Shown piece after piece: positions 1 through 64,000 of a stretch of 64,000 nucleotides of DNA. The notes under the pieces are model-generated. The model saw only the letters and a list, made by a program, of their open reading frames with translations. It did no database searches and was not told where the DNA came from. A program made the translations under genes and the position numbers. Source of the DNA: Candidatus Magasanikbacteria bacterium GW2011_GWA2_37_8 (GTDB lineage Bacteria; Patescibacteriota; Patescibacteriia; Magasanikbacterales; GWA2-37-8); the NCBI GenBank assembly GCA_000992085.1, contig LBTN01000005.1, positions 4,999 through 68,998 on the forward strand, read 5' to 3'. Each line of letters opens with the position of its first letter. Within the stretch, counting starts at the first letter, position 1.

Positions 1-1
1 C

Positions 2-439
2 TTTTTTAAATTAGACAGACAAATTACGAAAGATAATTTAAAAAATATAGATGTTATTTTTGTCTTTGGTGGAAATACTTTTGATTATTTAGACAGAATC
101 AAAAAAACTGGCCTTGATAAATTAATAAAAAGTTTTGTAAAAAAAGGTGGGGTTTATTTAGGATTAAGCGCTGGCAGCTATGTTGCAGCCCCAACTATCA
201 AAGCAGCCACATGGAAAAATGTGGATGAAAATTTAATTGAACTGAAAAATCTTAAAGGTTTAAATCTTGTTCCGTTTTTAGTAACAGCACATTTAGACGA
301 CAAATCACTACCAATTGTTAAGGAAGAAGCTAAAAAAACAAAATACAAAATTATATCTTTAACCGACGAACAGGCAGTTTTGGTTAACGGCAAAACCACA
401 AAAATAATTGGCAAAGGTAAAAAGAATATTTTTAACTAA
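2..439 (+). CDS. Peptidase S51 (dipeptidase E-like) family protein, 5'-partial
   Basis: Frame-2 translation is open from the window edge: IFVFGGNTFDYL...GLSAGSYVAAP, matching the GGNT and GxSAGS signatures of PepE/cyanophycinase-type peptidases. Stop at 437-439. Confidence 0.6.
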   Translation, partial: FFKLDRQITKDNLKNIDVIFVFGGNTFDYLDRIKKTGLDKLIKSFVKKGGVYLGLSAGSYVAAPTIKAATWKNVDENLIELKNLKGLNLVPFLVTAHLDDKSLPIVKEEAKKTKYKIISLTDEQAVLVNGKTTKIIGKGKKNIFN

Positions 440-449
440 CCATTTTCTT

Positions 450-1043
450 ATGTTATTCGGCATCACACTTGTCCATTGGTTAGTTATTGCCAGTGCAATT
501 ATTAGCGTATTCGGTTCAATTGCCTATATCCGCGACACTTTTTTAGGAAAAACCAAACCTAACCGTGTTACTTGGTTTTTGTGGGCGCTTGCCCCACTTA
601 TCGGCACTGGCGCCGCATTATCTGCCCACGCCGACCCTTGGGCGACCACCCGTATTTTCTTGGCTGGATTTCTACCTTTAATAATTTTAATTGTTTCGTT
701 TTTTAATAAAAAAAGTTATTGGAAATTAACCACTTTTGATTTTCTTTGCGGTTTTTGTTCACTACTCGCAATCATAATGTGGGCAATAATCGATTCCCCA
801 CAACTAGCCATACTGCTAGCCGCCATTGGCGACGGCTTTGCCGCCATCCCCACTATCCGCAAAGCTTGGACCAACCCCGAAACCGAAACCGGCCTAACTT
901 TTATCTTCGGTCTTACCGCCACCCTGTTAGTACTTCCCTCTATTACAATATGGAACATCGAAAACTCCGCCTTTCAAATTTATCTCCTCGCTTCTAATAT
1001 AATATTAATTTTCTCAATTTATAGAAAAAGATTAAAAAAATAG
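450..1043 (+). CDS. Hypothetical polytopic membrane protein
   Basis: ORF with about six hydrophobic segments. The ATG at 450 (MLFGITLVHW) is preferred to the overlapping track start at 408. GC is higher than in neighbouring genes. Confidence 0.5.
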   Translation: MLFGITLVHWLVIASAIISVFGSIAYIRDTFLGKTKPNRVTWFLWALAPLIGTGAALSAHADPWATTRIFLAGFLPLIILIVSFFNKKSYWKLTTFDFLCGFCSLLAIIMWAIIDSPQLAILLAAIGDGFAAIPTIRKAWTNPETETGLTFIFGLTATLLVLPSITIWNIENSAFQIYLLASNIILIFSIYRKRLKK

Positions 1044-1199
1044 CAATGTGCAAAAAATGCACACTACAAATTAAAAACAGTTTACTTTAACCACAAAAAC
1101 AATCCAGTTGTTGCAAAAAATACAACAACTGGAGACAGCTTAATTTAACATTGCACTTTTTAACCAAATACAGTAAAATATCTCCGTAATTAATATATT

Positions 1200-1484
1200 A
1201 TGCTTACTATTGAAGAAGTTAAAAAAATCGCTAAATTGGCTCGAATTGACCTTACGCCCGAAGAAGAAAGCCGCCATGCCGACACTATTTCGGTGGTTTT
1301 AGATTATATGAAAATTTTGGATGAAGTGGATACCACTAACGTAGAGCCAACTGCGCAGGTAACTGGTTTAAGCAATATTGTACGCGAAGATATCACTCAC
1401 GAATGTACAATCAAAAAAGAACTCTTGGCACAAATGCCACAAGTAGACCAAAATGAGCTGGTGGTGCCAGCAGTTTTTGAATAA
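1200..1484 (+). CDS. gatC: Asp/Glu-tRNA amidotransferase subunit C
   Basis: 94 aa, MLTIEEVKKIAKLARIDLTPEE... is a typical GatC. It lies immediately upstream of gatA. Confidence 0.85.
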   Translation: MLTIEEVKKIAKLARIDLTPEEESRHADTISVVLDYMKILDEVDTTNVEPTAQVTGLSNIVREDITHECTIKKELLAQMPQVDQNELVVPAVFE

Positions 1485-1491
1485 TTTTTGT

Positions 1492-2943
1492 ATGAAAGAA
1501 TTAAATACCCTTACAATTAAAACTGCCCGAGCTGGTTTAGATAAAAAAGAATTTACATCGGTCGAACTTACCCAGGCTTGTTTAAACAGAATTAAAGAAC
1601 GCAACCCAGAATTAAATGCCTTTATTACTGTTTGTGAAAAAGAAGCTTTGGAAGAAGCCAGGGCCGCTGATAAAATAATCACCAGTGGAAAAGCGTTGGC
1701 TCTTACTGGTATTCCCTTCGCTGTTAAAGATGCAATTTGTACTGCCGGTGTACGCTCAACTGCTTCAGCCAAAATTTTAGATAACTACACTCCACCCTTT
1801 AACGCCACTGTTATACAAAAAATCCGCGAACAGGGCGGTGTTTTAATTGGTAAAAATAATTGCGACGCTTTTGGCCACGGCGCTAGTAACGAAAATAGTA
1901 TGTATGGTGCTGTTAAAAATCCACACGATCTAACCAAAGTTTCTGGTGGGTCTTCTGGCGGCTCGGCTGTGGCTGTAGCCGACCATATGTGTATTTTTGC
2001 TATTGGCGAAGATACCGGTGGATCGATTCGCCAACCTGCTAGTTTTTGTGGTGTGGTTGGACTACGCCCTTCCTACGGCCGCAACTCTCGGTTTGGCATT
2101 ATGCCAATGGCATCATCGCTCGACACGGTTGGCCCCTTTACAAAAACTGTTGAAGATATGGCGATTGTAATGGATATAATTGCTGGTCAAGATTCGCTCG
2201 ACGCTACCACCGTTCCAGACACTGTTCCAGAATATTCTAAAACTTTAAATAAAAAATCTAAAATTCGCATTGGTATTCCAAAAGAATATTTTGCTTTTGC
2301 CGAATTAAACAAAGAAATTAAAACGGTTATAGAAGAAAAAATTAATTCCTTAAAAAAACAAAGTTACGAAATTGTTGATGTCAGTTTACCTTATACAAAA
2401 TATGCCACCGCTGTTTACTATATCGTTGTTCCAAGCGAAGACAGCTCTAACCTAGCTCGAATGGATGGGATTCGCTACGGCGCACGCAAACAAGAAGGCA
2501 ATTTATTCGAACTTTATGCCAAAACTCGTGATCTTGGTTTTCCTGAAGAAGTAAAGCGTCGTATTTTAATTGGCACCTACGCTTTGTCTGCCGGATATTA
2601 TGATGCGTATTACAAAAAAGCCCAACAAGTCCGTACTTTAATTAAAAATGATTTTGATGAAGTGTTTAAAAAAGTTGATGTTTTAGTTACCCCCACCTCG
2701 CCTTTTACCGCTTTTAATATTGGCGAAAAATCTAATGATCCACTAGCTATGTATTTGGCTGATGTAATGCTTATACCCGCTGCTGTTTCTGGCGTACCCG
2801 CTATTTCTGTACCAGGCGGTAAAGATAAAAATGGATTGCCGATTGGTATCCAAGTTATTGGACCAAGAATGGGAGAAGAACAAGTATTACAAATTGCTAA
2901 ACAAATTGAAGATAGCTTACAAAAGCAAACATTTATTTGCTAA
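1492..2943 (+). CDS. gatA: Glu-tRNA(Gln) amidotransferase subunit A
   Basis: Amidase-signature protein (GGSSGGSAVAVA, catalytic Ser-cisSer-Lys context). Start chosen at MKELNTL. Confidence 0.9.
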   Translation: MKELNTLTIKTARAGLDKKEFTSVELTQACLNRIKERNPELNAFITVCEKEALEEARAADKIITSGKALALTGIPFAVKDAICTAGVRSTASAKILDNYTPPFNATVIQKIREQGGVLIGKNNCDAFGHGASNENSMYGAVKNPHDLTKVSGGSSGGSAVAVADHMCIFAIGEDTGGSIRQPASFCGVVGLRPSYGRNSRFGIMPMASSLDTVGPFTKTVEDMAIVMDIIAGQDSLDATTVPDTVPEYSKTLNKKSKIRIGIPKEYFAFAELNKEIKTVIEEKINSLKKQSYEIVDVSLPYTKYATAVYYIVVPSEDSSNLARMDGIRYGARKQEGNLFELYAKTRDLGFPEEVKRRILIGTYALSAGYYDAYYKKAQQVRTLIKNDFDEVFKKVDVLVTPTSPFTAFNIGEKSNDPLAMYLADVMLIPAAVSGVPAISVPGGKDKNGLPIGIQVIGPRMGEEQVLQIAKQIEDSLQKQTFIC

Positions 2944-2971
2944 TTGCTCCTTGTTCATTGTTAATTTATTT

Positions 2972-4525
2972 ATGCCAAATTTAATTCCCATTATCGGTCT
3001 TGAAATTCATGTTGAGCTTAAAACAAAAAGCAAAATGTTTTGTAGTTGTAAAAATGATCCCGATCATGATGCGCCCAACACCAACATTTGTGAAATTTGC
3101 CTAGCTCACCCCGGAACTTTGCCCGTACCAAACAAAACCGCAATCGAATGGACAGTAAAAATTGCCCAGGCTTTGGGTTGTAAAATTAACACCGAAAGTA
3201 AATTCGACCGTAAACATTATTTTTATCCCGATTTACCAAAAGGTTATCAAATCTCGCAATACGACCAACCCGTTGGCGAACATGGAAAAATAGAATTAGA
3301 CTTTTTACCAGGCAAAAATCATCGCGATAATACCACTATTGGTATTACTAGGGTTCACCTAGAAGAAGATACTGCCAAATTAACTCATGGCACAAAAAAT
3401 GAAACCCTGGTTGATTTTAACCGAGCTGGTGTACCACTAGTTGAAATTGTTTCAGACCCAGATATTGAAAGTGGCACCGAAGCCAAAGCTTACTGCCAAG
3501 AATTACAAGCAATTTTCCGCTCTTTGGGTGTTAGTGATGCGGATATGGAAAAAGGACAAATGCGTTGCGAAGCCAATATTTCTCTTCAAGAAGCTGGACA
3601 ATTTGTAATTGAAGATTGTATAGTAAAACCTGCCAAAAACTACACACTAAATCCAAAAGTAGAGGTAAAAAATATTAATTCTTTTCGGGCTGTAGAAAAA
3701 GCCATTGATTTTGAAATTGCACGCCAAACAAAAATGTTAGAAAATGGCGAAACCTGGATTCAACAAACTCGTGGCTGGGATAACGACAAAAATGAAACTG
3801 TACTACAACGCGAAAAAGAAACTTCGGCCGATTATCGCTACTTCCCCGAACCAGATATTCCACCATTCAACCCAAGCCAAATTGCTGGCGAAATTAATTT
3901 ACCAGAATTGCCAGCTGCCAAACGCAAACGCTTTCACACCGAATATGGTTTTTCGTATGCTGACGCCGGACTTTTAAGTAATGATAAAAATTGGGGTGAT
4001 TTTGCCGAAAGCACCATTAGCGAAATGTATGATTGGTTGCATAATTTACCAGAAACCAAAGCAAACGCCGAAGACACAATTGCTACCCAAAAAACTCAAC
4101 TGGCCAAATTGGCTGGTGGTTGGATTACTTCCAAATTAATGGGCGCAATGAGTGAAAGAAAAATTGATATTAAAATATTAAAAATTAAACCAGAAAATTT
4201 TGCCGAATTAATAGCACTAATTTTTACCAACCGCGTTAATTCTACCAACGCCCAAAAAATATTAATCGAAATGCTTGATTCTGGAGTAGATATGGACCCA
4301 ACCCATATTATGGAAGAAAAAGGCTACGGCCAAATGGCCGATGAAGATGCTTTGGGGAAAATCGTAGACGAAGTAATAAAAAACAACCCAAACCAAGTAA
4401 CCCAATTTAAAGCCGGCAAAGAACCACTACTACAATTTTTAAAAGGCATGGTAATGAAAGCCACCGAAGGCAGCGCCGACCCAGGTGTAGCCGAAAAATT
4501 GTTAAGAGAAAAGTTAAAAAATTAA
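2972..4525 (+). CDS. gatB: Asp/Glu-tRNA amidotransferase subunit B
   Basis: MPNLIPIIGLEIHVEL... N-terminus and a GatB/YqeY C-terminal domain. Follows gatA. Confidence 0.9.
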   Translation: MPNLIPIIGLEIHVELKTKSKMFCSCKNDPDHDAPNTNICEICLAHPGTLPVPNKTAIEWTVKIAQALGCKINTESKFDRKHYFYPDLPKGYQISQYDQPVGEHGKIELDFLPGKNHRDNTTIGITRVHLEEDTAKLTHGTKNETLVDFNRAGVPLVEIVSDPDIESGTEAKAYCQELQAIFRSLGVSDADMEKGQMRCEANISLQEAGQFVIEDCIVKPAKNYTLNPKVEVKNINSFRAVEKAIDFEIARQTKMLENGETWIQQTRGWDNDKNETVLQREKETSADYRYFPEPDIPPFNPSQIAGEINLPELPAAKRKRFHTEYGFSYADAGLLSNDKNWGDFAESTISEMYDWLHNLPETKANAEDTIATQKTQLAKLAGGWITSKLMGAMSERKIDIKILKIKPENFAELIALIFTNRVNSTNAQKILIEMLDSGVDMDPTHIMEEKGYGQMADEDALGKIVDEVIKNNPNQVTQFKAGKEPLLQFLKGMVMKATEGSADPGVAEKLLREKLKN

Positions 4526-4531
4526 AACATA

Positions 4532-4562
4532 AAAAAATTCCCTGAAATAAAGGGAATTTTTT
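4532..4562. terminator. Bidirectional intrinsic terminator after gatB
   Basis: AAAAAATTCCCTgaaataAAGGGAATTTTTT is a perfect hairpin flanked by A and T runs. Confidence 0.7.
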
Positions 4563-4696
4563 ATAAACAAAAATCCATCGCTTCCCCACCTAGTGCTTCC
4601 TTTAAAGAAAACACCGGGTGATGTGCGATGGACTCTTGTCCTTTCCACTCACCACCCCCAGAAGCCGATCAAACGACCACTGAGTGAACGTGCGCA

Positions 4697-5134
4697 TCAG
4701 GTAACGGACTCGAGGTAGAAGAAGATACCTTCATCGTACCTCGCCCGGATCATGGTTGGGCCCCCGATGTCGATGTTTTCGATCGCCTTCTCGAAGGTAC
4801 ATCCCCCACACTTGACAACAGCCTCGAACGGGTAGAGGTTGCAGACTACGAGATCAACCGGCTTGATGCCGAGGTTCAGGATCTGGCCCTGCTGGTCGGC
4901 GTTGGGCAGTGCCAGAATTCCACCGAGCACGCCCGGATGCAGCGTCTTCAGACGCCCGTCCAAGCACTCGGGGAACTGCGTGACTTCGGCCACGTCGATT
5001 ACGGTCAATCCGGCGTCACGCAACGCCTTGGCCGTGCCACCCGTGGACACCAACTCGAAGCCGAGCTTCACGAGGCCCTCTGCGAATTCGACCAATCCGG
5101 TCTTGTCCGAGACACTCAATACCGCACGTTTCAT
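4697..5134 (-). CDS. Stand-alone MGS-like domain (N-terminal fragment of PurH, AICAR transformylase/IMP cyclohydrolase), GC-rich and probably truncated or foreign
   Basis: [18 protein letters not shown]...[11 protein letters not shown]...[16 protein letters not shown] is the PurH MGS-like domain, but the ORF diverges and stops after about 145 aa. About 60% GC in a 35% GC genome. A strong GGAGGAGGG ribosome-binding site lies upstream on the minus strand. Confidence 0.55.
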
Positions 5135-5216
5135 GAGCACCCTCCTCCGGCTCTGCCGGTGTAAAAATGGAACAGTCATATAAACATAACACAAACGCTA
5201 TTTTTTTTCAATACTA

Positions 5217-5244
5217 TTGCCTAAAAAAACAATGGTGATATAAT
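5217..5244 (+). promoter_or_regulatory. Sigma70-like promoter upstream of guaB
   Basis: TTGCCT, a 16-bp spacer, then an extended -10 TGaTATAAT. Confidence 0.45.
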
Positions 5245-5286
5245 ACCCCAGTATGAAATATATTCACCAAAAATATAGATAAAAAA

Positions 5287-5310
5287 CCACCTAAATCCGG
5301 GTGGTTTTGT
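5287..5310 (+). terminator. Terminator-like hairpin in the guaB leader (attenuator or sRNA end)
   Basis: CCACCtaaatccgGGTGG followed by TTTTGT, located between the promoter and the guaB start. Confidence 0.35.
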
Positions 5311-5324
5311 ACGTAACCCAAACA

Positions 5325-5356
5325 CTTACTCCTTATTCCTTACTCTTTATTCCTTA
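5325..5356. repeat. (GGARTAA)n heptamer repeat, guaB 5' UTR
   Basis: CTTACTCCTTATTCCTTACTCTTTATTCCTTA ends 5 nt before the guaB ATG. Confidence 0.75.
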
Positions 5357-5360
5357 ACTT

Positions 5361-6794
5361 ATGCTTTCCATCCCTCTAGCCCTTACCTACGACGATGTTC
5401 TAATCGTACCAAAACGTTCTTCTCTCACTTCACGAAGCGAAGCTAATACAACCACTCGCTTAACCAAAAAACTCAACCTCAACATTCCTATTGTTACTTC
5501 CAACATGGACACAGTTACCGAAAGTGATATGGCGATTGCTTTGGCTCGACTGGGTGGTATTGGAATTTTGCATCGTTTTATGACAATCGAAGAAAATGCC
5601 GAAGAAGTAAAACGTGTAAAACGCGCTCAAAATTTTATTGTAAACGATCCCTATACGATTGACCCCGAAAAATCTGTAGCCGAAGCCAAAGCCTACGCTG
5701 CTTCAATTGGCATTACCGGCCTAATGGTTTCGAATGGCGATCGCAAACTTCGTGGCATTCTTTCGCGTCGTGATTTTCTTTTCTCAAATGGAGATAACAA
5801 AAAAGTTTCCGAAATCATGACACCTCGCGAAAAATTAATTGTTGGCCACGCTCATACTACTTTTAACGAAGCCAAACAAATTTTCTCCGAACATAAAATC
5901 GAAAAACTGCCATTGGTTGATTCCGAAGATAGAATTGTGGGAATTATTACAAGCGATGATATTAAACATATTATTGATTATCCACTATCTAATTGCGATG
6001 ATGACGGCCAATTAATAGTGGGCGCTTCGGTTGGTGTACAAGGTGATTTTGTAGAACGAGCCGAAGAATTGGTAAAAGCTGGTGTTGATGTAATTGTAAT
6101 TGATATTGCCCACGGCCATTCTGATGCGATGTTTAAAGCCATTGCCAAATTACGCGAAGCTATTGGCGACACACAATTAATTGCAGGTAATATTGCCACT
6201 GCCTCGGCTGCTTTAGAATTATGTGAAGCCGGAGTAGATGGATTAAAAGTTGGTGTTGGCCCTGGTACAATTTGTATCACTCGTCTAGTGACTGGTTGTG
6301 GCATGCCCCAATTAACCGCTGTAATGGAAACTTCTCGAATTGCCAAACGTTATGGTGTACCCATTATTGCTGATGGCGGTATTCAAAGATCTGGAGACAT
6401 TGTAAAAGCTATCGGTGCTGGCGCTGATACAGTAATGATGGGTGGTATGTTTGCTGGCACAGAAGAAAGCCCTGGGGTGGTTATGACCAAAGGTGATAGA
6501 AAATTTAAAATTTGTCGAGGCAGTGCCAGTTTTACCGTAGCCAATCAAAGAAGATTAATTAAACAAAGCGCTAAAGAGGTAAAAGAAATAATACCAGAAG
6601 GGGTAGAATCAATCGTGCCGTTTAAAGGGCCAGTAACCGATATTGTAAACCAACTAATTGGCGGCCTAAAATCTGGCATGAGTTACACTAATTCCCACAC
6701 CATTGCCGAACTACAAAAAAACGTCGAATTTGTTCGCATGACCAACGCCGGCTTAAAAGAAAGCGGTTCCCATGATGTTCAAGCAATTACCTAA
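5361..6794 (+). CDS. guaB: IMP dehydrogenase
   Basis: Tandem CBS domains and the catalytic loop GVGPGTICITR. 477 aa. Confidence 0.92.
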   Translation: MLSIPLALTYDDVLIVPKRSSLTSRSEANTTTRLTKKLNLNIPIVTSNMDTVTESDMAIALARLGGIGILHRFMTIEENAEEVKRVKRAQNFIVNDPYTIDPEKSVAEAKAYAASIGITGLMVSNGDRKLRGILSRRDFLFSNGDNKKVSEIMTPREKLIVGHAHTTFNEAKQIFSEHKIEKLPLVDSEDRIVGIITSDDIKHIIDYPLSNCDDDGQLIVGASVGVQGDFVERAEELVKAGVDVIVIDIAHGHSDAMFKAIAKLREAIGDTQLIAGNIATASAALELCEAGVDGLKVGVGPGTICITRLVTGCGMPQLTAVMETSRIAKRYGVPIIADGGIQRSGDIVKAIGAGADTVMMGGMFAGTEESPGVVMTKGDRKFKICRGSASFTVANQRRLIKQSAKEVKEIIPEGVESIVPFKGPVTDIVNQLIGGLKSGMSYTNSHTIAELQKNVEFVRMTNAGLKESGSHDVQAIT

Positions 6795-6812
6795 ATGTGT
6801 GGATAAATATTT

Positions 6813-6841
6813 TTGACCATATTCTTCTATTCTGCTATACT
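6813..6841 (+). promoter_or_regulatory. Promoter of the pyr operon with an adjacent DnaA box
   Basis: TTGACC, a 17-bp spacer, then TATACT. A perfect DnaA box (TGTGGATAA, reverse complement of TTATCCACA) sits at 6798-6806 immediately upstream. Confidence 0.45.
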
Positions 6842-6852
6842 GCTTTTAGCTT

Positions 6853-6939
6853 ATGAAACACAAATATCCTCTTCAAAACTACAAAAAAATTAAAAAAGAC
6901 ACATTTGTCCTCAATTTATTAATTTCCATACTACCATAA
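6853..6939 (+). CDS. Candidate pyrB leader peptide (28 aa)
   Basis: ATG-initiated ORF MKHKYPLQNYKKIKKDTFVLNLLISILP whose stop codon lies inside the hairpin of the following terminator, 22 nt before the pyrB start. This is the layout of the E. coli pyrBI attenuator. Confidence 0.35.
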   Translation: MKHKYPLQNYKKIKKDTFVLNLLISILP

Positions 6940-6954
6940 GGTAGTATTTTTTTA
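6928..6954 (+). terminator. Intrinsic terminator/attenuator in the pyrB leader
   Basis: ATACTACCataaGGTAGTAT followed by TTTTTTT. Confidence 0.5.
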
Positions 6955-6961
6955 ATTATTT

Positions 6962-7876
6962 ATGAATTTTACCAATCGCGACATCATCGGAATATCAGAA
7001 TTAACAAAAACCGAAATTCTACATATTTTAAAAATAGCCAAAAGTCTAAAACAAAAACCACAACCAAAAATTTTAGAACACAAAGTAATGGGAAGTTGTT
7101 TTTTTGAACCTTCTACTCGTACCAGACTTTCTTTTGAAACTGCCATGGAGCGATTAGGAGGTAAGGTAGTGGGGTTTGCTGATCCAGGGGTAACATCGGC
7201 CAAAAAAGGCGAATCATTATTTGACGCTATAAAAATTATTGGTCAATATGTTGATGTAATCGCCATGCGCCACCCCATCGAAGGCGCAGCCAGGCGTGCG
7301 GCCGAAGCCACCGATAAACCAATCTTAAATGGCGGTGATGGTGCCAATCAACACCCTACTCAAACATTACTAGACTTATTTACCATCCAAGAATGTCAGA
7401 AAAAACTAGAGGGTTTAAGTATTGCTTTGGTAGGTGATTTAAAATATGGCCGTACCACTCATTCTCTAGCCCAAGCATTGGCGCACTTTAACGCCAAACT
7501 ATATTTTGTTGCCCCAGACAGTTTGCAGATGCCTGGATATATTTGCGATGAATTAAAAAACAATAATATCAAATTTTCCATACATCAAAAAATCGAAGAA
7601 GTGATAAATAAAGTAGACATCTTTTATATGACTCGCATCCAAGGCGAACGTTTTGCTGATCCAATGGAATACGAACGTGTAAAAAATGTTTTTGTACTTA
7701 ATGCTAAAATGCTAGAAAAAGCCAAACCAAATTTAAAAGTAATGCATCCCCTGCCTCGAGTTAACGAAATCACAACCAGTGTTGATAAAACCCCCCACGC
7801 CTACTATTTTGAACAAGCCGAAAATGGATTGTACGTACGAGAAGCACTGCTTGGATTAGTTTTAGGTAAACTTTAA
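6962..7876 (+). CDS. pyrB: Aspartate carbamoyltransferase catalytic subunit
   Basis: STRTR, HPTQ and HPLP motifs. 304 aa. Confidence 0.9.
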
Positions 7877-7899
7877 TTTTTTACTAAACATTAAAAAAT

Positions 7900-8379
7900 A
7901 TGTCTGAATCATTACAAAAAAACAAACTCCTTGTAACCGCTATCAAAGATGGTACAGTAATTGATCATATTACTGCGGCTCATGCTCTAAAAATTATTCG
8001 CTTGCTCAATCTAGCCGATCATAACAAACGCGTTACCGTCGGGTTAAACTTGCCTAGTAAAACTATGGGGCTAAAAGATTTAATCAAAGTAGAAGGCCGC
8101 GAATTAACCGAGGAAGAAATAAAACGCGTGGCGATATTGGCACCAGAGGCAACTATTAATATTATTAAAAACTATCAAATCGCTAAAAAATTTCATGCCG
8201 AAATTCCCGATGTAATCGAATATGTAGTGGTATGCCCTAATCCAATATGTATCACCAACAACGAAAACATGGATAGTAAATTTATTGTAAAAAAAGAAAA
8301 AAATAATATCAAATTAAAATGCTGGTATTGCGAAAAAACTTTTCCCCAAGAAGAAATCAGAGACTACAAAAATAATTAA
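7900..8379 (+). CDS. pyrI: Aspartate carbamoyltransferase regulatory subunit
   Basis: 159 aa with a C-terminal zinc domain (CPNPICITNNE...CWYCEK). Confidence 0.85.
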   Translation: MSESLQKNKLLVTAIKDGTVIDHITAAHALKIIRLLNLADHNKRVTVGLNLPSKTMGLKDLIKVEGRELTEEEIKRVAILAPEATINIIKNYQIAKKFHAEIPDVIEYVVVCPNPICITNNENMDSKFIVKKEKNNIKLKCWYCEKTFPQEEIRDYKNN

Positions 8380-8380
8380 T

Positions 8381-9547
8381 ATGCTGATTAAAACTTGGAA
8401 CAACCAAGAAATTGATCTGCCAATAGAGATCGCAAATACAGGTGATCCGGTGGCTTTACCAGCTCTAATCGACCCCCATGTCCATTTTCGCACTCCGGGT
8501 GCCGAACAAAAAGAAAATTGGATTACCGGTACAGAAGCAGCTTTGGCTGGTGGTGTAACCACTGTGTTTGATATGCCAAATAATAATCCGGCCGTTATAG
8601 ACTATCAGTCAATCATAAATAAAAAACAAATTATTAATGAACAAATTAAATTAACTGGCAAACAATTAAATTATTATCTTTATTTAGGCGCTACTCCAAA
8701 TAATTATACCGAATTTGCCAAATGCAAAAACGAAATAATTGGTGTAAAACTTTTTATGGGCGCTAGCACTGGTGATTTACTAGTAGAAAAACTAGAAGAT
8801 CAGGAAAATATTTTTAAAACCTGTGCCGAATTAGATCTAGTTTTGGCAGTTCACGCCGAAAGCGAAGAAATTATTAAAGCCAACAGTTCACAGTTCACAG
8901 CCAATAGTTTAAAAACAAGTGGCCATTCAAAAATTCGTTCTCGCGAAGCAGCTGTAAAAGCAGTTACACAAGCCTTATCTTTGGCTAAAAAATATAACAC
9001 CAAATTATACATCTGCCATGTTAGTACCAAAGAAGAAATTGAATTAATTACACAAGCAAAATCAGAAGGCGTAACAGTATATGCCGAAGTTGCCCCCCAC
9101 CACCTATTTTTAACCGAAAACGACTACGAACGCCTAGGAACGCTGGGACAAATGAATCCGCCTCTTCGTACCATTTCCGATCAAATTGCCCTCTGGCAGG
9201 CCATTACGAATGGTATAATTGATACTATAGGTACCGACCACGCCCCCCATACTTTAGAAGAAAAATCTAAAACATACCCCAATTCCCCATCTGGTGTACC
9301 TGGCATCGAAACTCTTTTGCCCCTACTATTAAACGCATACCACGAAGGTAAAATTTCTCTACAAAAAATTGTTGAACTAACTAAATTTAATATTGAAAAA
9401 ATATTTAATCTACCACCAAATAATGATTGGGTAATAGCAGATTTAAATTTAGAAAAAAAAGTAGAAAACAAAAACCTAAAAACCAAATGCGGCTGGAGCC
9501 CATACTCTGAAACAAAATTAAAAGGCTGGCCAATAATGACGGTATAG
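8381..9547 (+). CDS. pyrC: Dihydroorotase
   Basis: DPHVHFRTPG metal-binding motif, amidohydrolase fold. Contains an in-frame copy of the pyr-spacer repeat at 8885-8909 (..NSSQFTANSLK..), and its TAG stop comes from the downstream repeat. Confidence 0.88.
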   Translation: MLIKTWNNQEIDLPIEIANTGDPVALPALIDPHVHFRTPGAEQKENWITGTEAALAGGVTTVFDMPNNNPAVIDYQSIINKKQIINEQIKLTGKQLNYYLYLGATPNNYTEFAKCKNEIIGVKLFMGASTGDLLVEKLEDQENIFKTCAELDLVLAVHAESEEIIKANSSQFTANSLKTSGHSKIRSREAAVKAVTQALSLAKKYNTKLYICHVSTKEEIELITQAKSEGVTVYAEVAPHHLFLTENDYERLGTLGQMNPPLRTISDQIALWQAITNGIIDTIGTDHAPHTLEEKSKTYPNSPSGVPGIETLLPLLLNAYHEGKISLQKIVELTKFNIEKIFNLPPNNDWVIADLNLEKKVENKNLKTKCGWSPYSETKLKGWPIMTV

Positions 9548-9720
9548 TTCACAGCCAATAGCCAATAGTTCGTAGTTACAGGCCTATTGGCTGTGAACTA
9601 TTGGCTATGAACTATCAACAAGCTGTTGGCTATGAACTAAATAATTAATTAATACGCCAAAAAAACAGTCACCTAAATTAACTATTGGCTGTGAACTATT
9701 GGCTAAGAACTATACACATA
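9541..9720. repeat. Cluster of TTGGCTRTGAACTA palindromic repeats (pyrC/carbamoyltransferase spacer)
   Basis: Arms TAGTTCACAGCCAATAG and CTATTGGCTGTGAACTA form a long palindrome, plus about five further direct copies of TTGGCTRTGAACTA. Confidence 0.8.
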
Positions 9721-10673
9721 TGCGTCATCTCATTTCACTTAAAGAACAAACAAAAGAAGATTTACTAAATATTTTAAATATCGCCCAAAAATTAAAAGCC
9801 AAAAGAAAAGCCGGCGAAAGTGTAGATATATTACACAACCAGACTTTAATCATGCTTTTTCAAAAAACTTCTACTCGCACTCGCCTTTCATTCGAAGCTG
9901 GTATGACCGAACTTGGTGGACATGCAATTTATTTAGACGCCCGAAATACCCAATTTGCTTTAACTGATTTTAAAGATGAAATCCAAGCTGTAATGCGGTA
10001 CGGATCGGTGTTAATGTTTCGCGCCTTAAAAGCAGCCGATGTTACCACTGCGGCTTTATTAAATAAAATTCCAGTAATCGACGCTTGTAGCGAAAAATAT
10101 CACCCTTGCCAAGCACTAGGCGATATTCTTACCATGATCGAACATTCTAATGGTTTGACTAATATTAAAAAAGTTACTTGGCTTGGCATTGAAAATAATG
10201 TTTCCAATACTTTACAATTAGCTTGTGCTAAATTGGGTATCGAAGTGGCTATTGCCGCGCCAGAAGCCAACCCACCAAGTGTTGACCCAGAATTAAATAA
10301 TTTGGCAAATAGCACTGGCTTAATTAAACGTACCACCAACTTGGCCGAAGCCATGGCCAACACCGATTATGTTCACACCGATACTTGGATTGATATGGAA
10401 TTTTTTAAAGATGGCAAAGTAATACCCGAATATCAAGCCGAATACGATCGACGTTTAAATACTTTTAAACCCTTTCAATTAAACGCTAATTTAGTAGATA
10501 CCTATTCACCCAAAGCCGGCATTATGCATTGTATGCCTTGCCACATTGGTTACGAAATTTCTCGCGATGCAATTGATCACAAAAATTCTGTTATATTTGA
10601 TCAAGCCGAAAATCGAATGCACATCCAAAAAGCAATTATATTATGGCTTTTGGAAAAAGAAAACTTAATTTAG
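9720..10673 (+). CDS. Second carbamoyltransferase of the ATCase/OTCase family (argF-like or unknown specificity)
   Basis: STRTRLSFE carbamoyl-phosphate site, HPCQALGD and HCMPCH motifs. Inserted between pyrC and pyrD and flanked on both sides by the repeat clusters. An alternative start is at 9699. Confidence 0.7.
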   Translation: MRHLISLKEQTKEDLLNILNIAQKLKAKRKAGESVDILHNQTLIMLFQKTSTRTRLSFEAGMTELGGHAIYLDARNTQFALTDFKDEIQAVMRYGSVLMFRALKAADVTTAALLNKIPVIDACSEKYHPCQALGDILTMIEHSNGLTNIKKVTWLGIENNVSNTLQLACAKLGIEVAIAAPEANPPSVDPELNNLANSTGLIKRTTNLAEAMANTDYVHTDTWIDMEFFKDGKVIPEYQAEYDRRLNTFKPFQLNANLVDTYSPKAGIMHCMPCHIGYEISRDAIDHKNSVIFDQAENRMHIQKAIILWLLEKENLI

Positions 10674-10765
10674 TTCATAGCCAACATTAATAGTTCATAG
10701 CCAATAGTTCACAGCCAATAGGCCTGTAACTACGAACTATTGGCTATTGGCTGTGAACTCTAAAT
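10668..10765. repeat. TTGGCTRTGAACTA palindromic repeat cluster (carbamoyltransferase/pyrD spacer)
   Basis: TAGTTCATAGCCAAC..TAGTTCACAGCCAATAGGCCTGTAACTACGAACTATTGGCTATTGGCTGTGAACT. It supplies the TAG stop of the upstream gene. Confidence 0.8.
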
Positions 10766-10770
10766 ATCTT

Positions 10771-11679
10771 ATGCTAGAAACAATTTTCCTAAACAAACAA
10801 TTCTCTAATCCCATTGTACTCGCTTCAGGAATCTTAGGCGTAACCGGTGCTAGTTTAAATAATGTTATCAAAAATGGCGCTGGTGGTGTAACAGTAAAAT
10901 CTGTTTCCAAAGAACCACGTCTTGGCCACCCCAACCCTACCATGGCTGGTTATGAACATTTTTTTATTAACGCAGTTGGACTTTCCAACCCAGGAATTGA
11001 AAATGCTATTCTTGAATTAAAAAAATTCAAAGAATTGTCTAACGCACCGCTAATTGGTAGTATTTTTGCTGGCACACCCGAAGAATTTGGTTGGTTGGCA
11101 GAAAAAATTTGTGAAGCGCCAATTGATTTTTTGGAAATCGATATTTCTTGCCCAAATGTTAGCCGCGAATTTGGCGACCCCTTTGCTTATTCTGTACCAG
11201 CCGTAGAAAAAATTACCAAAGCAGTCAAAGAAAAATCAACTGTACCAATTTCTGTTAAACTTTCCCCTAATGCTTGGAATATTGATATAATTGCTAAAGC
11301 CGCCGAAAGTTCTGGTGCCGATGCTATTACCGCCGTAAACACTATTAGCGGTATGACAATCGATGTTCGGGCTCGTCGACCAGTTCTACACAATAAACAA
11401 GGTGGCGTATCTGGCCCAGCCCTATTTCCAATTGCCCTTAAATGCGTGTATGATATTTACAGGGCAGTAAAAATTCCAATTATTGGTACTGGCGGAGTAA
11501 CCACTGGTGAAAATGCCTTAGCCATGATTATGGCTGGCGCTACTTTGGTGGGTGTAGGCTCTGCGGTATATTTTCGAGGGGTAGAAGTTTTTAAACACAT
11601 TACCGAAGAAATGACAAAAATTATGGAGGAAGAAGGAATAAAAAATTTAAACGAAATTCGTGGCTGTGTACATTTGTAG
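10771..11679 (+). CDS. pyrD: Dihydroorotate dehydrogenase catalytic subunit (class 1B)
   Basis: TIM-barrel DHODH motifs (GVTVKS.., SNPG, GGV.TGE). Confidence 0.88.
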   Translation: MLETIFLNKQFSNPIVLASGILGVTGASLNNVIKNGAGGVTVKSVSKEPRLGHPNPTMAGYEHFFINAVGLSNPGIENAILELKKFKELSNAPLIGSIFAGTPEEFGWLAEKICEAPIDFLEIDISCPNVSREFGDPFAYSVPAVEKITKAVKEKSTVPISVKLSPNAWNIDIIAKAAESSGADAITAVNTISGMTIDVRARRPVLHNKQGGVSGPALFPIALKCVYDIYRAVKIPIIGTGGVTTGENALAMIMAGATLVGVGSAVYFRGVEVFKHITEEMTKIMEEEGIKNLNEIRGCVHL

Positions 11680-11745
11680 TTCAGAGCCAATAGCCAATAG
11701 TTCGTAGTTACAGCCTATTGGCTGTGAACTATCAACAAACTATTA
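11676..11745. repeat. TTGGCTRTGAACTA palindromic repeat (pyrD/pyrK spacer)
   Basis: TAGTTCAGAGCCAATAGCCAATAGTTCGTAGTTACAGCCTATTGGCTGTGAACTA. The pyrD TAG stop lies inside it. Confidence 0.8.
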
Positions 11746-11759
11746 ACTTATAATATTAT

Positions 11760-12563
11760 ATGGATTCTACATTTATTAAAATCTCTGATATAGAAATCGA
11801 AAACTCGAACGTAAAAACTTTTTATTTTGATTATGAATTAAAAAGTAAACCAGGACAATTTATCATGCTTTGGATTCCAGGCACAGATCAAAAACCATTT
11901 TCTGTTTCTTTTGATAACGGCCAAAAATTTGGTTTAACCATTTTTAAACGAGGGCCAGCAACCAATAAATTATTTAAAATGAAAATTGGTGATCGGGTCG
12001 GAATAAATGGACCATACGGCACCAACTTTACTATCAATCCAAATTTACACTACATTATGGTAGCTGGTGGGTATGGTGCTGCCCCTTTAAAATTTTTAAC
12101 TCAAACTATTAATGGTGCTGCAATCGATTTTATTGCTGGTGGCCGCACCAAAGATAATTTATTATTTGAAGAAGAACTAACAAAAATACCAAACCTTAAT
12201 TTACATATTACTACCGATGACGGCAGCAAAGGTTATAAAGGATTTGTAACTGATGTATTAGTAGAATTGTTAGCTAAAATTGACCCTGCCCAAAAAGATA
12301 AAACTTTGGTGGTTACTTGTGGGCCAGAATTAATGCAAAAAAAGGTATTGGATATTTGTAATGAACACAATATTAATTGCGAAGTAAGCATCGAACGCTA
12401 TATGAAATGTGGTATGGGTATTTGCGGCCAATGCGTAATTGATGATTTGGGTATTTGTATGTGTAAAGACGGACCAGTAGTTAATCAAAAATTAGCTAAC
12501 CAAATTTTTGAATTTGGTAAATATCATCGTGATAAAAGTGGTGTAATAGTTCACAGCCAATAG
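11760..12563 (+). CDS. pyrK: Dihydroorotate dehydrogenase electron-transfer subunit
   Basis: FAD/NAD-binding domain plus a C-terminal 2Fe-2S motif CGMGICGQCV. The final residues VHSQ and the stop codon are encoded by the repeat. Confidence 0.85.
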   Translation: MDSTFIKISDIEIENSNVKTFYFDYELKSKPGQFIMLWIPGTDQKPFSVSFDNGQKFGLTIFKRGPATNKLFKMKIGDRVGINGPYGTNFTINPNLHYIMVAGGYGAAPLKFLTQTINGAAIDFIAGGRTKDNLLFEEELTKIPNLNLHITTDDGSKGYKGFVTDVLVELLAKIDPAQKDKTLVVTCGPELMQKKVLDICNEHNINCEVSIERYMKCGMGICGQCVIDDLGICMCKDGPVVNQKLANQIFEFGKYHRDKSGVIVHSQ

Positions 12564-12650
12564 CCAATAGTTCATAGTTACGGGCCTATTGGCTACGAAC
12601 TATCAACAACCTATTGGCTACGAACTATTGGCTATGAACTAATTAAACAT
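12549..12650. repeat. TTGGCTRTGAACTA palindromic repeat cluster (pyrK/pyrE spacer)
   Basis: TAGTTCACAGCCAATAGCCAATAGTTCATAGTTACGGGCCTATTGGCTACGAACTA plus two further direct copies. Confidence 0.8.
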
Positions 12651-13247
12651 ATGACCAAAGATTTAATTCTAAAACTTTACGAAATCAATGCGGTTAAATT
12701 TGGTGAATTTAAATTAAAGAGCGGTATCATGTCGCCAATTTATATTGATCTGCGTATTACTGTTTCTTACCCCGAAGTATTAAAAATGGTAGCCGAAGCA
12801 ATGTGGCAAAAAGTAAATGACATAAAATTTGATTTAATTTGCGGTGTCCCCTATACTGCTTTACCGATTGCTACGGTTATGTCGGTAGAACACAATATCC
12901 CAATGATTATGCGCCGCAAAGAAGTAAAAGATTATGGTACTAAAAAAGCAATTGAAGGAAAATTTGAAACCGGACAAAATTGTTTAATTATTGAAGACTT
13001 GGTTACTTCTGGCTCTAGCGTTTTTGAAACCATCGAACCACTACAATTAGAAGGATTAAAAGTAACAGACATTGTAGTATTGGTAGATCGTGAGCAAGGT
13101 GGAAAAAAACATCTTCAAACAAAAGGCTATAATTTACATTCTGTAATTACCATTTCAGAAATGTTAGAAGTTTTAAAAACTGAAAATAAGTTAGAAAAAG
13201 AAATGGTAGAAAAAGTAAAAACATTTATTCAAAGCAACCAAGTGTAA
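12651..13247 (+). CDS. pyrE: Orotate phosphoribosyltransferase
   Basis: PRPP-binding motif [11 protein letters not shown]. 198 aa. Confidence 0.88.
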
Positions 13248-13249
13248 TT

Positions 13250-14020
13250 ATGAATTATACCTACACACAACGCGCGAATTTATGTACCAATCCAACTGCT
13301 GTAAAACTTTTACAGTTAATGGACCAAAAACAAACCAATCTTTGTATCGCCGCCGACGTAATTTCTAAAAACCAATTACTAAAAATCGCCGACGAACTTG
13401 GAGACGAAATATGTATTTTGAAAACTCATATTGATATTTTGGAAGATTTTGATATGGACACAGTTATCCAACTTGACAGATTATCAGAAAAACATAATTT
13501 TCTTTTATTTGAAGACAGAAAATTTGCGGACATTGGTAACACTGTAAAACACCAATATCAAGACGGCATTTATCACATCGCCGATTGGGCTCACATTACT
13601 AACGCTCACACTGTTCCAGGGCCAGGAATTATTACTGGCCTAAAAGAAGTTGGGTTGCATAAAGGACGAGGATTACTACTGCTTGCCGAAATGAGTTCGG
13701 CTGGCACGCTCGCTAAAAATGAATACACTGCCGAAACATTAGAAATGGCAAAAAACAACAAAGACTTTGTAATTGGTTTTATTACCATGCGCCAGTTAAT
13801 TGATGACCCGTGTTTTATTAATCTAACACCAGGAGTACAACTAGCAGTTGGCACTGACAACTTAGGACAACAATACAACACCCCAGAAAAAGTAATTAAA
13901 GAAAATAATTCAGATGTTATTATTGTCGGCCGAGGTATTTATGAAGCCCAGGATCCAATTGCCGAAGCCAAAAAATATCGCACTGCCGGTTGGCAAGCAT
14001 ACTTGGCTAAATTAAGCTAA
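13250..14020 (+). CDS. pyrF: Orotidine-5'-phosphate decarboxylase
   Basis: [11 protein letters not shown] active-site motif. Confidence 0.88.
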
Positions 14021-14145
14021 ATTTATATACCCCATCTTGACAGAATAGCAAATTTATGCTATTCTGTTATGTTATTGGGGTGGAGAAAATAATAATTAAT
14101 TAGTTGATTGTTATTTTGTCCGTAACCATATGGATGGAGGAATCC

Positions 14146-14502
14146 ATGTTCTGGACGATCGAACGAGCCACCGAGTGGTGGCAACTGCTCATGGTCTTGG
14201 CTGGGGTCTTGGGGATCCTGGCCTACATCGCGATGCAGGCCATCGCGTACGAGTGGGTCGACAAAGGCCCTAATCCGATGGCGCGCAGAAACGTGGCGGG
14301 AGAAATGATCGAGGAACGGATACTCGATCGCGAGCCCCGCTCCTGGCGGATCCGGATCATCGGCTGGACGATCGAGCTCGCCATCTTGGCGGCGCTACCC
14401 CAACCGATGCTGATCGCAGCTGGCATCGGCATCGCCGTCGCCGCGGCCATACACACGGTGTCCCGTTCGGTGGACACCACCATTGGTGGAGGGGGTTACT
14501 AA
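14146..14502 (+). CDS. GC-rich small two-pass membrane protein (foreign cassette)
   Basis: About 62% GC. GGAGG ribosome-binding site 6 nt before the ATG. Hydrophobic helices LLMVLAGVLGILAYIAM and LAILAALPQPMLIAAGIGIAVAAAI. Ends in a glycine tail. Confidence 0.5.
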   Translation: MFWTIERATEWWQLLMVLAGVLGILAYIAMQAIAYEWVDKGPNPMARRNVAGEMIEERILDREPRSWRIRIIGWTIELAILAALPQPMLIAAGIGIAVAAAIHTVSRSVDTTIGGGGY

Positions 14503-14565
14503 GCCCGTCCGGTCGGTCGTCTTGCTCACGCGAGGCGATCGACCGGTGGGCTCTTTCTATATATA

Positions 14566-14598
14566 AACCCTGCACCGTTCTGGTGCAGGGTTTTGATT
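14566..14598 (+). terminator. Intrinsic terminator closing the GC-rich cassette
   Basis: CCCTGCACCgttcGGTGCAGGG followed by TTTTGATTT. Confidence 0.7.
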
Positions 14599-14608
14599 TA
14601 AATATTTT

Positions 14609-14977
14609 TTATCTACCGGCAATTAATTGCAGAACACTACCTACTTTTTCTTTCCACTTATTATCGTCCAAAACGCCTTTCATACTTAACAATTCTTTTA
14701 GATCTTCATCAGATAACATATACAACCACTCAATCACTCGCTTTTGTTGCTCTGGAGTTTGATAAAGCAAAATATCTACTAATTCAATCTGCAAGCGTTC
14801 AGCCAAACCATAACGATCTAATAAATCCAATAAACGATCACTGTCTTCTGGGCTCATCTTCTCTCTTATTAATTTGTAAACATTACTTTTATTTCTTTGG
14901 TCGGCTAATAATGAACTGCTTAATTCACCAGATACATCTGGTGTAAATTTTACTTCTGTATCCATATTATTTAGCAC
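14609..14977 (-). CDS. Hypothetical protein
   Basis: 122-aa ORF co-oriented with, and overlapping the start of, ruvA. Confidence 0.4.
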   Translation of the reverse strand: MLNNMDTEVKFTPDVSGELSSSLLADQRNKSNVYKLIREKMSPEDSDRLLDLLDRYGLAERLQIELVDILLYQTPEQQKRVIEWLYMLSDEDLKELLSMKGVLDDNKWKEKVGSVLQLIAGR

Positions 14978-15554
14978 TCAAACTTTTTAAAACTAACTTC
15001 ATTAATTCTTCTGCACTTTTATTGGTTGCATCTATTTTCTTTACTGCTTCGCGCACTATCTCTTTGGTATAACCCAAAGAAATTAACCCCTCAACCACAT
15101 CTCCCACCACACCATCCTCGTTACCCAACTGTTCATTTCTAATTGTTCCTTGTTTATTAATTTTATTTTTCAATTCTACTACAATCCGCTCGGCGGTTTT
15201 TCTTCCCACTCCACTTACCTTAATTAAATAATCAACATCGCTTCTACTAATCGCTCCAGAAATTTCGGCGACTGTTCCAAGTGATAACAAATGCAAAGCC
15301 GATTTTGGCCCAATACCAGTAACAGTTAAAAACTGCAAAAATAATTCACGCTCTGCTTGATCTTTAAAACCGCAAAGCTCCATTGCGTTTTCTCGAACCA
15401 CTAAATAAGTTAATAACTGCACCTCTGTTCCTACCTGCCACTCGCTAACCGTAGCAATATTAACCAAAATTTCATATCCAATACCGCCCGCAGTTATAAC
15501 CACTATTTTATTTTCTTCTTTACTAACAATTTTTCCAACAATTAAAGAAATCAT
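14967..15554 (-). CDS. ruvA: Holliday junction branch-migration complex subunit RuvA
   Basis: 195 aa. OB fold followed by tandem HhH motifs (GIGPKSALHLLS, VSGVGRKTAERI). Confidence 0.88.
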   Translation of the reverse strand: MISLIVGKIVSKEENKIVVITAGGIGYEILVNIATVSEWQVGTEVQLLTYLVVRENAMELCGFKDQAERELFLQFLTVTGIGPKSALHLLSLGTVAEISGAISRSDVDYLIKVSGVGRKTAERIVVELKNKINKQGTIRNEQLGNEDGVVGDVVEGLISLGYTKEIVREAVKKIDATNKSAEELMKLVLKSLSAK

Positions 15555-15555
15555 A

Positions 15556-16521
15556 TTACTTCTTTTTTCCTACTCGGCTTACTCTAATCAACCCCCCGCA
15601 AGGCACAACATCAATACCTTTCTTTTCTAATTCATCTAATAATAAATTCATACCTAAAGAATCTGAGGCCATATGCCCAGCAATTACTATATTTAAGTGA
15701 TGTTCGTTGGCTTTGCCCCTGGCACTTTCTTTCATATGCATACCAACTATTGTAGAAATACCATAACGCGATAATGCTTCATACATTGCATCGGAAGGAT
15801 TGGTGCCCCCAGTCATTTCTAATATAAACTTACCTAACCGACTTTTTGGATTACCCGAAAGTAAATTTGGCCCAGCGCCACGTCTTTTAGCTTCTTGATA
15901 TTCTGGAATTTCTAATAAAGCATCCAGAAAATCCCCCACGGTGCGCAACTTCTTTTTTGATAAAAACTTCATCAAAAAATTATTTACCAAATTATCCGTA
16001 GGTGTATGAGTATTCATTAAATTTACTTTGAGTAGACGCGCCATATCGATAATCTGATAATGATTAATCGGATGTATACTTCTACCTACTTCTTTGATTC
16101 TTTCTTCCATCATTTTTTCGGCCACATGAACCGGTACACCAGCTTGTTCAAACATAGCTACTTGCATATCCATTACACCATGCAAATCTGCCAAACCACG
16201 ACCCAGTGGATGATGGCCCATAACTAAATCAATTTTTTTACCCCGCTCGCTTAATTGTGAAGCCAAAAGTATTTCACTACCATCAATATCAATGCCAGCC
16301 AATACTCGTTTTACCACTGTTTTATCATCGCTAAAATGCACACCGCTATCAGAATAGGGGTGGTCTAGGCGCTCTGCGTTAAAATATGATTTAGCCTCGG
16401 AAGACGATTTGTCGTGCTCTTTCTTAACATCTGCCAAATATTCTTTGATTCCTTGTGCGCCACGTGGGTCAACCGATTTGGCCATATTAACTGCCAATTC
16501 AAAAATTTGTTTTACTAACAT
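15556..16521 (-). CDS. Nif3-like dinuclear metal centre protein (YqfO/GTP cyclohydrolase 1 type 2 family)
   Basis: GHHPLGRG and ...IAGHMASD... motifs typical of the NIF3 family. Confidence 0.75.
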   Translation of the reverse strand: MLVKQIFELAVNMAKSVDPRGAQGIKEYLADVKKEHDKSSSEAKSYFNAERLDHPYSDSGVHFSDDKTVVKRVLAGIDIDGSEILLASQLSERGKKIDLVMGHHPLGRGLADLHGVMDMQVAMFEQAGVPVHVAEKMMEERIKEVGRSIHPINHYQIIDMARLLKVNLMNTHTPTDNLVNNFLMKFLSKKKLRTVGDFLDALLEIPEYQEAKRRGAGPNLLSGNPKSRLGKFILEMTGGTNPSDAMYEALSRYGISTIVGMHMKESARGKANEHHLNIVIAGHMASDSLGMNLLLDELEKKGIDVVPCGGLIRVSRVGKKK

Positions 16522-16532
16522 AGTGTGAAAGA

Positions 16533-16613
16533 AATAAGGAGTAAAGAGTAAGGAATAAATAACAGTTAATCGCCCGCATTACTTATTCCTTTTTCCTTAT
16601 TCTTTATTCCTTC
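16533..16613. repeat. Inverted pair of (GGARTAA)n repeats
   Basis: AATAAGGAGTAAAGAGTAAGGAATAA ... TTATTCCTTTTTCCTTATTCTTTATTCCTT in the Nif3/epmB spacer. Confidence 0.75.
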
Positions 16614-16711
16614 ATCTTATTACAAAAAAACCGACCTGTCAAACCCTATACACCACATTTTGTGGGGCTGGGCACGTTACAGGTCGGCGTGACGAAGACA
16701 AGCATTTTTCG

Positions 16712-17641
16712 TCATTTTACTTTTATTTTCTTCCCCCTAAAATCCTTATAACTATCTGCCTTAAATTCCCAAAAATCCAACGGCACAGGTATTTTACCAG
16801 AACCATCTGGGGCGTCAATAGTATATAATGGTGTTGCTAAACCACTTAGTCTCTTGCGTAATTCTGTAAAAATTTTTATTTCTTTTTTAAAATCAACCAT
16901 AAAATGTTCGACCCCAATTACTGGATCACACCGAAAAAAATAATACGGCTTTACTCCCACTTCTACTAATCGAGAAAATAAATTATACAAAATTTCTACA
17001 GAATCATTAACTCCTTTTAGTGAAACTGTTTGCGATAACATCATTGTACAAACCGGACGCAAACGATTTAATGCTTTAATGGTTGCCTCGGTAATTTCGG
17101 CTGGATGTTCAAAATGTAGCATTAAATATAGTGGCTGTTTTTTAACTATTTTTAATGCTTCAATTAACTTTTTATTTACTGCACTGGGATTAGAAACCGG
17201 CAAACGCGAGCCAACCCTAATTACTTTTATTTGAGGTAATTTTACAAATTTTTGTAAAGCTTGTTTTAGTATTTCTGGCACGGTCATAGGGTCGCCACCA
17301 GAAAAAACCAATTCTTTAATTTCGGGATGTTGTTTAATATATCGCACCATATTATCCAAATCTTTGGTACTAACTATTCCTTTAGCAATATCCGATACTT
17401 TACGTCGGCGAGTACAAAACCGACAATAGGCAGCACAATTCATAGTTAAAAGCACCAGAGCTCTATTACCGTACTTGTGCACTAAACCCCGAGTAACTGT
17501 AAAATGTTCCTCGAGCAACGGATCGGCCGAAGTAATCGTTTCGTCTTGCTCTTCTTTGTTCGAAGGTACAAACTGACGATAAATTTCCGGACAAACTTTG
17601 GTAAGTTTTTTTAAATGTGGTGATAATCTAGTTGCCAACAT
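16712..17641 (-). CDS. Lysine 2,3-aminomutase family radical SAM enzyme (EpmB/KamA-like)
   Basis: CAAYCRFCTRR CxxxCxxC radical-SAM motif of the KamA family. 309 aa, which is EpmB-sized. efp and epmA are present at 62.3-63.9 kb. Confidence 0.8.
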   Translation of the reverse strand: MLATRLSPHLKKLTKVCPEIYRQFVPSNKEEQDETITSADPLLEEHFTVTRGLVHKYGNRALVLLTMNCAAYCRFCTRRRKVSDIAKGIVSTKDLDNMVRYIKQHPEIKELVFSGGDPMTVPEILKQALQKFVKLPQIKVIRVGSRLPVSNPSAVNKKLIEALKIVKKQPLYLMLHFEHPAEITEATIKALNRLRPVCTMMLSQTVSLKGVNDSVEILYNLFSRLVEVGVKPYYFFRCDPVIGVEHFMVDFKKEIKIFTELRKRLSGLATPLYTIDAPDGSGKIPVPLDFWEFKADSYKDFRGKKIKVK

Positions 17642-17646
17642 AGAAT

Positions 17647-17733
17647 TAAGGAATAATGAAAAAGGATTAAGGAATAAGTAACCTAAACAATCAATCGCTA
17701 TTTACTCTTTATTCCTTACTCCTTGTTCCTTCA
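17647..17733. repeat. Inverted pair of (GGARTAA)n repeats
   Basis: TTAAGGAATAATGAAAAAGGATTAAGGAATAAG ... TTTACTCTTTATTCCTTACTCCTTGTTCCTTC. It supplies the epmB 5' UTR and the last codons and stop of the ATP-grasp gene. Confidence 0.75.
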
Positions 17734-18752
17734 TACACAATCCCATACCGTTTACACGCCGACTGTAAAATTTCTTCCAACATTTTTTCATAACTTAATC
17801 CATCTGCCAATGCCGCTCGCACAAACCTTGAATTATCTTTTGGATCAGGCATAACTCCGGGTGGACAATTTACTTCAATAAAACTTGGGGTACCATTTTT
17901 ATCAAGCCGCACATCAATTCGTGCCCAATCTCTCATTTCCAAAGCGTCAAAAGACCGCAAACACAATTCTTCAATTTTGGATTTTAATTCTGGTGTTAAT
18001 ACAGCCGGACAAATTACTGGATCTTTTTGTTGCTCGGGATTATCATAAATCCATTTCGCTTCAAAATGATCAAACTTTGGCATCCCTTCTGGCAATTCAT
18101 TAAAAGTAATTTCCACAATTGGTAGCACCCGAGCTGGATTGCCAATTACCGCTACTGTAAATTCTCGACCAGGTAAATATTCTTCAATAATTACCGGCTG
18201 ATGAAATTTCTCTAATAGTTCTGCCACTAAATTTTTTAAATCTTCAGTATTATCTACCAAATTTTTAGCGGTAATACCTTTGCTCGAACCTTCGGCTAAA
18301 GGTTTGGCAATTACCGGAAAAAAATTAACTGGATTTTCTTCTAAATAAGATAATTTACTTACCGTCATCCAGTGCGGAGTGGCAATACCATAGGAGGTTA
18401 AAATTTCTTTAGCCACCGACTTGTTTAAACCCACTGCATAACCAAGTGGTTTTGGACCAGTATACGGAATTTGTAACATTTCCATCATGGCTGGCAATTG
18501 CGCTTCACGGTCTGCACCATGCATACCTTCGGCTACATTAAATACCAAATCAATTTTACTTTTTAAATTTCTTAATTTTTCGTAAGCATCCTCGTTGGCC
18601 TCTATCCCAACCACGGTATGCCCTAATTTTTCTAGTGCTCTAGTCATTCCTTCAATGGTTGTTGGCTCATCAAACTCTGCTTCTTTTAAATATTCAGGAT
18701 TATTTAAATCTGGTTTGGTGTGTCGCATGTTGTAAACTAAACCAATATGCAT
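17709..18752 (-). CDS. ATP-grasp ligase, D-alanine--D-alanine ligase family
   Basis: Ddl-like N-terminal, central and ATP-grasp C-terminal domains (EEYLPGREFTVAVIG..., IDVRLDKNGTPSFIEVNCPPG). The C-terminal codons are supplied by a heptamer repeat. Confidence 0.7.
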   Translation of the reverse strand: MHIGLVYNMRHTKPDLNNPEYLKEAEFDEPTTIEGMTRALEKLGHTVVGIEANEDAYEKLRNLKSKIDLVFNVAEGMHGADREAQLPAMMEMLQIPYTGPKPLGYAVGLNKSVAKEILTSYGIATPHWMTVSKLSYLEENPVNFFPVIAKPLAEGSSKGITAKNLVDNTEDLKNLVAELLEKFHQPVIIEEYLPGREFTVAVIGNPARVLPIVEITFNELPEGMPKFDHFEAKWIYDNPEQQKDPVICPAVLTPELKSKIEELCLRSFDALEMRDWARIDVRLDKNGTPSFIEVNCPPGVMPDPKDNSRFVRAALADGLSYEKMLEEILQSACKRYGIVYEGTRSKE

Positions 18753-18757
18753 ATATT

Positions 18758-19789
18758 TTAATTTAAAATCAACCCACCATTCAAACTATTTTCTTTATTA
18801 CCATTATCGCGGTGGACATTAATTACCAAACGTCTTAAAATTTCTTCAAATTCGATGCCATATAATTTTAAAACATTACTAACAGCACACTCTACCCCAA
18901 AAGCAGGATTGGCGTTACAGTCGATAAAATAATACCGGCCAGATTCATCTTGACGCACATCAAACTTGGCATAATCATCCATTTTTAAAACATCAAAAGC
19001 CGAACGAACATAACCTTCCAAAATATCATTGCCGTCAGCACGGGCATAATCATAACTATTAATATCATGCCAAACTGCGTCAAAAGAAGCAATTTTATAT
19101 TTTTCGGCTGAATCACGAAATACTTTTTCTCCAATATATACTTTGCGAATTGCTCCTTCGAGTAAATAAGCGGTAAGTTCTTTACCAACAATAAATTCTT
19201 CTACCAAAACCGGCTGCTTGTAAGTACTGATCAAATTTTTTAATTGATTACGTAATCCAGCTTCGTTTTCGCTAACCGAATTTTGATCAATCGCTACGCT
19301 ACCATGAACTTCATTTAATTTGGAAATTAAAGGAAATTTTAAATGCATGTCGATTGGGTCGTTGGCAGTCTTAAATAATTGATAGCGGGGCAATGGTACA
19401 CCGGCTTGTTCTAATAATTTTTTGGTTAAAAATTTATTAGAATTAATAGATAACCCAAGCATGCCAGTGCCTAAATATGGAATATTTAATAATTCTAAAG
19501 TGCCAGGAATAGCCGCCGACAAATATTCTTTACCTTCCACCGAATCTACTAAATTTAATACAAAATCTAATGGTTTTTTCTTACGAAGAATCTCGGTTAA
19601 ATCACTGTTGCCTGGCACCAAATCAACAACATACCCTAATTTTTCAAAATACGGCACCAAAGTTTTAGCACGCTCGAACACTTCCGCCTCGGAAATATAT
19701 TGTTCTTCGGTTGGGAAGTATTCTCGTTTAGCATCACTATATAAAATAGCGATGTGTTTGTGATTGGTTATTTCCATTTTATTATCCAT
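18758..19789 (-). CDS. ATP-grasp ligase, D-alanine--D-alanine ligase family (tandem paralog)
   Basis: EEFIVGKELTAYLL..., FDVRQDESGRYYFIDCNANPA. It is a paralog of the adjacent gene. Confidence 0.7.
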   Translation of the reverse strand: MDNKMEITNHKHIAILYSDAKREYFPTEEQYISEAEVFERAKTLVPYFEKLGYVVDLVPGNSDLTEILRKKKPLDFVLNLVDSVEGKEYLSAAIPGTLELLNIPYLGTGMLGLSINSNKFLTKKLLEQAGVPLPRYQLFKTANDPIDMHLKFPLISKLNEVHGSVAIDQNSVSENEAGLRNQLKNLISTYKQPVLVEEFIVGKELTAYLLEGAIRKVYIGEKVFRDSAEKYKIASFDAVWHDINSYDYARADGNDILEGYVRSAFDVLKMDDYAKFDVRQDESGRYYFIDCNANPAFGVECAVSNVLKLYGIEFEEILRRLVINVHRDNGNKENSLNGGLILN

Positions 19790-19999
19790 ATAAATAAATA
19801 TTCAAAAAAATTAACTGACCAGAAGATCCAGCGTTTGGTTGCTCTTTAACGGGTTAAAGAGTAATCAAACATGGGATTAGAACAAACAATTTCGCGTTTA
19901 TTTGCCCTCGAGCGGGTTGTGCCCCGCAGGGCACCCTTTTGCCCTCGCGGGCAAAAAAAGCGAGGGGGCAAATAAACGTGGAATTGTGATTATGATTTA

Positions 20000-20045
20000 A
20001 TAAAATAAACAAAATCCCAAGTCAACCACAGTCAACTTGGGATTA
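20000..20045 (-). terminator. ileS intrinsic terminator
   Basis: On the minus strand AATCCCAAGTTGAC..GTCAACTTGGGATT is followed by TTTTGTTTATTTTATT. Confidence 0.55.
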
Positions 20046-20172
20046 AATTTTAGTCAGAGATTAAATTAGGGAAAGGATCCTCCGTAAAGGACACATGATT
20101 CATAATATTTTTTCTGGTGTAATTATATCACCACTCACCCTAGTGTCAAGAGATTTTTGCCATGTGGATAAG

Positions 20173-23118
20173 TTAAACTAAAGCAATCATTACTTTACCC
20201 TCTCCTACTTCTATTTCTACCGCACCGTCCCTAGCTTCCAACACCAAATCTTTGGCTTTAACCGATGCTATTAATTCTGTTTTATATACCTCAAAAACTT
20301 CAACCAATTCTTTGTCTTCAGTATGCCAAAAAATAGTTACCAAATCCGCTGGGGTAAGATTTTTCTCTTTACGCATCTGATTTATCCCACGAACAAGTTC
20401 GCGCAACAAACCTTCACGTTTAAGTTCGGGGGTAATAACCGTATTTAATCTAATCTTAATTTCAGATTCTTCTTTTGTTACACCATCTTCTTGGTCTCGC
20501 ACTACTTCTGTATATTTAACCTCTTTTACATTCAATTCATCAGCTGCCATTTTCTCCAATTGTTCTGAAAGTTGTTTTCCTTGATAACGTACATATTGTA
20601 GTGGTTGTCTTACCTTCACTCCACTTTCTGCCCGAGCTGCCAAACCCATCTCCACAATCTTCCTAGCCAAAATCATTTCTTCCAAAACTTTTTCATTCAC
20701 CAATTTTTTATCCACCTCTGGCCAAGTCTCCAAATGTACTGATTCGATTATTCCTTGTTCCTTGCTCCTTATTCCTTTATATATCTTCTCTGCAATAAAC
20801 GGCGTAAACGGTGCCATTAACTTGGATAAAGTTAAAAGTACATAACCCAAAGTATCCGAAGCAGCCAAAGCATCGTTTTTATCATCTCCTTTAAATCTAT
20901 CACGCGAACGACGCACATACCACTGCGATAATTCGGTAACAAAATCCAAAATTGGTCGAGAAGCATCAGTCAAACGATAACCCTCCATGCCTTTGGTAAC
21001 ATCACCAATCAATACTTGCAATTTTGCCAAAATCCACTTGTCCAATATATTCTCACTTACTCCTTGTTCCTTATTCCTTATTCCTTCACTCGCAAACATT
21101 TCGTAAAATGTAACTACATTCCACAAAGTATTAATTAATTTACTATAAACTTCACGCACCCCAATCTCAGAAAAATTTAACCCTTCGGCTGCCATTACTG
21201 GCGAAGTAACCAAATAGTAGCGCATGGCATCAGCACCATATTTTTCCAAAACAATATCTGGTTCTGGATAGTTCTTTAAACGCTTGCTCATTTTTTTACC
21301 ATCTTCTGCCAAAACAATGCCATTAACAATTACATTACGAAAAGCTGGCACTGAATGTTTGGTCGGGATAATTGGTTTTTTACCACTAGTTAAAGCAGTG
21401 GCTAAAATATGCAAGGTATAAAACCAACCGCGAGTTTGATCTTGGCCTTCCGCGATAAACTCCGCTGGAAAACCAGCCTCAAATTTGGTCTTATTCTCAA
21501 ACGGATAATGCATTTGCCCATATGGCATAGAACCAGATTCAAACCAACAATCCAAAACCTCAGGAATACGTTTATATACCTTACCATCTTTTTTAATCTC
21601 CAAATCATCAATTTTGTGTTTATGAAGATCAGTGATTTTTGCACCAGTTAATTGTTCCAATTCTTCTACATTCCCTATACACAATGCCTCACCATCCTCA
21701 TTTTCCCAAACTGGAAGCGGGGTTCCCCAAAATCGATTACGCGATACCGCCCAATCACGCGCGCCTTCAAGCCACAAACCAAAACGCCCTTCTTTTATAT
21801 GCTCTGGCACCCAATTAATATCTTTATTATTTTTTAATAGTTGTTCTTTTAATTCTGTAACTTTAATAAACCAACTATTGGTAGCATAATTAAGAAGCGG
21901 GGTATCACAACGCCAACAATGTGGATAACTATGTTCAAATTTTTCTTTGCTAAATAATTTTCCATTATGCGCTAACCATTTAATAATTTCTACATCAGTC
22001 GCTGTCGGCTCTTCGCGTGGTTTAACTTCATGGCCAGCAAAATCTTCTACTTCCTCTACAAATCTCCCATCCATTTTTACGTGTTGCACCAGCGGTATCC
22101 CCTCACGTTTGCCCACATTATAATCGTCTTCACCAAAAGCTGGAGCAATATGTACCACACCAGTACCGTCTTCGGTGGTAACAAAATCAGCGCCTACTAC
22201 TCGAAAGGCATTAGAGGTATTAACAAAATATGGAAATAACGGTTCATATTCAAGACCGATTAAATCCGAACCCTTGAATGTTTTATCTAACACATAACTC
22301 GTATCACGTAACACAGTTTCTAATCTATCCTTGGCCAATACCAAATTTTCTTCACCAACTTTTACTAAAACATAATCAATATCACTACCAACTGCCAACA
22401 AAACATTTCCTGGCAAAGTCCAAGGCGTAGTTGTCCAAGCCAAAATATACACCGGCCCGCTCACGTCTCGTAATTTTTCCTTATTACTTACTCCTTGTTC
22501 CTTTATACAAAACTTCATAGTCACTGAAATGTCTTTTACATCTTTATATCCCTGCGTTACTTCAAAATTTGATAACGGCGTTACACAGCGCGGACAAATA
22601 TGCATGGCCTTGTGCCCTTTGTAAATCAAATTCAAATCCCAAAGCTGTTTAAACACCCACCAAACACTTTCCATATATGGCAAATCCATGGTTTTATAAT
22701 CATTTTCCATATCAACCCAGCGCCCCATACGTTTGATAGTCTTTTTCCATTCTTCCGCGTATTTCAAAACCGTTGCCCGACAAGCTTCATTAAATTTGGC
22801 TACACCATATTCTTCAATATCTTTTTTACTATTCAAATTTAATTCTTTCTCAATAATATTCTCCACTGGTAACCCATGGCAATCCCAACCCCACCGGCGT
22901 TCCACGCGTTTTCCTTGCATGGTCCAATAACGTGGTACCACATCTTTCATAAGCGAAGCCACAATATGCCCATAATGAGGAAGTCCGGTAGCAAAAGGCG
23001 GACCATCATAAAAAACATATGGCTTATCCTCTGGACGTTCAGAAACAGATTTTTCAAAAATTTTGTTATCCTCCCAAAATTTTAAGACTTCTTTTTCGTT
23101 GTCGTTAGCGTTATACAT
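20173..23118 (-). CDS. ileS: Isoleucine--tRNA ligase
   Basis: 981 aa. HIGH (PHYGH) and KMSKR (KMSKRLKN) motifs. Carries three in-frame copies of the (GGARTAA)n repeat. Confidence 0.93.
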   Translation of the reverse strand: MYNANDNEKEVLKFWEDNKIFEKSVSERPEDKPYVFYDGPPFATGLPHYGHIVASLMKDVVPRYWTMQGKRVERRWGWDCHGLPVENIIEKELNLNSKKDIEEYGVAKFNEACRATVLKYAEEWKKTIKRMGRWVDMENDYKTMDLPYMESVWWVFKQLWDLNLIYKGHKAMHICPRCVTPLSNFEVTQGYKDVKDISVTMKFCIKEQGVSNKEKLRDVSGPVYILAWTTTPWTLPGNVLLAVGSDIDYVLVKVGEENLVLAKDRLETVLRDTSYVLDKTFKGSDLIGLEYEPLFPYFVNTSNAFRVVGADFVTTEDGTGVVHIAPAFGEDDYNVGKREGIPLVQHVKMDGRFVEEVEDFAGHEVKPREEPTATDVEIIKWLAHNGKLFSKEKFEHSYPHCWRCDTPLLNYATNSWFIKVTELKEQLLKNNKDINWVPEHIKEGRFGLWLEGARDWAVSRNRFWGTPLPVWENEDGEALCIGNVEELEQLTGAKITDLHKHKIDDLEIKKDGKVYKRIPEVLDCWFESGSMPYGQMHYPFENKTKFEAGFPAEFIAEGQDQTRGWFYTLHILATALTSGKKPIIPTKHSVPAFRNVIVNGIVLAEDGKKMSKRLKNYPEPDIVLEKYGADAMRYYLVTSPVMAAEGLNFSEIGVREVYSKLINTLWNVVTFYEMFASEGIRNKEQGVSENILDKWILAKLQVLIGDVTKGMEGYRLTDASRPILDFVTELSQWYVRRSRDRFKGDDKNDALAASDTLGYVLLTLSKLMAPFTPFIAEKIYKGIRSKEQGIIESVHLETWPEVDKKLVNEKVLEEMILARKIVEMGLAARAESGVKVRQPLQYVRYQGKQLSEQLEKMAADELNVKEVKYTEVVRDQEDGVTKEESEIKIRLNTVITPELKREGLLRELVRGINQMRKEKNLTPADLVTIFWHTEDKELVEVFEVYKTELIASVKAKDLVLEARDGAVEIEVGEGKVMIALV
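20748..20780. repeat. (GGARTAA)n repeat in-frame inside ileS
   Basis: Encodes ..IKEQGVSNKEK.. on the minus strand. Confidence 0.7.
21055..21089. repeat. (GGARTAA)n repeat in-frame inside ileS
   Basis: Encodes ..SEGIRNKEQGVS.. on the minus strand. Confidence 0.7.
22477..22507. repeat. (GGARTAA)n repeat in-frame inside ileS
   Basis: Encodes ..GIRSKEQGII.. on the minus strand. Confidence 0.7.
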
Positions 23119-23261
23119 ATTAAAATTTAAAATTAATTAATTTACTTCTTCACACACCAACCGTTCTTGTCCCTTTCTTTTATAAGAAAGTGACGCAAAG
23201 AAATCGCGAGTTGTGAATAAATTTGAAAAAATTTTGTAACGCGTCGTTACTTTTAGCTCTA

Positions 23262-23468
23262 ACTCGCTACGCTCAAACAGAGAGCCAAACCCTCCCTATG
23301 GTCGGGTCGTTCCTCCTTGTTTACAAATTTATTTCAAATTTACTCAATACTCGCCTCGCCAACGTTGGCCAACTGTCCCGAGCCTTGGTGAGTGAGGTTT
23401 AATTTAGAGGTGAATTAACGTGATCCGCCCGTAGGGCGGATTTGACTCGCTGTTTGAGCGAAGCGAGT
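23262..23468. repeat. MITE-like element with 19-bp terminal inverted repeats
   Basis: ACTCGCTACGCTCAAACAG (23262-23280) against CTGTTTGAGCGAAGCGAGT (23450-23468). The internal CCGCCCgtaGGGCGG hairpin lies in a GC-enriched noncoding stretch. Confidence 0.4.
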
Positions 23469-23573
23469 TCGAGTCAAAAACATTAATGAACCCTAAATTA
23501 TCCGAACGAACCACCAGCTCGAAGTTTTTGCTCCACTTTTTTTAAAAAGTGGAAGGCAATTGGCTTTATTTAA

Positions 23574-23606
23574 AAAAATAAAAAACACGAATAATATCGT
23601 GCCAAG
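23574..23606 (-). terminator. Intrinsic terminator of an unannotated minus-strand transcript upstream of ileS
   Basis: On the minus strand CACGAtattatTCGTG is followed by TTTTTTATTTTTTT. Confidence 0.55.
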
Positions 23607-23859
23607 AGTCCGCGACTTTGTCGGGACGGTACCATCTTGTGCTTTAGCTTAATTACGGCTATAACGGGCCAACCCGCAGGGTTCTACTTACCACTTCTGG
23701 CTTTCTTCCCCAAGCTCCTCGCTGATAACGAGTTTTAATGCTTTTCTTATGTGTTTATCTTACTCAAAAAAACATTAACTGTCAACTGTTGCGTGTCAAC
23801 TGTTGCGAATTCTTATTAAAAACTATATAATACATTTACCAAATCAAAATTCGATCAAT

Positions 23860-23890
23860 TTATTCCTTACTCCTTATTCTTTATTCTTTT
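23860..23890. repeat. (GGARTAA)n repeat, 5' UTR of the rpiB-like gene
   Basis: TTTATTCCTTACTCCTTATTCTTTATTCTTTT. Confidence 0.7.
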
Positions 23891-23894
23891 ATAT

Positions 23895-24215
23895 ATGCTT
23901 TATATCGGCTCCGATTATGCTGGTTTTGATCTTAAAACAAAACTTGTAACTTATCTTAAAAAACAATTAAAATTAAAAGTAGAAGATTTGGGTGCTTTTG
24001 AAAAAACTGAAGACGATTTTGTAGATTACGCTGTACCAGTAGCCAAAGCAGTCGCTAAAAATGAAGCCAACCGCGGAATTCTAATTTGTGATAGTGGTCA
24101 TGGTATGAATATTGCCGCTAATAAAATAAAAGGCATACGAGCTTCTGAAACTGATTTTATCCCACTCGAACGCCGTATCCGCCGTATGAAAAAAATCGCA
24201 AAGTTGGAGAAATAA
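23895..24215 (+). CDS. Ribose-5-phosphate isomerase B-like protein, C-terminally truncated (possible pseudogene)
   Basis: N-terminal 80 aa match RpiB/LacAB (GSDYAGFDLK..., GILICDSGHGMNIAANKIKGIRA). The C-terminal third, including the catalytic His region, is replaced by unrelated sequence. Confidence 0.55.
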   Translation: MLYIGSDYAGFDLKTKLVTYLKKQLKLKVEDLGAFEKTEDDFVDYAVPVAKAVAKNEANRGILICDSGHGMNIAANKIKGIRASETDFIPLERRIRRMKKIAKLEK

Positions 24216-24217
24216 TT

Positions 24218-24853
24218 ATGCCAAAAATCATTCCCACCATATTAGCCACAACCTACACTCAATTCGAAGAACAATTTAAAAAAGTTTCACCTTTTTTCGA
24301 TTTAATTCAAATCGATGTAATGGATGGAAAATTTGTTAGTAATCAATCTTTTGCTGAAATTGATAATATAAACAACGTCAACCTTAACGCCAAATTTGAA
24401 TTACATTTAATGGTTGAACACCCGATTGAAGAAATTAAAAAGTGGAAAAATATTAAAAATATCGTTAGAATAATATTTCATATTGAATCAAAAGATAACC
24501 CCGAAGAAGTAATTAAAACAATTACAGATTTAGGGGTAGAAGTTGGTATTGCCATTAATCCAGAAACAAATACAAGCGCAATCGAACCATATATAAACCA
24601 AATTAATGAAGTTTTGTTCCTAACTGTCCACCCTGGAAAACAAGGAGCAGAATTTTTACCAGAAGTGGGAAAGAAAATTAGAAATTTTAATAAAACAAAT
24701 CTAAAAATTGCGGTTGATGGTGGAATTAATGAAATAAATATTGAACAAGTATGCGATTGGGGTGTAGATACTTTTTGTATTGGTAGTGCTATAATAATGG
24801 CAGAAGATACTGAAAAAGCAAAACAAAATTTATTAAATCAACTATCATCCTGA
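24218..24853 (+). CDS. rpe: Ribulose-phosphate 3-epimerase
   Basis: IDVMDGKFV and HLMVEHP motifs. 211 aa. Confidence 0.85.
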   Translation: MPKIIPTILATTYTQFEEQFKKVSPFFDLIQIDVMDGKFVSNQSFAEIDNINNVNLNAKFELHLMVEHPIEEIKKWKNIKNIVRIIFHIESKDNPEEVIKTITDLGVEVGIAINPETNTSAIEPYINQINEVLFLTVHPGKQGAEFLPEVGKKIRNFNKTNLKIAVDGGINEINIEQVCDWGVDTFCIGSAIIMAEDTEKAKQNLLNQLSS

Positions 24854-24949
24854 ATGTAATGAAGGATCTTCACCAACGGACAGAGATCTTTCACTTCGCT
24901 CAAGATGACAATATTATAACTTTATTAACTTTAAAACTTTATAACTCCT

Positions 24950-25897
24950 ATGCTCGACCTATTAATCATTGGCGCTTCTGCTGCTGGTTCTAGCGCTGCT
25001 ATCTATGCCGCCAGAAGAAAACTAAATTTTAAAGTCGTTACCGATAATATTGGTGGCGAAGTTGCTTTATCCGGAGTAGTAAATAACTGGCCAGGAATTA
25101 TTGAAATTCAAGGCTACGAACTAGCTCAAAAATTTAATGAACATGTAAAATCATACAACGTTGCAATCGACGAAGGCTGGCGAGTAGAAAAAATCGTTTC
25201 AGAAAACAACCATCACACTGTTACCACTAAAAATTCTACAGGAGAAATTCGTACTTACGAAACCAAAACTGTACTTATCGCTACTGGTATTCATCCTCGC
25301 CGTTTAGATGTGCCAGGCGAAAAAGAATTATACCAAAAAGGTGTTACTTACTGCACCGTTTGCGATGGACCATTATTTAAAAACAAAGTTACTGCAACTA
25401 TTGGCTCTGGTAATGCCGCCCTAGAATCAGCTATGATGATGGCGACTATTGCCACTAAAGTTTACCTAATTAGTAAATACACTAATACTCAAGAAAATAA
25501 TAGCGGTTTCCCTAAAGGAGAAAATATTATGATCGACAAGGTAAAGGAACTGCCCAATGTAGAAATTATTTATGGTGCCAAAACTATTGAAATAGTTGGC
25601 CCAGAACGTGTAAAAGCATTAAAATATCTTGATGAAACTGGCACCGAAAAATCAATCGACGTACAAGGCGTAATGGTGCATGCCGGACAAATTCCTAATT
25701 CACAATTTATAGAAACAGTAGAAAAAACCAGAACCGGAGAAATTATAGTAGACCAAAAATGTTGTACCAATATCCCAGGAATTTTTGCTGCTGGAGATGT
25801 TACTAATATCCCATACAAACAAATTGGTATTTCTGCTGGCCAAGGCATCATTGCTTCTTTGGCAGCGATTGAATATATTAATAGATGGAAAGAATAA
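24950..25897 (+). CDS. trxB: Thioredoxin-disulfide reductase-like FAD/NAD(P) oxidoreductase
   Basis: GASAAGSSAAIYAA FAD site, redox-active CTVCDG and GSGNAA NADPH site. Confidence 0.75.
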   Translation: MLDLLIIGASAAGSSAAIYAARRKLNFKVVTDNIGGEVALSGVVNNWPGIIEIQGYELAQKFNEHVKSYNVAIDEGWRVEKIVSENNHHTVTTKNSTGEIRTYETKTVLIATGIHPRRLDVPGEKELYQKGVTYCTVCDGPLFKNKVTATIGSGNAALESAMMMATIATKVYLISKYTNTQENNSGFPKGENIMIDKVKELPNVEIIYGAKTIEIVGPERVKALKYLDETGTEKSIDVQGVMVHAGQIPNSQFIETVEKTRTGEIIVDQKCCTNIPGIFAAGDVTNIPYKQIGISAGQGIIASLAAIEYINRWKE

Positions 25898-25901
25898 CAA
25901 T

Positions 25902-26121
25902 ATGACAGGGATAATTTACAAAATCATTGGTGCTATTGGCTTGTTACTTATAACAAGCGGTGTGCTAACAAAAAAAAGCACGCCCGCGTAATATCTATTT
26001 TATAATGGGGGGAATTTTGCTTTTAATTTACAGCGTCTACTTAAAAGACCCCGTCTTTATTCCTTTACAAATTATTTTTACCATTGCTGGAATTTACGAA
26101 ATATACAAAATAAAAAAATAA
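25902..26121 (+). pseudogene. Split tandem paralog of the downstream small membrane protein (two ORFs of 29 and 38 aa in different frames)
   Basis: MTGIIYKIIGAIGLLLITSGVLTKKSTPA and MGGILLLIYSVYLKDPVFIPLQIIFTIAGIYEIYKIKK align to consecutive parts of the 26134-26487 protein. A G6 homopolymer lies at the second ATG. Confidence 0.4.
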
Positions 26122-26133
26122 TTTAAAATTTAA

Positions 26134-26487
26134 TTGTTCCATATGCCCCCTCTCGCCAATATCCTGCCCACCTTACCGTGGACATACATAGAAATAATCA
26201 TAAACGTAGTCGCTACCCTTGGTGCTATTTTAGTTACCTATGGTATTTTTTTAGAAGCCGAACGAAAACAAGATGCTGTATTTACTATTGGCGCTGCTTG
26301 TCTTTTAGTTTACTCTCTTTGGATTGGAAATAAAATTTTCTCCGTCGCTATGGCCGGCCTCATGGTTGGATCTTTTATCGAATTAATTGAAATTATGTTG
26401 GGCAGACACGAACATACCGAAAAACTAATTACAGAATACAAATGTCCTTCTGGAAACTGCCCACATGAACAAAATCTTAAAAAATAG
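26134..26487 (+). CDS. Small membrane protein with a C-terminal CPSGNC motif
   Basis: 117 aa with three hydrophobic segments. Confidence 0.45.
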   Translation: MFHMPPLANILPTLPWTYIEIIINVVATLGAILVTYGIFLEAERKQDAVFTIGAACLLVYSLWIGNKIFSVAMAGLMVGSFIELIEIMLGRHEHTEKLITEYKCPSGNCPHEQNLKK

Positions 26488-26498
26488 CCAAAATATTT

Positions 26499-27482
26499 AT
26501 GTTTAATTTAATTACAATTGGCGACGCTTTAATAGATACCCACGTCCAAATCGATGACGCTACCCTAGAATGCGATATTAACCACGAACACTGTCATTTG
26601 TGTTTAGATTACGCCAGTAAAATTCCTATTACCGGCAGCTTCCAATCTTTAGGTGGTAACGGCGCAAATGTAGCTTGTGGCGCATCTAAATTAGGACTAA
26701 AAACTGTTATTTTAAGCTCCGTTGGTAACGACTCTAATGGAAAATTGGTAGAAGAAGAATTGACCAAATTTAAAGTAAACACTTCTTTAATTTCTATTGA
26801 TAAAACCGCCCAAACTCGTTACTCGGTAGTATTAAATTTCCGTGGTGAACGTACAATTTTATCTTATCACCAAAAACGCCAATATGTTTGGCCAGATAAT
26901 ATACCAGCTACCGATTGGATTTATTACACCGGCATGTCTGAAGGTTTTGAAAAAATACAAACTAAATTAATTAATCATTTACGCAAACATCCCACTATTC
27001 GATCAGCATTTAACCCTGGATCTTACCAATTAAAACAATCCTTAGAATTAGTACAAGAAATGATTGCCCATACTAATTTGCTTATTATCAATTTAGAAGA
27101 AGCAGAAAAAATATTAAACACTACTTTGGCTAAAGAAAAAACTCCAGTCGCTTTAATACATAAATTACTTGCGCTAGGCGCAGAAGAAGTGGTAATAACC
27201 GATGCCAGTCGTGGCGCTTGGGCCGGCGATAGTGATAGTGTTTGGCATATCAACAGCTTCCCTGTTGAAGTAAAAGCCAAAACTGGCGCTGGCGATGCTT
27301 TTTCCTCTGGCTATTTGGCCGCCCGATTTAATAAATTAAGTTTAGAAGAGGCGTTAGTCTGGGGTATTGCTAATAGCTCTAGTGTAATTGTAAAAGTTGG
27401 GTCCCAAAACGGATTACTAGATAAAGCTGGCATAAAAAAGATGATAAACAAGTATTCCAAAATTAAGCCAAAAGCAGTTTGA
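26499..27482 (+). CDS. PfkB-family carbohydrate kinase (ribokinase-like)
   Basis: N-terminal GG dipeptide region and the C-terminal TGAGDAFSSGYLAA motif. Confidence 0.8.
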   Translation: MFNLITIGDALIDTHVQIDDATLECDINHEHCHLCLDYASKIPITGSFQSLGGNGANVACGASKLGLKTVILSSVGNDSNGKLVEEELTKFKVNTSLISIDKTAQTRYSVVLNFRGERTILSYHQKRQYVWPDNIPATDWIYYTGMSEGFEKIQTKLINHLRKHPTIRSAFNPGSYQLKQSLELVQEMIAHTNLLIINLEEAEKILNTTLAKEKTPVALIHKLLALGAEEVVITDASRGAWAGDSDSVWHINSFPVEVKAKTGAGDAFSSGYLAARFNKLSLEEALVWGIANSSSVIVKVGSQNGLLDKAGIKKMINKYSKIKPKAV

Positions 27483-27551
27483 CACCGCACCAGAACGGTA
27501 CATGACTATTTAAAAAACCGTCCGATTATCGAACGGTTTTTTTGTTAATAA

Positions 27552-27968
27552 CTATTTAAAAGGATTATAACCTTGCTCGAGCAAATTTATAATAGGTAAA
27601 AAAAGTGGCCGTGGCATTTCTTCCCAATCAAACCAATCAAAAAATTCTGTTTTATCTGGTTCCATTATTTTTGGATCACCAGAGGCATAATCAGAAACTA
27701 CAAATAAAGTAACATAATGTTTGCCTTCACCAGTATGAACATCGTTGGTATAAGGGCCAACCCAAATATTAGTTATTTCTATCCCCAATTCTTCTATAGT
27801 TTCACGACGAGCAGTCTCTTCTAAACTTTCCCCAAATTCCATATGCCCCCCCGGAAAACACCAAGTACCAAAACCATGAGCACCTTTTCTTTTTTGCATC
27901 AAAACTTTGCCATCTTTTTTGACAATTACCCCTACTCCTACTTTTGGTCTTTTGGTTATATCTTCCAT
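27552..27968 (-). CDS. NUDIX hydrolase
   Basis: Nudix box GGHMEFGESLEETARRETIEELGI. Confidence 0.85.
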   Translation of the reverse strand: MEDITKRPKVGVGVIVKKDGKVLMQKRKGAHGFGTWCFPGGHMEFGESLEETARRETIEELGIEITNIWVGPYTNDVHTGEGKHYVTLFVVSDYASGDPKIMEPDKTEFFDWFDWEEMPRPLFLPIINLLEQGYNPFK

Positions 27969-27970
27969 AT

Positions 27971-28486
27971 CTAAGACAACTTTTTTAAAATCTCCTCACC
28001 AAATTCTTTGGCTGCGGCAGGGCCGCTGGCGGTAATAAGATTATTATCAACTACTACCGGTTTGTGCACATACCCTGCGTTAACAGCAGACAAAATTTCT
28101 TCTAATTTATTATCTCCGTCCCAGCCAGTAATTTTGCGCCCTTTTAAAACTTGGGCATTAGCTAAAATTCGTGGTGAAATACAAATTGCTCCCCAAAATT
28201 TTTCACTAGCCGCAACCTCACGTATAATTTTATAAGATTTTTCATTATCCAAATATTCTAATGCCCCCGGACCACCAATAAAAAATATACCATCGTAATC
28301 ACCTGCTACCACTTTATCCAAAAGTATATCAACTTCTGTTTCGCTATTATCAATGGCGACTGCTTTGCCCAAACTATTGCTAGCAGTAATAACAGTAACA
28401 CCGCCCGCTTCTAAAATCGCTTTGGGAATAGCGTATTCTATTGGTTGATAATCTTTAGAAGCAACCACTAATAAAACTTTTTTCAT
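27971..28486 (-). CDS. DJ-1/PfpI family protein
   Basis: Class I glutamine amidotransferase-like fold (DGIFFIGGPG, nucleophile elbow AICISP). Confidence 0.8.
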   Translation of the reverse strand: MKKVLLVVASKDYQPIEYAIPKAILEAGGVTVITASNSLGKAVAIDNSETEVDILLDKVVAGDYDGIFFIGGPGALEYLDNEKSYKIIREVAASEKFWGAICISPRILANAQVLKGRKITGWDGDNKLEEILSAVNAGYVHKPVVVDNNLITASGPAAAKEFGEEILKKLS

Positions 28487-28487
28487 A

Positions 28488-29216
28488 CTATACTTTTTCG
28501 TTATAAAAATCTACATCTACCGCTGTATGAATACCACGCATCCGATTTAAATCTTGTTTGCGACCATGGAAAAAATCTACTGATTGGCAAACTGCTTCAT
28601 AATTTAATTCGGGGCCAAGAAGGCATAAACCGAATTCAAAACTACGTACCCTAGTTCTAATTTCGGCAGCTAAATTAGGATGATCTTGTTCTTTGTCTGC
28701 CAACCCTCGCATATCATCTAGCCGACCTCTTATTTCGGCTAACATTTCGGCAAAAGAAGCGACTCGTTCTAAATATTTATCTTTTTCTACACCCATTACT
28801 TTACGATTAACAAAATCGCGCAAATCTTTTTGCATTTCTACCAAAGCACTACACAATTCTCCACGTTCTTCGGGAATAAAATAATCAGCTGGCCTGCCAG
28901 AGTGCAAATCACGCAAAGTGCCGCCATAAGTTTTAAAATCTTGATATTTTTCTTGTGTACTTTTAGACAAACGAGGTAACAAAGAATGTTCGCCGATTTC
29001 ATTTTCTGCTAAAGCCAAAAATTCTTTATAAGCCTGATTCCACGGCCAAACTAAATAGCCAAAGTTAATCATGGTGTCTTCGATTTCTTCTACTGTCATA
29101 GTTTGGTCTTGCTCCAGATGTTCTAAAGCATGCTTCATTTTTTCTACTTCTTCTGTTGGAAATAACGGCGGCAAATGATCATAAAGATAACGAAAAAGTT
29201 TGATAGTTGATTGCAT
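28488..29216 (-). CDS. Hypothetical protein
   Basis: 242-aa ORF. Start taken at MQSTIK, downstream of a heptamer repeat. Confidence 0.4.
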   Translation of the reverse strand: MQSTIKLFRYLYDHLPPLFPTEEVEKMKHALEHLEQDQTMTVEEIEDTMINFGYLVWPWNQAYKEFLALAENEIGEHSLLPRLSKSTQEKYQDFKTYGGTLRDLHSGRPADYFIPEERGELCSALVEMQKDLRDFVNRKVMGVEKDKYLERVASFAEMLAEIRGRLDDMRGLADKEQDHPNLAAEIRTRVRSFEFGLCLLGPELNYEAVCQSVDFFHGRKQDLNRMRGIHTAVDVDFYNEKV

Positions 29217-29217
29217 A

Positions 29218-29248
29218 TAAAGGAGTAAGGAATAAAGAATAAGGAACA
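29218..29248. repeat. (GGARTAA)n repeat
   Basis: AAGGAGTAAGGAATAAAGAATAAGGAACAA between the four-helix-bundle gene and the downstream hypothetical gene. Confidence 0.7.
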
Positions 29249-29249
29249 A

Positions 29250-29600
29250 CTATTTTTTGTTGACTATAGACCAAATAATTTTGGCTAATTCATTAATCAA
29301 CAAAACCGTTTCTTTAAATTTTAATTCATTTAAATAATTTTGTTTTTTAGAAAAATTTATCAGATACCTGGTTTCTTCTAATGAACCAAAAGCAATAATT
29401 AAAAAACGTCTAAATTCATTTTTACTCTGCCTAGCAAACCCTTCAACAATATTTAATACCACCGACAAAGCAGATCTCCTCAGTTGTGACGTTAAACCAT
29501 ACAATTCATATTTTGGAAAACACTGTATAATTTCATAAATACTATTTGCCAACTTATCAGCCTTAACATACAATGGATTATTTTCACTTATCATAATCAC
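29250..29600 (-). CDS. Four-helix-bundle protein (23S rRNA intervening-sequence protein family)
   Basis: LTSQLRRSALSVVLNIVEG...FRRFLIIAFGSLEETRYL is a strong match to the TIGR02436/PF05635 signature. Confidence 0.7.
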   Translation of the reverse strand: MIMISENNPLYVKADKLANSIYEIIQCFPKYELYGLTSQLRRSALSVVLNIVEGFARQSKNEFRRFLIIAFGSLEETRYLINFSKKQNYLNELKFKETVLLINELAKIIWSIVNKK

Positions 29601-29632
29601 TTACTCCTTATTCTTTATTCCTTACTCCTTAT
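29597..29632. repeat. (GGARTAA)n repeat
   Basis: CACTTACTCCTTATTCTTTATTCCTTACTCCTTATA between the trmH-like gene and the four-helix-bundle gene. Confidence 0.7.
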
Positions 29633-30073
29633 ATCATACATAGCAATTCCAGTGGCAACACTTACATTTAAACTATTTTTTTTACCCTTCATTGGAATTT
29701 CGATTGACTCATCACAATATTTTAACAGCCCTTTGGTAACGCCGGTCTTTTCATTTCCTACTACCAAAACTATTGGGAGCTTTGGTTTCCACTTATATAT
29801 ATTAACACTATTTTTGGTTTGTTCCAAGGCAACAATATTATAGCCTTCGCTTTTTAACTGTTTCAAAACTCGCCAAGCCTGTTTTTCGTATTGCCAACTT
29901 ACCCATTTTTCTGCTCCAAGCGAAACTTTGGTAACTTTAATATCTTCGGGTTTGGGCGTATAGCCAGTTAAATAAATTTTATTTACCCCAGCACCATCAG
30001 CTGTTCGAAACATCGCCCCCACATTGTGGCAACTACGAATATTGGGTAATACCAAGATAAAATTGTCTTTCAT
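29615..30073 (-). CDS. SpoU/TrmH-family RNA 2'-O-methyltransferase
   Basis: SPOUT motifs (NVGAMFRTADGAGV, VVGNEKTGV, NVSVATGIAMY). Confidence 0.75.
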   Translation of the reverse strand: MKDNFILVLPNIRSCHNVGAMFRTADGAGVNKIYLTGYTPKPEDIKVTKVSLGAEKWVSWQYEKQAWRVLKQLKSEGYNIVALEQTKNSVNIYKWKPKLPIVLVVGNEKTGVTKGLLKYCDESIEIPMKGKKNSLNVSVATGIAMYDIRSKE

Positions 30074-30585
30074 AATTTTTTTAACCACAAACTTTGACCC
30101 GCGCAAAGCGCCACTGCCAAAGCGTCGGCAGCATCATCGGATTTTATTTTGTTTTTTAAACCCAAAATCATAGCCACTACTTTTTGCATTTGTTGTTTTT
30201 CTGCTCGTCCATAACCAGTAATGGCTTGTTTTACCTGAAGTGGAGTAAATTCGTCGATTGGTAAATTGTGTTGTACACCAGTTAAAAGTATTACCCCCCT
30301 AGCTTGGCCCACATCCATGGCCGTTTTGGCGTTTTTAAAAAAGAATAATTTTTCGACTGCCATTCGCGTAGGATGGTGTTTTTTTATCAAACGTAAAAGC
30401 TCGTCATGCATTTCTGCCAAACGTTCGACAAAACATTTTTTAGCCGAAGTTTCTAAACAACCAGCACAAACCGCCCTCCATTCTGAAGCATTTTTTCTTT
30501 CAATTATTCCATATCCCATCCGACCAAAACCCGGATCGATCCCCAATATTATTTCTTTTTTAATTTCCTGTTTTAATGTTTTCAT
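30070..30585 (-). CDS. ruvC: Crossover junction endodeoxyribonuclease RuvC
   Basis: ILGIDPGFGRMGYGI catalytic N-terminus. Confidence 0.85.
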   Translation of the reverse strand: MKTLKQEIKKEIILGIDPGFGRMGYGIIERKNASEWRAVCAGCLETSAKKCFVERLAEMHDELLRLIKKHHPTRMAVEKLFFFKNAKTAMDVGQARGVILLTGVQHNLPIDEFTPLQVKQAITGYGRAEKQQMQKVVAMILGLKNKIKSDDAADALAVALCAGQSLWLKKL

Positions 30586-30589
30586 GATA

Positions 30590-31324
30590 TTATTCTGCAT
30601 TGGTAAAATAATCCTGTACATCATCATTTTCTTCCAATTCCTCAAATAAGTCCTCTAATTTAGCACGCACTTCATCATCTACCACAACTTTATCTTTGGC
30701 AATCCATTGCAAACCAGATTCGTTTGGTTCGATATTTAATTCTTTTATTTTTTGTAAAACCTTAGTATAATTTTCCATTTTTGTTTTAATTATAACGCTA
30801 CCATCTTCATAAACAATATCATCGGCCCCAGCATCAATCATCTGCAGCTCAAAATCATCCTTATCTAAATTGGTAGCTTTAAATTTTTCATCACTTATTT
30901 CTATAATGCCTTTTTGATCAAACATCCACAAAACCGAACCAGCGTTACCAAGCGAACCGCCTCGCTTGGATAAAATATGTTTTAAATCCGAAACTGTGCG
31001 GTTTTTATTATCACTTAAAGTTTGAATGATTACAGCAATACCGTTGGCGCCATAACCTTCGTACAAAGCTTCTTCAATTTGTGCACCATCATTAATTTCG
31101 CCAGTACCACGTTTAATGGCTCGATCAATATTGTCTTTTGGCATACCCGCCGCCTTAGCCTTTTCTACCAAAAGACGCAAAGAAAAATTAGCATCCATTT
31201 TGTCTCCACCCGTTTTAGTAACAATACTTATCTGCTTGGCGTATTTAGAAAAAATATTACTACGAATAGCATCCTGCTTACCTTTACGGGCCTGAATATT
31301 GTGCCATTTTGAATGTCCGGACAT
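30590..31324 (-). CDS. yebC: YebC/PmpR family DNA-binding regulator
   Basis: MSGHSKWHNIQARKG signature N-terminus. Confidence 0.88.
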   Translation of the reverse strand: MSGHSKWHNIQARKGKQDAIRSNIFSKYAKQISIVTKTGGDKMDANFSLRLLVEKAKAAGMPKDNIDRAIKRGTGEINDGAQIEEALYEGYGANGIAVIIQTLSDNKNRTVSDLKHILSKRGGSLGNAGSVLWMFDQKGIIEISDEKFKATNLDKDDFELQMIDAGADDIVYEDGSVIIKTKMENYTKVLQKIKELNIEPNESGLQWIAKDKVVVDDEVRAKLEDLFEELEENDDVQDYFTNAE

Positions 31325-31447
31325 ATGTTTTAGATTAATTATTACAAGGGTATTTTAGGCTATTATAAGAGAAAAATCAAGATGGTTGCTTTATTAACCA
31401 AAATGGCATAAAATATTAGATAAACAAGATAAAATATATAGGATAAT

Positions 31448-31822
31448 ATGTCAGGCATAATTATAAAAAAATCAAAAATAAACAAAACAGGGGTGTTTGC
31501 TGACAAAAATTTTAAAAAGGGTGAAACTGTGTTAAAATGGAAACCAAAACAAATTTTAACAAAAAAAGAAATATCTACTTTACCAGAATCCGAAAAACAT
31601 TATGTCTACAATTCTGGCCCTAACGAATATGTTCTACAAAATACACCTGAAAGATATGTAAATCACTCTTGCGAACCAAATACGAAAGTGATTAACAAAA
31701 GCGACATCGCTATACGTGATATTAAAAAAGGAGAAGAAATAACTTCTGATTATTCTACAGATAACGCTACTATGCATTTTAAATGCAACTGCGATAACAA
31801 AAATTGTAAAAAGGATATATAA
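31448..31822 (+). CDS. SET-domain protein (putative lysine methyltransferase)
   Basis: NHSCEPN core, followed by a Cys-rich post-SET segment (KCNCDNKNCKK). Confidence 0.7.
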   Translation: MSGIIIKKSKINKTGVFADKNFKKGETVLKWKPKQILTKKEISTLPESEKHYVYNSGPNEYVLQNTPERYVNHSCEPNTKVINKSDIAIRDIKKGEEITSDYSTDNATMHFKCNCDNKNCKKDI

Positions 31823-31838
31823 AAAAACAATACTACCT

Positions 31839-32459
31839 ATGAACATCTACCTCGACGAATCATACAACCTACAAAAAACCAAAGGCAAGATGTTTGTTAG
31901 TATTAATGGTTTTTCGGTATTAAAAGCAGATCGTTTAAGAAAACGTTGGAAAAATGTTAGAAAACCATTTACTAAACATAAACGCCGTATTCACGCTACA
32001 GATCCATATTTTGAAGAATTGAGAACAAAGAGTATCTCGTTGTTAAATTCTTCTGATGTAACGATTTTATCAGTATTCCAGCTGGTCCAAGAAATCCCTT
32101 ATGATTATTTTGATAAAAACGACATGGATTTTGAAAAAATATATGCCAAGCTATTAAAGATGCTATTCAAGGAACTTTCACTTCAAGAATACAAACGAGC
32201 CAGAATTGTTATCGACTCACGCAAGCATCCAGGTGGACTTGCTGGAGCAAATAATTTTCAAAAAGATATTGATAATTTTTTAGAAAATGAATTTTCTGGC
32301 ACGCACTGTTCTTTTTTGCCTACACCATCATATTTGGATATTTTGGTTGAACTAGCAGATTTTGTTTCCAACGCTTTTTACAAATCCTACCAACAGGACG
32401 ACGATAAGATATTTAATCAGCTCGGATTTAAGCTTATACAAATCAAAAATCCGCTGTAA
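31839..32459 (+). CDS. DUF3800-like protein
   Basis: N-terminal MNIYLDESYN resembles the DUF3800 signature (xIYxDESG). Only 17 bp downstream of the SET gene. Confidence 0.45.
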   Translation: MNIYLDESYNLQKTKGKMFVSINGFSVLKADRLRKRWKNVRKPFTKHKRRIHATDPYFEELRTKSISLLNSSDVTILSVFQLVQEIPYDYFDKNDMDFEKIYAKLLKMLFKELSLQEYKRARIVIDSRKHPGGLAGANNFQKDIDNFLENEFSGTHCSFLPTPSYLDILVELADFVSNAFYKSYQQDDDKIFNQLGFKLIQIKNPL

Positions 32460-32628
32460 TGCGGATCTTCTGAAAGAGCCTTTTGGGAGTGTCCCTGCTT
32501 CAACGAGATGTTCTTGACGAGAACGCTCTCCACAAGGCTTTACCCTAAGGACTTATCTTCTAAATCCATTATACTATATTAATAAACATTTGTCAATAAT
32601 ACGTAGGTAAAAAAACATAATAAAACAT

Positions 32629-33273
32629 ATGAACAAAAATTATGAAGGTGGATTTGATTTGCATGGCCACACCACTAGTATGGAATGGTGGCGAGGGTTT
32701 GATATAGTAAATATGTCACCAGAACAAATGGTGACCGAAGCTAAAAAAACCGGGCTGGATGGTGTGGCTATTACTGACCACAATACAATCCGCGGTTTAG
32801 ACCGTGCTCTTAATGCTGCAGCAAAAGAAGGAATAATTGTTGTACCCGGCGCTGAAATTACTGCACATTATGGAATTAATTTCCCCCATATTTTAACATT
32901 AGGTTTAGACCCAGAAATAATAAAAAACGACCCTCTGCCACATCTAAAAGATCCAGAAACAGTAATAAAATGGGTGCACGATCATGGTGGGATTGCTGTT
33001 GCTACTCACCCTAGTGAACATGAAATTGCTGAAAAACAAAATCGACCAAAAATTGGCGGGTCAGACTTTCACGTAATGGGGCAGGTTGGTATTGTTCGTA
33101 CCAAAATTTTTAATGAAGCAAAAAATTGGCAAGATGTAGTCGAAGCAATTAAACAAGGTAAAACTGAACCATTTTTTAGACAAGACATTCCCGAAGAAAT
33201 GATAAAAAACTACGACCGCAAACCAATTTTACTAAAAACAGCCAAAGAAAAAATAAAATCACTTCTTGCATAA
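32629..33273 (+). CDS. PHP-domain metal-dependent phosphoesterase
   Basis: DLHGHT and AITDHN His motifs. Confidence 0.75.
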   Translation: MNKNYEGGFDLHGHTTSMEWWRGFDIVNMSPEQMVTEAKKTGLDGVAITDHNTIRGLDRALNAAAKEGIIVVPGAEITAHYGINFPHILTLGLDPEIIKNDPLPHLKDPETVIKWVHDHGGIAVATHPSEHEIAEKQNRPKIGGSDFHVMGQVGIVRTKIFNEAKNWQDVVEAIKQGKTEPFFRQDIPEEMIKNYDRKPILLKTAKEKIKSLLA

Positions 33274-33336
33274 ATTACCCACAACAAAAACACCCTCGAC
33301 ATTACATCGAGGGTGCTTTAAATTTGTATATCTGAA

Positions 33337-36300
33337 TTACTGCTTATACCCCGTACCAGCTGGAATTAGGCGGCCGATAATTACGTTTTCTTTTAGGCCT
33401 TCTAGGTAATCGATTTTACCAGTAATGGCGGTATTAATTAATACCTTGGCAGTTTCTTGGAACGAAGCAGAGGACAAGAAACTTTGAGTGGATAAAGCCA
33501 CACGACTAATACCAAGTAATAATTCACGAGCAGTAGCTAGTTGCATACCGTCTTTTTTAGCTTGGCGGTTAGCAAAATCTAATTGGGCTTTTTCTACTAC
33601 TTCGCCTGGCAACAAATCGGTTTCACCAGCATCTTCTACATAAACACGACTAAACATTTGACGAATAAGAAGTTCTACGTGTTTATCATTAACTTTCTGA
33701 CCTTGAGAAGAGTAAATGTTTTGTACTTCTTGCAAAATATATACCTGCACAGCCGAGCGGCCACGAAGTTCGAATAATTCTTGTAAATGTACACTACCAT
33801 CGGTTAATTGTTGACCCTTGGTTACTACATCACCTTGTTTTACAAACAATTTGTAACCCATTGGAATAATGTATTCGCGTACTTTTGGACCAGTGTAAGC
33901 CAAAGTAATAACATTTTTTACAATCTTAACTTCGCTGGTATATTTGGCAGTTATTTCTTCACCAGAAGCACCACGTACCACAATTACACTATCTTTTTCA
34001 ACAGTAGTACCATCTTTTACCATTACTTCATCGTCGGATGTTACTTTAATTTTGGTTTCATCCATGCCTTCAAACATCACGCGCACAATTTTCTGACCAC
34101 GACGGCCTTCGAAAATTTTCTTACCAGTAGCCGAAGTAACAATCTTGCCATCAGCATCTTCAATTTCGATAGTACCATCTACTTCGGATAATACCGCTTT
34201 GTGTTTTGGAGCACGACACTCGAACAATTCTTCTACACGAGGCAAGCCTTGGGTAATATCACCACCTACCACACCACCAGTATGGAAGGTACGAAGAGTA
34301 AGCTGAGTACCTGGTTCACCAATTGATTGAGCAGCAATTACACCAACGGCTGTACCCATTTCTACGGCACGGTTATGACCTAAATCAAAACCATAGCACT
34401 TGCGACAAACACCTTTGGATAATTTACATTGCAAAACACTGCGAACATGAATATTGTCGAGGCCTAATTCATCAACCAAACGCCCAGCTTTGTCATCAAT
34501 AGCTTCGCCAGCTTTTACAATTACTTCTTTACCATTTTTTACATCAGCCAAAACATAACGGCCCCAAACACGATCAGATAATTTTTCGCCCATTTCTTTA
34601 GATTGAGGGATAGTAAAGATTTCACCAGTAACATCACCACAATCTTCTTCGATAACCACTACATCTTGAGACACATCCACCAAACGACGAGTTAGGTAAC
34701 CAGCGTTAGCAGTACGAAGAGCCGTATCAGACAAACCTTTTCTGGTACCATGGGAAGAAATGAAATATTCTAGCACTTCAAAGCCTTCTTTAAAGTTGCC
34801 CTTTACTGGTAATTCGATAATATCGCCAGATGGAGATACTACCAAACCTTTCATACCAATAACCTGACCAAGTTGTCCCCAAGTACCACGGGCACCAGAA
34901 TCAATCATGGCAAACACCGGACCATTTTTATCCAAAGTTTGTTGATTGTTGGCTACGATCTTATCTTTAGTTTCAGACCAAATTTCTAAAATCTTAGCAT
35001 GACGTTCGGCTTGAGTTAACAAACCTTCTTGATATTGAGTTTCTACTTCAACCACTCGCAAATCAGCTTCTTTTAATAATTGTGGTTTTTCTTCAATTTT
35101 AGGGAAATCGGCAGCACCAAGAGAATAACCAGATTTGGTAACATAGCGATAACCAAGATTTTTTAATTCGTCCAAGAAATATGCGGTTTCTTGTTGACCG
35201 TAGATTTCCAAACAGCGACGAATAATCTCGGCTAATTTTTTAACAGTAATAGTTTCGTTGTAATAATGCAACTTCTCTGGCAAAATTTCATTAAAGAATA
35301 CACGGCCAACGGAAGTTTCAATTAGTTTAGAACCTTCAGGAAAACGACCAGCTTGTTCTACCATTCGTACTTTTACTCGTTCATGCAAAGTAACTTTGCG
35401 ACATTTGTAAGCTAATTTAGCTTCTTTTTCGGAATAGAAATAACGAGTGGTTGGAGCAGTATCGTCTACACTGTAATGGGTGAGATAAAAACAACCCAAA
35501 GCAATATCCTGTTTTGGAGTAATTACTGGTTGACCAGTAGCTGGTTTAAGCAAGTTCTTTTCGGCAGCCATTAAGTTTTCTGCTTCCCAACGAGCTTCGG
35601 CAGTTAATGGTAAATGCACAGCCATTTGGTCGCCGTCGAAGTCAGCGTTGAAAGCAGTACAAACCAAAGGATGTAATTGAATAGCTTTACCTTCTACCAA
35701 TCGTGGATGAAAAGCTTGAATACCCAAACGATGCAAAGTTGGAGCGCGGTTTAACATCACGCGAGTATTTTTGGTTAATTCTTCCAAAATATCCCACACT
35801 TCATCTTTTTCTGATTCGATAAAACGACCAGCACTGCGAACATTGTGGGCCAACTCACGACGAATAATTTCGCCCATGATAAATGGTTTAAATAATTCCA
35901 AAGCCATGCGTTTTGGCAAACCACATTCATCGATGTTTAATTGTGGGCCTACCACGATAACCGAACGACCAGAATAGTCGACACGTTTACCAAGCAAGTT
36001 TTGACGGAAACGACCTTGTTTACCTTTTAAAATATCTGCCAAAGAACGCAATTGACGTTTTTGACCAGTGGCCGCTACTACAGTTTTGGAATGGCGAGCA
36101 TTGTTGTCGATTAAAGCATCAACCGCTTCTTGCAACATGCGTTTTTCGTTACGACAAATAACTTCTGGAGCATCCAGATCAAGCAAACGACGTAAACGAT
36201 TGTTGCGGTTGATAACACGACGATATAAATCATTTAAATCAGAGGTAGCAAATCGGCCACCGTCTAATGCCACCATTGGACGCAAATCTGGTGGAATAAC

Positions 36301-37209
36301 CGGAATACACTTCATAATAGTCCACTCTGGGCGGATATTATTGATAAACAAGCTCTTTAATAATTTTTTACGACGAATCAAACGTTCTAATTTAGAACCT
36401 TTGGAGGTTTTTTGTTCTTCGGTAATACGTTTAATGGTTTCTCCTAAATCAATTCTCTCGAGTAAACGATAAATCGCTTCGCCACCAATCATTGCTTCAA
36501 ACAAATGACCAAAACGTAAAGATAAATCTTGATATTTGTTTTCAGAAATTACTTTCATTACCTGTAATTCTTTTAAATCACGATCAGCGGATTGAAAATC
36601 TTCTTCTAATGCTTTTACTTTGCGTTCTGATTCTTGTTGAATTTCTTCCAAAGCTTTTTTATCGGCTTTAGCATCAGCTGCAGCTTGCATGGCTTGTTCT
36701 TTTTCTTTTTCAATTTGTTTACGTTTGCTTTTAAATTCTTGGCGCAACAATTCTACAGTTTGTTGTTTTTCGGCTTCATTAACATTCGAGATAATAAAAG
36801 AAGCAAAATAAATTACTTTTTCTAAAGCCATTACCGATAAATCCAAAATCAAACCAATTTTAGAAGGCACCGAACGTAAAAACCAGATATGAGAAACTGG
36901 AGCAGCCAATTCGATATGGCCCATGCGTTCACGACGCACGAGTGAAGTGGTAACTTCAACACCGCACTTGTCGCAAACAATTCCTTTGTAACGAATTTTT
37001 TTGTATTTACCACAATAACATTCCCAATCCTTGGTTGGACCAAAAATTTCTTCAGCAAACAAACCGCCTTTTTCTGGCTTTTGTGTGCGATAGTTAATGG
37101 TTTCTGGTTTACTAACTTCGCCAAAAGACCATTCGCGAATTGCTTCGGGAGAAGCTAGGCGCAAACGAATCGCGTCGAAGTCCATGGAACGAATTTGATC
37201 TCGAGTCAT
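33337..37209 (-). CDS. rpoC: DNA-directed RNA polymerase subunit beta'
   Basis: NADFDGDQMAVH catalytic motif and zinc-binding Cys clusters. Start taken at MTRDQIRS (the track start overlaps rpoB). Confidence 0.93.
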   Translation of the reverse strand: MTRDQIRSMDFDAIRLRLASPEAIREWSFGEVSKPETINYRTQKPEKGGLFAEEIFGPTKDWECYCGKYKKIRYKGIVCDKCGVEVTTSLVRRERMGHIELAAPVSHIWFLRSVPSKIGLILDLSVMALEKVIYFASFIISNVNEAEKQQTVELLRQEFKSKRKQIEKEKEQAMQAAADAKADKKALEEIQQESERKVKALEEDFQSADRDLKELQVMKVISENKYQDLSLRFGHLFEAMIGGEAIYRLLERIDLGETIKRITEEQKTSKGSKLERLIRRKKLLKSLFINNIRPEWTIMKCIPVIPPDLRPMVALDGGRFATSDLNDLYRRVINRNNRLRRLLDLDAPEVICRNEKRMLQEAVDALIDNNARHSKTVVAATGQKRQLRSLADILKGKQGRFRQNLLGKRVDYSGRSVIVVGPQLNIDECGLPKRMALELFKPFIMGEIIRRELAHNVRSAGRFIESEKDEVWDILEELTKNTRVMLNRAPTLHRLGIQAFHPRLVEGKAIQLHPLVCTAFNADFDGDQMAVHLPLTAEARWEAENLMAAEKNLLKPATGQPVITPKQDIALGCFYLTHYSVDDTAPTTRYFYSEKEAKLAYKCRKVTLHERVKVRMVEQAGRFPEGSKLIETSVGRVFFNEILPEKLHYYNETITVKKLAEIIRRCLEIYGQQETAYFLDELKNLGYRYVTKSGYSLGAADFPKIEEKPQLLKEADLRVVEVETQYQEGLLTQAERHAKILEIWSETKDKIVANNQQTLDKNGPVFAMIDSGARGTWGQLGQVIGMKGLVVSPSGDIIELPVKGNFKEGFEVLEYFISSHGTRKGLSDTALRTANAGYLTRRLVDVSQDVVVIEEDCGDVTGEIFTIPQSKEMGEKLSDRVWGRYVLADVKNGKEVIVKAGEAIDDKAGRLVDELGLDNIHVRSVLQCKLSKGVCRKCYGFDLGHNRAVEMGTAVGVIAAQSIGEPGTQLTLRTFHTGGVVGGDITQGLPRVEELFECRAPKHKAVLSEVDGTIEIEDADGKIVTSATGKKIFEGRRGQKIVRVMFEGMDETKIKVTSDDEVMVKDGTTVEKDSVIVVRGASGEEITAKYTSEVKIVKNVITLAYTGPKVREYIIPMGYKLFVKQGDVVTKGQQLTDGSVHLQELFELRGRSAVQVYILQEVQNIYSSQGQKVNDKHVELLIRQMFSRVYVEDAGETDLLPGEVVEKAQLDFANRQAKKDGMQLATARELLLGISRVALSTQSFLSSASFQETAKVLINTAITGKIDYLEGLKENVIIGRLIPAGTGYKQ

Positions 37210-37237
37210 AAAATGAAATTTAAAGAATTTTTTAAAA

Positions 37238-40200
37238 TTATGAAGCAGGAGTGGTTTCGATCGGAGCAACTTCGGTATCAACTGGATTATTAGCTGCATT
37301 TTGGGCATCCACTTCGGCAGCTAACAAATATTCACCCGATTCAGAACGTTTGAGTAGTTCTACATCTAAACCAAGACCTTTAATTTCACGTACAAGTACG
37401 TTAAATGACTCTGGAATGTTGACGCGGGTAATTTCTTCACCCTTAATAATCGCTTCGTAAGCTTTCGAACGACCAGGCACGTCATCGGATTTGATAGTTA
37501 AAATTTCTTGCAAAGTATGGGCGGCGCCATAGGCTTCCAAAGCCCAAACTTCCATTTCACCAAAACGTTGACCACCAAACTGAGCTTTACCACCTAATGG
37601 CTGTTGAGTGATTAAACTGTAAGGGCCGATCGAACGTTGATGAATTTTGTCTTCTACCATGTGGTTTAATTTAAGCATGTAGTTGTAACCAACAGTAGTT
37701 TTGTGATCAAATGGTTCGCCAGTTCTACCATCCAAAAGTTGCAATTGACCAGAAACTGGAAAACCAGCTTTAGTTAACTCTTCACGAATTTGATCTTCGG
37801 TAATACCATTTAATACTGGGGTAGCCACTTTGTAACCCAAAGCATTGGCAGCCAAACCTAAATGGTTTTCTAAAATCTGACCCAAGTTCATACGAGAGAT
37901 AACACCAAGTGGAGACAAGATAATATCTACTGGAGTACCATCTTCCAAAAATGGCATGTCGGAGACTGGTACCACTTTGGAGATAACACCTTTGTTACCA
38001 TGGCGACCGGCCATTTTGTCACCAACCTGAATTTTACGCATGTCAGCCACAGTGGCTTGTACTTGTTTAATTACACCTGGTTCCAATTTATCACCCACTT
38101 CATCAGAGAAAACTTGAATACCAATTACTTTACCGTGTTCACCATGTTCCAAGTATAAAGAAGAATCACGAACATCACGGGCTTTTTCACCAAAGATAGC
38201 ACGCAATAATTTTTCTTCAGCCGATAATTCAGTTTCACCCTTTGGAGTAATTTTACCCACCAAAATATCACCGGATTTTACTTCAGCACCAATACGTACT
38301 ACACCTTCAGAATCCAAATTCTTTAATTTTTCTTCACTAACATTTGGAATGTCGGATGTTACTACTTCTGGTCCAAGTTTTGTTTCACGAACATCAACGG
38401 CGTAATCTTCGATATGAATAGAAGTAAAGCGATCGCTTTGTACCAAACGTTCAGATAAAATAATAGCATCTTCGTAGTTGTAACCATCCCAAGCCATATA
38501 AGCAACCAACACATTTTGACCCAAAGATAATTCATTTTGACTGATACTTGGGCCATTAGTTAATGGATCGCCTTTTTTAACCATGTCACCAACTTTTACA
38601 GTTGGATGTTGATTGATACAAGTGGCCGCATTAGAACGAACGAATTTGCTTAAATTGTAAGTATAAATATTTCCTTTTTTACCTTTCAAAACAATATGGG
38701 CGCCATCACTTTCGGTAACTTCGGCGTCTTCTTCGGCCAAAAATACATGACCAGAATAACGAGCCGCATCATGTTCGATACCAGTACCAACTAATGGTGG
38801 TTCTGGTTTGATACAAGGCACTGATTGACGTTGCATGTTGGTACCCATAAGAGCACGGGTAGCATCATCGTGTTCTAGAAAAGGAATACAAGAAGTAGCC
38901 ACGCTAACTACTTGGCTAGAAGACACATCTAAATATTCTACATCTTGTACATTGGCAACACCTGGATGGCTGTAAACGCGAGCTGGAACATTGCCGCCCA
39001 AGAAATATCCTTTGTCGGTTACAGGAGTGTTAGCAGCAGCTGTAATTACTTTTTCTTCTTTAAACGCACTTAGGAATACTACTTCGTTGGTAGTGCGTGG
39101 CACAACATTAATTTTGGTTAATTTTGTTTTAGCTAATTTATATGGAGTTTCGATAAAACCAAATTCATTGATACGAGCAAAACTGGAAAGATGGTTTACC
39201 AAACCAATATTTGGACCTTCTGGAGTAGCAATTGGGCAGATACGACCATAGTGGGTAGTGTGCACATCGCGCACTTCAAAACTAGCACGATCACGAGACA
39301 AACCGCCTGGGCCAAGCGCCGACAAACGACGTTTGTGTTCTAGCTCGGACAATGGATTATGTTGATCCATGAATTGGGACATTTGAGAACTCATAAAGAA
39401 TTCGCGAATGGCGCTAATTACTGGACGAGCATTTACTAATTTGTTTGGATTAACTTGATCTAAATCGTAGGTACTCATACGGTCTTTAATAATACGTTCC
39501 ATACGAGCCAAACCAACACGAAAACGATTTTGTACTAATTCACCAACCGCGCGAATACGACGGTTGCCTAAATGATCTACATCATCTGGTTCTTCTTGAG
39601 TAACATTCAAACGGACTACTTCTTTTAAAACAGCTAATAATTTTTCTGGAGATAAAACTCGATTTTCTTTTTTATCATAATCATCATGCGAACTTTTGAT
39701 ATCGAATTTGGTATTAAATTTGTATACACCAACGCGGCCCAAATCGTAGCGTTCGAAGTTAAAGAACATGGCTTCGATCAAACTTTTGGCATTGTCGGCA
39801 GTGGCCAAATCACCCGGGCGAATTCTTTTGTAAACTTCAATCAAACCTTCACCACGATTTTTGGCTAAATCTTTTTTAATAGTAGCATCAACGTAATCAA
39901 CCTGGGGATGAATATTTACGTCTTTAAAAAGTTCAATTAATTTTTCATCATCTTCGTAACCAAAAGCACGAAGTAGAGAGGTGGCGGCCACTTTGCGTTT
40001 GCGATCTACTTTGATCCATAAAGTATTATTCATGTCGGTTTCAATTTCGATCCAAGCACCACGATTTGGAATAATTTTGGCGCCATAAAATCTGCGGCCA
40101 CGAATATTTTCGGCAGTAAAGAAAGCACCAGCACTGCGAATTAATTGAGAAACAACTACACGTTCGATACCATTAACAATAAAAGTACCACGATCGGTCA

Positions 40201-40558
40201 TAAGCGGAACGTCACCTAAATATATTTCTTGAGATTTTGTTTGACCAGTACGTTTGTTGATTAAGCGAGCAGTAAAACGTAGCGGGGCTTCGAAAGTAAT
40301 ATTACGCTTGCGGCAAGTAACTTCGTCGAAACGAGGTTCGTCTAAATAATAATCTTCAAAATACAATTCCAAATCACGACCAGAAAAATCGGTGATTGGA
40401 GAAATTTCTTCAAACAATTCTTTAATACCGTTTTTTAAAAACCAGCTATAAGAATCTTTTTGAATTTCAATTAAATCTGGCAAAGCCATAGCGTTGCGTG
40501 TTTTTGTGAAGAAACGACGCTCTGTGCTTTTGAGAGGTTGGCGTTTGAAAATAGGCAT
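37238..40558 (-). CDS. rpoB: DNA-directed RNA polymerase subunit beta
   Basis: 1106 aa with conserved beta-subunit segments (GRHGNKGV, QRFGEMEVWALE). Confidence 0.93.
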   Translation of the reverse strand: MPIFKRQPLKSTERRFFTKTRNAMALPDLIEIQKDSYSWFLKNGIKELFEEISPITDFSGRDLELYFEDYYLDEPRFDEVTCRKRNITFEAPLRFTARLINKRTGQTKSQEIYLGDVPLMTDRGTFIVNGIERVVVSQLIRSAGAFFTAENIRGRRFYGAKIIPNRGAWIEIETDMNNTLWIKVDRKRKVAATSLLRAFGYEDDEKLIELFKDVNIHPQVDYVDATIKKDLAKNRGEGLIEVYKRIRPGDLATADNAKSLIEAMFFNFERYDLGRVGVYKFNTKFDIKSSHDDYDKKENRVLSPEKLLAVLKEVVRLNVTQEEPDDVDHLGNRRIRAVGELVQNRFRVGLARMERIIKDRMSTYDLDQVNPNKLVNARPVISAIREFFMSSQMSQFMDQHNPLSELEHKRRLSALGPGGLSRDRASFEVRDVHTTHYGRICPIATPEGPNIGLVNHLSSFARINEFGFIETPYKLAKTKLTKINVVPRTTNEVVFLSAFKEEKVITAAANTPVTDKGYFLGGNVPARVYSHPGVANVQDVEYLDVSSSQVVSVATSCIPFLEHDDATRALMGTNMQRQSVPCIKPEPPLVGTGIEHDAARYSGHVFLAEEDAEVTESDGAHIVLKGKKGNIYTYNLSKFVRSNAATCINQHPTVKVGDMVKKGDPLTNGPSISQNELSLGQNVLVAYMAWDGYNYEDAIILSERLVQSDRFTSIHIEDYAVDVRETKLGPEVVTSDIPNVSEEKLKNLDSEGVVRIGAEVKSGDILVGKITPKGETELSAEEKLLRAIFGEKARDVRDSSLYLEHGEHGKVIGIQVFSDEVGDKLEPGVIKQVQATVADMRKIQVGDKMAGRHGNKGVISKVVPVSDMPFLEDGTPVDIILSPLGVISRMNLGQILENHLGLAANALGYKVATPVLNGITEDQIREELTKAGFPVSGQLQLLDGRTGEPFDHKTTVGYNYMLKLNHMVEDKIHQRSIGPYSLITQQPLGGKAQFGGQRFGEMEVWALEAYGAAHTLQEILTIKSDDVPGRSKAYEAIIKGEEITRVNIPESFNVLVREIKGLGLDVELLKRSESGEYLLAAEVDAQNAANNPVDTEVAPIETTPAS

Positions 40559-40892
40559 AGATATTGATTAATTTTCCCCACACAAGGTGGGATCCGTCCT
40601 TCGGCGGAAATTTTTAATTTTTAATTTTTAAATAATTATTGAAATATTAATGTAAATATTGCCAATCTTTCTTTCAAAAACTACCTGTCCAACCTATAAA
40701 CAACAAAAAAAGGGCCAACAAAATAGGGCTTTTCTTTATTTTTTCTTATATTTTAGCCAAAAACAGCAAGGGTAACATGAGAATATTTTAAAAATTACCT
40801 TGCGAGCAGTTTATAACCAACTGTTACAAACCACTTTTTCGCTTAACTAAGCGAAAAAACGAATGTTCAAAATGAACGAGATTTGAAGTAGC

Positions 40893-40926
40893 TTGATTTT
40901 ACCCCAAAATCAAGCTTTTGTCAAAT
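40893..40926 (-). promoter_or_regulatory. Candidate rpoB promoter with adjacent DnaA-like boxes
   Basis: On the minus strand TTGACA, a 17-bp spacer, then TAAAAT. A TTTATCCACC box (8/9 match to the DnaA consensus) lies beside a second TTGACA. Confidence 0.35.
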
Positions 40927-41023
40927 GGAACAGGTGGATAAATATTTGTCAAGAACTATTTCTTTTTTGGCTAATATAAGAGCAAAACTGCCACCAACCA
41001 TCAAAAGACCAAAAAGTTATCCA

Positions 41024-41062
41024 CAGTGCACCACGTGGGGTACACTGTTACACAGTGACATA
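41024..41062. repeat. 40-bp DnaA-box-containing repeat, copy 1
   Basis: AGTTATCCACAGTGCACCACGTGGGGTACACTGTTACACA contains a perfect TTATCCACA. About 35/40 identical to copy 2 at 49519-49558. Confidence 0.7.
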
Positions 41063-41111
41063 CGATTAAAAATAAAAAATACTCTGCTATAAAACAGGGT
41101 ATTTATCGTTG

Positions 41112-41192
41112 TGGTCCGAGTGGGAATCGAACCCACATGCCTTGCGGCACAGCATTTTAAGTGCTGCGTGTATACCAGTTCCACCATCGGAC
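41112..41192 (-). tRNA. tRNA-Leu (anticodon UAA), type II with a long variable arm
   Basis: Minus-strand cloverleaf: acceptor GGUCCGA/UCGGACC, anticodon stem CAGCA, loop CUUAAAA, variable arm UGCCGCAAGGCAUG, T-loop GGUUCGAUUCC. CCA is not encoded. Confidence 0.8.
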
Positions 41193-41194
41193 CA

Positions 41195-41668
41195 TTAACC
41201 TCTTTTTTTATTTTTACCTCTATGCGTTGGTTGCAAACTATGACAATTTGGGCATAGAATCTGTAAATTTTCTATTCTATTATCATGTCTATCGCCATTA
41301 ATATGATCAAGTTCGAGCGGAATTCTACCATCTAGTGCTTTCTTAGCCCAACCACATTTTTCACATTCTGGTTTTTTTAAACCAACCATGAACAATCTTT
41401 TCTTTAATTTAAAACTCTGAAAATCATTATTTTTAACCAAAATATCTTTTAACGATAACCTCGGTTTGCCAATTCCTTTCATTCCTTTGTTCCAAGCCAT
41501 TCCTGTAAAATGATCACTGCTAATTTTATTTTCAAGAATTGTTTTCTTTACCTGTGCATAATTACCGCCTGCCTCAACCAAACCAAGCTTTCCGATAACT
41601 TGACGAATACTGGTAGAATTTTTAACCGCGACCCGTAATTGCTCAATTGTCCATTTTTTCTTTTTCAT
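41195..41668 (-). CDS. HNH endonuclease
   Basis: C-terminal ...CEKCGW...LELDHINGDRHDNRIENLQILCPNCH is a canonical HNH motif with zinc-binding Cys pairs. Abuts the tRNA-Leu 5' end. Confidence 0.8.
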   Translation of the reverse strand: MKKKKWTIEQLRVAVKNSTSIRQVIGKLGLVEAGGNYAQVKKTILENKISSDHFTGMAWNKGMKGIGKPRLSLKDILVKNNDFQSFKLKKRLFMVGLKKPECEKCGWAKKALDGRIPLELDHINGDRHDNRIENLQILCPNCHSLQPTHRGKNKKRG

Positions 41669-42127
41669 ATGTTACTTACTATAACATATGGCAGACAAAT
41701 AAGCAATGGTTTTACTGTACGTATACCAATATATTTTTTCCTCGGCAAAAAGCTGCGAGAAGAGTTGCATGTTTTAGCTAACGGGCCAAATTCATAAAAC
41801 GCCGTTCCTGGTCAAAAAAATGAAAAGGAAAGGAGAGAGAATGCTTTAGAAATTCGATCCGGTTGAGACATCAACTCTATCGCAGCTTACTACCGAGAAA
41901 CTGTTCAGAATTGTAATAAGAAAACAGAGTTATGTCAAGCTGTGGATAAGATTTGTAAAAAATATTTTTCTAAAACACTAATTTTTTTTAACTTCTTCTA
42001 CAAATTATCAAATAATTTACAAAAGAAGTTACGGAGACACGTGAGTCGCCGCGTCCTTCTAGTCGTTTGATTCAATTCCGCCACTAGCAGAAATGAACAC
42101 TGGGACGACTAGCCCTCCTTGTTCTCG

Positions 42128-42637
42128 CTACTTCGCCGGAACGCCGGCAACAACCATTTGCTGGAGGAGACAGAGACCATCGTTGGGCGATATAATTTCA
42201 TCGTACGTGTCGACCAACCACACCAGCCTACCCAAGGCGTTCGTCACGCTGGCGAAGTGACATCCGTGATTATGCATGTTGTTGTGATACCACATGTGTT
42301 TGCGATAAAAGATATCACCATGTTGCTTACCTTCTCCGCAGTTGCAAACACGGAACTCCCACGTAGTTGTGAAACCGTCTGGCAACGGCGCCGACCAGAT
42401 CTGCTCTACCAGTTGGGAATGCAAGATCGCTAGACCACCATTCGACGCAACCTGCGTGAAATCATCACGCCTTTTCTGGTCAGACGGCTCGCTTCCAATC
42501 ACGCGCAGAAGATCGTCGATCGTGAAAATCAGGTGGCTCGGCGCAGACATGTGGTCGTACAGATATACGGCCTTGATCTGACAGGCCAGCAGCAGCGCAT
42601 GAGTTGCCCAGAAAAGTTCCATTGCAAATTCCTCCAT
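42128..42637 (-). CDS. GC-rich His-rich hypothetical protein (possible metal-binding fold, foreign cassette)
   Basis: About 55% GC. GAGGGGG ribosome-binding site 11 nt before the ATG. Motifs YLYDHMSAPSH and HMWYHNNMHNHGCH. Confidence 0.45.
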   Translation of the reverse strand: MEEFAMELFWATHALLLACQIKAVYLYDHMSAPSHLIFTIDDLLRVIGSEPSDQKRRDDFTQVASNGGLAILHSQLVEQIWSAPLPDGFTTTWEFRVCNCGEGKQHGDIFYRKHMWYHNNMHNHGCHFASVTNALGRLVWLVDTYDEIISPNDGLCLLQQMVVAGVPAK

Positions 42638-42771
42638 CACAGTTTTCGCCCCCTCAAAACAAATGAGGGAAAGAAAAAGAAAAAATTTTCCCTTTCTTCC
42701 CCTCATTTAATCAATAACTACTTAAATAAACATAGAACAAATTTCACAATCTGTCAATCATCCCTTAACAA

Positions 42772-43199
42772 TTATTTTGTCCACTTTATTTCTTCAATCC
42801 CACTATTCATATTCAACCACCTTCCCAACACAAACAAACAATCGCTTAAACGATTCAAATATTTTTTAATATTATTATCAATTTTATATTTCTCGGACAA
42901 ACAATCCATTTTTCTAATTTTGTAATTTCGCTACTTTTTAATTTTGGTATATTTTTTAATTCTGTTTGCACCGCTGCTAAATTGGCACCAACCACAAACA
43001 AACACCGCTGAATATTTATTAGTTTATTTTTTTCCTGTTTAAAATCTTCCTCCACTTCTTCAATCACCACTCCCAAAAAAGCATTAAGCTCATCCACCTC
43101 CCCAATCGCATCCATTTCAATACAAGATTTACAAACCCGCTTTCCACCAAGCAAAGAAGTTTTTCCACTATCCCCAGTTTTAGTATAAATTTTTGGCAT
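42772..43199 (-). pseudogene. PduO-type ATP:cob(I)alamin adenosyltransferase, frameshifted and internally deleted
   Basis: N-terminal IYTKTGDSGKTSL...VDELNAFLG in one frame. The conserved C-terminal YLNRLSDCLFVLGR is in another frame, with the central segment missing. Confidence 0.6.
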
Positions 43200-43252
43200 A
43201 TACTTTAATATATAATTTTAAACTTTGTATATTAAATTAAATCATAAAATTT

Positions 43253-43996
43253 CTACTCTGGCAAAGAATTCCACAACATCTCAAAAATTTCTTTATGCAT
43301 TTGTATAATACTTTTATTTTCAATCACCAACGCAATAGCTGGATCTGCAAGTTGATGTATCAAAACTTTTGACGGTATTAGATTTAAATTAGTAGTCAAT
43401 TTTGTTTTATCAGGCAAAATTTTTACTTTAAAATTAAAATTTTTCTCGTACTTTTTATAATATCTGGCTTTTTCTGAATTTTGTAAAAGTAAACGTACTT
43501 TTATATTCAGTTTACTTCTTCTCTCCACAAATTTAGAAAAATATTTTTCATCGGCCTTACTCCATGTTTCTGTATCAGACAAAACTAAATATTCCTCATG
43601 TGGCTTTACAGAATTAAGCAAATTTTCGTAGGCAGATTTAATCGATTCCAGCCCTTCATAATATTTAATAAAAGCCCCACTTGGTTTTGTCTCGTACAAT
43701 GCTGAAATCTCTGGAAAAACTTTTTTAAAATTATTCTTTTTTAATTCAAGCATGGCTTCTAATTTATCCGGACTGGCAGCCACAAAAAATTCTTTCCAAC
43801 CATGCATTTCTACACTGATTAAACCTTTTCTTTTTAACAATTCTATCACCGAATATACTGTTGTTCTCTTAACATCTGCAGATTGAGCAATTCTAGCAAC
43901 CGAAGCCAAACCTAAAGCCAGAATTGCCAAATAAACCCGAGCTTCATGTTCGTTTAACCCCAAATCAATTAATGCGTTGATATGCTTTTTTTCCAT
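43253..43996 (-). CDS. TrmB-family transcriptional regulator
   Basis: N-terminal winged HTH (LGLNEHEARVYLAILALGLASVARIAQSADVKRTTVYSVIELLKRKGLI), typical of TrmB. Confidence 0.7.
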   Translation of the reverse strand: MEKKHINALIDLGLNEHEARVYLAILALGLASVARIAQSADVKRTTVYSVIELLKRKGLISVEMHGWKEFFVAASPDKLEAMLELKKNNFKKVFPEISALYETKPSGAFIKYYEGLESIKSAYENLLNSVKPHEEYLVLSDTETWSKADEKYFSKFVERRSKLNIKVRLLLQNSEKARYYKKYEKNFNFKVKILPDKTKLTTNLNLIPSKVLIHQLADPAIALVIENKSIIQMHKEIFEMLWNSLPE

Positions 43997-43998
43997 AT

Positions 43999-44084
43999 TT
44001 TGTCATTTTAGTCGTCAACAATAAATATTGTAACATAAGCCAAAATATAAGTCAATATTTATATATTGTTGACAAAAATGACAA
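43999..44084. promoter_or_regulatory. 86-bp imperfect palindrome in the divergent promoter region (candidate TrmB operator)
   Basis: TTGTCATTTTAGTCGTCAACAATAAATATTG ... CAATATTTATATATTGTTGACAAAAATGACAA. Contains TTGACA boxes. Confidence 0.45.
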
Positions 44085-44157
44085 TCATTTAACTTTCTAC
44101 TATAATTATTTGTCAAGCTAAGTGGTGGCTTGATAGCAACAAACGGAGGAGACATAA

Positions 44158-44685
44158 ATGTCCAAGCGAAAATGGAAAGCTATTGCCCGACTCTCGGACA
44201 ATCGTACGAGAATCGCAGTGTCACTCGCCACGGATCCAAAAATTTTAGCCTGTTACGAGCGCGGTTTCCCACATCTGTTCACCGAAGGTGACGACGAAGG
44301 ATCGCTCCATGTTCCACTCTCGGCGCTGATGGAAGCAGCGGAAGAGTTCTCCCGGGATCAATATCCTGACGAGCCCCAGTTCTGGACCATCGATAGACAC
44401 TTTACTCTTGACTTCGCAGGAGAATACTACTCACACCTCCGTATTCCCAATACCTACATGTGGGAATGGGAAGAAGACGAAATCCCCGACTACGTAATCA
44501 ACCAACTTGCTGGCCAGAAGGCCCAAGCCGGATTGGTTGTAGAAATCAACAGGGAGAAATACGTGGTCACAAGCATTACTTTCGACGGCGATTGTCCGGT
44601 TGAAATCGGCGAGATCTTTCAGACACCACCTCCGGTCGTCGCCATACACCTTTGTCTGGTCGACTTCATCGCCCTGGACAAGTAA
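44158..44685 (+). CDS. GC-rich acidic hypothetical protein (foreign cassette)
   Basis: About 55% GC. GGAGGAG ribosome-binding site 8 nt before the ATG. 175 aa with an acidic patch EWEEDEIPDY. No recognisable domain. Confidence 0.45.
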   Translation: MSKRKWKAIARLSDNRTRIAVSLATDPKILACYERGFPHLFTEGDDEGSLHVPLSALMEAAEEFSRDQYPDEPQFWTIDRHFTLDFAGEYYSHLRIPNTYMWEWEEDEIPDYVINQLAGQKAQAGLVVEINREKYVVTSITFDGDCPVEIGEIFQTPPPVVAIHLCLVDFIALDK

Positions 44686-44782
44686 AGCAAACAGCGGTTC
44701 TCATCCACTCGTGTGCGCCCGACACGTTCAAAACGGGCACTCACTCAAAGTATTTAATTTTTTTAAATATTTTGAGAGCAAC

Positions 44783-44812
44783 AAAAATCCGCGGAGTGCG
44801 GATTTTTGTTTT
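44783..44812. terminator. Bidirectional intrinsic terminator
   Basis: AAAAATCCGCggagtGCGGATTTTTGTTTT. It serves the GC-rich ORF (+) and nrdJ (-). Confidence 0.7.
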
Positions 44813-44850
44813 ACTTTATAAACTTTATAACTTTCAACTTTACTAACTTC

Positions 44851-47800
44851 CTAACTACACCCCGTCGTACTTCCACAATTCAAACACTTATAACAACTTC
44901 CATTCCTAATCGTAATATGCCCACAAGTTGGACAGGGTGGCGCGTCACCCATCATTCCCGACAACTGTTGATCGGCGGCACTGCCAACCACGGCGGTGGT
45001 AGTTTTGGTTGCAATTGTATCATTGGTCTTTGGCAAATTCGGCAAACTCATTTGGTCTTTATCAACTGTTTCTTTTAAAATCAACTTTTCTTTTTCAATT
45101 TCATCATCATCTTTTTCTTTTAAATCCAAGGTTGTTTGCCCTTGCATTTCGGCAGCCATTTTTGCCATTTGTTCGGCACGATTTTTTTGAATGCCATTTG
45201 GTTTTACTTGTACAAAATCGGTGCGCCCCAAATATTCCATTCCCAAAATTCTAAACACCAAATCTATCACTGAAGTACAACTACGAATATTAGGATGATC
45301 GGTCATGCCGCTTGGCTCAAACCGAGTAAAAGTAAATTTATCAACATATTCTTCTAGTGGAATACCATATTGCAAACCAGTGGAAATGGAAATGGCAAAC
45401 AAATTTAACACCGATCGAAACGCGGCCCCTTCTTTGTACATATCGATAAACACCTCACCCAACTTTCCATCTGGATATTCGCCAGTGCGTAAAAATACTT
45501 TTTGCCCGCCCACTTTGGCTTTGATAGTTAAGCCACTGCGTTTATATGGCATGCGACGTTGTTCGCCATGAATATAAATCTGAGTACCTTGCACAGTGCC
45601 ATCATGCGCATATTTTGTTTGTGCGTGTTCTTGTGGCACATTTTGCTCCACCCCCGCATTTACCAGCTTCACACTTACCTCACCTTTCGCACCACTCATT
45701 TCTTCTTGATTCTTAATTCCAGATTCTTGATTCTTCTCAACTTTGTCCTCCGCTTTTTTACTTTTACTCGACAACGGTTGCGATAATTTACAACCATCGC
45801 GATAAAGCGCATTGGATTTTAAACCTAATTTCCAAGAAGCCATGTAAGCAATTTTTACATCTTCTACAGTTGCCGAATTAGGCATATTGATAGTTTTGGA
45901 AATGGCACCAGACAAAAATGGTTGCACCGCTGCCATCATACGAATATGACCCAAATAATGAATATAGCGTTGACCCTTTCGGCCATTTTTATTAGCTGTA
46001 TCAAACACGGCATAATGCTCTTTCTTCAAATGTGGTGCACCTTCAATAGTCATTGCCCCACAAACATATTCGTTGGCAGCATTAATAGCATCGGCGTTGT
46101 AACCCAAAGCAGTAAGCAAATTAAAATTGGAATCATTGTACTGTTCGCTAGAAAATCCCAAACGTTCTAAACATTCTTCACCCATTGTCCAAACATTAAA
46201 CGCAAATGGCAGTTCGAATACAGTTGGTAAATTCTTTTCTAACTTGGCCAAATCTTCATCAGTTAATCCTTTTTCTTTTAAAGACTCATGGGTAATGGCT
46301 GGCGCGCCTTTTAAACTGCCGTGGCCTTTTAAATAATCAATCATGTCTGTTATTTGTGTTTCGGTATAACCCAAAGTTTTAAGTGCCACTGGTACAGCTT
46401 CGTTAACAATTTTGAAGTATCCGCCACCAGCTAATTTTTTAAATTTCACTAAAGCAAAATCTGGTTCTACACCAGTGGTAGAACAATCCATTAAAAGTCC
46501 AATTGTTCCGGTTGGCGCTAAACAAGTATTTTGCGCATTTCTAAAGCCATACTTTTCTCCCAGTTCTAACGCTTGATTCCAACTTTCACGAGCAGCCGCC
46601 AGCAAGTAGGCTGGAGCGTATTGTGGATCGATTCCTAAGGGTGGAATAGCCAAACCTTCATATTCATCCGGCTTAGCATTAAACGCTGCCCGACGATGAT
46701 TGCGAATAACGCGCAACATATCGGCCCGATTCATGGCGAATTTATTAAACGGTCCAAGTGCTCGTGCCATTTCGGCCGAGGTAACATATGATTCGGCGTT
46801 TAACAGGGCAGTAATAGAACCAGCAAAAGCCAAGGCTTCGGGAGAATCGTATGGGATACCAGCAGTCATAAGCACACTACCAATATTGGCATAGCCCAAA
46901 CCCAAAGATCTAAAATCATAACTACCCTGGGCAATGGCAGCGCTAGGAAATTGCGCCATTAAAATACTAATTTCCAAAACTGTGGTCCAAGTGCGAGTGG
47001 CATGTTTAAAACCAGCCACATCAAAAGTCATGGTTTCGGAATCGTAAAAATGGGCCAAGTTAATTGAAGCTAAATTGCAGGCAGTGTCATCCAAAAACAT
47101 ATATTCACTGCACGGGTTTGAGGCATTAATACGACCGGATTGCGGACAAGTATGCCAGTCGTTAATGGTGGTATCAAATTGAAGCCCTGGGTCGGCACAA
47201 CTCCAAGCAGCCTGGGCCACTTTGTCCCACAATTCTCTGGCCTTTAAAGTTTTACAAGATCGGCCATCGGTGCGCCATTTTAAATTCCATTCGCCATCAT
47301 TTTCTACTGCTTCCAAAAATTCTTGCATTACACGCACGCTGTTGTTAGAATTTTGGCCAGACACAGTTTGATAGGCTTCACTTTCGTAGGCGCTATCATA
47401 ACCAGCAGCTACCAAAGCAGCTACCTTTTTTTCTTCTTTAACTTTCCATTCAATAAATTCTTCAATATCAGGATGATCAACATTTAAAATTACCATTTTA
47501 GCAGCGCGACGAGTAGTACCACCAGATTTGATTGCGCCAGCAGCACGATCACCAATACGCAACCAACTCATAAGGCCAGACGAAGATCCACCACCAGATA
47601 ATTTTTCTCCTGATCCGCGTAAGTTAGAAAAATTTGTTCCAGTACCAGAACCATATTTAAATAGTCGTGCTTCACGCACCCACAAATCCATAATACCACC
47701 TTCATTTACCAAATCATCTTTTACCGATTGGATAAAACAATTATGAACTACCACACCGTTAGCACAAAATAATTTATTTTTCTTTTCTTCGGAAACAAAA

Positions 47801-49317
47801 CCAATTAATTCGGCAAATTTTTTCCGTTCAGAAAAATAAGAAACGCTTAATTGATAACTTTGATGACGATCTACTCGTTTTTCACTATTAGGGGTTAGAT
47901 TAGAATAAACACCAAGTTCAAGTAAAAGTATTTGCACCTCATGCAATAATTTTTCAGAAATTGAAGTAAGCACAACATCACCACAATTATGGCTTTCATC
48001 GTTACGTTGACGTACACAACCATCAGCTTGAAATAAACCGTGCAAAAATGCTGCCTTCTCTGCCACTGTACCAGACATAATGATTGTTGGTACTTGAGCT
48101 AAAGACGAATTATAATTTACTTGATATTCATTTACAAAAGTATCGGCCTCTTTAGAATTAAAATGCACCACCCGATACAAATCACTTACTTCTTTACGTA
48201 TAGTAACAGTATGATGACCAAAAATATTGTCCATCAAACGTACTGCTTCAACAAATTCGTCGTCATTAATAGTAATTATACCAAACATCGTAGTTTTTTG
48301 ATTACGACCATATTTACCATAAAAACCGTCACCTAATACCCAACCTGCCAATTCAGCCTTATCTATTTTTATTTGCTCAACTTGGTTTTTTTCTGCTTGT
48401 GGCAAAGAATACTGCTGTACTCTATTACCTAACAAATCTTTAAACTCACACCAATCATACTTCCCGCCGTCCTTAGCTCGCATATCTGCCGACCAAACCA
48501 AATGATCATCAGTAAAATCTAAATAATTACCATTTTTTAAAGTGGCACGATACAATTTTTTAATTCCATTATTTTTTACTGCCAAAACTTTAACAAATTT
48601 TTCACCATCAAAAATTTTAATGTCGGTTAAATTTTCTTCAACTACATCGCCTAAATTCAAAATTCCTTTTTCAGTAAATAATTTTGTATCATACCGGCCA
48701 CAAGCATGTGGTTGGGGGTGAGTATATGCATCAGTTGATTGGGTTAATACACCGGTGTTAGGATCAACATAATAGTGACCTTGAGCCGGGCCGTTAATTC
48801 CGTATGCCCATTGCAAACCAGTGTTAAACCATTGTGGTGAATTGGGCGCAGCCAATTGGCCAATAATCATATACACCAATTCGTCATAAAAAATTTCGGC
48901 GTCTTCGGCTGAAGCAAAATAACTATATTTTTCTCCCCAATAGCGCCAAGTGCCAGCCATACGATGAGCCACTTGTTTAATACTGTGTTCAGAACCCAAA
49001 ATTGGAGTACCGTCTTCTTTTAATTGTGGTGTACCATCGGCGTTGTATTGGGGCACACCCGCTTTACGAAAATATTTTTGCGCCAAAATATCAGTAGCCA
49101 CTTGCGACCAAGTTTTTGGCACTTCTACATCAAGCATTTCAAAAATTAATTTACCACTTGGTTCACGAATAACCGACGAACGCAATTCGTATTCAAACAA
49201 ATCATACGGACTTACACCACTTTTGGTAAAATATCTTTCAAAGTGTAGACCATTTTCTATATCGTATTTAAAATCATTATCTTTTACAAAAACTTTAGTG
49301 GCGGCAGCAGTATTCAT
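44851..49317 (-). CDS. nrdJ: Ribonucleoside-triphosphate/diphosphate reductase, adenosylcobalamin-dependent (class II), intein-containing
   Basis: Class II RNR extein motifs (..THPQPHA|C...|CFIQSVKDD.., C-terminal CPTCGH...CYKCLNCG zinc ribbon). 1488 aa including a 321-aa intein. Confidence 0.88.
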   Translation of the reverse strand: MNTAAATKVFVKDNDFKYDIENGLHFERYFTKSGVSPYDLFEYELRSSVIREPSGKLIFEMLDVEVPKTWSQVATDILAQKYFRKAGVPQYNADGTPQLKEDGTPILGSEHSIKQVAHRMAGTWRYWGEKYSYFASAEDAEIFYDELVYMIIGQLAAPNSPQWFNTGLQWAYGINGPAQGHYYVDPNTGVLTQSTDAYTHPQPHACGRYDTKLFTEKGILNLGDVVEENLTDIKIFDGEKFVKVLAVKNNGIKKLYRATLKNGNYLDFTDDHLVWSADMRAKDGGKYDWCEFKDLLGNRVQQYSLPQAEKNQVEQIKIDKAELAGWVLGDGFYGKYGRNQKTTMFGIITINDDEFVEAVRLMDNIFGHHTVTIRKEVSDLYRVVHFNSKEADTFVNEYQVNYNSSLAQVPTIIMSGTVAEKAAFLHGLFQADGCVRQRNDESHNCGDVVLTSISEKLLHEVQILLLELGVYSNLTPNSEKRVDRHQSYQLSVSYFSERKKFAELIGFVSEEKKNKLFCANGVVVHNCFIQSVKDDLVNEGGIMDLWVREARLFKYGSGTGTNFSNLRGSGEKLSGGGSSSGLMSWLRIGDRAAGAIKSGGTTRRAAKMVILNVDHPDIEEFIEWKVKEEKKVAALVAAGYDSAYESEAYQTVSGQNSNNSVRVMQEFLEAVENDGEWNLKWRTDGRSCKTLKARELWDKVAQAAWSCADPGLQFDTTINDWHTCPQSGRINASNPCSEYMFLDDTACNLASINLAHFYDSETMTFDVAGFKHATRTWTTVLEISILMAQFPSAAIAQGSYDFRSLGLGYANIGSVLMTAGIPYDSPEALAFAGSITALLNAESYVTSAEMARALGPFNKFAMNRADMLRVIRNHRRAAFNAKPDEYEGLAIPPLGIDPQYAPAYLLAAARESWNQALELGEKYGFRNAQNTCLAPTGTIGLLMDCSTTGVEPDFALVKFKKLAGGGYFKIVNEAVPVALKTLGYTETQITDMIDYLKGHGSLKGAPAITHESLKEKGLTDEDLAKLEKNLPTVFELPFAFNVWTMGEECLERLGFSSEQYNDSNFNLLTALGYNADAINAANEYVCGAMTIEGAPHLKKEHYAVFDTANKNGRKGQRYIHYLGHIRMMAAVQPFLSGAISKTINMPNSATVEDVKIAYMASWKLGLKSNALYRDGCKLSQPLSSKSKKAEDKVEKNQESGIKNQEEMSGAKGEVSVKLVNAGVEQNVPQEHAQTKYAHDGTVQGTQIYIHGEQRRMPYKRSGLTIKAKVGGQKVFLRTGEYPDGKLGEVFIDMYKEGAAFRSVLNLFAISISTGLQYGIPLEEYVDKFTFTRFEPSGMTDHPNIRSCTSVIDLVFRILGMEYLGRTDFVQVKPNGIQKNRAEQMAKMAAEMQGQTTLDLKEKDDDEIEKEKLILKETVDKDQMSLPNLPKTNDTIATKTTTAVVGSAADQQLSGMMGDAPPCPTCGHITIRNGSCYKCLNCGSTTGCS
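47740..48702 (-). mobile_element. Intein with a LAGLIDADG homing-endonuclease domain, inserted in nrdJ
   Basis: Begins with Cys immediately after QPHA and ends ..VVHN followed by extein Cys. Internal LAGWVLGDGFY and LHGLFQADGCV LAGLIDADG blocks. Confidence 0.8.
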
Positions 49318-49518
49318 AATATTAAAATTAGAAGTTTGAAAAAATTATCTTTTTAAGTATTAATACTATATGTTGTGTTGGAAAATATATTTAAGCACTA
49401 CATACAGTATTTATTTTAGTGCCTTAACATTATATCATACTTGGCAGTGCCCCACCAAATGGCTAGCTTTTTTGCCTAACTTAAGGGAAAAACCCATAAA
49501 AAAATAACTCATACTAAA

Positions 49519-49558
49519 TGAGTTATCCACAGCGCACCACAGGGGGTACACTGTTGGC
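49519..49558. repeat. 40-bp DnaA-box-containing repeat, copy 2
   Basis: AGTTATCCACAGCGCACCACAGGGGGTACACTGTTGGCAC. Same orientation as copy 1. Confidence 0.7.
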
Positions 49559-49591
49559 ACGTCGGGTGCACTGCTGACCCGCTTTTAAAAG

Positions 49592-50056
49592 TTATTCTAG
49601 GCCTAATTTCTGTAATAATGCTTGGGCTTGGGTTTTGGCGGCTGCTTCTAGTTCTATTTCACTGCCTTCAAAACCTTGTTCACGTAACTCTCGTGCTTCT
49701 TCCTGCTCTAAGGCAGACCGCAGATCAGTTAATTCCGACCGTAAACCAGCCAACTTTTTTTGAAGAGATTCTACTGTCTTTTTGTCCTGCTCTACTGCTG
49801 GAATACCATCATCAGATAATTGCAGTTGGGCACGAATTGCCTGCACAGCCTTAACCACCTGTTGCATATTGGCCAAAATATTTTGAATTTGCTGTTTAGT
49901 AGATTTGATTTCACGCGAAACCAACTCCACCCGCTCGCGAGCCGCTGCTTTTTTGTCTTCCACCGATTCTTTCTTTTCTCTAGCTTCAGCAGCCGCTTCA
50001 ACATTTTCTGCGCTTCGCCGTCTTAAATTTTCACTTTCATTTTCAAATAAATTCAT
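49592..50056 (-). CDS. Coiled-coil hypothetical protein
   Basis: 154 aa, E/K/A/Q-rich heptad pattern, no catalytic motif. Confidence 0.4.
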   Translation of the reverse strand: MNLFENESENLRRRSAENVEAAAEAREKKESVEDKKAAARERVELVSREIKSTKQQIQNILANMQQVVKAVQAIRAQLQLSDDGIPAVEQDKKTVESLQKKLAGLRSELTDLRSALEQEEARELREQGFEGSEIELEAAAKTQAQALLQKLGLE

Positions 50057-50136
50057 AGTAACATTATTATACCATCATTAATAATTTTGTTAAGTATGTT
50101 TACACCCAAACCTAAACAATATATAATACTAGCCAT

Positions 50137-51234
50137 ATGGAAGAAGAATTAATTGAAATTGAAGAACGGATTATTACCCCTCAAGCCGGAAACGAAGAGG
50201 CGGTTTTTGAAATTACTTTGCGCCCACAGCAGTTGGTAGATTTTGTTGGCCACGAAGAGGCGGTTTTTGAAATTACTTTGCGCCCACAGCAGTTGGTAGA
50301 TTTTGTTGGCCAAGAACAATTAAAACAAAATCTTAATATTGCTATCCAAGCAGCTACAAAACGCGGAGAATCTTTGGAGCATATTATGCTTTATGGTAAT
50401 CCAGGTTTGGGTAAAACTACATTGGCACATATTATCGCCCATGAAATGAATGCCAATATCAAAGTAACTTCTGGCCCAACTTTAGAAAAAGTTGGTGATC
50501 TGGCGGCAATATTATCTAACCTGCAAGAAGGCGACGTTTTGTTTATTGACGAAATTCATCGTTTAAATAAAACCATTGCCGAAGTTTTGTACCCTGCCCT
50601 CGAAGATTATGCACTAGATATTATTATTGGACAAGGCCCAGCCGCTCGTTCGATTCGCGTGCCGCTAGCCCATTTTACTTTAATTGGCGCTACCACCAAA
50701 TTAAGTTCGTTGCCAGGGCCACTACGTGATCGGTTTGGCCATGTATATCATTTAAATTTTTACGAACCAGAAGATATTGAAAAAATTATCAAACGTAATT
50801 CCAATATTTTAAAAGTAAATATCGAACCAGAAGCGCTAGCTTTAATTGCTTCGCGCGCCCGTCGCACCCCGCGCATTGCCAACCGACTTTTAAAACGTGT
50901 GCGCGATTATTCTGAAGTACATGGCAATGGTGGTATGGTTAATAAAAAAATTGCTGGCGAAGCCATGGCGCTACTGGCAATAGATGAATTTGGATTAGAC
51001 GAAATTGATCGACGATTATTAACAATTTTAATTGAAAAATTTGATGGCGGTCCAGCTGGTTTAAACACATTGGCTGCCGCTATTGCCGAAGAAATGGATA
51101 CTATCGAAACAATCTACGAACCGTTTTTGTTACAGATGGGATTTTTGGAACGCACCCCACGCGGTCGCAAAGCCACCAACGCTGCTTATAAACATCTGGG
51201 TTTTGATACCCCAAAAATTGCAACCCTTTTGTAA
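50137..51234 (+). CDS. ruvB: Holliday junction ATP-dependent DNA helicase RuvB
   Basis: Walker [15 protein letters not shown]+ sensor motifs and a winged-helix C-terminus. Carries an in-frame 60-bp tandem duplication at 50194-50313. Confidence 0.9.
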
Positions 51235-51341
51235 AAATATTGAATTGTCACCCCGAGCGTAGTCGAAGGATCCCTCCGCTACGGTCGGGATGACAAGTGA
51301 TAATTAGAAATTAATTATTAGAAATTAGAAATTTTCATTAT

Positions 51342-51605
51342 ATGTCCATTCCACTTTATATCTTTCTCTTTATCTATTTTGCCTTTTTAATAATTTTTGT
51401 TTTTTTCTCAGTTGTTAATATAATACATATTATTCGCACTGGCTCCTTAACTTTTGCTAGTTTTATTATTACCACAATAATTGGTGCCATGACTATTTTT
51501 ACCTTATTTTTTACTTGGGCCTTACTTACTGGCACTAATTGGCAAACTCCGGTAAATATTTTAAACATCAATAACGCTAATGATGTTATAAACTTTAACG
51601 TCTAA
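51342..51605 (+). CDS. Small membrane protein
   Basis: 87 aa with two to three hydrophobic helices. Confidence 0.4.
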   Translation: MSIPLYIFLFIYFAFLIIFVFFSVVNIIHIIRTGSLTFASFIITTIIGAMTIFTLFFTWALLTGTNWQTPVNILNINNANDVINFNV

Positions 51606-51608
51606 TTT

Positions 51609-52145
51609 ATGCAAATAGACTCTGTAATACATCTTAAATCATACGAACAAATCAAACTTTTACTTCGCCGCCATGCTATTACTTTTTTACCATTGATAGG
51701 AATATTTATAATTTTATTACTAATGCCAATCGGCGTTTATTTTCTTATTAATGCAATCTTCCCCACATTCTTAACTAACACTATCACTTATACCCTAATG
51801 GTTCTTTTCGCCAGTATTTATTATCTTTCGATCTATCTTTTTTTCTATTCTTACTTTGTAACTTTTTATTTAGATTTGTGGATTATTACGAATGATCGTT
51901 TAGTTGATATCCGCCAAGTAACTTTGTTCGCTCGCACTATTGCCGAAATTGATTTATACCAAATTCAAGATATTAGTTCCGACGTAAGCGGATTTTTTCC
52001 ATCACTATTTAATTACGGCAACGTATCGATCCAAACCGCCGGTACTATTCCCAAATGTATTTTATACAACGTCCCCGACCCGCACCACATCCGCCAAGTA
52101 ATTTTGGAACTATCTGCCAAAGACAAAGATTACCATAATAAGTAA
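51609..52145 (+). CDS. Membrane protein with a bacterial PH domain (bPH_2/YdbT-like)
   Basis: Two N-terminal transmembrane helices, then ...DLYQIQDISSDVSGFFPSLFNYGNVSIQTAG... Confidence 0.55.
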   Translation: MQIDSVIHLKSYEQIKLLLRRHAITFLPLIGIFIILLLMPIGVYFLINAIFPTFLTNTITYTLMVLFASIYYLSIYLFFYSYFVTFYLDLWIITNDRLVDIRQVTLFARTIAEIDLYQIQDISSDVSGFFPSLFNYGNVSIQTAGTIPKCILYNVPDPHHIRQVILELSAKDKDYHNK

Positions 52146-52223
52146 ATACAAAAAAAACTCTTCGAATAATGAAGAGTTTTTTAAATCTAACTATCCGATA
52201 AATTCGGATAATTGAAGACTAGA

Positions 52224-54095
52224 CTAATAAATCTTCTCTACCTGCACTCCCGTATAATAATATTTAAGCAACTGGTCATACGTCCAGCCGTCTTTGTCGG
52301 CTCGAGCGGCAGCATCGGCGGCGCTCATACCTACACCGTGGCCAAACATACTTTGACCTTCGTCGTATTTACAATCTACTGGTTGTAACCATGGTTTATC
52401 GGTTCCGCCCCAAGCTTCGCTCCACAAACGCGTACGACCATCAGAATGGCCAAAATACGGGGTGGTAACAACCGTGCTGTTATAGGTAACCATTTCGCCA
52501 TAAGTGGCTTGTTCGGCTTGCACTACGCGTGGCATCAACACTTCCGAGTTATACCCTAAATACAATTGATCAACTGTAGTAGCATAAACATCAAAAGTGC
52601 GCTGACTGGCTGGCAAACCATTATTAATATTGTAATAAGCATAAGATCGAGCGGCCACCAAAATTGCTTTAATATATTCCATAGCGGCACCGCTGGAAGT
52701 TTCGCCAATGCCAGCGATATATTCATCTAGTGGTAATTCGTTAACAATATAGGGCATGCTACTTTTTGGTGAATAAACATATTCAAATGTACCTCGATAC
52801 ATATTAAAATTCTTTGCACCCTTCCAACTTACTTTGCGATCATAATTTACCAAAGTAAAATAATTTTGTGGGTCATACGGCACCAAACGAATTTTTTCGC
52901 CTTCGGTAAAATCCAGCCCCGCACCAAAAAATCCATATACACCATTGCTGTAATTTAACATTGCTTTAGTACCAGCAGGCAAATCTCCTTTTAAAACTTC
53001 ACCGCTATAAACTTTGTAAGGAAAAGAAGAAATAAATTCAACTTCATCGGTAGTTTTATACAAACCAATTCGAATAGTGGGTTCGTTAATTAAAACTCGA
53101 GCCGAAGAAAAAACAGTTTCTTGATAACCACTGGGTGCATCGCTAGTTACGGTAATCGGTAATTCCAAAGTACCGCCAACCAAAGTATGATTGTTGGCTG
53201 TTAATTGAAAACGGGCAATGTAGTTGCCTTGTTTAGCAGGCAAGCGAAAAAGATAAACCACTTCCAAAGGATCGCCTGGTTTAACAACACTGTCTCCTCC
53301 GGTAATTTTTTGAATTGATTGCCAAGATGGATCGGTAATATTTACTCGAGTAGTAGAATCACCGGTTGGCCGACTACCAGCTTCTTGCCATGAATAATTA
53401 TCCCAAGCAACCGTACCAGCATTTAAATAACGAACAATAAATTTTACTTGTTCACCACCACCCGCACTAATACTACGTGCCGAAAAAGCTACCAAGTTAG
53501 CATTGTATTCTTTGTTGACTAATTCTGATTCGTCTTGGCCATCTAAACCAGAATTTCCAATATTATCATCACTAACAGAAGTAACATTAACTTTTGGTTT
53601 GACAGCCACTGCTTTTACTTTTAAATAAAAATGGGTGCCAGCAATCCAAGTTTTGTTTTCGGATACTAAATAAAAATCCTCTTTATAATCGCCAATTTTT
53701 GTAGGCGCATACAAACGAATTTTTATTTCGGCAATTTGACCTGGTTTGGTTGTAGCCGAAATTTTGGCCGGCTGATCTTTGGCCAACCAATTTTTACCAG
53801 CCAACTTACTATTATGATAATTTGGATCGACTGTATAGGCAGAAACGTAATTCGGACCAACATTAGCCCAAACACTTTTACCAGTATTTTTAATTTTTAC
53901 TACCACATCTTTATATTCTCCCGCAGGAATTTCGATCGGATCAGACACTGTTTGACTAACATACTTTCCGCTGAATGTTTTATCTCGCGCCACTGGCTCT
54001 ACAAAACCAGCAGCCTTAACTGGTGGAACAAAAACAATAAAACAAAAAAATGTTACAAACAGTGTCAAAAATCTTTTTAACATAAACAAAAACAA
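52224..54095 (-). CDS. Secreted SpoIID/LytB-domain protein
   Basis: Signal peptide, a beta-rich repeat region, and a C-terminal SpoIID signature (..GHGVGMSAADAAARADKDGWTYDQLLKYYYTG). Confidence 0.7.
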   Translation of the reverse strand: MFLFMLKRFLTLFVTFFCFIVFVPPVKAAGFVEPVARDKTFSGKYVSQTVSDPIEIPAGEYKDVVVKIKNTGKSVWANVGPNYVSAYTVDPNYHNSKLAGKNWLAKDQPAKISATTKPGQIAEIKIRLYAPTKIGDYKEDFYLVSENKTWIAGTHFYLKVKAVAVKPKVNVTSVSDDNIGNSGLDGQDESELVNKEYNANLVAFSARSISAGGGEQVKFIVRYLNAGTVAWDNYSWQEAGSRPTGDSTTRVNITDPSWQSIQKITGGDSVVKPGDPLEVVYLFRLPAKQGNYIARFQLTANNHTLVGGTLELPITVTSDAPSGYQETVFSSARVLINEPTIRIGLYKTTDEVEFISSFPYKVYSGEVLKGDLPAGTKAMLNYSNGVYGFFGAGLDFTEGEKIRLVPYDPQNYFTLVNYDRKVSWKGAKNFNMYRGTFEYVYSPKSSMPYIVNELPLDEYIAGIGETSSGAAMEYIKAILVAARSYAYYNINNGLPASQRTFDVYATTVDQLYLGYNSEVLMPRVVQAEQATYGEMVTYNSTVVTTPYFGHSDGRTRLWSEAWGGTDKPWLQPVDCKYDEGQSMFGHGVGMSAADAAARADKDGWTYDQLLKYYYTGVQVEKIY

Positions 54096-54197
54096 TTAAT
54101 CAATTATCTGACTGTTTTAATTATACCATAAAATAATATGAAAAACACCGCCACCTTCACAAAATCACTTAATTAAGATAAAATATAGCTAATAAAT

Positions 54198-55625
54198 ATG
54201 TCTCTTACCAAAACAATTGCTCACAATACTTCAATCCAACTGGTTGGTAAAACTGTCAGCACGCTTTTGGGTATTATTGCGGTTATGATTATGACACGTA
54301 GTTTGGGGTTAGAAAAATTTGGTTGGTATGCTATGGCAGTTGGTTATTTGCAATTTGTGGGAATCTTAAGTGATTTTGGTTTTACTGTTACCACAGCCAA
54401 TATGTTGGCCGAGCCACAATTTGATAAACCAAAATTACTTAACGTGCTTTTTACTTGGCGGTTTATTACTGCTCTAATTTTCCAAGGGTTAGCGCCACTG
54501 GTTTTTCTTTTCTTTCCTTATCCAACACCAGTTAAAATTGCAGTGGCGATTACAGCTGTTTCCTTTTTTGTACAAGCCTTAAACCAAATTTTTACTGCCT
54601 ATTACCAAGTACAATTAAAAACCGTTATCACTATAACCGGCGAAGTGCTTGGTCGTCTAGCTTTGGTTGGCGGTGTGGCTTTAATTGCTTATTACCACGC
54701 GGGATTTTTACCAGTAATGATAACTATCACCATTGCCGCTATTATTTCCACAATTTATATGTGGAGTAAAATTACTGGCCTAAGATTTTCTTTAGATAAA
54801 ATTATTTCCAAGGCAATCTATACCAAAATCTGGCCGAACGCTGTGGCGGTTATTTTTAATTCTTTTTATCTTCAGGGTGATAGGGTGATACTGCCACTTT
54901 TTGTTTCGGCTACCGACGTTGGTTTATACAGTGCAGCTTATCGAGTATTAGACATTGTTGTCCAAATGGCGGCTATGATTATGGGCATAATGATGCCACT
55001 TATTACCTATGCTTGGTCGCGCAATTTAAAAACCGAATTTAAAATTCATTATCAAACTGCTTTAAACTTAACAGCTTTAATTTTATTACCAGTTTTGGCT
55101 GGTATGATAATATTAGCTAATCCGATTATGCTACTAGTAGGTGGAGCTGATTTTGTTTCCGCCGGAAAAATTTTAATCGTTTTAAGTTCAGCAATACTAG
55201 GAATTTGCTTTGGTATGGTGTTTGGCCACACTGCTTTGGGAATTGGCCGCCAACGTCAAGCATTGTGGATTTATGGTATTGATGCTGTTTTAAGTATTAT
55301 TGGCTATTTTATCTTTATCCCTCGATATGGAATTTATGGTGCCGGTGGTGTTACCATTTTTTCTGAATTATTTGCTGGTATTATGCTAGCCCTGTTAGTG
55401 CGCCATTATTCTGCCACCAAACTTAAATTTTTTACTTTTGGAAAAATTATTTTTGCCAGTGCTATTATGGCTGGATTAGTATACTTATTCCAACCATTAT
55501 CTCTAATCTGGTCAGTTTTAATTGGTGCAATTATCTACTCTGCTCTAGTTTTAATACTCAAAATTATTTCTTGGAATACTATTAAAGAAATCTTTGCTAA
55601 AAACAAATTGTCAACTGCCCTATAA
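54198..55625 (+). CDS. Polysaccharide biosynthesis / MOP-superfamily flippase (Wzx/PST-like)
   Basis: 475 aa with about 12-14 transmembrane segments and an N-terminus typical of the oligosaccharide flippase family. Confidence 0.6.
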   Translation: MSLTKTIAHNTSIQLVGKTVSTLLGIIAVMIMTRSLGLEKFGWYAMAVGYLQFVGILSDFGFTVTTANMLAEPQFDKPKLLNVLFTWRFITALIFQGLAPLVFLFFPYPTPVKIAVAITAVSFFVQALNQIFTAYYQVQLKTVITITGEVLGRLALVGGVALIAYYHAGFLPVMITITIAAIISTIYMWSKITGLRFSLDKIISKAIYTKIWPNAVAVIFNSFYLQGDRVILPLFVSATDVGLYSAAYRVLDIVVQMAAMIMGIMMPLITYAWSRNLKTEFKIHYQTALNLTALILLPVLAGMIILANPIMLLVGGADFVSAGKILIVLSSAILGICFGMVFGHTALGIGRQRQALWIYGIDAVLSIIGYFIFIPRYGIYGAGGVTIFSELFAGIMLALLVRHYSATKLKFFTFGKIIFASAIMAGLVYLFQPLSLIWSVLIGAIIYSALVLILKIISWNTIKEIFAKNKLSTAL

Positions 55626-55679
55626 TCTGCTAAAATACTATTACCAAATAACTACTTAACAATTTAGCAATTTAATTCT

Positions 55680-56726
55680 ATGGACTTTTCTAAAATTCGC
55701 AATTATCTTTTTTTAGGCTTACTTGGTATAGTAACAATCTCATTTTTATCATTACTTAAAAGTTTTGCCTACCCAATATTTTGGGCAGCAATAATCGCTG
55801 CACTATTTTATCCTTTATACAAATACATTAATACTAAAATCAATCATCCAAACTTTAGTACCCTTATCACTATGTTGGTTGTACTATTGGTAATCATTAT
55901 CCCACTCACAGTTATCGGCACCCTATTAATCAAACAATCACTAGAAGTTTACTTATCTTTTGACAACAATCAAATTAGCACCACCTTACATCAATCACTA
56001 GAATGGTTTAAAAGCAATCCATACACCACAAAATTACAAATTAATGAGGCGATGATAACCGAAAAATTTTCCGAAATTACCCGAACAATCACGAGTTATA
56101 TTTTTGTCACTGCTAAAAATCTCACTCAAGATTCTATTACCTTTTTTGCCATGTTCTTGATTATGTTTTATACCCTGTTCTTCTTTATCCGTGATGGCAA
56201 AAAATTGCTTCTTAAATTAATGTATATCTGCCCATTAGGAGATAAATACGAAAAAATGCTCTATAAAAAATTTACCACCACCACCCACTCTACTATCAAA
56301 GGCACTTTGTTGGTAGCCGCTCTTCAAGGCACGCTAGGCGGTTTGCTTTTCTGGATAACCGGTATTTCTGGAGCAGTAATTTGGGGAATTTTAATCGCTG
56401 TTGCCTCTCTAATACCCGCAATTGGCACAGCTATAATTTGGCTTCCTGCTGGGATCGTGATGTTACTTAGTGGTGGTATTTGGCAAGGATTAACTATCCT
56501 AATTTTTGGAGCACTAGTAATTAGTACCATCGATAACTTTCTCCGCCCAATTTTGGTGGGTAAAGACACCCAAATGCACCCATTGCTAATTTTATTTTCT
56601 ACTTTAGGTGGTTTAATCTTGTTTGGTATTTCCGGCTTTATGATCGGACCGATAATCGCCGCCCTTTTTATCTCTTTCTGGGAGATGTACGAGGAATATT
56701 ATAAAGATGATTTGGCACATAATTAA
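55680..56726 (+). CDS. AI-2E family transporter (UPF0118/PerM-like)
   Basis: 348 aa with 7-8 transmembrane segments and conserved ..PILVGKDTQMHPLLILFS.. region. Confidence 0.65.
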   Translation: MDFSKIRNYLFLGLLGIVTISFLSLLKSFAYPIFWAAIIAALFYPLYKYINTKINHPNFSTLITMLVVLLVIIIPLTVIGTLLIKQSLEVYLSFDNNQISTTLHQSLEWFKSNPYTTKLQINEAMITEKFSEITRTITSYIFVTAKNLTQDSITFFAMFLIMFYTLFFFIRDGKKLLLKLMYICPLGDKYEKMLYKKFTTTTHSTIKGTLLVAALQGTLGGLLFWITGISGAVIWGILIAVASLIPAIGTAIIWLPAGIVMLLSGGIWQGLTILIFGALVISTIDNFLRPILVGKDTQMHPLLILFSTLGGLILFGISGFMIGPIIAALFISFWEMYEEYYKDDLAHN

Positions 56727-56829
56727 GAATATTTATCAGACAAACACCGCCCTGTATAAAACAAGGCGGTGTTGACAAAAATAATCAAATGATATAAAAT
56801 ATTTTTACTAGAATTTAAATACCAAACAC

Positions 56830-56901
56830 GCGGGTGTAGTACAATGGTTCGTATACGTCCTTGCCAAGGATGAGATGGCGGTTCGATTCCGCTCACCCGC
56901 T
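56830..56901 (+). tRNA. tRNA-Gly (anticodon GCC)
   Basis: Acceptor GCGGGTG/CACCCGC, anticodon loop UUGCCAA, T-loop GGTTCGATTCC. Followed by a terminator hairpin at 56906-56938. Confidence 0.8.
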
Positions 56902-57065
56902 CAAAGAAACTTTTCTGATTAAATCAGGAAAGTTTTTTATTATATTCGGCATAAGGTACATAATATTCAAATGGTATTCTAAAAATAGATTGGACTAGTT
57001 TATGATTTTGTGGTTAAATTAAATTGGTATTGACTGAGGAAATATAATAGCCACGAGGAGGAATC

Positions 57066-57251
57066 GTGAAAATGCGCACTTTGCGTTTGATCCTTTTGCT
57101 GGGCATTCCGATAGTCTTGACTACAGGAGGTGCCTCCTACTTTTGCCTGAGCGGGATGCCCCAGGCATGGGCAATGCTGGCCCATGTGGCGGCATTTCTA
57201 GTTCTTTGGGCCGTTGCGATTCGGATATCAGGCCCAGGCCGCCGCAAGTAG
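57066..57251 (+). CDS. GC-rich small membrane protein (foreign cassette)
   Basis: GAGGAGG ribosome-binding site. 61 aa with two hydrophobic helices. About 60% GC. Lies about 160 bp downstream of tRNA-Gly. Confidence 0.4.
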   Translation: MKMRTLRLILLLGIPIVLTTGGASYFCLSGMPQAWAMLAHVAAFLVLWAVAIRISGPGRRK

Positions 57252-57965
57252 GTTTGAGTGGGGGATGCGATGAAGATCCATTCGCACACCACATTTTTTT
57301 CTGAATTATTTTGGAAAAAAATGTGGAGGATATTGCGAATGGATTTTTGTTTTGTAATTTAAGTTAGTCAACCCAATCTGTAATATAATTATAATTGTGT
57401 TACTATAAATTTAGTGAATTAACTGTTCAGAGATTGGGGAGGTTTTCATGGGGAAGCGTTCACACAAGAAGCGAGATTGGGAGGCTGACTACAACGACCT
57501 CCCGAGCTTCCGTCGTGCGTGACAGTTCGTGAACATGAACATGAAGGATTTCAAAGTTGCTGTTATGAAGATTGAACGTCGTGGTCGTCGTGCGGAAGCT
57601 GGATTAGGCTTTTCCAGGCGCGAGGAGCATGAGTGCTTGGGTACCTTCTACCCCAAGTAACACATGCGGAAGTCCTGAAACAGCGCTTCTCAGACACCAC
57701 CCCCCCTTCGGCGCGAAGGGGGCGAGGCTATGCGGTACCACATCTACCGTCGACATTCACTCAGATTATTTAATCACCTTGAATAATTTGAAAGGAGTTC
57801 TGTCGACGGTTTTTGTTTTATATTCATCAAAATAGTTCTAACATCCTCTACTAAGGAGCCCATCGTAAAACTTCGCTTAAATAGCGGGGTTTTTGTTTTA
57901 TAAGTTATCCACACTTGACGAGTTTAATTAGGTGGTGTATCATTCAAACATACATTTGAACGTAT

Positions 57966-58259
57966 ATGATAAAAAAAATAGGCAACAAAGATTTAAAAGT
58001 ACTAGCCAAAAGACTGCAGGCTGCTTCAGAGCCTACGCGTCTACAAATTTTATGTTTGATATTTGGTAAAGAAAAGGTATGTGTTTCGGAGATAGCTAAA
58101 AAGCTTAAATTAAGTGTTGCTATTGTTTCTCATCATTTGCAGGCTCTTTACAAAGAAGGCATTTTAAATCCAGAACGAGAAGGTAAAAGAATTTGTTATA
58201 TTCTTGCCGAGACCGATTTTGTAAACGACCTTAAAAATTTAATTTGTAAATATAAATAG
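57966..58259 (+). CDS. ArsR/SmtB family transcriptional regulator
   Basis: Winged HTH (ASEPTRLQILCLIF...VCVSEIAKKLKLSVAIVSHHLQALYKEGIL). Confidence 0.75.
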   Translation: MIKKIGNKDLKVLAKRLQAASEPTRLQILCLIFGKEKVCVSEIAKKLKLSVAIVSHHLQALYKEGILNPEREGKRICYILAETDFVNDLKNLICKYK

Positions 58260-58283
58260 TTTTATTAATTTAACTTTAATAAT

Positions 58284-58520
58284 ATGGAAAACAAAGTTTT
58301 TGTTTATTCTACACCTTCTTGTCCGTATTGCCATATGGCCAAGGATTATTTTAAAAATAATGGCGTAGAGTTTGTTGATTACAATGTGGCAGAAGATCAG
58401 CTTAAGGCACAAGAAATGATTACAAAAAGCGGGCAGATGGGCGTGCCAGTAATAGATATTAATGGTGAAATAATTATCGGTTATCGACCAGATGTTTTTC
58501 AACAATTACTTGGTAAATAA
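58284..58520 (+). CDS. Glutaredoxin/NrdH-like redoxin
   Basis: CPYC active site. 78 aa. Confidence 0.8.
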   Translation: MENKVFVYSTPSCPYCHMAKDYFKNNGVEFVDYNVAEDQLKAQEMITKSGQMGVPVIDINGEIIIGYRPDVFQQLLGK

Positions 58521-58699
58521 TTTGTTTAATAAACCCGACTCCGACCCTTGGGTCGGAATATCTGGGCGGGTTTTTTAGTAGTAGAGTCAGCCCCGCCGAC
58601 GTAACTTCTAATAAACAAGCACCTTAATAAATAGGGTGCTTTTTTAATTGCGTAATTAAAAATTTTGTGGTATAAATTAGGGGTTAATTATTTTTTATT

Positions 58700-59896
58700 A
58701 TGCCTTCAAATAATCCATCTTGCCCCGATTGTGGCAGTGCCCCAGTAAATCATACGCTCGAGAGTTTTGATAACTGGATGGAAATTATTACTAATCCAGT
58801 ACTTTTGCCTTTGGATAGATTGCGCCAGTGGATTTTTCCGGCTACTTCTTGGATAGGAGATTATTTGGCACCAGTATTAATGGAATTTTTTGTTTTAATT
58901 AAACTAGCTCGTTGGATTGATGAACCAGAAGATAAAATTTCGGTACGAGCCAAATGTTTTTGGGAAGAAGCTAAAAAACGCGGTATTAAAATGCGCGAGT
59001 GGCGATTATTTAACTTACCTAATGAAACTTTTTTGGCAGAATGGAAAAAGCAAAAGTGTATTTTTCAGGGGTTGCCTCGTCCTAATGGTCCAGATTCTGA
59101 TTCTCTAATTTGGATGGACAATAAAGCCGAAATGAAGAAAAATTTTTTAATGTGGGGTATACCAGTAGCCAAAGGCAGGGCAGTTTTTAGTGTTAAAAAA
59201 GCCATTTTTATATTTAATAATTTAGCCAAACCAGTAATCGTAAAACCAGCCTCTGGTTCACGTAGTCGTCATACTACTATTCATATTGAAACCGAAAAAG
59301 AATTAATCGAAGCTTTTAATAAAGCCAAAATGATTTGTCCGCTTGTAATGGTGGAGGAAGAATTGCAGGGAAGTGTTTATCGAGCGATTGTAGTTGGTGG
59401 AAAATTAGAGGGAGTTTTGCGACGTGACCCAGCAGCAGTAGAAGGCGATGGTATTCATACAGTGCGGGAGTTAGTAGAAATAGAAAACAAAAAACCCCTG
59501 CGTCAGGGTCCGTTATTCCATTATTTGGTAGCCGACGAAGCAACAGAATCGGAATTAAAACGTCAAAATTTAAATTGGGATAGTGTGCCAATGTTAAATA
59601 GGATTGTTGCGCTTGGAACTAAAACTAGTCGCGGAGTGGGTGGTGCTTTAGTAGATGTAACCGATATAGCCCACCCAGATAACATAAAATTATTTACTTT
59701 TATTGCTGAAAAATTAAAAGACTCTTTAGTAGGGATTGATTTTATTATTTCTGATATTAAAAAATCGTGGCAAGAGCAGCCACGATCGGGCGTAATTGAA
59801 TGTAATAGTATGCCGTTTATTGATCTACATCATTATCCTTTGCAAGGTACACCGCGTAATGTGGCCGGCGCACTTTGGGATATTATCTTTCGTTAG
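58700..59896 (+). CDS. Cyanophycin-synthetase-like ATP-grasp protein lacking the Mur-ligase half
   Basis: Extended similarity to the CphA N-terminal and ATP-grasp region (PVIVKPASGSRSRHT.., YRAIVVGGKLEGVLRRDPAAVEGDGIHTVRELV, IECNSMPFIDLHHYPLQGTPRNVAGALWDIIF). N-terminal CPDCGS motif plus a hydrophobic helix. Ends where the CphA M-domain would begin. Confidence 0.6.
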   Translation: MPSNNPSCPDCGSAPVNHTLESFDNWMEIITNPVLLPLDRLRQWIFPATSWIGDYLAPVLMEFFVLIKLARWIDEPEDKISVRAKCFWEEAKKRGIKMREWRLFNLPNETFLAEWKKQKCIFQGLPRPNGPDSDSLIWMDNKAEMKKNFLMWGIPVAKGRAVFSVKKAIFIFNNLAKPVIVKPASGSRSRHTTIHIETEKELIEAFNKAKMICPLVMVEEELQGSVYRAIVVGGKLEGVLRRDPAAVEGDGIHTVRELVEIENKKPLRQGPLFHYLVADEATESELKRQNLNWDSVPMLNRIVALGTKTSRGVGGALVDVTDIAHPDNIKLFTFIAEKLKDSLVGIDFIISDIKKSWQEQPRSGVIECNSMPFIDLHHYPLQGTPRNVAGALWDIIFR

Positions 59897-60314
59897 GTTT
59901 TTCTTCTACCATCCATTCCCCTAGCATTTTTTTAAATTCTTCTTTACGCTCGGAGGTGTCTTTGTCGTGCAAATGGTCGAGCGGGCTATACTCTGGGGTT
60001 AATTCATGATGACCGCGAATTTCATTATCAATAAATAGTCGTACATGATATTGATAACGGAAATTTTCACGTAAACGTAAACTAATTAATTCCTCATCAT
60101 CTATCCAAGCGATACGATTTTTTTCAAAACCTTGATCTAGTAGATACTGATTAAACCCTCCTATAGTACGTCCGGGTGCCAACCAACCCAAGTGGTATTC
60201 TTGGCGTTTTGGGTAAGGTGCATAGCCAAAAAATTTTGATATATTTCGACCAATAGGGAAAAAAGGGTTTAAAATCCACCAAAGATATTTTTTTAGATAA
60301 TCATGCCAACACAT
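59883..60314 (-). CDS. Hypothetical protein
   Basis: 143-aa ORF convergent with, and overlapping by 14 bp, the ATP-grasp gene. Confidence 0.35.
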   Translation of the reverse strand: MCWHDYLKKYLWWILNPFFPIGRNISKFFGYAPYPKRQEYHLGWLAPGRTIGGFNQYLLDQGFEKNRIAWIDDEELISLRLRENFRYQYHVRLFIDNEIRGHHELTPEYSPLDHLHDKDTSERKEEFKKMLGEWMVEEKPNER

Positions 60315-60494
60315 AAGAGTATTTATTATTATATATTATACCTATTATTTAAAAATGTTTCCAGAGGGCGTATTTAACTTGTTAGAAATGCAGTTTGATG
60401 GTAAGATATGTTCACTTAAATATATTATAAATATATTCTCATTCGTTCAAAAAAGAATAAATAAATTTATTCTTTTCACTCACTCATTTCGAAT

Positions 60495-61238
60495 ATGAAA
60501 ATACATTTTTTGGGTACCAATAATTGGTATGATACAAAAACTGGTCAGACGCCGTGTACTTTAATTGACACTAAGGAAGCTTATATTATTTTGGATGCTG
60601 GTTATGGTATTCATAAAGTAGATAAATACATAAAACCAGGAAAACCAATTTATTTGTTTATTTCACATTTACATGTTGATCATATTTGCGGTTTACATGT
60701 TTTGCCAAAATTTAAGTTTACCGAACCGCTAACGATTTTTTGTGCTGATGAATCAAAAAAGTATTTGACAAAATTTACCCAGCATCCGTTTATGTCGCCA
60801 ATTAAAAATTTGCCTTACAAAACTAAAATAGTTGGTATTAGACCAGGTAAGTTTGTTAAGCCGCTATCGTTTGTTTGTAAAAATTTGAAGCACATAGATT
60901 ACGATTTGGGTTATAGGTTTAATTTGGAAAGAAAAATTATTACTTATTGTGCCGATACCGCTGTTTGCGAAAATGATTATTTGTTAGCTAAAGATGCAGA
61001 TCTATTAATGCATGAATGCGCTTTTTCACCTGGTAGCGTGCATGATGCTTGGGGACATAGTAATCCCGAAGATGGTGCTAAGCTCGCTAAACGAGCGCAG
61101 GTAAAAAAATTAATGCTTACTCTTTTTGGTGCCAGTGGCTATCCGTCGGTAATGCATCGGCAAGAGGCGCAGCGGGTGGCACGAAAGATATTTGCACCCA
61201 CAGAAATTGCTTATGATGATTTGATAGTAGAACTGTAA
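60495..61238 (+). CDS. MBL-fold metallo-hydrolase (RNase Z/PhnP-like)
   Basis: HxHxDH motif SHLHVDHICG and downstream His/Asp ligands. Confidence 0.7.
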   Translation: MKIHFLGTNNWYDTKTGQTPCTLIDTKEAYIILDAGYGIHKVDKYIKPGKPIYLFISHLHVDHICGLHVLPKFKFTEPLTIFCADESKKYLTKFTQHPFMSPIKNLPYKTKIVGIRPGKFVKPLSFVCKNLKHIDYDLGYRFNLERKIITYCADTAVCENDYLLAKDADLLMHECAFSPGSVHDAWGHSNPEDGAKLAKRAQVKKLMLTLFGASGYPSVMHRQEAQRVARKIFAPTEIAYDDLIVEL

Positions 61239-61261
61239 TAAAAAATAAACCCATCAGAGGG

Positions 61262-61295
61262 TTTATTTTTTATTTTGTTGCGGGGCTCGGCGCTT
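61262..61295. repeat. Duplicate of the tRNA-Met 3' end (att-like direct repeat)
   Basis: TTTTATTTTGTTGCGGGGCTCGG at 61267-61292 repeats TTTTATTTGTTGCGGGGCTCGG at 61438-61460, about 170 bp apart. Confidence 0.6.
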
Positions 61296-61448
61296 CGCTA
61301 TTTGAAATCGTCGCTTTGCTCCTCTTTGGAAAACCTTTGGGTTTTCCAATACCTTTCCTCAGCAAGAGAAAACTCCCGTTTTCTCCCTTTCCCCTTTAAA
61401 TCCGAGCCAAAATAAAAATGACCCACGTTGTGGATCATTTTTATTTGT

Positions 61449-61520
61449 TGCGGGGCTCGGATTTGAACCGAGAACCTTCGGGTTATGGGCCCGACGAGCT
61501 GCCAGGTTGCTCTACCCCGC
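61449..61520 (-). tRNA. tRNA-Met (anticodon CAU)
   Basis: Acceptor GCGGGGU/GCCCCGC, anticodon stem UCGGG/CCCGA with loop CCCAUAA, T-loop GGTTCAAATCC. Confidence 0.7.
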
Positions 61521-61757
61521 TATTTAGTATGTTCCCATTATACCTGAATATTTAATTTTGTCAACCCAATGTACAGCCACCCTTCAAGAGTTACACTGTA
61601 TATAGAATAATTAGCTAAAAAACAACATTTTATAATAATTATTTTTATGAAGTTTAAAGTGTTTAAGCAAAAATAAATAAGGTGTCACCTCCCGCTATAA
61701 ATTTACCGCTTTATTATCAGCAAAACTTCTCTATATTAAAGAGAAGTTTTTTAAGTG

Positions 61758-61829
61758 AGCGGGTAAGGGGAGTCGAACCCCTGTCACGAGTTTGGAAAAC
61801 TCGGATAATAGCCGTTATATGATACCCGC
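61758..61829 (-). tRNA. tRNA-Gly (anticodon UCC)
   Basis: Acceptor GCGGGTA/TACCCGC, anticodon stem CGAGT/ACTCG with loop UUUCCAA, T-loop GGTTCGACTCC. Confidence 0.7.
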
Positions 61830-61990
61830 GAGGAGTGTCGCGAAAAATAAAATTTATTTTATTTTTCATGACCGACGAGCGGTATTATATACCTTAGTAT
61901 ATGATACCCGCAGTGAGCGAAGAGTAAAAACAAGTTTTTGCTCTTTCGAGCGAAGGTATTATATATGGAACATATATGATACCCGCAGTG
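61830..61990. repeat. Two tandem 75-bp repeats, each ending in a copy of the tRNA-Gly(UCC) 5' end
   Basis: TATATGATACCCGC(A/G) occurs at 61815-61829 (the true tRNA 5' end), 61898-61912 and 61972-61986. Each unit also contains TATATAATACC. Confidence 0.6.
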
Positions 61991-62130
61991 ATTAACACAT
62001 AAAATTCTACCCTATTTTTAGACAAAAGTCAATACTCATCTTGACAATAATTATTGACTCCTAAAAAATAAAATGATAAAATTTATCTTATTAACCACCC
62101 TGGTTAAATTTAATTTTAACTTTTAGTATA

Positions 62131-62283
62131 TGGTTTTCAGCCAGTCTAATCCTCCGGAAGATAATTTTGATGAGGAGGAGGAGGAGGAGGAGGAGGAAAA
62201 TAGCGATGACGAATTAGATGGAGACGAAAAATTAGGAAAAGAAAATTGGGGAGACGGAACAGAAGACGACGACAACGAATTTT
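62131..62283 (+). CDS. Small acidic ORF containing a (GAG)8 microsatellite
   Basis: MVFSQSNPPEDNFDEEEEEEEENSDDELDGDEKLGKENWGDGTEDDDNEF. No ribosome-binding site. Followed by a bidirectional terminator at 62290-62328. Confidence 0.25.
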
Positions 62284-62331
62284 AAAACAAAAAAACTGCT
62301 TCGCATTTAAGCGAAGCAGTTTTTTATTAAC

Positions 62332-62901
62332 TTATTCTTTAGAAGCCCGGGCCGAATATTCACCGGTTTCAGTATTTACCAAAATCTCTTCACCTTCTTT
62401 AATAAATATTGGCGCATAAATATGTAAACCATTATCAAGCACAATTTCTTTAGTAACATTTCCCGAAGCAGAATCGCCGCGTACTGCTGGCGGAGCCTCA
62501 ACCACCTTGTATTGAATCTTTTTTGGAATTTGAATTGATACTGCACGACCTTCATACAAGCCAATTATACACTCTACCCCCTCTTTTAAATATTTTGCTT
62601 CATCACCAATAAGATCGCCACTCATTTCAATTTGTTCATAACTGCTAGTATCCATAAAAGCAAAATTCTCGCCAGCTTTATACAAATACTGCATAGTTTG
62701 AAATTGCACCTGCACAATATCTACTGATTCACTAGTTTTGTAAGTGTTTTCCATTACCTTGCCAGTAGCCAAACTTTTCATACGAGTACGTACAAACGCA
62801 GCCCCTTTGCCTGGGTTGATATGTTGAAATTCAACTACGACAAATAAATCACCATTACTTTTAATTACTACTCCCTTACGAATTTCGGATGTTGCGGCCA
62901 T
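62332..62901 (-). CDS. efp: Elongation factor P
   Basis: KPGKGAAF loop carrying the modifiable Lys. Three OB-like domains. Confidence 0.9.
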   Translation of the reverse strand: MAATSEIRKGVVIKSNGDLFVVVEFQHINPGKGAAFVRTRMKSLATGKVMENTYKTSESVDIVQVQFQTMQYLYKAGENFAFMDTSSYEQIEMSGDLIGDEAKYLKEGVECIIGLYEGRAVSIQIPKKIQYKVVEAPPAVRGDSASGNVTKEIVLDNGLHIYAPIFIKEGEEILVNTETGEYSARASKE

Positions 62902-62927
62902 ATGTTTAAATTTTTAATTTAAAATTT

Positions 62928-63941
62928 TTAATTTACGAGTTGATCGGCAACTGAACCAAATATTACTTCATTAATATCTTTTGCTTCAGTTAAAATCATT
63001 ACCAACCTATCTACCCCCAAAGCAATACCACCAGCACTAGGAATATTTGATAAAGATTCTATAAAATCTTTATCAACCCCAAATATTTCACGACCTAATT
63101 CTTGGCGCTTGGCTTGGTCTTGCTCCAAATTATACAACTGTTTTACTGGATTAGTCAACTCCCCAAAGGCATTGGCTAGTTCTAACCCGTTAATATATAA
63201 CTCAAACCGTTCGGCATAACGCTGGTCTTTTTGGCTAAGATTAGATAAAGAACACATTTGGGCAGGATAATCATAAACAAAAACTGGACGTTCTTTGCCT
63301 AAATGCGATTCAATTTTATTTAAAAAAACCTTGTAGAACAAATCTTCATACGCATCTTCTTCTGATACTTGATAACCACAAGATTTAACAAAATCACGCA
63401 TTTTATTAATTTCTAACAATTCATTAAAATCAACATCCACATATTTCTGCCATAATTCTTTTACGCTTATTCGATCGTAATTTGATTGCAAATTATAAAT
63501 TTTGGACAATGCTAATTTGGCATCAACAAATTTTATCAACTTTTCTGTGTCATCCATTATTTCTACCAGTGTCCCTGGTGATCGATACCATTCGAGCATG
63601 GTAAACTCGGTATTATGAGTACCACCAAATGATTCATAATCACGCCAACATTTGGCTAGTTGAAAAATTTTATCAAAACCAACAGCCAACAATTTCTTCA
63701 TCGCAAACTCTGGTGAAGTTTGTAAATAAAAACGAGCGGCTTCGCTGTTTGGGTTATGGATATCTACTGGCACTGGATTTAAATATGGTTCTTGGCCAGG
63801 AAAACGCACTGCCACTGGAGTATCGGTTTCCACAAAATTTTCTAACCAAAAAAATTCACGAATTAAACGAATAACTTTAATTCGAGTTTCGTAAATACTT
63901 TTTAGTCGGGGATTGTTTTGTAAATCTTGCCAATTGGACAT
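62928..63941 (-). CDS. epmA: EF-P (R)-beta-lysine ligase (PoxA/GenX, LysRS class II paralog)
   Basis: Class II aaRS catalytic core without an anticodon-binding domain (FYLQTSPE..., motifs 2 and 3 ..GGIALGVDRLVM). Adjacent to efp. Confidence 0.8.
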   Translation of the reverse strand: MSNWQDLQNNPRLKSIYETRIKVIRLIREFFWLENFVETDTPVAVRFPGQEPYLNPVPVDIHNPNSEAARFYLQTSPEFAMKKLLAVGFDKIFQLAKCWRDYESFGGTHNTEFTMLEWYRSPGTLVEIMDDTEKLIKFVDAKLALSKIYNLQSNYDRISVKELWQKYVDVDFNELLEINKMRDFVKSCGYQVSEEDAYEDLFYKVFLNKIESHLGKERPVFVYDYPAQMCSLSNLSQKDQRYAERFELYINGLELANAFGELTNPVKQLYNLEQDQAKRQELGREIFGVDKDFIESLSNIPSAGGIALGVDRLVMILTEAKDINEVIFGSVADQLVN

Positions 63942-64000
63942 GGTTGCATTTTTAATTTTTAACCAACCCTTTTAAAAAACACGACACACTATGGTAGTGC

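Follow-up and report, generated by a model that had tools for sequence, protein, structure and literature searches.

Islands of high GC content in an AT-rich chromosome

A member of the Magasanikbacteria (CPR) from Rifle groundwater has an AT-rich genome in which five to six short, GC-rich genes lie dispersed along 53 kb. The window, that is, the whole stretch of 64,000 nucleotides that was analysed, averages 37.5% GC, and the islands were defined as long runs of 120-nt windows with at least 50% GC. The resulting units, together with two features adjoining cassette 4, are as follows.

4562..5165, minus strand: cassette 1 (GC-rich run 4571-5190; 56.6% GC, peak 65.8%; GC3 0.77)
14105..14600, plus strand: cassette 2 (GC-rich run 14101-14620; 57.7% GC, peak 69.2%; GC3 0.80)
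42021..42660, minus strand: cassette 3 (GC-rich run 42021-42670; about 51.5% GC; GC3 0.64)
43253..43996, minus strand: TrmB-family regulator (Pfam TrmB, E 7.5e-14), AT-rich, GC3 0.26, divergent from cassette 4
44000..44084, no strand: large palindrome, candidate operator, with arms of 19 nt (84% match) and 14 nt (93% match)
44078..44770, plus strand: cassette 4 (GC-rich run 44161-44750; about 52% GC), with hairpins in the 3'UTR to about 44770
57040..57350, plus strand: cassette 5a (GC-rich run 57051-57300; 54% GC), starting 138 nt downstream of tRNA-Gly(GCC)
57430..57822, plus strand: cassette 5b (GC-rich run 57411-57810; about 50% GC)

The scan thus recovers the sharp GC-rich segments of a preliminary description at the positions named there, whereas the GC content that it gave (55-62%) holds for cassettes 1 and 2 and is too high for cassettes 3, 4 and 5, which are nearer 50-54%. 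The five main cassette ORFs have GC3 values of 0.77, 0.80, 0.64, 0.57 and 0.61, against 0.26-0.35 in native genes, and the islands deviate in both composition and codon usage as acquired islets do (50-58% GC versus 37.5% for the window; GC3 0.57-0.80 versus about 0.30). A candidate for a sixth island, at 52221-52550, turned out to be part of a native gene, namely its conserved SpoIID domain.

Expression signals

Every island ORF carries GGAGG 4-10 nt ahead of its start codon. Among 33 starts of native genes, for which independent gene calls were used, not one shows so much as a 5-nt core of a Shine-Dalgarno (SD) sequence. This bears out the earlier observation that the cassette ORFs have textbook GGAGG-type SDs and that the native genes largely lack them. 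When the window was scanned for GGAGG, a 4-11 nt spacer and a start codon, the six cassette ORFs were found, and otherwise only positions internal to native genes and one ORF of 28-29 aa.

Hairpins followed by a T-tract lie 3' of cassettes 1, 2, 4, 5a and 5b, and no canonical terminator follows cassette 3, in agreement with the claim that most cassettes end in a strong terminator. The combination that characterizes moron-type units, namely an own promoter, an own terminator and a distinct GC content, is present at the level of pattern matches. RNA-fold z-scores are strongly negative in the cassettes, largely from the terminator hairpins, and Rfam searches at the gathering and E ≤ 1 thresholds returned only four tRNAs in the window and no match in the cassettes. 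The coding nature of cassettes 1-4 is shown by their GC1/2/3 pattern and dN/dS, which, with the Rfam result, rule them out as structured RNA genes; cassette 5b alone is a possible small RNA.

Cassette 1, a stand-alone IMP cyclohydrolase

De novo purine synthesis is usually absent from CPR. Cassette 1 lies between gatB and guaB, as it does in the relative L011, and has the following parts.

4562-4573 (T-tail) and 4574-4639 (long nested hairpin), minus strand: terminator
4697-5134, minus strand: CDS, with a conserved 3'UTR between it and the terminator hairpin
about 5140-5148, minus strand: SD GGAGGAGGG
5183..5211, minus strand: promoter-like site TTGAAA, 17 nt, TG-TATGTT

The promoter-like site falls within an AT-rich divergent intergenic region that cassette 1 shares with guaB and that is conserved in L011. 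The product matches the Pfam MGS domain (E 2e-24) and had been described as a 145-aa MGS-domain fragment of PurH. This fragment is an artefact of an assembly collapse: the window copy of the CDS is short by 141 nt at about 4742/4743, and two independent assemblies (L012 and L014) contain an intact gene of 192 aa. The intact protein of L012 aligns with PurH residues 1-191 and has all of the PurH IMP cyclohydrolase motifs SVSDK, RLKTLHP, NLYPF, IDIGGP and RAAAKN, the last of which lies in the region lost from the window copy through the collapse. In terms of domains, it comprises PF02142 and the N-terminal part of PF01808, with the catalytic motifs. Against the profile of bifunctional PurH (TIGR00355), cassette 1 scores 191 bits, where the cut-off is 528, and matches profile positions 1-130 only. 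On its sequence, cassette 1 is a complete gene for a stand-alone IMP cyclohydrolase, equivalent to the N-terminal domain of PurH.

In length and motifs the protein resembles known stand-alone PurH-domain proteins (ForH, PDB 6NKO, and MAG homologues of about 195 aa) and, in contrast to bifunctional PurH, it has no AICAR formyltransferase domain. What sets it apart from the other stand-alone proteins is its occurrence in a CPR host, with 60% GC within a 37% genome. The best homologues outside the clade are 63-67% identical and scattered taxonomically, and PHROGs includes a stand-alone IMP cyclohydrolase-like family (phrog_30501, E 1e-36 with cassette 1).

Products of cassettes 2, 3 and 5

14037..14065, plus strand: cassette 2 promoter-like site TTGACA, 17 nt, TG-TATTCT
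14136-14140, plus strand: cassette 2 SD GGAGG
14146-14502, plus strand: cassette 2 CDS, 118-aa product
14503-14551 (GC hairpin) and 14565-14599 (terminator), plus strand: cassette 2 3' end (RNA fold z of cassette 2 = -6.7)
42021-42127, minus strand: cassette 3 GC-rich 3'UTR
42128-42622, minus strand: cassette 3 CDS, 164-aa product
42631-42635, minus strand: cassette 3 SD GGAGG
42662-42707, minus strand: 20-bp hairpin with T-tract, between promoter-like site and cassette 3 start
42729-42757, minus strand: promoter-like site upstream of cassette 3 start
57055-57061, plus strand: cassette 5a SD GAGGAGG
57066 (or 57072) to 57251, plus strand: cassette 5a CDS, 59-61 aa
57273-57347, plus strand: cassette 5a nested terminator hairpin (RNA fold z of cassette 5a = -5.6)
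57436-57442, plus strand: cassette 5b SD GGGGAGG (RNA fold z of cassette 5b = -4.2)
57448-57522 and 57529-57660, plus strand: the only ORFs of cassette 5b, of 24 and 43 aa
about 57756-57815, plus strand: cassette 5b terminator, GC hairpins following the ORFs

Cassettes 2 and 5a encode predicted small membrane proteins. Hydropathy analysis finds two hydrophobic segments in each (residues 10-35 and 76-107 in cassette 2, residues 3-26 and 31-54 in cassette 5a), consistent with the two small two-helix membrane proteins noted previously. Small size and one or two membrane helices are also traits of the proteins of type I TA-like systems. The suggestion of toxin or immunity-like proteins in the preliminary description nevertheless gained no support from PADLOC, Pfam, NCBIfam and PHROGs, in which cassettes 2-5 have no significant match to defence or toxin families; the family matches of cassette 5a are weak (PHROG 37262, E 0.002; PADLOC 2TM, E 0.05). 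Cassette 2, whose promoter-like site overlaps the hairpin 3' of pyrF, is an orphan, its sole match among 1.84 billion cluster representatives being a 97% identical copy at the same site. Cassette 5a is identical in the independent scaffold L024, while the overlap of L027 begins at 57201. Cassette 5b is overlapped at 100% identity by L024, L026, L027 and L028, with L024 and L027 spanning the whole unit, and may be a small-RNA or small-peptide unit.

The protein of cassette 3 had been called His-rich, which amounts to 10 His and 5 Cys in 164 aa, with the motif CNCGEGKQHG...HNNMHNHGCH. Its only homologue, 83% identical, occupies the syntenic site in the relative L020, and it is otherwise an orphan among billions of proteins; Pfam, PDB and phage searches gave no match, and its AF2 model is unusable (pLDDT 39). 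The hairpin at 42662-42707 either terminates the adenosyltransferase gene that lies upstream or serves as a leader terminator. Two cassettes had also been placed directly beside tRNA genes. Cassette 5a does follow tRNA-Gly, but cassette 3 is separated from tRNA-Leu by an HNH endonuclease gene and about 350 nt. Around 56700-58100 neither an integrase nor a repeat of the tRNA-Gly 3' end was found, as would mark a tRNA-targeted integrative island.

Cassette 4 and the 175-aa protein family

44078-44106, plus strand: promoter-like site ATGACA, 17 nt, TATAAT
44145-44151, plus strand: SD GGAGGAG
44158-44685, plus strand: CDS, 175-aa acidic protein (30 D+E, 16 K+R)

Both neighbors attributed to cassette 4 in the preliminary description, a TrmB regulator and a large palindrome, are present, the palindrome lying in the divergent control region between the two genes as a candidate operator. 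The 1.5-kb segment formed by cassette 4 and TrmB is absent from the orthologous site of L020, and this indel relative to a close relative supports the earlier proposal of an acquired insertion for this cassette.

The 175-aa protein has a confident predicted fold with no detectable fold match. Its family numbers about 16 members, and all those with a name come from Magasanikbacteria. The genes are SD-led in six of the six loci for which DNA is available, weakly so in one (L017), while their neighbors mostly or wholly lack an SD. They have 51-61% GC in hosts of 33, 39, 40, 56 and 59% GC, two of them being on contigs of 56-59% GC, and their GC3 shows no trend toward that of the host (0.82 in the most AT-rich host, 0.50 in a GC-rich one). 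The homologues are about 50% diverged from each other, none has drifted to host composition, and the locus of the gene differs from genome to genome. In L021/L023 the neighbors have no SD and the homologue looks inserted, and in L029 it lies beside a tyrosine recombinase, among several small genes that are themselves SD-led.

TrmB-family genes also adjoin the homologues in L022 and L018. Co-inheritance of TrmB with cassette 4 was rejected, as the adjacent TrmBs are 28-32% identical and no closer to each other than to an unrelated TrmB; the link therefore exists at the family level only. A scan of GTDB genomes with TrmB for orthologous loci returned one relative only, at 24% identity. The cassette 4 protein is CPR-restricted and probably under TrmB control.

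Junctions and evolution in the relative

The junctions between cassettes and flanks are identical in no fewer than 10 contigs, which stem from several samples and from different assemblers (ENA re-assemblies, megahit, Logan, JGI). They also recur in the diverged relative, so the statement that the islands are not assembly chimeras stands. The deposited assembly is not free of local errors (it has collapses of 112-145 nt and one 69-nt duplication), which lend some color to the idea of chimeric or contaminant DNA; the recurrence of the junctions effectively refutes it.

Cassettes 1 and 3 occur at the same loci, and are equally GC-rich, in a relative that is 85-88% identical in nucleotides (L011, L020). 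This is the outcome that the preliminary description had itself set against an insertion, and a recent insertion is no longer tenable for these two cassettes. They are older than a split with dS of about 0.5-0.9, and GC3 is nevertheless 0.64-0.82 in both lineages, and the relative has kept the SD of both across a dS of about 0.5. The dN/dS between lineages (0.18 for cassette 1, 0.15 for cassette 3) indicates purifying selection. No copies of cassettes 2 and 5 were recovered from the relative. The cassette genes are real, selected, foreign-type accessory genes, and neither assembly errors nor gene fragments.

Origin of the cassettes

The best explanation, and one that we consider reasonably probable, is that the islands represent foreign accessory modules of one gene each, fixed in an AT-rich CPR chromosome with SD-less native genes. 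Each module would be a self-sufficient unit of expression: a promoter of the sigma-70 type within AT-rich DNA, then a strong GGAGG SD and a GC-rich ORF, and in most cases a hairpin terminator of its own. We infer that they were acquired horizontally, out of a gene pool that is richer in GC and uses SDs, either other bacteria or mobile elements circulating among CPR. The modules would then have settled in intergenic gaps and been retained for useful products, such as the IMP cyclohydrolase that cassette 1 may supply beside guaB and the pyrimidine operon. Translation of a GC-rich, structured mRNA could presumably not start in the A/U-rich, unstructured mode that native genes use, so that newly arrived genes would be expressed and retained only if they had a strong SD.

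In short length, deviant GC and codon usage, intergenic position and accessory or unassigned functions the cassettes resemble horizontally acquired islets and ORFans, and cassette 4, absent from the orthologous site of L020, may share their patchiness among relatives. In contrast to typical islets, they are without mobility genes, att repeats or an identifiable donor, they are marked by an SD in an SD-less genome, and two of them go back beyond a species-level split without having been ameliorated. The earlier view of acquired modules is supported in part, by the foreign-type signals (high GC3, SD) and by the cassette 4 indel, but not as a recent event for cassettes 1 and 3. Searches for a donor found no outside homologues of cassettes 2 and 3 among billions of proteins, and scattered matches for cassette 1. 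Patescibacteria have been reported as the donors of most detected transfers into Patescibacteria (PMC12455944). At the window loci no mobility genes and no viral-, phage- or plasmid-type relatives were found, att-like or target repeats around the cassettes are chance-level matches of 14-25 nt, and the cassettes differ from those of integrons in being scattered over 53 kb, with their own promoter-like sites and no common recombination-site repeat.

A different reading is that selection preserves both the high GC and the SD in a maintained gene class with a separate translation regime, and that they are not the mark of passing foreign DNA. Such genes might be initiated through their SD under certain conditions, on ribosomes that otherwise disregard SDs, or their expression might be throttled by rare GC-ending codons. 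For the former there is precedent in the SD-blind Bacteroidia, in which very few genes, such as rpsU, have a strong SD (PMC7797042, PMC13000453); a point against it is that the anti-SD motif is absent from about half of the Parcubacteria (10.1101/2022.01.07.475337). The cassettes are likewise rare strong-SD genes in an SD-less genome, but rpsU is native and a ribosomal autoregulator, whereas the cassettes are compositionally foreign accessory genes. The composition and SD of the cassette 4 homologues, held in hosts of 33-59% GC without a trend of GC3 toward the host, favor maintenance, as does the SD conserved in cassettes 1 and 3. The divergence of these two cassettes at 4-fold sites is 41/145 = 0.28, against 480/1100 = 0.44 in native genes; neutral decay toward AT predicts a higher divergence in the cassettes, and the lower value thus counts against decaying foreign DNA. 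This rate test comprises two genes and 145 sites, however, later gene flow between the lineages also explains the lower dS, and for cassettes 2 and 3 there is no wider family that could display maintenance. We regard such a gene class as unlikely.

The family of cassette 4, and perhaps other cassettes, could alternatively travel on a non-autonomous mobile unit of about 0.7-0.8 kb (promoter region, gene, terminator) that inserts into intergenic DNA and duplicates 29-41 nt of target. Direct repeats indeed bracket two homologues (41 nt, 90% match, 728 nt apart in L017; 29 nt, 86% match, 813 nt apart in L021); they are imperfect, target-derived and unique within those loci, and the changing locus of the gene and the recombinase in L029 fit such a unit. 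On the other hand, no such repeats surround any window cassette or the homologues in L022 and L029, an empty site was recovered for neither L017 nor L021, the upstream regions share the SD only, and we know of no transposition chemistry that yields duplications of 29-41 nt, all of which make this unit quite unlikely. An origin as phage morons or prophage remnants is improbable. It would account for autonomous transcription units with a GC content unlike their surroundings, and for the PHROGs family related to cassette 1. Unlike morons, however, the cassettes lie outside any prophage, with no phage genes nearby, among core metabolic and information genes (gatB/guaB, pyrF/ruvA, adenosyltransferase/RNR, tRNA-Gly/arsR), and viral homologues are lacking: four IMG/VR scans and three tblastn searches of GenBank phages found bacterial-type purH only.

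Implications for CPR biology

CPR bacteria are regarded as symbionts of tiny genome size that mostly resist cultivation, and how they gain genes, and from where, matters for the identification of their hosts and for an understanding of their metabolism. If the cassettes are acquired modules, as favored here, an SD together with high GC3 in an otherwise SD-less genome is a single-gene marker that separates acquired-type from native genes and could be used to list accessory genes across CPR genomes. The analysis also flags a stand-alone IMP cyclohydrolase within a nucleotide-metabolism cluster and defines a CPR-restricted family of 175-aa proteins, and it illustrates how read-length collapses in a deposited assembly create false "gene fragments". 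It further raises the question of whether these ribosomes still read SDs. There is a small but real chance that CPR of the Magasanikbacteria type keep a distinct class of SD-led, high-GC small genes, either as a conditional second translation channel or as a recombinase-less mini-cassette with 29-41 nt target duplications. A second translation channel, if true, would be akin to the control of rpsU in Bacteroidia, but would serve accessory genes.

GC-Rich Islands and Their Expression Signals

The GC content of the window is 37.5%, and its GC profile displays sharp-edged islands, each enclosing a short unit, here called a cassette. The GC content at third codon positions (GC3) amounts to 0.77, 0.80, 0.64, 0.57, and 0.61 in the island ORFs versus 0.26-0.35 in native genes (n = 8), so that the GC-rich islands in an AT-rich genome reported in the preliminary description are borne out. 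The search of the window against Rfam returned four tRNAs only, with no matches inside the islands.

GC-rich islands of the window and the ORFs recovered in them by the Shine-Dalgarno scan
4571-5190, 56.6% GC; ORF 4697-5134 (-): cassette 1, IMP cyclohydrolase gene
14101-14620, 57.7% GC; ORF 14146-14502: cassette 2, 118-aa membrane protein
42021-42670, ~51.5% GC; ORF 42128-42622 (-): cassette 3, 164-aa His/Cys protein
44161-44750, ~52% GC; ORF 44158-44685: cassette 4, 175-aa acidic protein, divergent from a TrmB-family gene
57051-57300, 54% GC; ORF 57066-57251: cassette 5a, downstream of tRNA-Gly(GCC)
57411-57810, ~50% GC; ORF 57448-57522: cassette 5b, downstream of tRNA-Gly(GCC)

Scanning the whole window for a Shine-Dalgarno (SD) sequence (GGAGG placed 4-11 nt ahead of a start codon that opens an ORF of 20 aa or more) recovers these six ORFs, the remaining matches being only positions internal to native genes and one ORF of 28-29 aa. 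The 5-nt SD core occurs within 25 nt upstream of none of the 33 native starts, defined by the gene calls of independent assemblies of the same population, which upholds the earlier contrast between cassette ORFs with a textbook SD and native genes largely lacking it. Promoter-like hexamers lie directly upstream of cassettes 1-4, within AT-rich DNA. Terminators (hairpin plus T-tract) are found 3' of cassettes 1, 2, 4, 5a, and 5b, as expected from the claim that most cassettes end in a strong one, while cassette 3 has no canonical terminator.

In the stretch 42662-42757 (-), ahead of the cassette 3 start codon, a promoter-like site is followed by a 20-bp hairpin with a T-tract, which is either the terminator of the upstream gene or a leader attenuator. 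The AT-rich stretch between an HNH endonuclease gene and cassette 3 contains inverted arms of 21 nt each, 121 nt apart (41738-41900), and is conserved in a close relative (contig L020).

Reliability of the Assembly

Proteins identical to ORFs of the window carry the name Candidatus Magasanikbacteria bacterium GW2011_GWC2, and the contigs encoding them derive from metagenomes of Rifle groundwater (PRJNA268031 and its re-assemblies). The 175-aa gene recurs together with its flanks on either side in 15 contigs, which stem from multiple samples and assemblers, the guaB neighborhood including cassettes 1 and 2 recurs in 11 contigs, and the cassette 5 region is overlapped by four independent contigs at 99.9-100% identity. 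This recurrence rules out that the islands are assembly chimeras, in agreement with the preliminary description. Compared with at least two independent assemblies of the same population, the window does carry local errors, namely five read-length collapses and one 69-nt tandem duplication, the differences being at ~4742, 39139, ~42905, 47770, ~50190-50325, and 52343.

Read-length collapses in the window assembly
Cassette 1 gene (~4742): 141 nt missing, gene truncated
rpoB: 114 nt missing, gene shortened
PduO-type adenosyltransferase gene: 112 nt missing, frameshift, 114 aa here versus 182 aa
RNR: 120 nt missing, gene shortened
SpoIID-domain gene (~52343): 145 nt missing; L001, another assembly of the population, has an N gap there

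Cassette 1, a Stand-Alone IMP Cyclohydrolase

The first of these collapses explains why cassette 1 had been taken for a PurH MGS-domain fragment of 145 aa, which is an artifact: contigs L012 and L014, otherwise 100% identical to the window, encode a protein of 192 aa. This protein combines an MGS domain with the N-terminal part of AICARFT_IMPCHas; solved PurH proteins align to it over their residues 1-191, and it retains all of the PurH motifs SVSDK, RLKTLHP, NLYPF, IDIGGP, and RAAAKN intact. ForH is a stand-alone homologue with a solved structure, and many other homologues of ~195 aa occur on long contigs, indicating that stand-alone versions of IMP cyclohydrolase are common. The gene and guaB are arranged divergently, with a full pyrimidine operon alongside, which makes a role in nucleotide metabolism plausible.

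In the region 5361-14020, guaB is succeeded by pyrB, pyrI, pyrC, a second OTCase-like gene, pyrD, pyrK, pyrE, and pyrF, by all appearances a full set for de novo pyrimidine synthesis, which is notable because CPR bacteria are usually described as lacking nucleotide synthesis.

Cassettes 2, 3, 5a, and 5b

Hydrophobic segments span residues 10-35 and 76-107 of the 118-aa cassette 2 product. A search of 1.84 billion representatives matched it only to a 97% identical copy at the same site. The gene callers of public assemblies picked another frame here; the GC3 values (0.80 for the 118-aa frame versus 0.40 for theirs) support the 118-aa frame. As for cassette 3, the copy in the relative is the only homologue found, with no family, PDB, or phage match, and its AF2 model was unusable. 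The cassette 5a product is 59-61 aa long and has two hydrophobic segments. Cassette 5b (57430-57830, +) is SD-led and GC-rich, has its own terminator, and contains ORFs of 24 and 43 aa only; its predicted structure is strong (z = -4.2), and it may act as a small RNA or encode two small peptides.

Comparison with a Close Relative

The relative is represented by two contigs, L011 and L020 (Logan SRR22388049), whose native genes are 85-88% identical to those of the window. Cassette 1 is also located between gatB and guaB in L011, with 60% GC and a conserved SD and 3'UTR; cassette 3 also adjoins the adenosyltransferase gene in L020, with 83% amino acid identity and a GC3 of 0.70. By the criterion set in the preliminary description, finding both equally GC-rich at the same loci speaks against their being recent insertions. 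These shared loci, together with dN/dS values between the two lineages of 0.18 (cassette 1) and 0.15 (cassette 3), the native genes ranging over 0.03-0.12, indicate that both genes are functional and older than the split of the lineages. L020, by contrast, has 56 nt where the window carries the segment from ~43256 to 44763, with the TrmB gene and cassette 4.

Divergence at 4-fold sites is lower in cassettes 1 and 3 (41 of 145 positions, 0.28) than in six native genes (480 of 1100, 0.44), with z ~3.5 by our own arithmetic on two cassette genes. Under AT-biased mutation, neutral GC-rich sites are expected to change faster, not slower. Synonymous constraint and movement between the lineages after the split would both fit. 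With just two genes behind it, the low divergence counts as a lead rather than a finding.

A free-standing HNH endonuclease gene (41195-41668, -) abuts the 5' end of tRNA-Leu(TAA) (41111-41193) and is missing in L020, where the tRNA directly adjoins sequence homologous to window position 41732, an arrangement suggestive of insertion by a homing endonuclease. The class II (B12-dependent) RNR (44851-49317, -) contains a LAGLIDADG intein (~47740-48700) that is missing from the 1175-aa RNR of L020.

The Cassette 4 Family

The cassette 4 protein is acidic (30 D+E, 16 K+R). A search of 5.8 billion clusters gave 13 homologues, and a metagenome scan added two, with identities of 42-63%; every named member belongs to Magasanikbacteria. 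The gene has a different neighborhood at each of the seven loci with readable neighbors, and at the six loci with DNA its GC content is 51-61% in hosts of 33, 37, 39, 40, 56, and 59% GC. An AGGAGG-type SD precedes it in five of six loci, with a weak GGAAAGGAAG in contig L017; its neighbors have no SD in L018 and L023 and almost none in L017, and several small neighbor genes in L029 are likewise SD-led.

TrmB-family genes lie near the family gene at three loci and are mutually only 28-32% identical. In two unrelated genomes the homologue is flanked by imperfect direct repeats, unique within those loci, that may be target duplications: 9815-9855/10543-10583 in L017 (41 nt, 90% match) and 2093-2121/2906-2934 in L021 (29 nt, 86% match). 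In L029 it adjoins a tyrosine recombinase. As in the window, genes for a B12-dependent RNR and a cobalamin adenosyltransferase lie close to the L021 homologue, an association that may or may not be meaningful. Contig L023 (GCA_013558295.1, JACCDN010031778.1, 1-12810) has 59% GC, and its native genes also lack an SD; the class II RNR encoded there shares 54% identity with that of the window and has the same C-terminal zinc-ribbon tail, and the contig may come from a GC-rich CPR relative.

Origin and Retention of the Cassettes

Acquired genes with atypical GC are of a well-known kind, and the best-supported account is that each cassette would be an accessory module of foreign type, made up of a single gene and kept by selection. 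The earlier reading as acquired modules therefore stands in that the modules are real and of foreign type, while some of them (cassettes 1 and 3) predate the split and the supposed fragment was an assembly artifact. For the suggested toxin role, PADLOC, Pfam, NCBIfam, and PHROGs yielded no significant match to the products of cassettes 2 to 5. The SD and the GC content would go back to a source pool of genes that is richer in GC and uses SDs. Among transfers into Patescibacteria, the majority have been traced to other Patescibacteria (PMC12455944), and the anti-SD motif is missing in about half of Parcubacteria (10.1101/2022.01.07.475337). By extension from the general biology of initiation in SD-less lineages (PMC7797042, PMC13000453), the SD may permit translation of a GC-rich, structured mRNA where the cell's own mRNAs use A/U-rich leaders.

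Simple transfer accounts poorly for two observations: amelioration is lacking despite substantial divergence, and the composition of the cassette 4 family does not depend on the host. Because of these same two observations, it is also conceivable that composition and SD are under active maintenance, or that the units are small mobile cassettes. The moderate interest of the finding rests on the presence of an SD on the cassettes only, in a CPR genome, and on the new 175-aa family.

Follow-up and report, generated by a model that had tools for sequence, protein, structure and literature searches.

Copies of a short tract built from GGARTAA heptamers lie next to start codons, at gene ends and in-frame inside the essential gene ileS in one region of a Candidatus Magasanikbacteria (CPR) genome, which raises the question of what kind of element they represent and how they came to occupy such different places. 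The stretch of DNA analyzed here, referred to as the window, is 64,000 nt (64 kb) long. A first-pass annotation had described at least eleven dispersed copies, compared them with the RPE-type selfish elements of Rickettsia, considered the family apparently undescribed, and proposed that it might act in translation initiation. The explanation we favor, with a probability of about 0.7, is that the tracts are the ~28-nt terminal inverted repeats of an IVS-type selfish cassette with an S23p/IVP cargo gene, and that the window contains this cassette together with its derivatives.

A tract family confined to 24 kb

Searching the 64-kb window for (GGARTAA)4 with up to three mismatches gave 12 matches, corresponding to 11 distinct tracts. 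No such tract was found in 100 dinucleotide-preserving shuffles, and the dispersed copies described previously are therefore real. Their coordinates and strands are as follows.

5326..5353, minus strand: solo arm, pyrimidine-rich on the guaB mRNA strand, ending 7 nt before the guaB ATG
16531..16558, plus strand: arm of an ORF-less hairpin
16583..16610, minus strand: arm of the same hairpin
17650..17677, plus strand: arm of a second ORF-less hairpin
17702..17729, minus strand: arm of the second hairpin
20748..20775, minus strand: solo arm, ileS site 3, in-frame, encoding GIRSKEQGI
21057..21084, minus strand: solo arm, ileS site 2, in-frame, encoding GIRNKEQGV and common to the L150 lineage (GIRSKEKGV)
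22474..22501, minus strand: solo arm, ileS site 1, in-frame, encoding KEQGVSNKEK
23860..23887, minus strand: solo arm, pyrimidine-rich on the rpiB mRNA strand, ending 7 nt before the rpiB ATG
29222..29249, plus strand: downstream arm of the complete cassette, pyrimidine-rich on the transcribed minus strand
29601..29635, minus strand: upstream (purine) arm of the complete cassette, five heptamers with the outermost degenerate

All 11 tracts are located between 5.3 and 29.6 kb, within 24 kb of each other, and none was detected at 30–64 kb or in the 10 kb past the window end. TRF reported a period of 7 or 14 at every tract. Ten consist of four units and one of five; some arms in other genomes have 5–9. 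The units are ordered mixtures of sequence variants, and these mixtures recur between copies and between genomes. A single tract is 28 nt, purine-only, and without self-complementarity. The window thus contains a single complete IVS-type cassette, located outside rRNA, as well as two hairpins that lack an ORF and five solo arms.

A complete IVP cassette between two protein-coding genes

The last two tracts enclose a gene, which the first-pass annotation had not connected with them.

29220..29635, minus strand: complete IVS-type cassette of 414 bp, consisting of purine arm, IVP ORF and pyrimidine arm
29250..29594, minus strand: IVP/S23p ORF of 114 aa, a four-helix-bundle protein related to Avd

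The cassette is located between a SpoU-methylase gene and a 242-aa gene starting at 29216. Its arms (29220–29245 and 29605–29630) are 100% complementary over 26 nt, lie 359 nt apart and have lag-7 identities of 0.75–0.81. No second inverted pair with arms of at least 22 nt, at least 85% complementarity and a spacing of 250–600 nt was present in the 64-kb window. The purine arm gives the SpoU-methylase gene its last codons and stop (..DIRSKE-stop), a gene end that had been missing from the earlier list. The four to five GGARTAA units of this arm stop 6 nt short of the IVP ATG, with an AAGGAG 9 nt ahead of the start codon, and the downstream arm stops 5 nt ahead of the ATG of the next host gene. 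The orthologous junction between the SpoU gene and the following hypothetical gene in a relative (L247) is 5 nt long, empty, and lacks an IVP gene. Rfam identified no rRNA in the window, and the cassette is thus not in helix 25 or 45 of 23S rRNA.

The ORF matched PF05635 (E=2.3e-32) and TIGR02436 (107.9 bits, cut-off 24), and the closest match among solved structures was PDB 2gsc (E=3.7e-14), a five-chain structure of Xanthomonas XCC0516. Assignment as the DGR accessory protein Avd was rejected, as NF033474 gave only 31 bits against a cut-off of 80. The nearest RT, which has its own bAvd, lies just past the window end, roughly 37 kb off as estimated from L125 coordinates. IVP is not a known recombinase or transposase, a point against mobility of the cassette.

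ORF-less hairpins between genes

The remaining inverted pairs enclose no ORF.

16529..16612, minus strand: ORF-less hairpin, arms 16583–16610 and 16531–16558, 24-nt loop
17640..17731, minus strand: ORF-less hairpin, arms 17702–17729 and 17650–17677, 24-nt loop

The hairpin potential noted for both pairs was confirmed by folding. The first, which is directly 5' of the Nif3-like start codon and 3' of a terminator-like hairpin, folds with -31.4 kcal/mol (z -4.6) and forms an inverted repeat with 34-nt arms that are 79% complementary. The second folds with -22.9 kcal/mol (z -2.0); it is positioned between an ATP-grasp gene and a radical-SAM gene and, as previously recognized, provides the stop codon of the former (..GTRSKE-stop). 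Both pairs have arms of the cassette-arm family, and their loops are equal in length and identical at 13 of 24 positions in reverse orientation by manual comparison. The ATP-grasp/radical-SAM junction measures 3–7 nt in three relatives (L245, L246 and L247), as compared with the 85-nt hairpin here. No consistent target-site duplication was found at the cassette or at the two hairpin pairs. Because junctions of 3–7 nt and 5 nt in relatives hold an 85-nt hairpin and a 414-bp cassette in this genome, the sequence comparisons support a genuine dispersed family that appears to behave as selfish insertions. A second heptamer hairpin family is present in the pyr operon, with no cognate IVP gene in the 74 kb covered.

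Tracts at start codons and within ileS

Five host genes had been reported to have a tract immediately ahead of the start codon: guaB, the Nif3-like gene, the radical-SAM (epmB-like) gene, rpiB and a gene at 28488. The gaps are indeed only 5–9 nt. These are the host genes whose starts lie within 10 nt of a tract, and in each of them the tract reads as pyrimidine-rich (CU-rich) on the mRNA strand. Among tract-adjacent genes, AAGGAG precedes the start only at the cassette's own IVP ORF.

The three in-frame peptides in ileS are as originally stated. Every in-frame TAA of the canonical unit reads CAA or AAA in these copies; at site 1 both would-be stops are altered, one to CAA and one to AAA. Comparison with 31 orthologues and human IleRS placed the segments in length-variable loops, and about 30 of the orthologues lack them. 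The net gain per site is only 3–5 residues (9–15 nt) for a 28-nt tract, indicating that each tract replaced loop codons and was not cleanly added. The interpretation as loop insertions is consequently upheld with respect to lineage restriction, reading frame and location, but not with respect to clean addition. The IleS protein is identical in all three assemblies of this population that carry ileS.

The comparison with orthologues set beforehand as a possible refutation showed the site 2 segment in one of them, that of L150, whose IleS is 72% identical, and its absence from about 30 others. In L150 the cassette itself is present too, along with eight tracts within 12.7 kb, which, together with the absence of the segment from the other orthologues, points to a shared or parallel insertion at site 2 as opposed to conserved IleS sequence. 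A possible decayed counterpart of the site 3 segment (GITNSKEQQ) occurs in P0016/L245.

Heptamer arms flank IVP genes in other genomes

Six IVP homologues were selected only by similarity and contig size, without regard to repeats. All six are flanked by heptamer-periodic inverted arms of 18–36 nt, spaced 340–420 nt apart. The arms contain about four heptamers each and represent four different heptamer types that differ between lineages. Nine to 11 of the 12 flanks contain a heptamer tract, against a background of 0.08–0.15 per kb (P about 1e-18 to 1e-21). Over the 18 arms tabulated, lag-7 identity is 0.58–0.97 (pooled 0.77), compared with 0.19–0.37 at other lags. Five cassettes, each from a different genome and together representing three loci, align arm-ORF-arm, and the homologous ORFs, 45–68% identical, are intact and conserved.

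Additional examples come from biased samples. When 240 loci chosen only for purine heptamer tracts were scanned by tblastn, IVP ORFs turned up immediately adjoining the tract in two MAGs (Paludibacteraceae and Flavobacteriales) and in two metagenome contigs; in a third MAG, from Syntrophaceae, the ORF lies between different heptamer arms of its own. These Bacteroidota and Syntrophaceae cases are joined by cyanobacterial plasmid IVP genes, likewise a biased sample, which sit within operons; five of the six inspected have tandem 7–8 nt repeats on one or both flanks, some of the heptamer arrays being direct or unrelated and not inverted. Two other genomes combine a cassette with dispersed copies, namely L150 and UBA11710; the latter has its cassette in L250 and a pair plus one solo arm in L055. 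Dispersed copies are missing from four 8-kb loci that bear a cassette, and dispersal is therefore not obligatory.

Origin of the tracts

The anatomy of the cassette, the empty sites in relatives, and the presence of the same cassette at different loci in other genomes were each observed directly. In the selfish-cassette explanation, the terminal repeats comprise four heptamers plus a degenerate fifth, and the complete cassette would have inserted into the operon between two protein-coding genes. The ORF-less hairpins would be derivatives comparable to miniature (MITE-like) copies. Surviving copies would occupy places where they do little harm, namely tiny spacers before starts, old stop codons and variable IleS surface loops. 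Over an old stop codon, the TAA of the tract would become the new stop; a copy within ileS would have been tolerated only if its in-frame TAA read CAA or AAA. In the transcript the arms may pair into a 26–28-bp duplex that is cut by RNase III, a step established for the IVSs of 23S rRNA; this would free the IVP segment from the operon mRNA at the complete cassette, and at the ORF-less hairpins the cut would fall between cistrons, just before the next start. With all copies confined to 24 kb, spread was probably for the most part local, and heptamer slippage may alter arm length. Local slippage or gene conversion might also account for the solo arms, which would then not be remnants of insertions.

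We consider it improbable that the tracts as a whole are ordinary heptanucleotide LSSR/STRR generated by slippage at A/G-rich sequence, with the IVP gene an incidental neighbor. In many bacteria, heptanucleotides outnumber every other long simple-sequence class, and slippage has been proposed as their cause (Mrazek 2007, as summarized in PMC4679880); (RGARYAA)n tracts of 3–71 units occur in many phyla, cassette arms range from 4 to 9 units, and the SpoU end of a relative aligns with the first three units here at 13 of 21 positions by manual count. Slippage alone, however, accounts poorly for a tract length nearly fixed at four units, for ordered unit-variant mixtures that recur between copies and genomes, for inverted pairs, and for the enrichment of tracts at IVP flanks (P about 1e-18), and the 3–7 nt junctions of relatives could not have seeded an 85-nt palindrome. 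A function as translation-initiation signals, either Shine-Dalgarno arrays (UAAGGAG) or, reversed, anti-Shine-Dalgarno mimics of the 16S tail that tune expression, seems very improbable. UAAGGAG is complementary to the canonical 16S 3' end, and ribosome-binding sites are as scarce as had been claimed, a Shine-Dalgarno 4-mer match being found in about 7 of 55 ORFs. AAGGAG or AAGGAA also precedes the IVP start by 3–22 nt in all five aligned cassettes, and heptamer repeats just before start codons have been proposed as translational regulators in Beggiatoaceae (PMC4679880). The start-proximal copies in the window are nevertheless almost all pyrimidine-oriented and at the five host genes unable to pair with the anti-Shine-Dalgarno sequence, leaving the suggested general role in initiation unsupported. 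Moreover, three copies are within an ORF and two form gene ends, the heptamers of other lineages' cassettes (including AAYTRRC, NNAACAG and GGGGTCA) lack Shine-Dalgarno character, and at 159 tract loci from many phyla the tracts show little or no tendency to lie near start codons.

Compatible with the selfish-cassette explanation, although rather unlikely in our estimation, is the idea that the arrays are binding sites of a ring-shaped IVP oligomer, one subunit per heptamer, with the dispersed tracts serving as a small regulon, acting post-transcriptionally or on DNA, or as mobilization handles. In diversity-generating retroelements (DGRs), the IVP homologue Avd acts together with nucleic acid. 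The 7-nt period and the number of units, about 4–5, are maintained around IVP genes while the heptamer sequence changes, which looks like co-evolution of a protein and its site, and every one of the 14 cassettes read has an A/G-rich upstream arm. Xanthomonas S23p has been reported as a homopentamer (PMC4990558), and 2gsc has five chains. On the other hand, most cassette loci have no extra tracts nearby, and the Coxiella IVS ORF is seemingly decaying and untranslated (PMC4990558).

Wider implications

In CPR bacteria, ordinary operons and mRNA leaders are home to this same ORF-plus-heptamer-arm cassette. Its traces there include hairpins without an ORF, newly created stop codons and, within an essential aminoacyl-tRNA synthetase, in-frame loops. 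For annotation of streamlined CPR genomes, this means that several gene ends, start contexts and protein loops are repeat-derived. To our knowledge, IVS elements, known since about 1990, have been seen as no more than curiosities that break 23S rRNA into pieces, and the large S23p/IVP family has no known function outside DGRs. Heptamer repeats (STRR, LSSR, TAACTGA) have been catalogued for decades and are still without explanation. That IVP genes of several phyla have heptamer-periodic flanks, irrespective of which heptamer is used, links these two unexplained features in a testable manner. As a tentative possibility, S23p/IVP proteins may be the cognate partners of bacterial heptamer arrays, with a ring binding ~4–5 units and with gene and arms traveling as a cassette that seeds dispersed tracts. 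If so, the homes of the cassette would include rRNA (the classical IVS), mRNA leaders and operons; the STRR/LSSR tracts of cyanobacteria, Bacteroidota, Beggiatoaceae and CPR bacteria would be cassette-seeded; and both the IVP family and the heptamer repeats would gain a function, in mobilization or in RNA processing and regulation.

Comparison with known systems

RPEs are palindromes of 100–150 bp that are inserted as whole units, and we know of no ORF-bearing parent for them. The likeness to RPEs drawn in the first-pass annotation is apt for behavior, as both are short selfish repeats that survive in-frame in essential genes and add a hydrophilic loop. It does not extend to structure: the coding copies here are single 28-nt, non-palindromic purine arms that partly replace loop codons, as opposed to whole elements of 100–150 nt.

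MITE and REP elements likewise exist as short hairpin copies in operon spacers beside a longer ORF-bearing version with the same termini. The ORF here, however, contains no recognizable transposase or RAYT, no target-site duplication is evident, and the arms are internally periodic at 7 nt.

The TAACTGA repeats described from Beggiatoaceae, cyanobacteria and Bacteroidetes (MacGregor 2015) and the cyanobacterial STRR or heptanucleotide LSSR also consist of 2–6 tandem heptamers in SD-poor genomes. Most are located a few nucleotides before start codons, some overlap an upstream stop, and a few fall at positions within ORFs where they are tolerated. They differ in unit sequence and were described as direct repeats without an associated gene, whereas the tracts here are inverted arms of an ORF-bearing cassette; the MacGregor 2015 paper makes no mention of an S23p or four-helix-bundle gene.

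The closest counterpart is the 23S rRNA IVS with an S23p ORF, of the type present in Coxiella burnetii, Leptospira, Haemophilus, Brucella and Xanthomonas, which is also ~0.4 kb long with a PF05635/S23p ORF, a ~28-bp terminal stem and an AG-rich arm before the ORF. The Coxiella IVS is 428–444 nt, its 28-bp terminal stem is cut by RNase III, and three tandem heptamers plus one degenerate copy lie directly ahead of the ORF start (PMC4990558), where the present cassette has four to five GGARTAA units. The 23S elements reside in helix 25 or 45 of the rRNA, whereas this cassette and its relatives reside in protein-coding operons or mRNA leaders. The heptamer of the present cassette is GGARTAA, it is accompanied by ORF-less hairpins, solo arms and in-frame coding copies, and its ORF, unlike the decaying one of Coxiella, is intact and conserved across homologues. 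The family is thus not undescribed: its tracts form the inverted termini of a cassette that carries an S23p/IVP ORF and has Coxiella-IVS anatomy, a variant of the IVS-type element already known, here in a Candidatus Magasanikbacteria genome.

GGARTAA tracts are clustered in one part of the window

The source is a groundwater CPR/Patescibacteria genome; the window has a GC content of 37.5%, its genes are closely spaced, and Shine-Dalgarno motifs are sparse (a 4-mer of AGGAGG lies between -22 and -4 in ∼7/55 ORFs). A search for (GGARTAA)4 allowing up to 3 mismatches gave 12 matches representing 11 distinct tracts, against 0 in 100 dinucleotide-preserving shuffles, confirming that the dispersed heptamer tracts reported in the first-pass annotation are real. 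They are confined to 5.3–29.6 kb; the rest of the window (34 kb) and the 10 kb past its end have none. Ten of the 11 contain four units (28 nt) and one contains five, and on the purine strand each is preceded by a degenerate unit (tRTRAA). They make up one complete IVS-type cassette, located outside rRNA, plus two hairpin derivatives without the ORF and five solo arms:

5326-5353, solo arm at guaB
16529-16612, ORF-less hairpin before the Nif3-like gene
17640-17731, ORF-less hairpin in the ATP-grasp/radical-SAM spacer
20748-20775, solo arm in ileS (site 3)
21057-21084, solo arm in ileS (site 2)
22474-22501, solo arm in ileS (site 1)
23860-23887, solo arm at rpiB
29220-29635(-), cassette: arm, IVP/S23p ORF, inverted arm

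As first described, tracts end just upstream (5–9 nt) of the start codons of guaB, the Nif3-like gene, the radical-SAM (epmB-like) gene, rpiB, and the 28488 gene, and one tract supplies the final codons and stop of the ATP-grasp gene; the SpoU-methylase gene, missing from the earlier list, ends in a tract in the same way. The hairpin potential proposed for two inverted pairs was borne out by folds of -31.4 kcal/mol (z -4.6) and -22.9 kcal/mol (z -2.0). Both ORF-less loops are 24 nt long, and 13/24 positions are identical when one is reversed (our own comparison). Because an inverted repeat reads the same on both strands, "purine arm first" was dropped as an orientation of the ORF-less pairs relative to transcription; only the purine-then-pyrimidine topology, which all the GGARTAA pairs share with the cassettes, is informative.

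Another heptamer-built family, with AGCCAAT and AGTTCAY as units and roughly four units per arm, occupies all spacers of the pyrimidine-biosynthesis operon, where it forms strong hairpins immediately ahead of each start codon (folding energies between -23 and -41 kcal/mol, z from -4.7 to -9):

9544-9713, pyr-operon heptamer hairpin
10670-10759, pyr-operon heptamer hairpin
11677-11751, pyr-operon heptamer hairpin
12545-12642, pyr-operon heptamer hairpin

No cognate IVP gene was seen for the AGCCAAT family, which among the loci compared occurs only in the pyr operon of this genome.

The cassette and its empty sites

Mutually inverted arms at 29601-29635(-) and 29222-29249(+) bracket a 114-aa ORF, 29250-29594(-), that encodes a 23S-rRNA-intervening-sequence/S23p/four-helix-bundle protein (IVP; PF05635, E=2.3e-32; TIGR02436, 107.9 bits; PDB 2gsc, E=3.7e-14). 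The arms are 100% complementary over 26 nt at a spacing of 359 nt; no other inverted pair in the whole window with arms of at least 22 nt and a spacing of 250–600 nt exceeded 79% complementarity.

In the related locus L247 (IleS 73% identical), SpoU ends ..YYISNFK*, and 5 nt later the same downstream gene (MQSTI..) starts at its ATG. At the corresponding junction in the window 414 bp intervene, and the SpoU tail now reads ..YDIRSKE*. Likewise, the ATP-grasp-to-radical-SAM junction measures 3–7 nt in the relatives L245, L246, and L247, and is occupied in the window by an 85-nt purine arm/24-nt loop/pyrimidine arm hairpin that is the source of the new stop codon. Synteny with relatives shows the cassette to be an insertion. 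Unannotated gaps at 23100-23900, 19780-20180, and 5190-5365 were searched for IVP remnants by tblastn, with nothing below E=0.008, and an Rfam gathering scan of the window returned 4 tRNAs only.

Tract copies within ileS

All three tract copies noted earlier within ileS are present and in frame. In an alignment with 31 orthologues (66–74% identical) the three segments occupy length-variable columns, and the same three places are indel sites in the comparison with human cytoplasmic IleRS. The net gain over the nearest orthologues is only 4–5, 3, and 4 residues, respectively, and at site 1 a conserved K-(L/V)-K is replaced by C-I-K. Since these gains are small, and 28 nt could not in any case be in frame, the alignment indicates that the tract together with flanking sequence replaced loop codons of IleS and was not cleanly inserted. 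Every position at which the canonical unit would place an in-frame TAA is CAA or AAA in the ileS copies; ileS being essential, the incoming sequence must have been stop-free on arrival.

L150, a relative whose IleS is 72% identical, carries a canonical tract at site 2 (GIRSKEKGV) matching the window copy at 32/36 nt by our own count, but none at site 1 or site 3. Weak possible remnants are visible in two further orthologues, P0005 (site 2) and P0016 (site 3). The three segments hold up as lineage-restricted additions in length-variable loops. About 30 other orthologues lack the site-2 segment, and the L150 genome carries the cassette as well, which favours an insertion that is shared or occurred in parallel over conserved IleS sequence. 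Separately, the 1233-aa IleS of L150 has a large insertion of ∼190 residues in the catalytic region, and PF00300 (histidine phosphatase) is listed for the long homologues P0028, P0067, and P0071.

IVP genes in other genomes are flanked by heptamer arms

Six IVP homologues were taken for similarity and contig size, blind to repeats. Each of the six ORFs lies between inverted arms of 18–36 nt (about four heptamers) located 340–420 nt apart, and the heptamer itself differs between lineages.

Arm types and sites of IVP cassettes
GGARTAA arms: L250, L252, L253
AAYTRRC arms: L248
NNAACAG arms: L257 (CPR2)
GAACANN arms: L260 (Spechtbacteria)
Site in the window: between SpoU and a hypothetical gene
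Site in L250 and L252: between an 81-aa gene and a methyltransferase gene
Site in L248, L253, and L150: after the terminator of a T-box-like leader and before the ileS start codon

Self-identity at lag 7 among 18 arms (those of the window, the six homologue loci, L011, and L029) was 0.58–0.97, pooled 0.77, compared with 0.19–0.37 at other lags. A simple periodicity detector scored 9–11 of 12 IVP flanks positive; with a background of 0.08–0.15 tracts per kb, measured in the rest of those loci and 80 kb of IVP-free relatives, the binomial P is ∼1e-18 to 1e-21. Five GGARTAA cassettes from five genomes can be aligned from arm through ORF to arm, the purine arm preceding the ORF start and the pyrimidine arm reaching ∼7 nt before the next host ATG. 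The cassette recurs at different loci, and cassette and dispersed copies occur together in three genomes: that of the window, UBA11710 (L250 and L055), and L150. No extra dispersed copies were found within 3–8 kb of the cassettes in L248, L250, L252, L253, L257, and L260.

Two further samples are biased or small and serve as supporting evidence only. In 240 loci gathered for purine heptamer tracts alone, tblastn located an IVP ORF directly adjoining the purine tract in L114, L150, and one MAG each of Paludibacteraceae (L010) and Flavobacteriales (L011); in L029, from a Syntrophaceae MAG, 5.6 kb separate the matched tract from the IVP ORF, which has its own inverted flanking arms of a different heptamer type, GGGGTCA. 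In a plasmid collection, IVP protein matched 24 records, nearly all cyanobacterial, where the genes sit within operons (e.g., in cas10/cmr3 and cas6/cas4 spacers); 5/6 of those inspected, a small set, have tandem 7–8 nt short repeats on one or both flanks, not always inverted. In degenerate-heptamer scans of genome and metagenome contigs, most of the matches listed were purine heptamer microsatellites of no relation to the tracts, spread over many phyla.

Some IVP genes (L138 ∼3690-3860 and the L267 flanks) are followed by long arrays of further heptamer types. One such array is (TCAGTAY)n, nearly the reverse complement of the TAACTGA repeat in the literature; another, (AGCTAAA)n/(AGCCAAA)n, flanks a Pseudanabaena plasmid IVP gene, located between cas6 and cas4, on either side in direct orientation.

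The relatives' ileS-proximal site corresponds in the window to a segment of another kind. A leader upstream of ileS, ∼23590-23790(-), kept in three relatives (AGTAGA.., GCCCGT.., AAGATGGTACCG, then a terminator at 23603-23584), looks like a T-box, but received no Rfam T-box call even at E<=1; a scan of 23050-23950 gave nothing credible. The 465 nt between terminator and ileS ATG, 23119-23583(-), lie where relatives place an IVP cassette and are highly structured, folding at -154.7 kcal/mol (z -7.8) and containing inverted repeats 58 and 34 nt long, with neither IVP similarity nor an Rfam hit. On the other side of ileS, an unannotated 380-nt spacer before the ddl-like operon, 19790-20172(-), contains a hairpin whose arms are 48 nt long (19886-19987) and a promoter that matches TTGACA-16-TATAAT perfectly and carries a TG extension (20149-20122); the spacer may encode a so far unknown leader or a regulatory RNA.

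Origin and action of the tracts

Slippage at microsatellites would produce tandem heptamers, but it does not account for tracts of fixed length with unit variants in a recurring order, for their pairing as inverted copies, for the association with IVP, or for palindromes at 3–7 nt junctions. For the translation-initiation role suggested in the first-pass annotation we find no evidence. The start-proximal tract is in the CU-rich orientation in all five host genes that have one, AAGGAG reaches only the cassette's own ORF, and cassettes of other lineages use heptamers without Shine-Dalgarno character. Among the matches listed, 159 heterogeneous tracts showed weak proximity to start codons on the pyrimidine strand (21% and 14% vs 12% background) and none on the purine strand, and start-codon proximity was dropped as a general rule on that result. 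The heptamer array may be a binding site for an IVP oligomer, a reading consistent with a heptamer sequence that changes between lineages as period and unit number stay the same. Uptake-signal sequences were rejected since such signals are evenly spread, whereas all copies here fall in 24 of 74 kb examined; a CRISPR-like array was rejected since the paired arms are inverted, not direct; and template/variable repeats of a diversity-generating retroelement (DGR) were rejected on the 28-nt tract length, the lack of an adjacent RT, and the lack of an equivalog-level Avd match.

In transcripts the arms are predicted to form a 26–28-bp duplex, which RNase III could cut. Such cutting would excise the IVP segment or sever the operon mRNA a few nt upstream of the next start codon. 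Spread of the tracts appears to have been local: by a rough hand estimate, the chance that eight loci, taken as independent, would all fall within the 24 kb is ∼3e-3, and the four pyr-operon hairpins are clustered in like manner. The IVP protein is not a known recombinase.

Other features in and near the window

A DGR core, a bAvd-like gene adjoining an RVT_1 reverse transcriptase, is located beside type IV pilus genes an estimated ∼6.5–8 kb past the window end (L125 6917-8469). No GGARTAA tracts surround it, and nothing links this reverse transcriptase, which has its own Avd, to the tracts. The class II ribonucleotide reductase gene, 44851-49317(-), probably contains an intein, because a LAGLIDADG domain lies at residues 420–506. 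The 5' part of ruvB, 50192-50316(+), carries 2.1 copies of a 60-bp unit (98% identity), an in-frame duplication of 20 residues. Compared with an ENA scaffold from the same population, the window lacks 120 nt of rpiB, in frame, at 24146 (106 aa vs 146 aa), has 65 nt where the scaffold has 140 nt at 57823-57887, and shows a further length difference within 33–53 kb. The 14-mer TATATGATACCCGC, the 5' end of tRNA-Gly(tcc) on the minus strand, is present in three copies in the 170 nt upstream of the tRNA (61816-61986).

Comparison with known systems

The selfish element in the 23S rRNA of Coxiella burnetii is an IVS of 428–444 nt with an S23p ORF; three tandem GACAGAT heptamers and a degenerate fourth, strain-variable in number, directly precede the ORF start, and RNase III cuts within its 28-bp terminal stem (PMC4990558). 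S23p ORFs are also carried by IVSs of Leptospira, Brucella, and Haemophilus, and the Xanthomonas S23p is a homopentamer (PMC4990558). The window cassette has the same anatomy as the Coxiella IVS except for its location outside rRNA, so that the family is not of an undescribed kind as had been proposed. The earlier likening to RPE elements holds for selfishness and tolerance of in-frame insertion, but the structure is not RPE-like. TAACTGA heptamer direct repeats have been reported in Beggiatoaceae, cyanobacteria, and Bacteroidetes; they end just before start codons, overlap upstream stop codons, and occasionally lie within ORFs, and, with no associated gene reported, an RNA-binding regulator was postulated (PMC4679880). 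A limited literature search, which is not proof of novelty, found no paper tying PF05635 genes outside rRNA to heptamer arms. The best classification of the element is an IVS-like S23p cassette bounded by heptamer arms; it differs from known IVSs in its position outside rRNA, its presence in CPR bacteria, and its miniature and coding derivatives.

Follow-up and report, generated by a model that had tools for sequence, protein, structure and literature searches.

Structure of the repeat elements in the pyr operon

What are the palindromic repeats that occupy four consecutive spacers of the pyr operon, and do they serve this operon or merely reside in it? A search of the 64-kb window, that is, the whole stretch of DNA analysed here, with up to two mismatches allowed finds 17 matches to TTGGCTRTGAACTA, all of them within positions 8891–12641, compared with 1.0 expected from shuffled sequence (largest shuffle value, 4), and so the repeats reported by a first-pass annotation are genuine. 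No unit-like 17-mer match is found in the rest of the window at up to four mismatches. The annotation had taken the unit to be a single sequence of 14–17 bp, but two heptads, TAGTTCA and TAGCCAA (family 1), together make up the true unit. TRF locates arrays with a period of 7 or 14 at 20 or more sites of the window. Since a pyr operon with 100% identical arrays has been recovered in independent assemblies of several samples, the arrays do not stem from misassembly.

The spacer elements are copies of one palindrome of about 60–70 nt built of alternating heptads, one copy being inverted, and the four can be aligned over arms and loop with a mean column identity of 83%. The spacer 1 element (9545–9639, plus strand) begins with the TAG stop codon of pyrC (9545–9547); its 5′ arm reads TAGTTCA CAGCCAA TAGCCAA TAGTTCG TAGTTAC and leads into a loop, behind which lie the 3′ arm CTATTGGCTGTGAACTATTGGCTATGAACTA and an additional 3′ unit at 9626–9639. 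Spacer 1 is 172 nt long and includes a 42-nt AT-rich linker (9640–9681), so that the earlier description of the spacers as almost entirely repeat has to be withdrawn for this one. Beyond the linker, a solo tandem pair of 3′ arms, CTATTGGCTGTGAACTATTGGCTAAGAACTA (9682–9712, plus strand), lies 7 nt 5′ of the carbamoyltransferase ATG (9720), an arrangement also present in other genomes. The spacer 2 element (10671–10762, minus strand) is the nearly identical spacer 1 element in the opposite orientation, 76 nt of it being 97% reverse-complementary to 9543–9618, and an additional unit at 10671–10684 supplies the carbamoyltransferase TAG stop (10671–10673). Spacer 3 holds a shorter copy with one 3′ unit (11677–11738, plus strand), whose first TAG is the pyrD stop (11677–11679). 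Spacer 4 holds the element and two additional 3′ units (12547–12641, plus strand), ending 9 nt 5′ of the pyrE ATG (12651); here the repeat encodes the last PyrK residues, IVHSQ, and its third TAG is the pyrK stop (12561–12563). In agreement with the first-pass annotation, therefore, all four stop codons lie inside repeat units and the end of PyrK is repeat-encoded.

A partial family-1 copy lies inside pyrC itself (8884–8909, plus strand). It consists of heptads of the 5′-arm type, CAGTTCA CAGTTCA CAGCCAA TAGTT, which are translated in frame as NSSQFTANSL. Alignment supports the proposal that this copy is an addition: the peptide is not found in the PyrC orthologues compared, and PyrC of the window has two more residues than they do at the variable loop that holds the copy. 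Other footprints of insertion are seen at the gene ends, where the C-terminus of PyrC is 7–8 residues shorter than in three orthologues and the tail of PyrK is replaced by repeat-encoded residues.

Orthologous pyr operons

The arrays are not conserved at orthologous sites. Of three related pyr operons, that of L117 carries other repeat families, that of L118 a mixture, and that of L119 none. The plus-strand gene at 9720–10673 is a carbamoyltransferase by Pfam, of the ornithine carbamoyltransferase type, and its best NCBIfam matches are OTCase models, just under their cut-off. It had been suggested that this gene, bracketed by repeat clusters, was brought in by them. However, it also lies between pyrC and pyrD in relatives at 87, 82 and 73% identity, with synteny kept in L117, L118 and L119, and in L119 the spacers on its two sides are 12 and 54 nt long and lack arrays. 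Because the gene holds the same position in repeat-less relatives, the repeats did not import it; it is a resident member of the operon outside the element.

Dispersal in other genomes

The family-1 unit is dispersed: it occurs beside unrelated genes on numerous contigs, which come from many genomes of Candidatus Magasanikbacteria and related CPR bacteria. The exact 17-mer is matched at no fewer than 110 loci in a scan of one genome per species, and single Magasanikbacteria MAGs carry three to seven separate loci each. Of about 70 arrays, nearly all lie in short spacers whose two flanking genes are on the same strand, and the polarity is constant: TAGTTCA...AGCCAATAG comes first and CTATTGGCT...GAACTA second. 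At the upstream stop codon the overlap with the arm amounts to 3, 10 or 17 nt; on the other side, 1–20 nt separate the arm from the downstream ATG. The genes flanking the arrays belong to 101 different Pfam families. The elements are thus short, imperfect extragenic palindromes in many copies, as REP and BIME sequences are, and at the same time tandem 7-nt units, mostly intergenic and close to start codons, as heptamer simple-sequence repeats are.

Association of the arms with PF05635 genes

In complete copies the arms enclose a gene of about 118 codons, oriented like the host operon, for a PF05635/TIGR02436 protein. All six close orthologues of this protein (69–79% identity, in six genomes) are bracketed by exactly the family-1 arms, at a minimum of three different host sites (EF-P, pyrB–pyrI and RecR). 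A paralogue at 41% identity is bracketed by a third heptad family, so that three heptad families each bracket a different PF05635 paralogue, and arm similarity rises with protein identity. Among metagenome PF05635 genes, 52 of 66 (79%) have heptad inverted-repeat flanks, scored as reverse-complementary flanks above the 99th percentile of controls, compared with none of 76 other genes at the same loci (p = 2e-15), and the arms are dominated by period 7. The co-orientation of these genes with their neighbours, 76% upstream and 64% downstream, does not clearly exceed the bacterial background. The arm–gene–arm layout recurs on named cyanobacterial plasmids; in two of six cyanobacterial examples, however, the flanking heptads are direct and not inverted.

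The window contains no family-1 PF05635 gene, but it carries a complete cassette of a second heptad family (29217–29632, minus strand). In the sense direction, the 5′ arm AAGGAGTAAGGAATAAAGAATAAGGAGTAA (29630–29601) is followed by the PF05635/TIGR02436 gene (29600–29250; Pfam E-value 2.3e-32; TIGR02436 108 bits, cut-off 24), the 3′ arm TTGTTCCTTATTCTTTATTCCTTACTCCTT (29249–29220) and the ATG of the next gene, and the TAA end of the upstream SpoU methylase gene lies in the 5′ arm. Two ORF-less palindromes of the second family are also present. One (16529–16612, minus strand) is made of TAAGGAA/TTCCTTA heptads, lies 7 nt 5′ of an ATG at 16521 and folds at −31.4 kcal/mol (z −4.6); the other (17641–17731, minus strand) fills the spacer between two minus-strand genes and contains the stop codon of the upstream gene (TAA, 17711–17709) within its 5′ arm. 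A solo array of the 3′-arm type (5321–5360, plus strand; TTACTCC TTATTCC TTACTCT TTATTCC) adjoins the ATG of the IMP dehydrogenase gene (5361). The first-pass annotation mentioned neither the link to PF05635 cassettes nor this second family.

The pyrB–pyrI spacer presents the cassette at different stages. It holds the full cassette in L015, arms around a 100-nt loop that keeps 12 of the 13 nt of the last PF05635 codons in L118, and nothing but an empty 23 nt in the window. This series suggests that ORF-less elements are derived from cassettes by deletion.

A plausible origin and fate of the pyr repeats

Dispersal, the single underlying palindrome and the PF05635 flanks together lead to the explanation that we consider probable: the pyr repeats are ORF-less, MITE-like derivatives of a PF05635 intervening sequence (IVS)-type cassette inserted in mRNA spacers, and probably selfish passengers there. 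The TTGGCTRTGAACTA repeats are the two arms of a small palindromic element of alternating 7-nt units, with TAGTTCA/TAGCCAA on the side of the upstream gene and its complement on the side of the start codon. One such element would have been copied into four consecutive intercistronic spacers, once inverted, and a fragment of it would have entered the variable loop of pyrC. Insertion overwrote the original 3′ ends of the upstream genes together with their stop codons, which is tolerated because the 5′ arm has a TAG every 7 nt and hence a stop in all three frames. A cognate PF05635 protein may recognise the heptads and take part in maintenance or spread of the element. The clustering of all family-1 copies of the window in one operon is not accounted for by this derivation from a cassette. 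Also counting against it, the window has no family-1 PF05635 gene and no mobility enzyme was identified; PF05635 is not a known recombinase.

The arrays themselves lack a strong promoter or terminator; the most promoter-like site lies upstream of pyrB, and pyrF is followed by a terminator-like hairpin. The arrays would be transcribed within one pyrB-to-pyrF mRNA and fold into stems of 17–35 bp. Predicted stems have energies of −23 to −44 kcal/mol and z-scores of −3.6 to −7.2: spacers 1, 2 and 4 fold as RNA at −41 to −44 kcal/mol (z about −7; spacer 2, −41.3 kcal/mol) and spacer 3 at −23.5 kcal/mol (z −3.6), the stems being very stable. The in-frame pyrC copy (8884–8909) gives no hairpin on folding. 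Mismatches between the arms are as often of the A:C type as of the G:U type (68 G:U-type versus 64 A:C-type, and 17 versus 20), and without a G:U excess selection for pairing in the sense RNA is not demonstrated. By analogy with rRNA IVSs, in which RNase III cleaves terminal stems that contain heptamers, the stems of the pyr elements would probably be cut by this enzyme, dividing the polycistronic mRNA. The RNase III signature motif is present in the Magasanikbacteria locus L008 and is not found within the window. Most likely, the elements act as selfish passengers that affect mRNA processing and stability as a side effect, not as a pyrimidine regulator, and the earlier suggestion of REP-like mRNA punctuation comes close to this reading.

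Alternative explanations

It is unlikely, although conceivable, that the elements are generic REP/BIME- or MITE-like repeats moved by a transposase encoded elsewhere, such as a RAYT or a TA-targeting IS630/Tc1-type enzyme, and that PF05635 is a frequent passenger or preferred neighbour. The elements are short, extragenic, palindromic, dispersed in both orientations and in their majority ORF-less, and their outermost bases, TA...TA, fit a TA target duplication, from which, as part of the heptad, they are indistinguishable. However, no transposase adjoins any array, and the top 25 Pfam families of the 83 flanking genes include no transposase, Y1 or other, a weak test since it covers only the commonest families. 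The only parent element found for the arms encodes PF05635 and not a transposase. The arms are tandem heptads and not a unique terminal inverted repeat, and element heads vary between ATAG, TTAG and GTAG instead of showing the conserved GTAG typical of REPs. A passenger would predict neither the matching of three heptad families to three PF05635 paralogues nor arms at 79% of the genes.

The arms might instead act mainly in translation or as 5′-UTR elements, the 3′ arm being a loading or regulator-binding site, as proposed for TAACTGA heptamers, and the hairpin coupling translation of the downstream cistron to upstream termination; this is also improbable. In its favour, the 3′ arm ends 1–20 nt 5′ of the downstream ATG in most arrays, partnerless 3′ arms precede the IMP dehydrogenase gene (5361), an ORF at 23895 and the carbamoyltransferase gene (9720), and the genes of the window lack obvious Shine–Dalgarno motifs. 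Heptamer repeats occur in the same position elsewhere (MacGregor 2015, PMC4679880), and work on Nostoc describes effects on expression (bioRxiv 10.1101/2022.06.06.494920). However, orthologous genes in close relatives have no arms or unrelated sequences, the inverted pyr element puts the other arm type beside the start codon, and proximity to start codons is also expected from insertion into very short spacers.

Functionless simple-sequence repeats, arising in place by replication slippage and made palindromic by template switching with no mobile or protein component, are very unlikely. Heptanucleotide repeats are given as the commonest long simple-sequence repeats of prokaryotes (Mrazek 2007, as cited in PMC4679880), relatives carry different heptads at the same sites, the pyrC loop included, and there is no G:U bias between the arms. 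But the same 14–17-nt sequence recurs at many non-orthologous sites in genomes of 33–56% GC, and the same loop recurs across the pyr operon; nor is slippage alone expected to tie the repeats so closely to PF05635 genes.

The reading as a DNA operator or iteron array that is specific to pyr and recognised by a pyrimidine regulator, together with import of the carbamoyltransferase, was rejected and retains hardly any probability in view of the comparative data: although the unit is restricted to the pyr operon in the window and stands beside thyA, dut/dcd and pyrI elsewhere, thyA and dut represent a single orthologous site that recurs in four genomes, most flanking genes lie outside pyrimidine metabolism (ribosomal proteins, EF-P, RecR, glycosyltransferases and LepA), and the arrays lie inside the operon and not at its promoter. 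Integron attC sites and gene cassettes were also rejected, as the pyr gene order is kept in array-less relatives, the arms do not fit the RYYYAAC/GTTRRRY core sites, and no integrase is found among the neighbours of the pyr operon.

Relationship to known systems

The cassette derivatives proposed here most resemble the IVSs of bacterial 23S rRNA (Salmonella, Leptospira, Coxiella and the CPR rRNA insertions), from which the tiny four-helix-bundle gene of the complete copies has so far been known. The IVS of Coxiella combines an S23p ORF with tandem GACAGAT heptamers, whose number varies between strains, and with a terminal inverted-repeat stem of 28 bp that RNase III cuts (PMC4990558), and PF05635 ORFs also occur in CPR rRNA insertions (bioRxiv 10.1101/2024.02.27.582315). 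Both kinds of element have terminal inverted repeats forming a long stem with tandem heptamers in the stem region, are transcribed within a host RNA, are sporadically distributed in a manner suggesting horizontal spread, and have an optional internal S23p/PF05635 ORF of about 120 residues beside ORF-less versions of about 100 nt; the ORF lies between family-1 arms in six other genomes and in the second-family cassette of the window, and the pyr copies are ORF-less. Unlike rRNA IVSs, the elements lie between cistrons of mRNA or in frame, not in 23S helices 9, 25 or 45; no rRNA gene is present in the window, where the elements lie between protein-coding genes. They form multi-copy families within one genome, their arms consist wholly of heptads and supply host stop codons, and excision by RNase III would here be by analogy.

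The TAACTGA repeats of marine Beggiatoaceae, Cyanobacteria and Bacteroidetes (MacGregor 2015, PMC4679880), with which the cyanobacterial heptamer (STRR-type) repeats are grouped, are likewise 7-nt units in 2–6 tandem copies, intergenic and a few nucleotides 5′ of start codons; some overlap an upstream ORF at its end or lie in ORFs, and the downstream genes show no functional pattern. They are described as direct, partnerless and geneless, whereas the present elements have two alternating heptads, usually inverted arms and a PF05635 gene. REP/BIME sequences and MITEs such as the Neisseria Correia elements are also short palindromic extragenic repeats, often co-transcribed within operons, with ORF-less copies outnumbering coding ones. 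They can stabilise or process mRNA, and Correia elements are RNase III substrates. The present elements differ in having tandem-heptad arms, no RAYT or transposase among the 25 commonest families of flanking genes, a four-helix-bundle gene in place of a recombinase, and several sequence families with one architecture.

A wider view, which we hold only tentatively and think rather doubtful, is that PF05635/TIGR02436 pentamers are heptad-specific binders and that gene and arms form a new class of minimal self-propagating element. Each paralogue would be matched to its own 7-nt repeat, and the elements would settle in spacers that are transcribed, whether in mRNA operons or in rRNA genes, and even in loops of coding sequences. 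A single mechanism would then account for the rRNA IVSs, the function of the S23p protein and the heptamer repeats, so far unexplained, of cyanobacteria, Beggiatoaceae, Bacteroidetes and CPR bacteria, and the ORF-less form would have swept the pyr operon recently. The link between the pyr repeats and the IVS protein may help with two old puzzles.

PF05635, also called S23p or 23S rRNA intervening-sequence protein, is homologous in sequence to Avd, the accessory protein of diversity-generating retroelements, with PF05635/TIGR02436 proteins falling below the cut-off against NF033474 and PF22296, and it shares the pentameric four-helix-bundle fold of 2GSC (PMC10053308). Unlike avd, which belongs to a retroelement, the PF05635 gene lacks a neighbouring reverse transcriptase, template repeat or variable repeat and stands alone between its heptad arms.

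The Heptad Palindromes of the pyr Operon

The pyr operon, which is located downstream of an IMP dehydrogenase gene (5361–6794), consists of pyrB (6962–7876), pyrI (7900–8379), pyrC (8381–9547), an ornithine-carbamoyltransferase-type gene (9720–10673), pyrD (10771–11679), pyrK (11760–12563), pyrE (12651–13247) and pyrF (13250–14020), all assigned by Pfam. With up to two mismatches allowed, TTGGCTRTGAACTA has 17 matches in the 64-kb window, about one being expected, and all of them lie between 8891 and 12641; no degenerate copies of this repeat family (family 1) are found elsewhere in the window. The TAG stop codons of pyrC, the carbamoyltransferase gene, pyrD and pyrK are all placed within repeat units, the final residues of PyrK are encoded by the repeat, and a partial copy at 8884–8909 is translated in-frame in pyrC. 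RNA folding of the four spacers between pyrC and pyrE gives long stems of −23 to −44 kcal/mol (z −3.6 to −7.2). The repeats with their stop codons are as the first-pass annotation described them. The identical array sequence has been assembled independently from several samples, and six independent assemblies of one population show no strain-level variation in heptad number across the pyr arrays, with indels elsewhere in pyrC and pyrD.

The basic repeat unit is a heptad rather than a 14–17-mer. The 5′ arm, adjoining the upstream gene, is composed of the heptads TAGTTCA, CAGCCAA, TAGCCAA, TAGTTCG and TAGTTAC, and the 3′ arm, adjoining the downstream start codon, of CTATTGG, CTGTGAA, CTATTGG, CTATGAA and a terminal CTA. 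Since TAG recurs every 7 nt, the 5′ arm has a stop in every reading frame. The elements of the four spacers can be aligned across arms and loop as copies of one element of about 60–70 nt, of which the copy between the carbamoyltransferase gene and pyrD is inverted (76 nt, 97% reverse-complementary to the element between pyrC and the carbamoyltransferase gene). Additional solo units are found alongside these core elements, and one tandem pair stops 7 nt 5′ of the carbamoyltransferase ATG. The simplest guess for the clustering of these copies in one operon is local copying.

A scan of the operon reveals a promoter-like site at 6813–6841 (TTGACC-17-TATACT with an upstream TG) and a terminator-like hairpin at 14038–14069, and nothing strong as promoter or terminator inside the arrays; the arrays are probably transcribed together with the operon genes. 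If the tandem unit is read as a sigma-70 promoter, with TTGGCT as −35 and GAACTA as −10, spacing and hexamers fit poorly, and no site within the arrays reaches 10 of 12 matches. Scanning for known RNA families yields only tRNAs at gathering thresholds and, under permissive settings, only sub-threshold miRNA-like hairpins (31 bits against a cut-off of 90). In the leader, a terminator-like hairpin that includes a T-run (6928–6947) lies downstream of the promoter-like site and just 5′ of the pyrB ATG at 6962; this hairpin could be a transcription attenuator, and the leader (6813–6947) matches no Rfam family.

Dispersal of the Element and Its PF05635 Cassettes

The pyr specificity considered in the first-pass annotation is not supported. 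An exact scan for CTATTGGCTRTGAACTA with one genome per species detects at least 110 loci; among the matches listed, single Magasanikbacteria MAGs have 3–7 separate loci each, and others come from MAGs labelled Parcubacteria and ‘uncultured Gammaproteobacteria’. About 70 arrays have two or more units, almost always in short spacers separating same-strand genes and with constant polarity: the overlap between the upstream stop and the arm is 3, 10 or 17 nt, and the downstream ATG a few nt past the 3′ arm. Pfam assigns the 83 flanking genes to 101 families, among them ribosomal proteins, EF-P, RecR, LepA and glycosyltransferases. An apparent enrichment of pyrimidine genes is explained by a recurring thyA–dut pair that is one orthologous site shared by four genomes, and a reading as integron attC sites is ruled out by conserved synteny and sequence. 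The MAGs labelled ‘uncultured Gammaproteobacteria’ (L003, L012, L029, L030, L032, L069 and others) share the family-1 repeats and have PF05635 genes 70–75% identical to those of Magasanikbacteria; these labels are probably wrong.

Flanking genes include orthologous PF05635/TIGR02436 ‘four helix bundle’ genes, the family of the S23p or 23S rRNA intervening-sequence (IVS) protein, which encode products of 117–120 aa with 69–79% identity. All six orthologues with visible flanks, from six genomes, have one layout. The gene runs in the same direction as the host operon; the 5′ arm, TAGTTCAYAGCCAATAG, stops 10–25 nt before the PF05635 ATG, and the 3′ arm, CTATTGGCTRTGAACTA, begins 0–12 nt past the PF05635 stop codon or overlaps it, followed by the next host ATG. 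Such family-1 cassettes occupy at least three different host sites, namely upstream of EF-P, in the pyrB–pyrI spacer and beside RecR. The proteins studied match the S23p structure 2GSC at E = 1e-28.

Two further cases show that the arm sequence varies with the protein. A paralogue with 41% identity (L089) is flanked by another heptad family, TAAGCAN, in a near-perfect 35-nt inverted repeat, and the PF05635 gene of the window itself (29250–29600, minus strand, Pfam E = 2e-32) has arms based on TAAGGAA (family 2) on both sides. The complete family-2 cassette (29217–29632, minus strand) lies between a SpoU methylase gene, whose TAA stop codon is inside the arm, and the next gene.

The pyrB–pyrI spacer is found in three states: a full cassette in one genome (L015), an ORF-less element in a related pyr operon (L118), and an empty spacer of 23 nt in the window. 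The L118 element has arms as in L015 and a 100-nt loop in which 12 of 13 nt from the final PF05635 codons are retained. Judging from these sequences, ORF-less copies derive from full cassettes, and no PF05635 gene remnants were found in the loops of the window's own elements. The pyr repeats are best interpreted as ORF-less forms derived from PF05635-associated heptad palindromes of the IVS type.

Turnover in Orthologous pyr Operons

The carbamoyltransferase, whose best NCBIfam matches are ornithine carbamoyltransferase models, was suggested in the first-pass annotation to have been imported by the repeats. It is also present between pyrC and pyrD in three related operons, L117 (87% identity), L118 (82%) and L119 (73%), and in L119 its spacers of 12 and 54 nt have no arrays, which argues against such an import. 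Nearly all pyr spacers of L117 have palindromic arrays of tandem 7–8-nt units, the sequence varying from spacer to spacer; L118 is a mixture, and L119 has almost no arrays.

In L117, the 87%-identity relative, pyrC (within 4008–5204) carries (GAAATTG) × 4.5 in-frame at the loop holding the family-1 copy in the window, giving ELEIGNWKLEIG; neither L118 nor L119 has a repeat there. The window peptide is therefore an insertion into a variable loop, and the different heptad of L117 at this position suggests a hot spot for such arrays. The window PyrC lacks the last 7–8 residues kept by all three orthologues, and the PyrK tail has repeat-encoded residues in place of native ones; the elements overwrote the 3′ ends of genes.

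Additional genes tied to carbamoyl phosphate or arginine occur in the related pyr operons. L117 has a carbamate kinase gene (2988–3932), consistent with a supply of carbamoyl phosphate, and L118 has another carbamoyltransferase gene together with genes for an AdoMet-decarboxylase-like protein and a lyase (5643–6956 and 8067–9386). This suggests that carbamoyl phosphate for pyrimidines comes from citrulline or carbamate and not from carAB.

Generality and Relation to Intervening Sequences

When metagenomes were scanned with an alignment of the PF05635 proteins, 80 loci were recovered, 66 of them with both flanks. Reverse-complementarity between upstream and downstream flanks above the 99th percentile of mismatched controls is seen for 52 of the 66 PF05635 genes and for none of 76 other genes in these loci (p = 2e-15). 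The arms are tandem repeats, period 7 being the commonest, with a sequence peculiar to each locus, and arm similarity increases with protein identity; only 1 of 253 control segments has a comparable tandem repeat. Thus, 79% of the sampled PF05635 genes, from many phyla, lie between a heptad arm and its complement. Annotated cyanobacterial plasmids have the same layout, with TCAGGAG/TCAGAAT heptads in Nostoc punctiforme and Trichormus. An AGGAGAT family brackets a four-helix-bundle gene between cas10 and cmr3 on a Picosynechococcus plasmid (L204), and a heptad-flanked four-helix-bundle gene lies between cas6 and cas4 on a Pseudanabaena plasmid (L205), a placement that may account for reports of the family as CRISPR-associated in gene-neighbourhood surveys. 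In two of the six cyanobacterial cases the heptads are direct, not inverted.

The 23S rRNA IVS of Coxiella burnetii contains an S23p ORF and tandem GACAGAT heptamers in strain-variable number (PMC4990558), and S23p forms a homopentamer of four-helix bundles according to a structure cited there. CPR rRNA insertions also have PF05635 ORFs, whose function is given as unknown (bioRxiv 10.1101/2024.02.27.582315). Heptamer repeats without an associated gene lie just 5′ of start codons in Beggiatoaceae, Cyanobacteria and Bacteroidetes (PMC4679880), and those of Nostoc affect expression (bioRxiv 10.1101/2022.06.06.494920). The architecture links 23S rRNA IVSs and their S23p ORFs with tandem heptamers beside start codons, which have stood separate and unexplained for decades. 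In full-text searches, we found no paper stating a general association of PF05635 with flanking heptad arms or describing PF05635–heptad elements in mRNA spacers, and this wider association is the part worth pursuing.

By analogy with rRNA IVSs, the pyr elements would behave like intervening sequences, but they do not belong to IVSs in the strict sense because they are located outside rRNA. RNase III, as in rRNA IVSs, may cut the pyr stems, and such cleavage would divide the mRNA between cistrons. The ‘REP-like punctuation’ entertained in the first-pass annotation came close to the mark. Arm mismatches show no bias of G:U over A:C and so give no sign of selection for pairing in the RNA. On their own, the pyr repeats most likely represent selfish palindromes between cistrons rather than a new regulatory circuit.

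Other Heptad Arrays in the Window

Besides its complete cassette, family 2 (TAAGGAA/TTCCTTA) has ORF-less palindromes at 16529–16612 and 17641–17731, solo arms that immediately precede two start codons (5361 and 23895), and three in-frame arrays in the isoleucyl-tRNA synthetase gene (ORF 20173–23118, minus strand) at 20750–20777, 21052–21086 and 22476–22503, which encode the similar peptides KGIRSKEQGI, EGIRNKEQGVSE and KEQGVSNKEK. There are consequences for CPR annotation, namely that elements supply the 3′ ends and stop codons of genes, that start codons are mis-called within ATG-containing arms, and that housekeeping enzymes carry in-frame repeat-encoded peptides. Tandem arrays of 7–9-nt units are also found at 24914–24946 (TTATAACT, before the ATG at 24950), at 44813–44849 (ACTTTATA, adjoining the stop codon of the minus-strand gene 44851–49317), at 45703–45735 (TTCTTGA) and at 51302–51333 (AATTAGA), and may belong to additional families of the same kind.

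A 383-nt minus-strand spacer at 19790–20172, with no Rfam family above threshold, folds into nested, GC-rich hairpins of very high stability (about −113 kcal/mol) in this 37% GC genome. Within the ORF at 50137–51234, a 60-nt unit is repeated 2.1 times with 98% identity (50192–50316).
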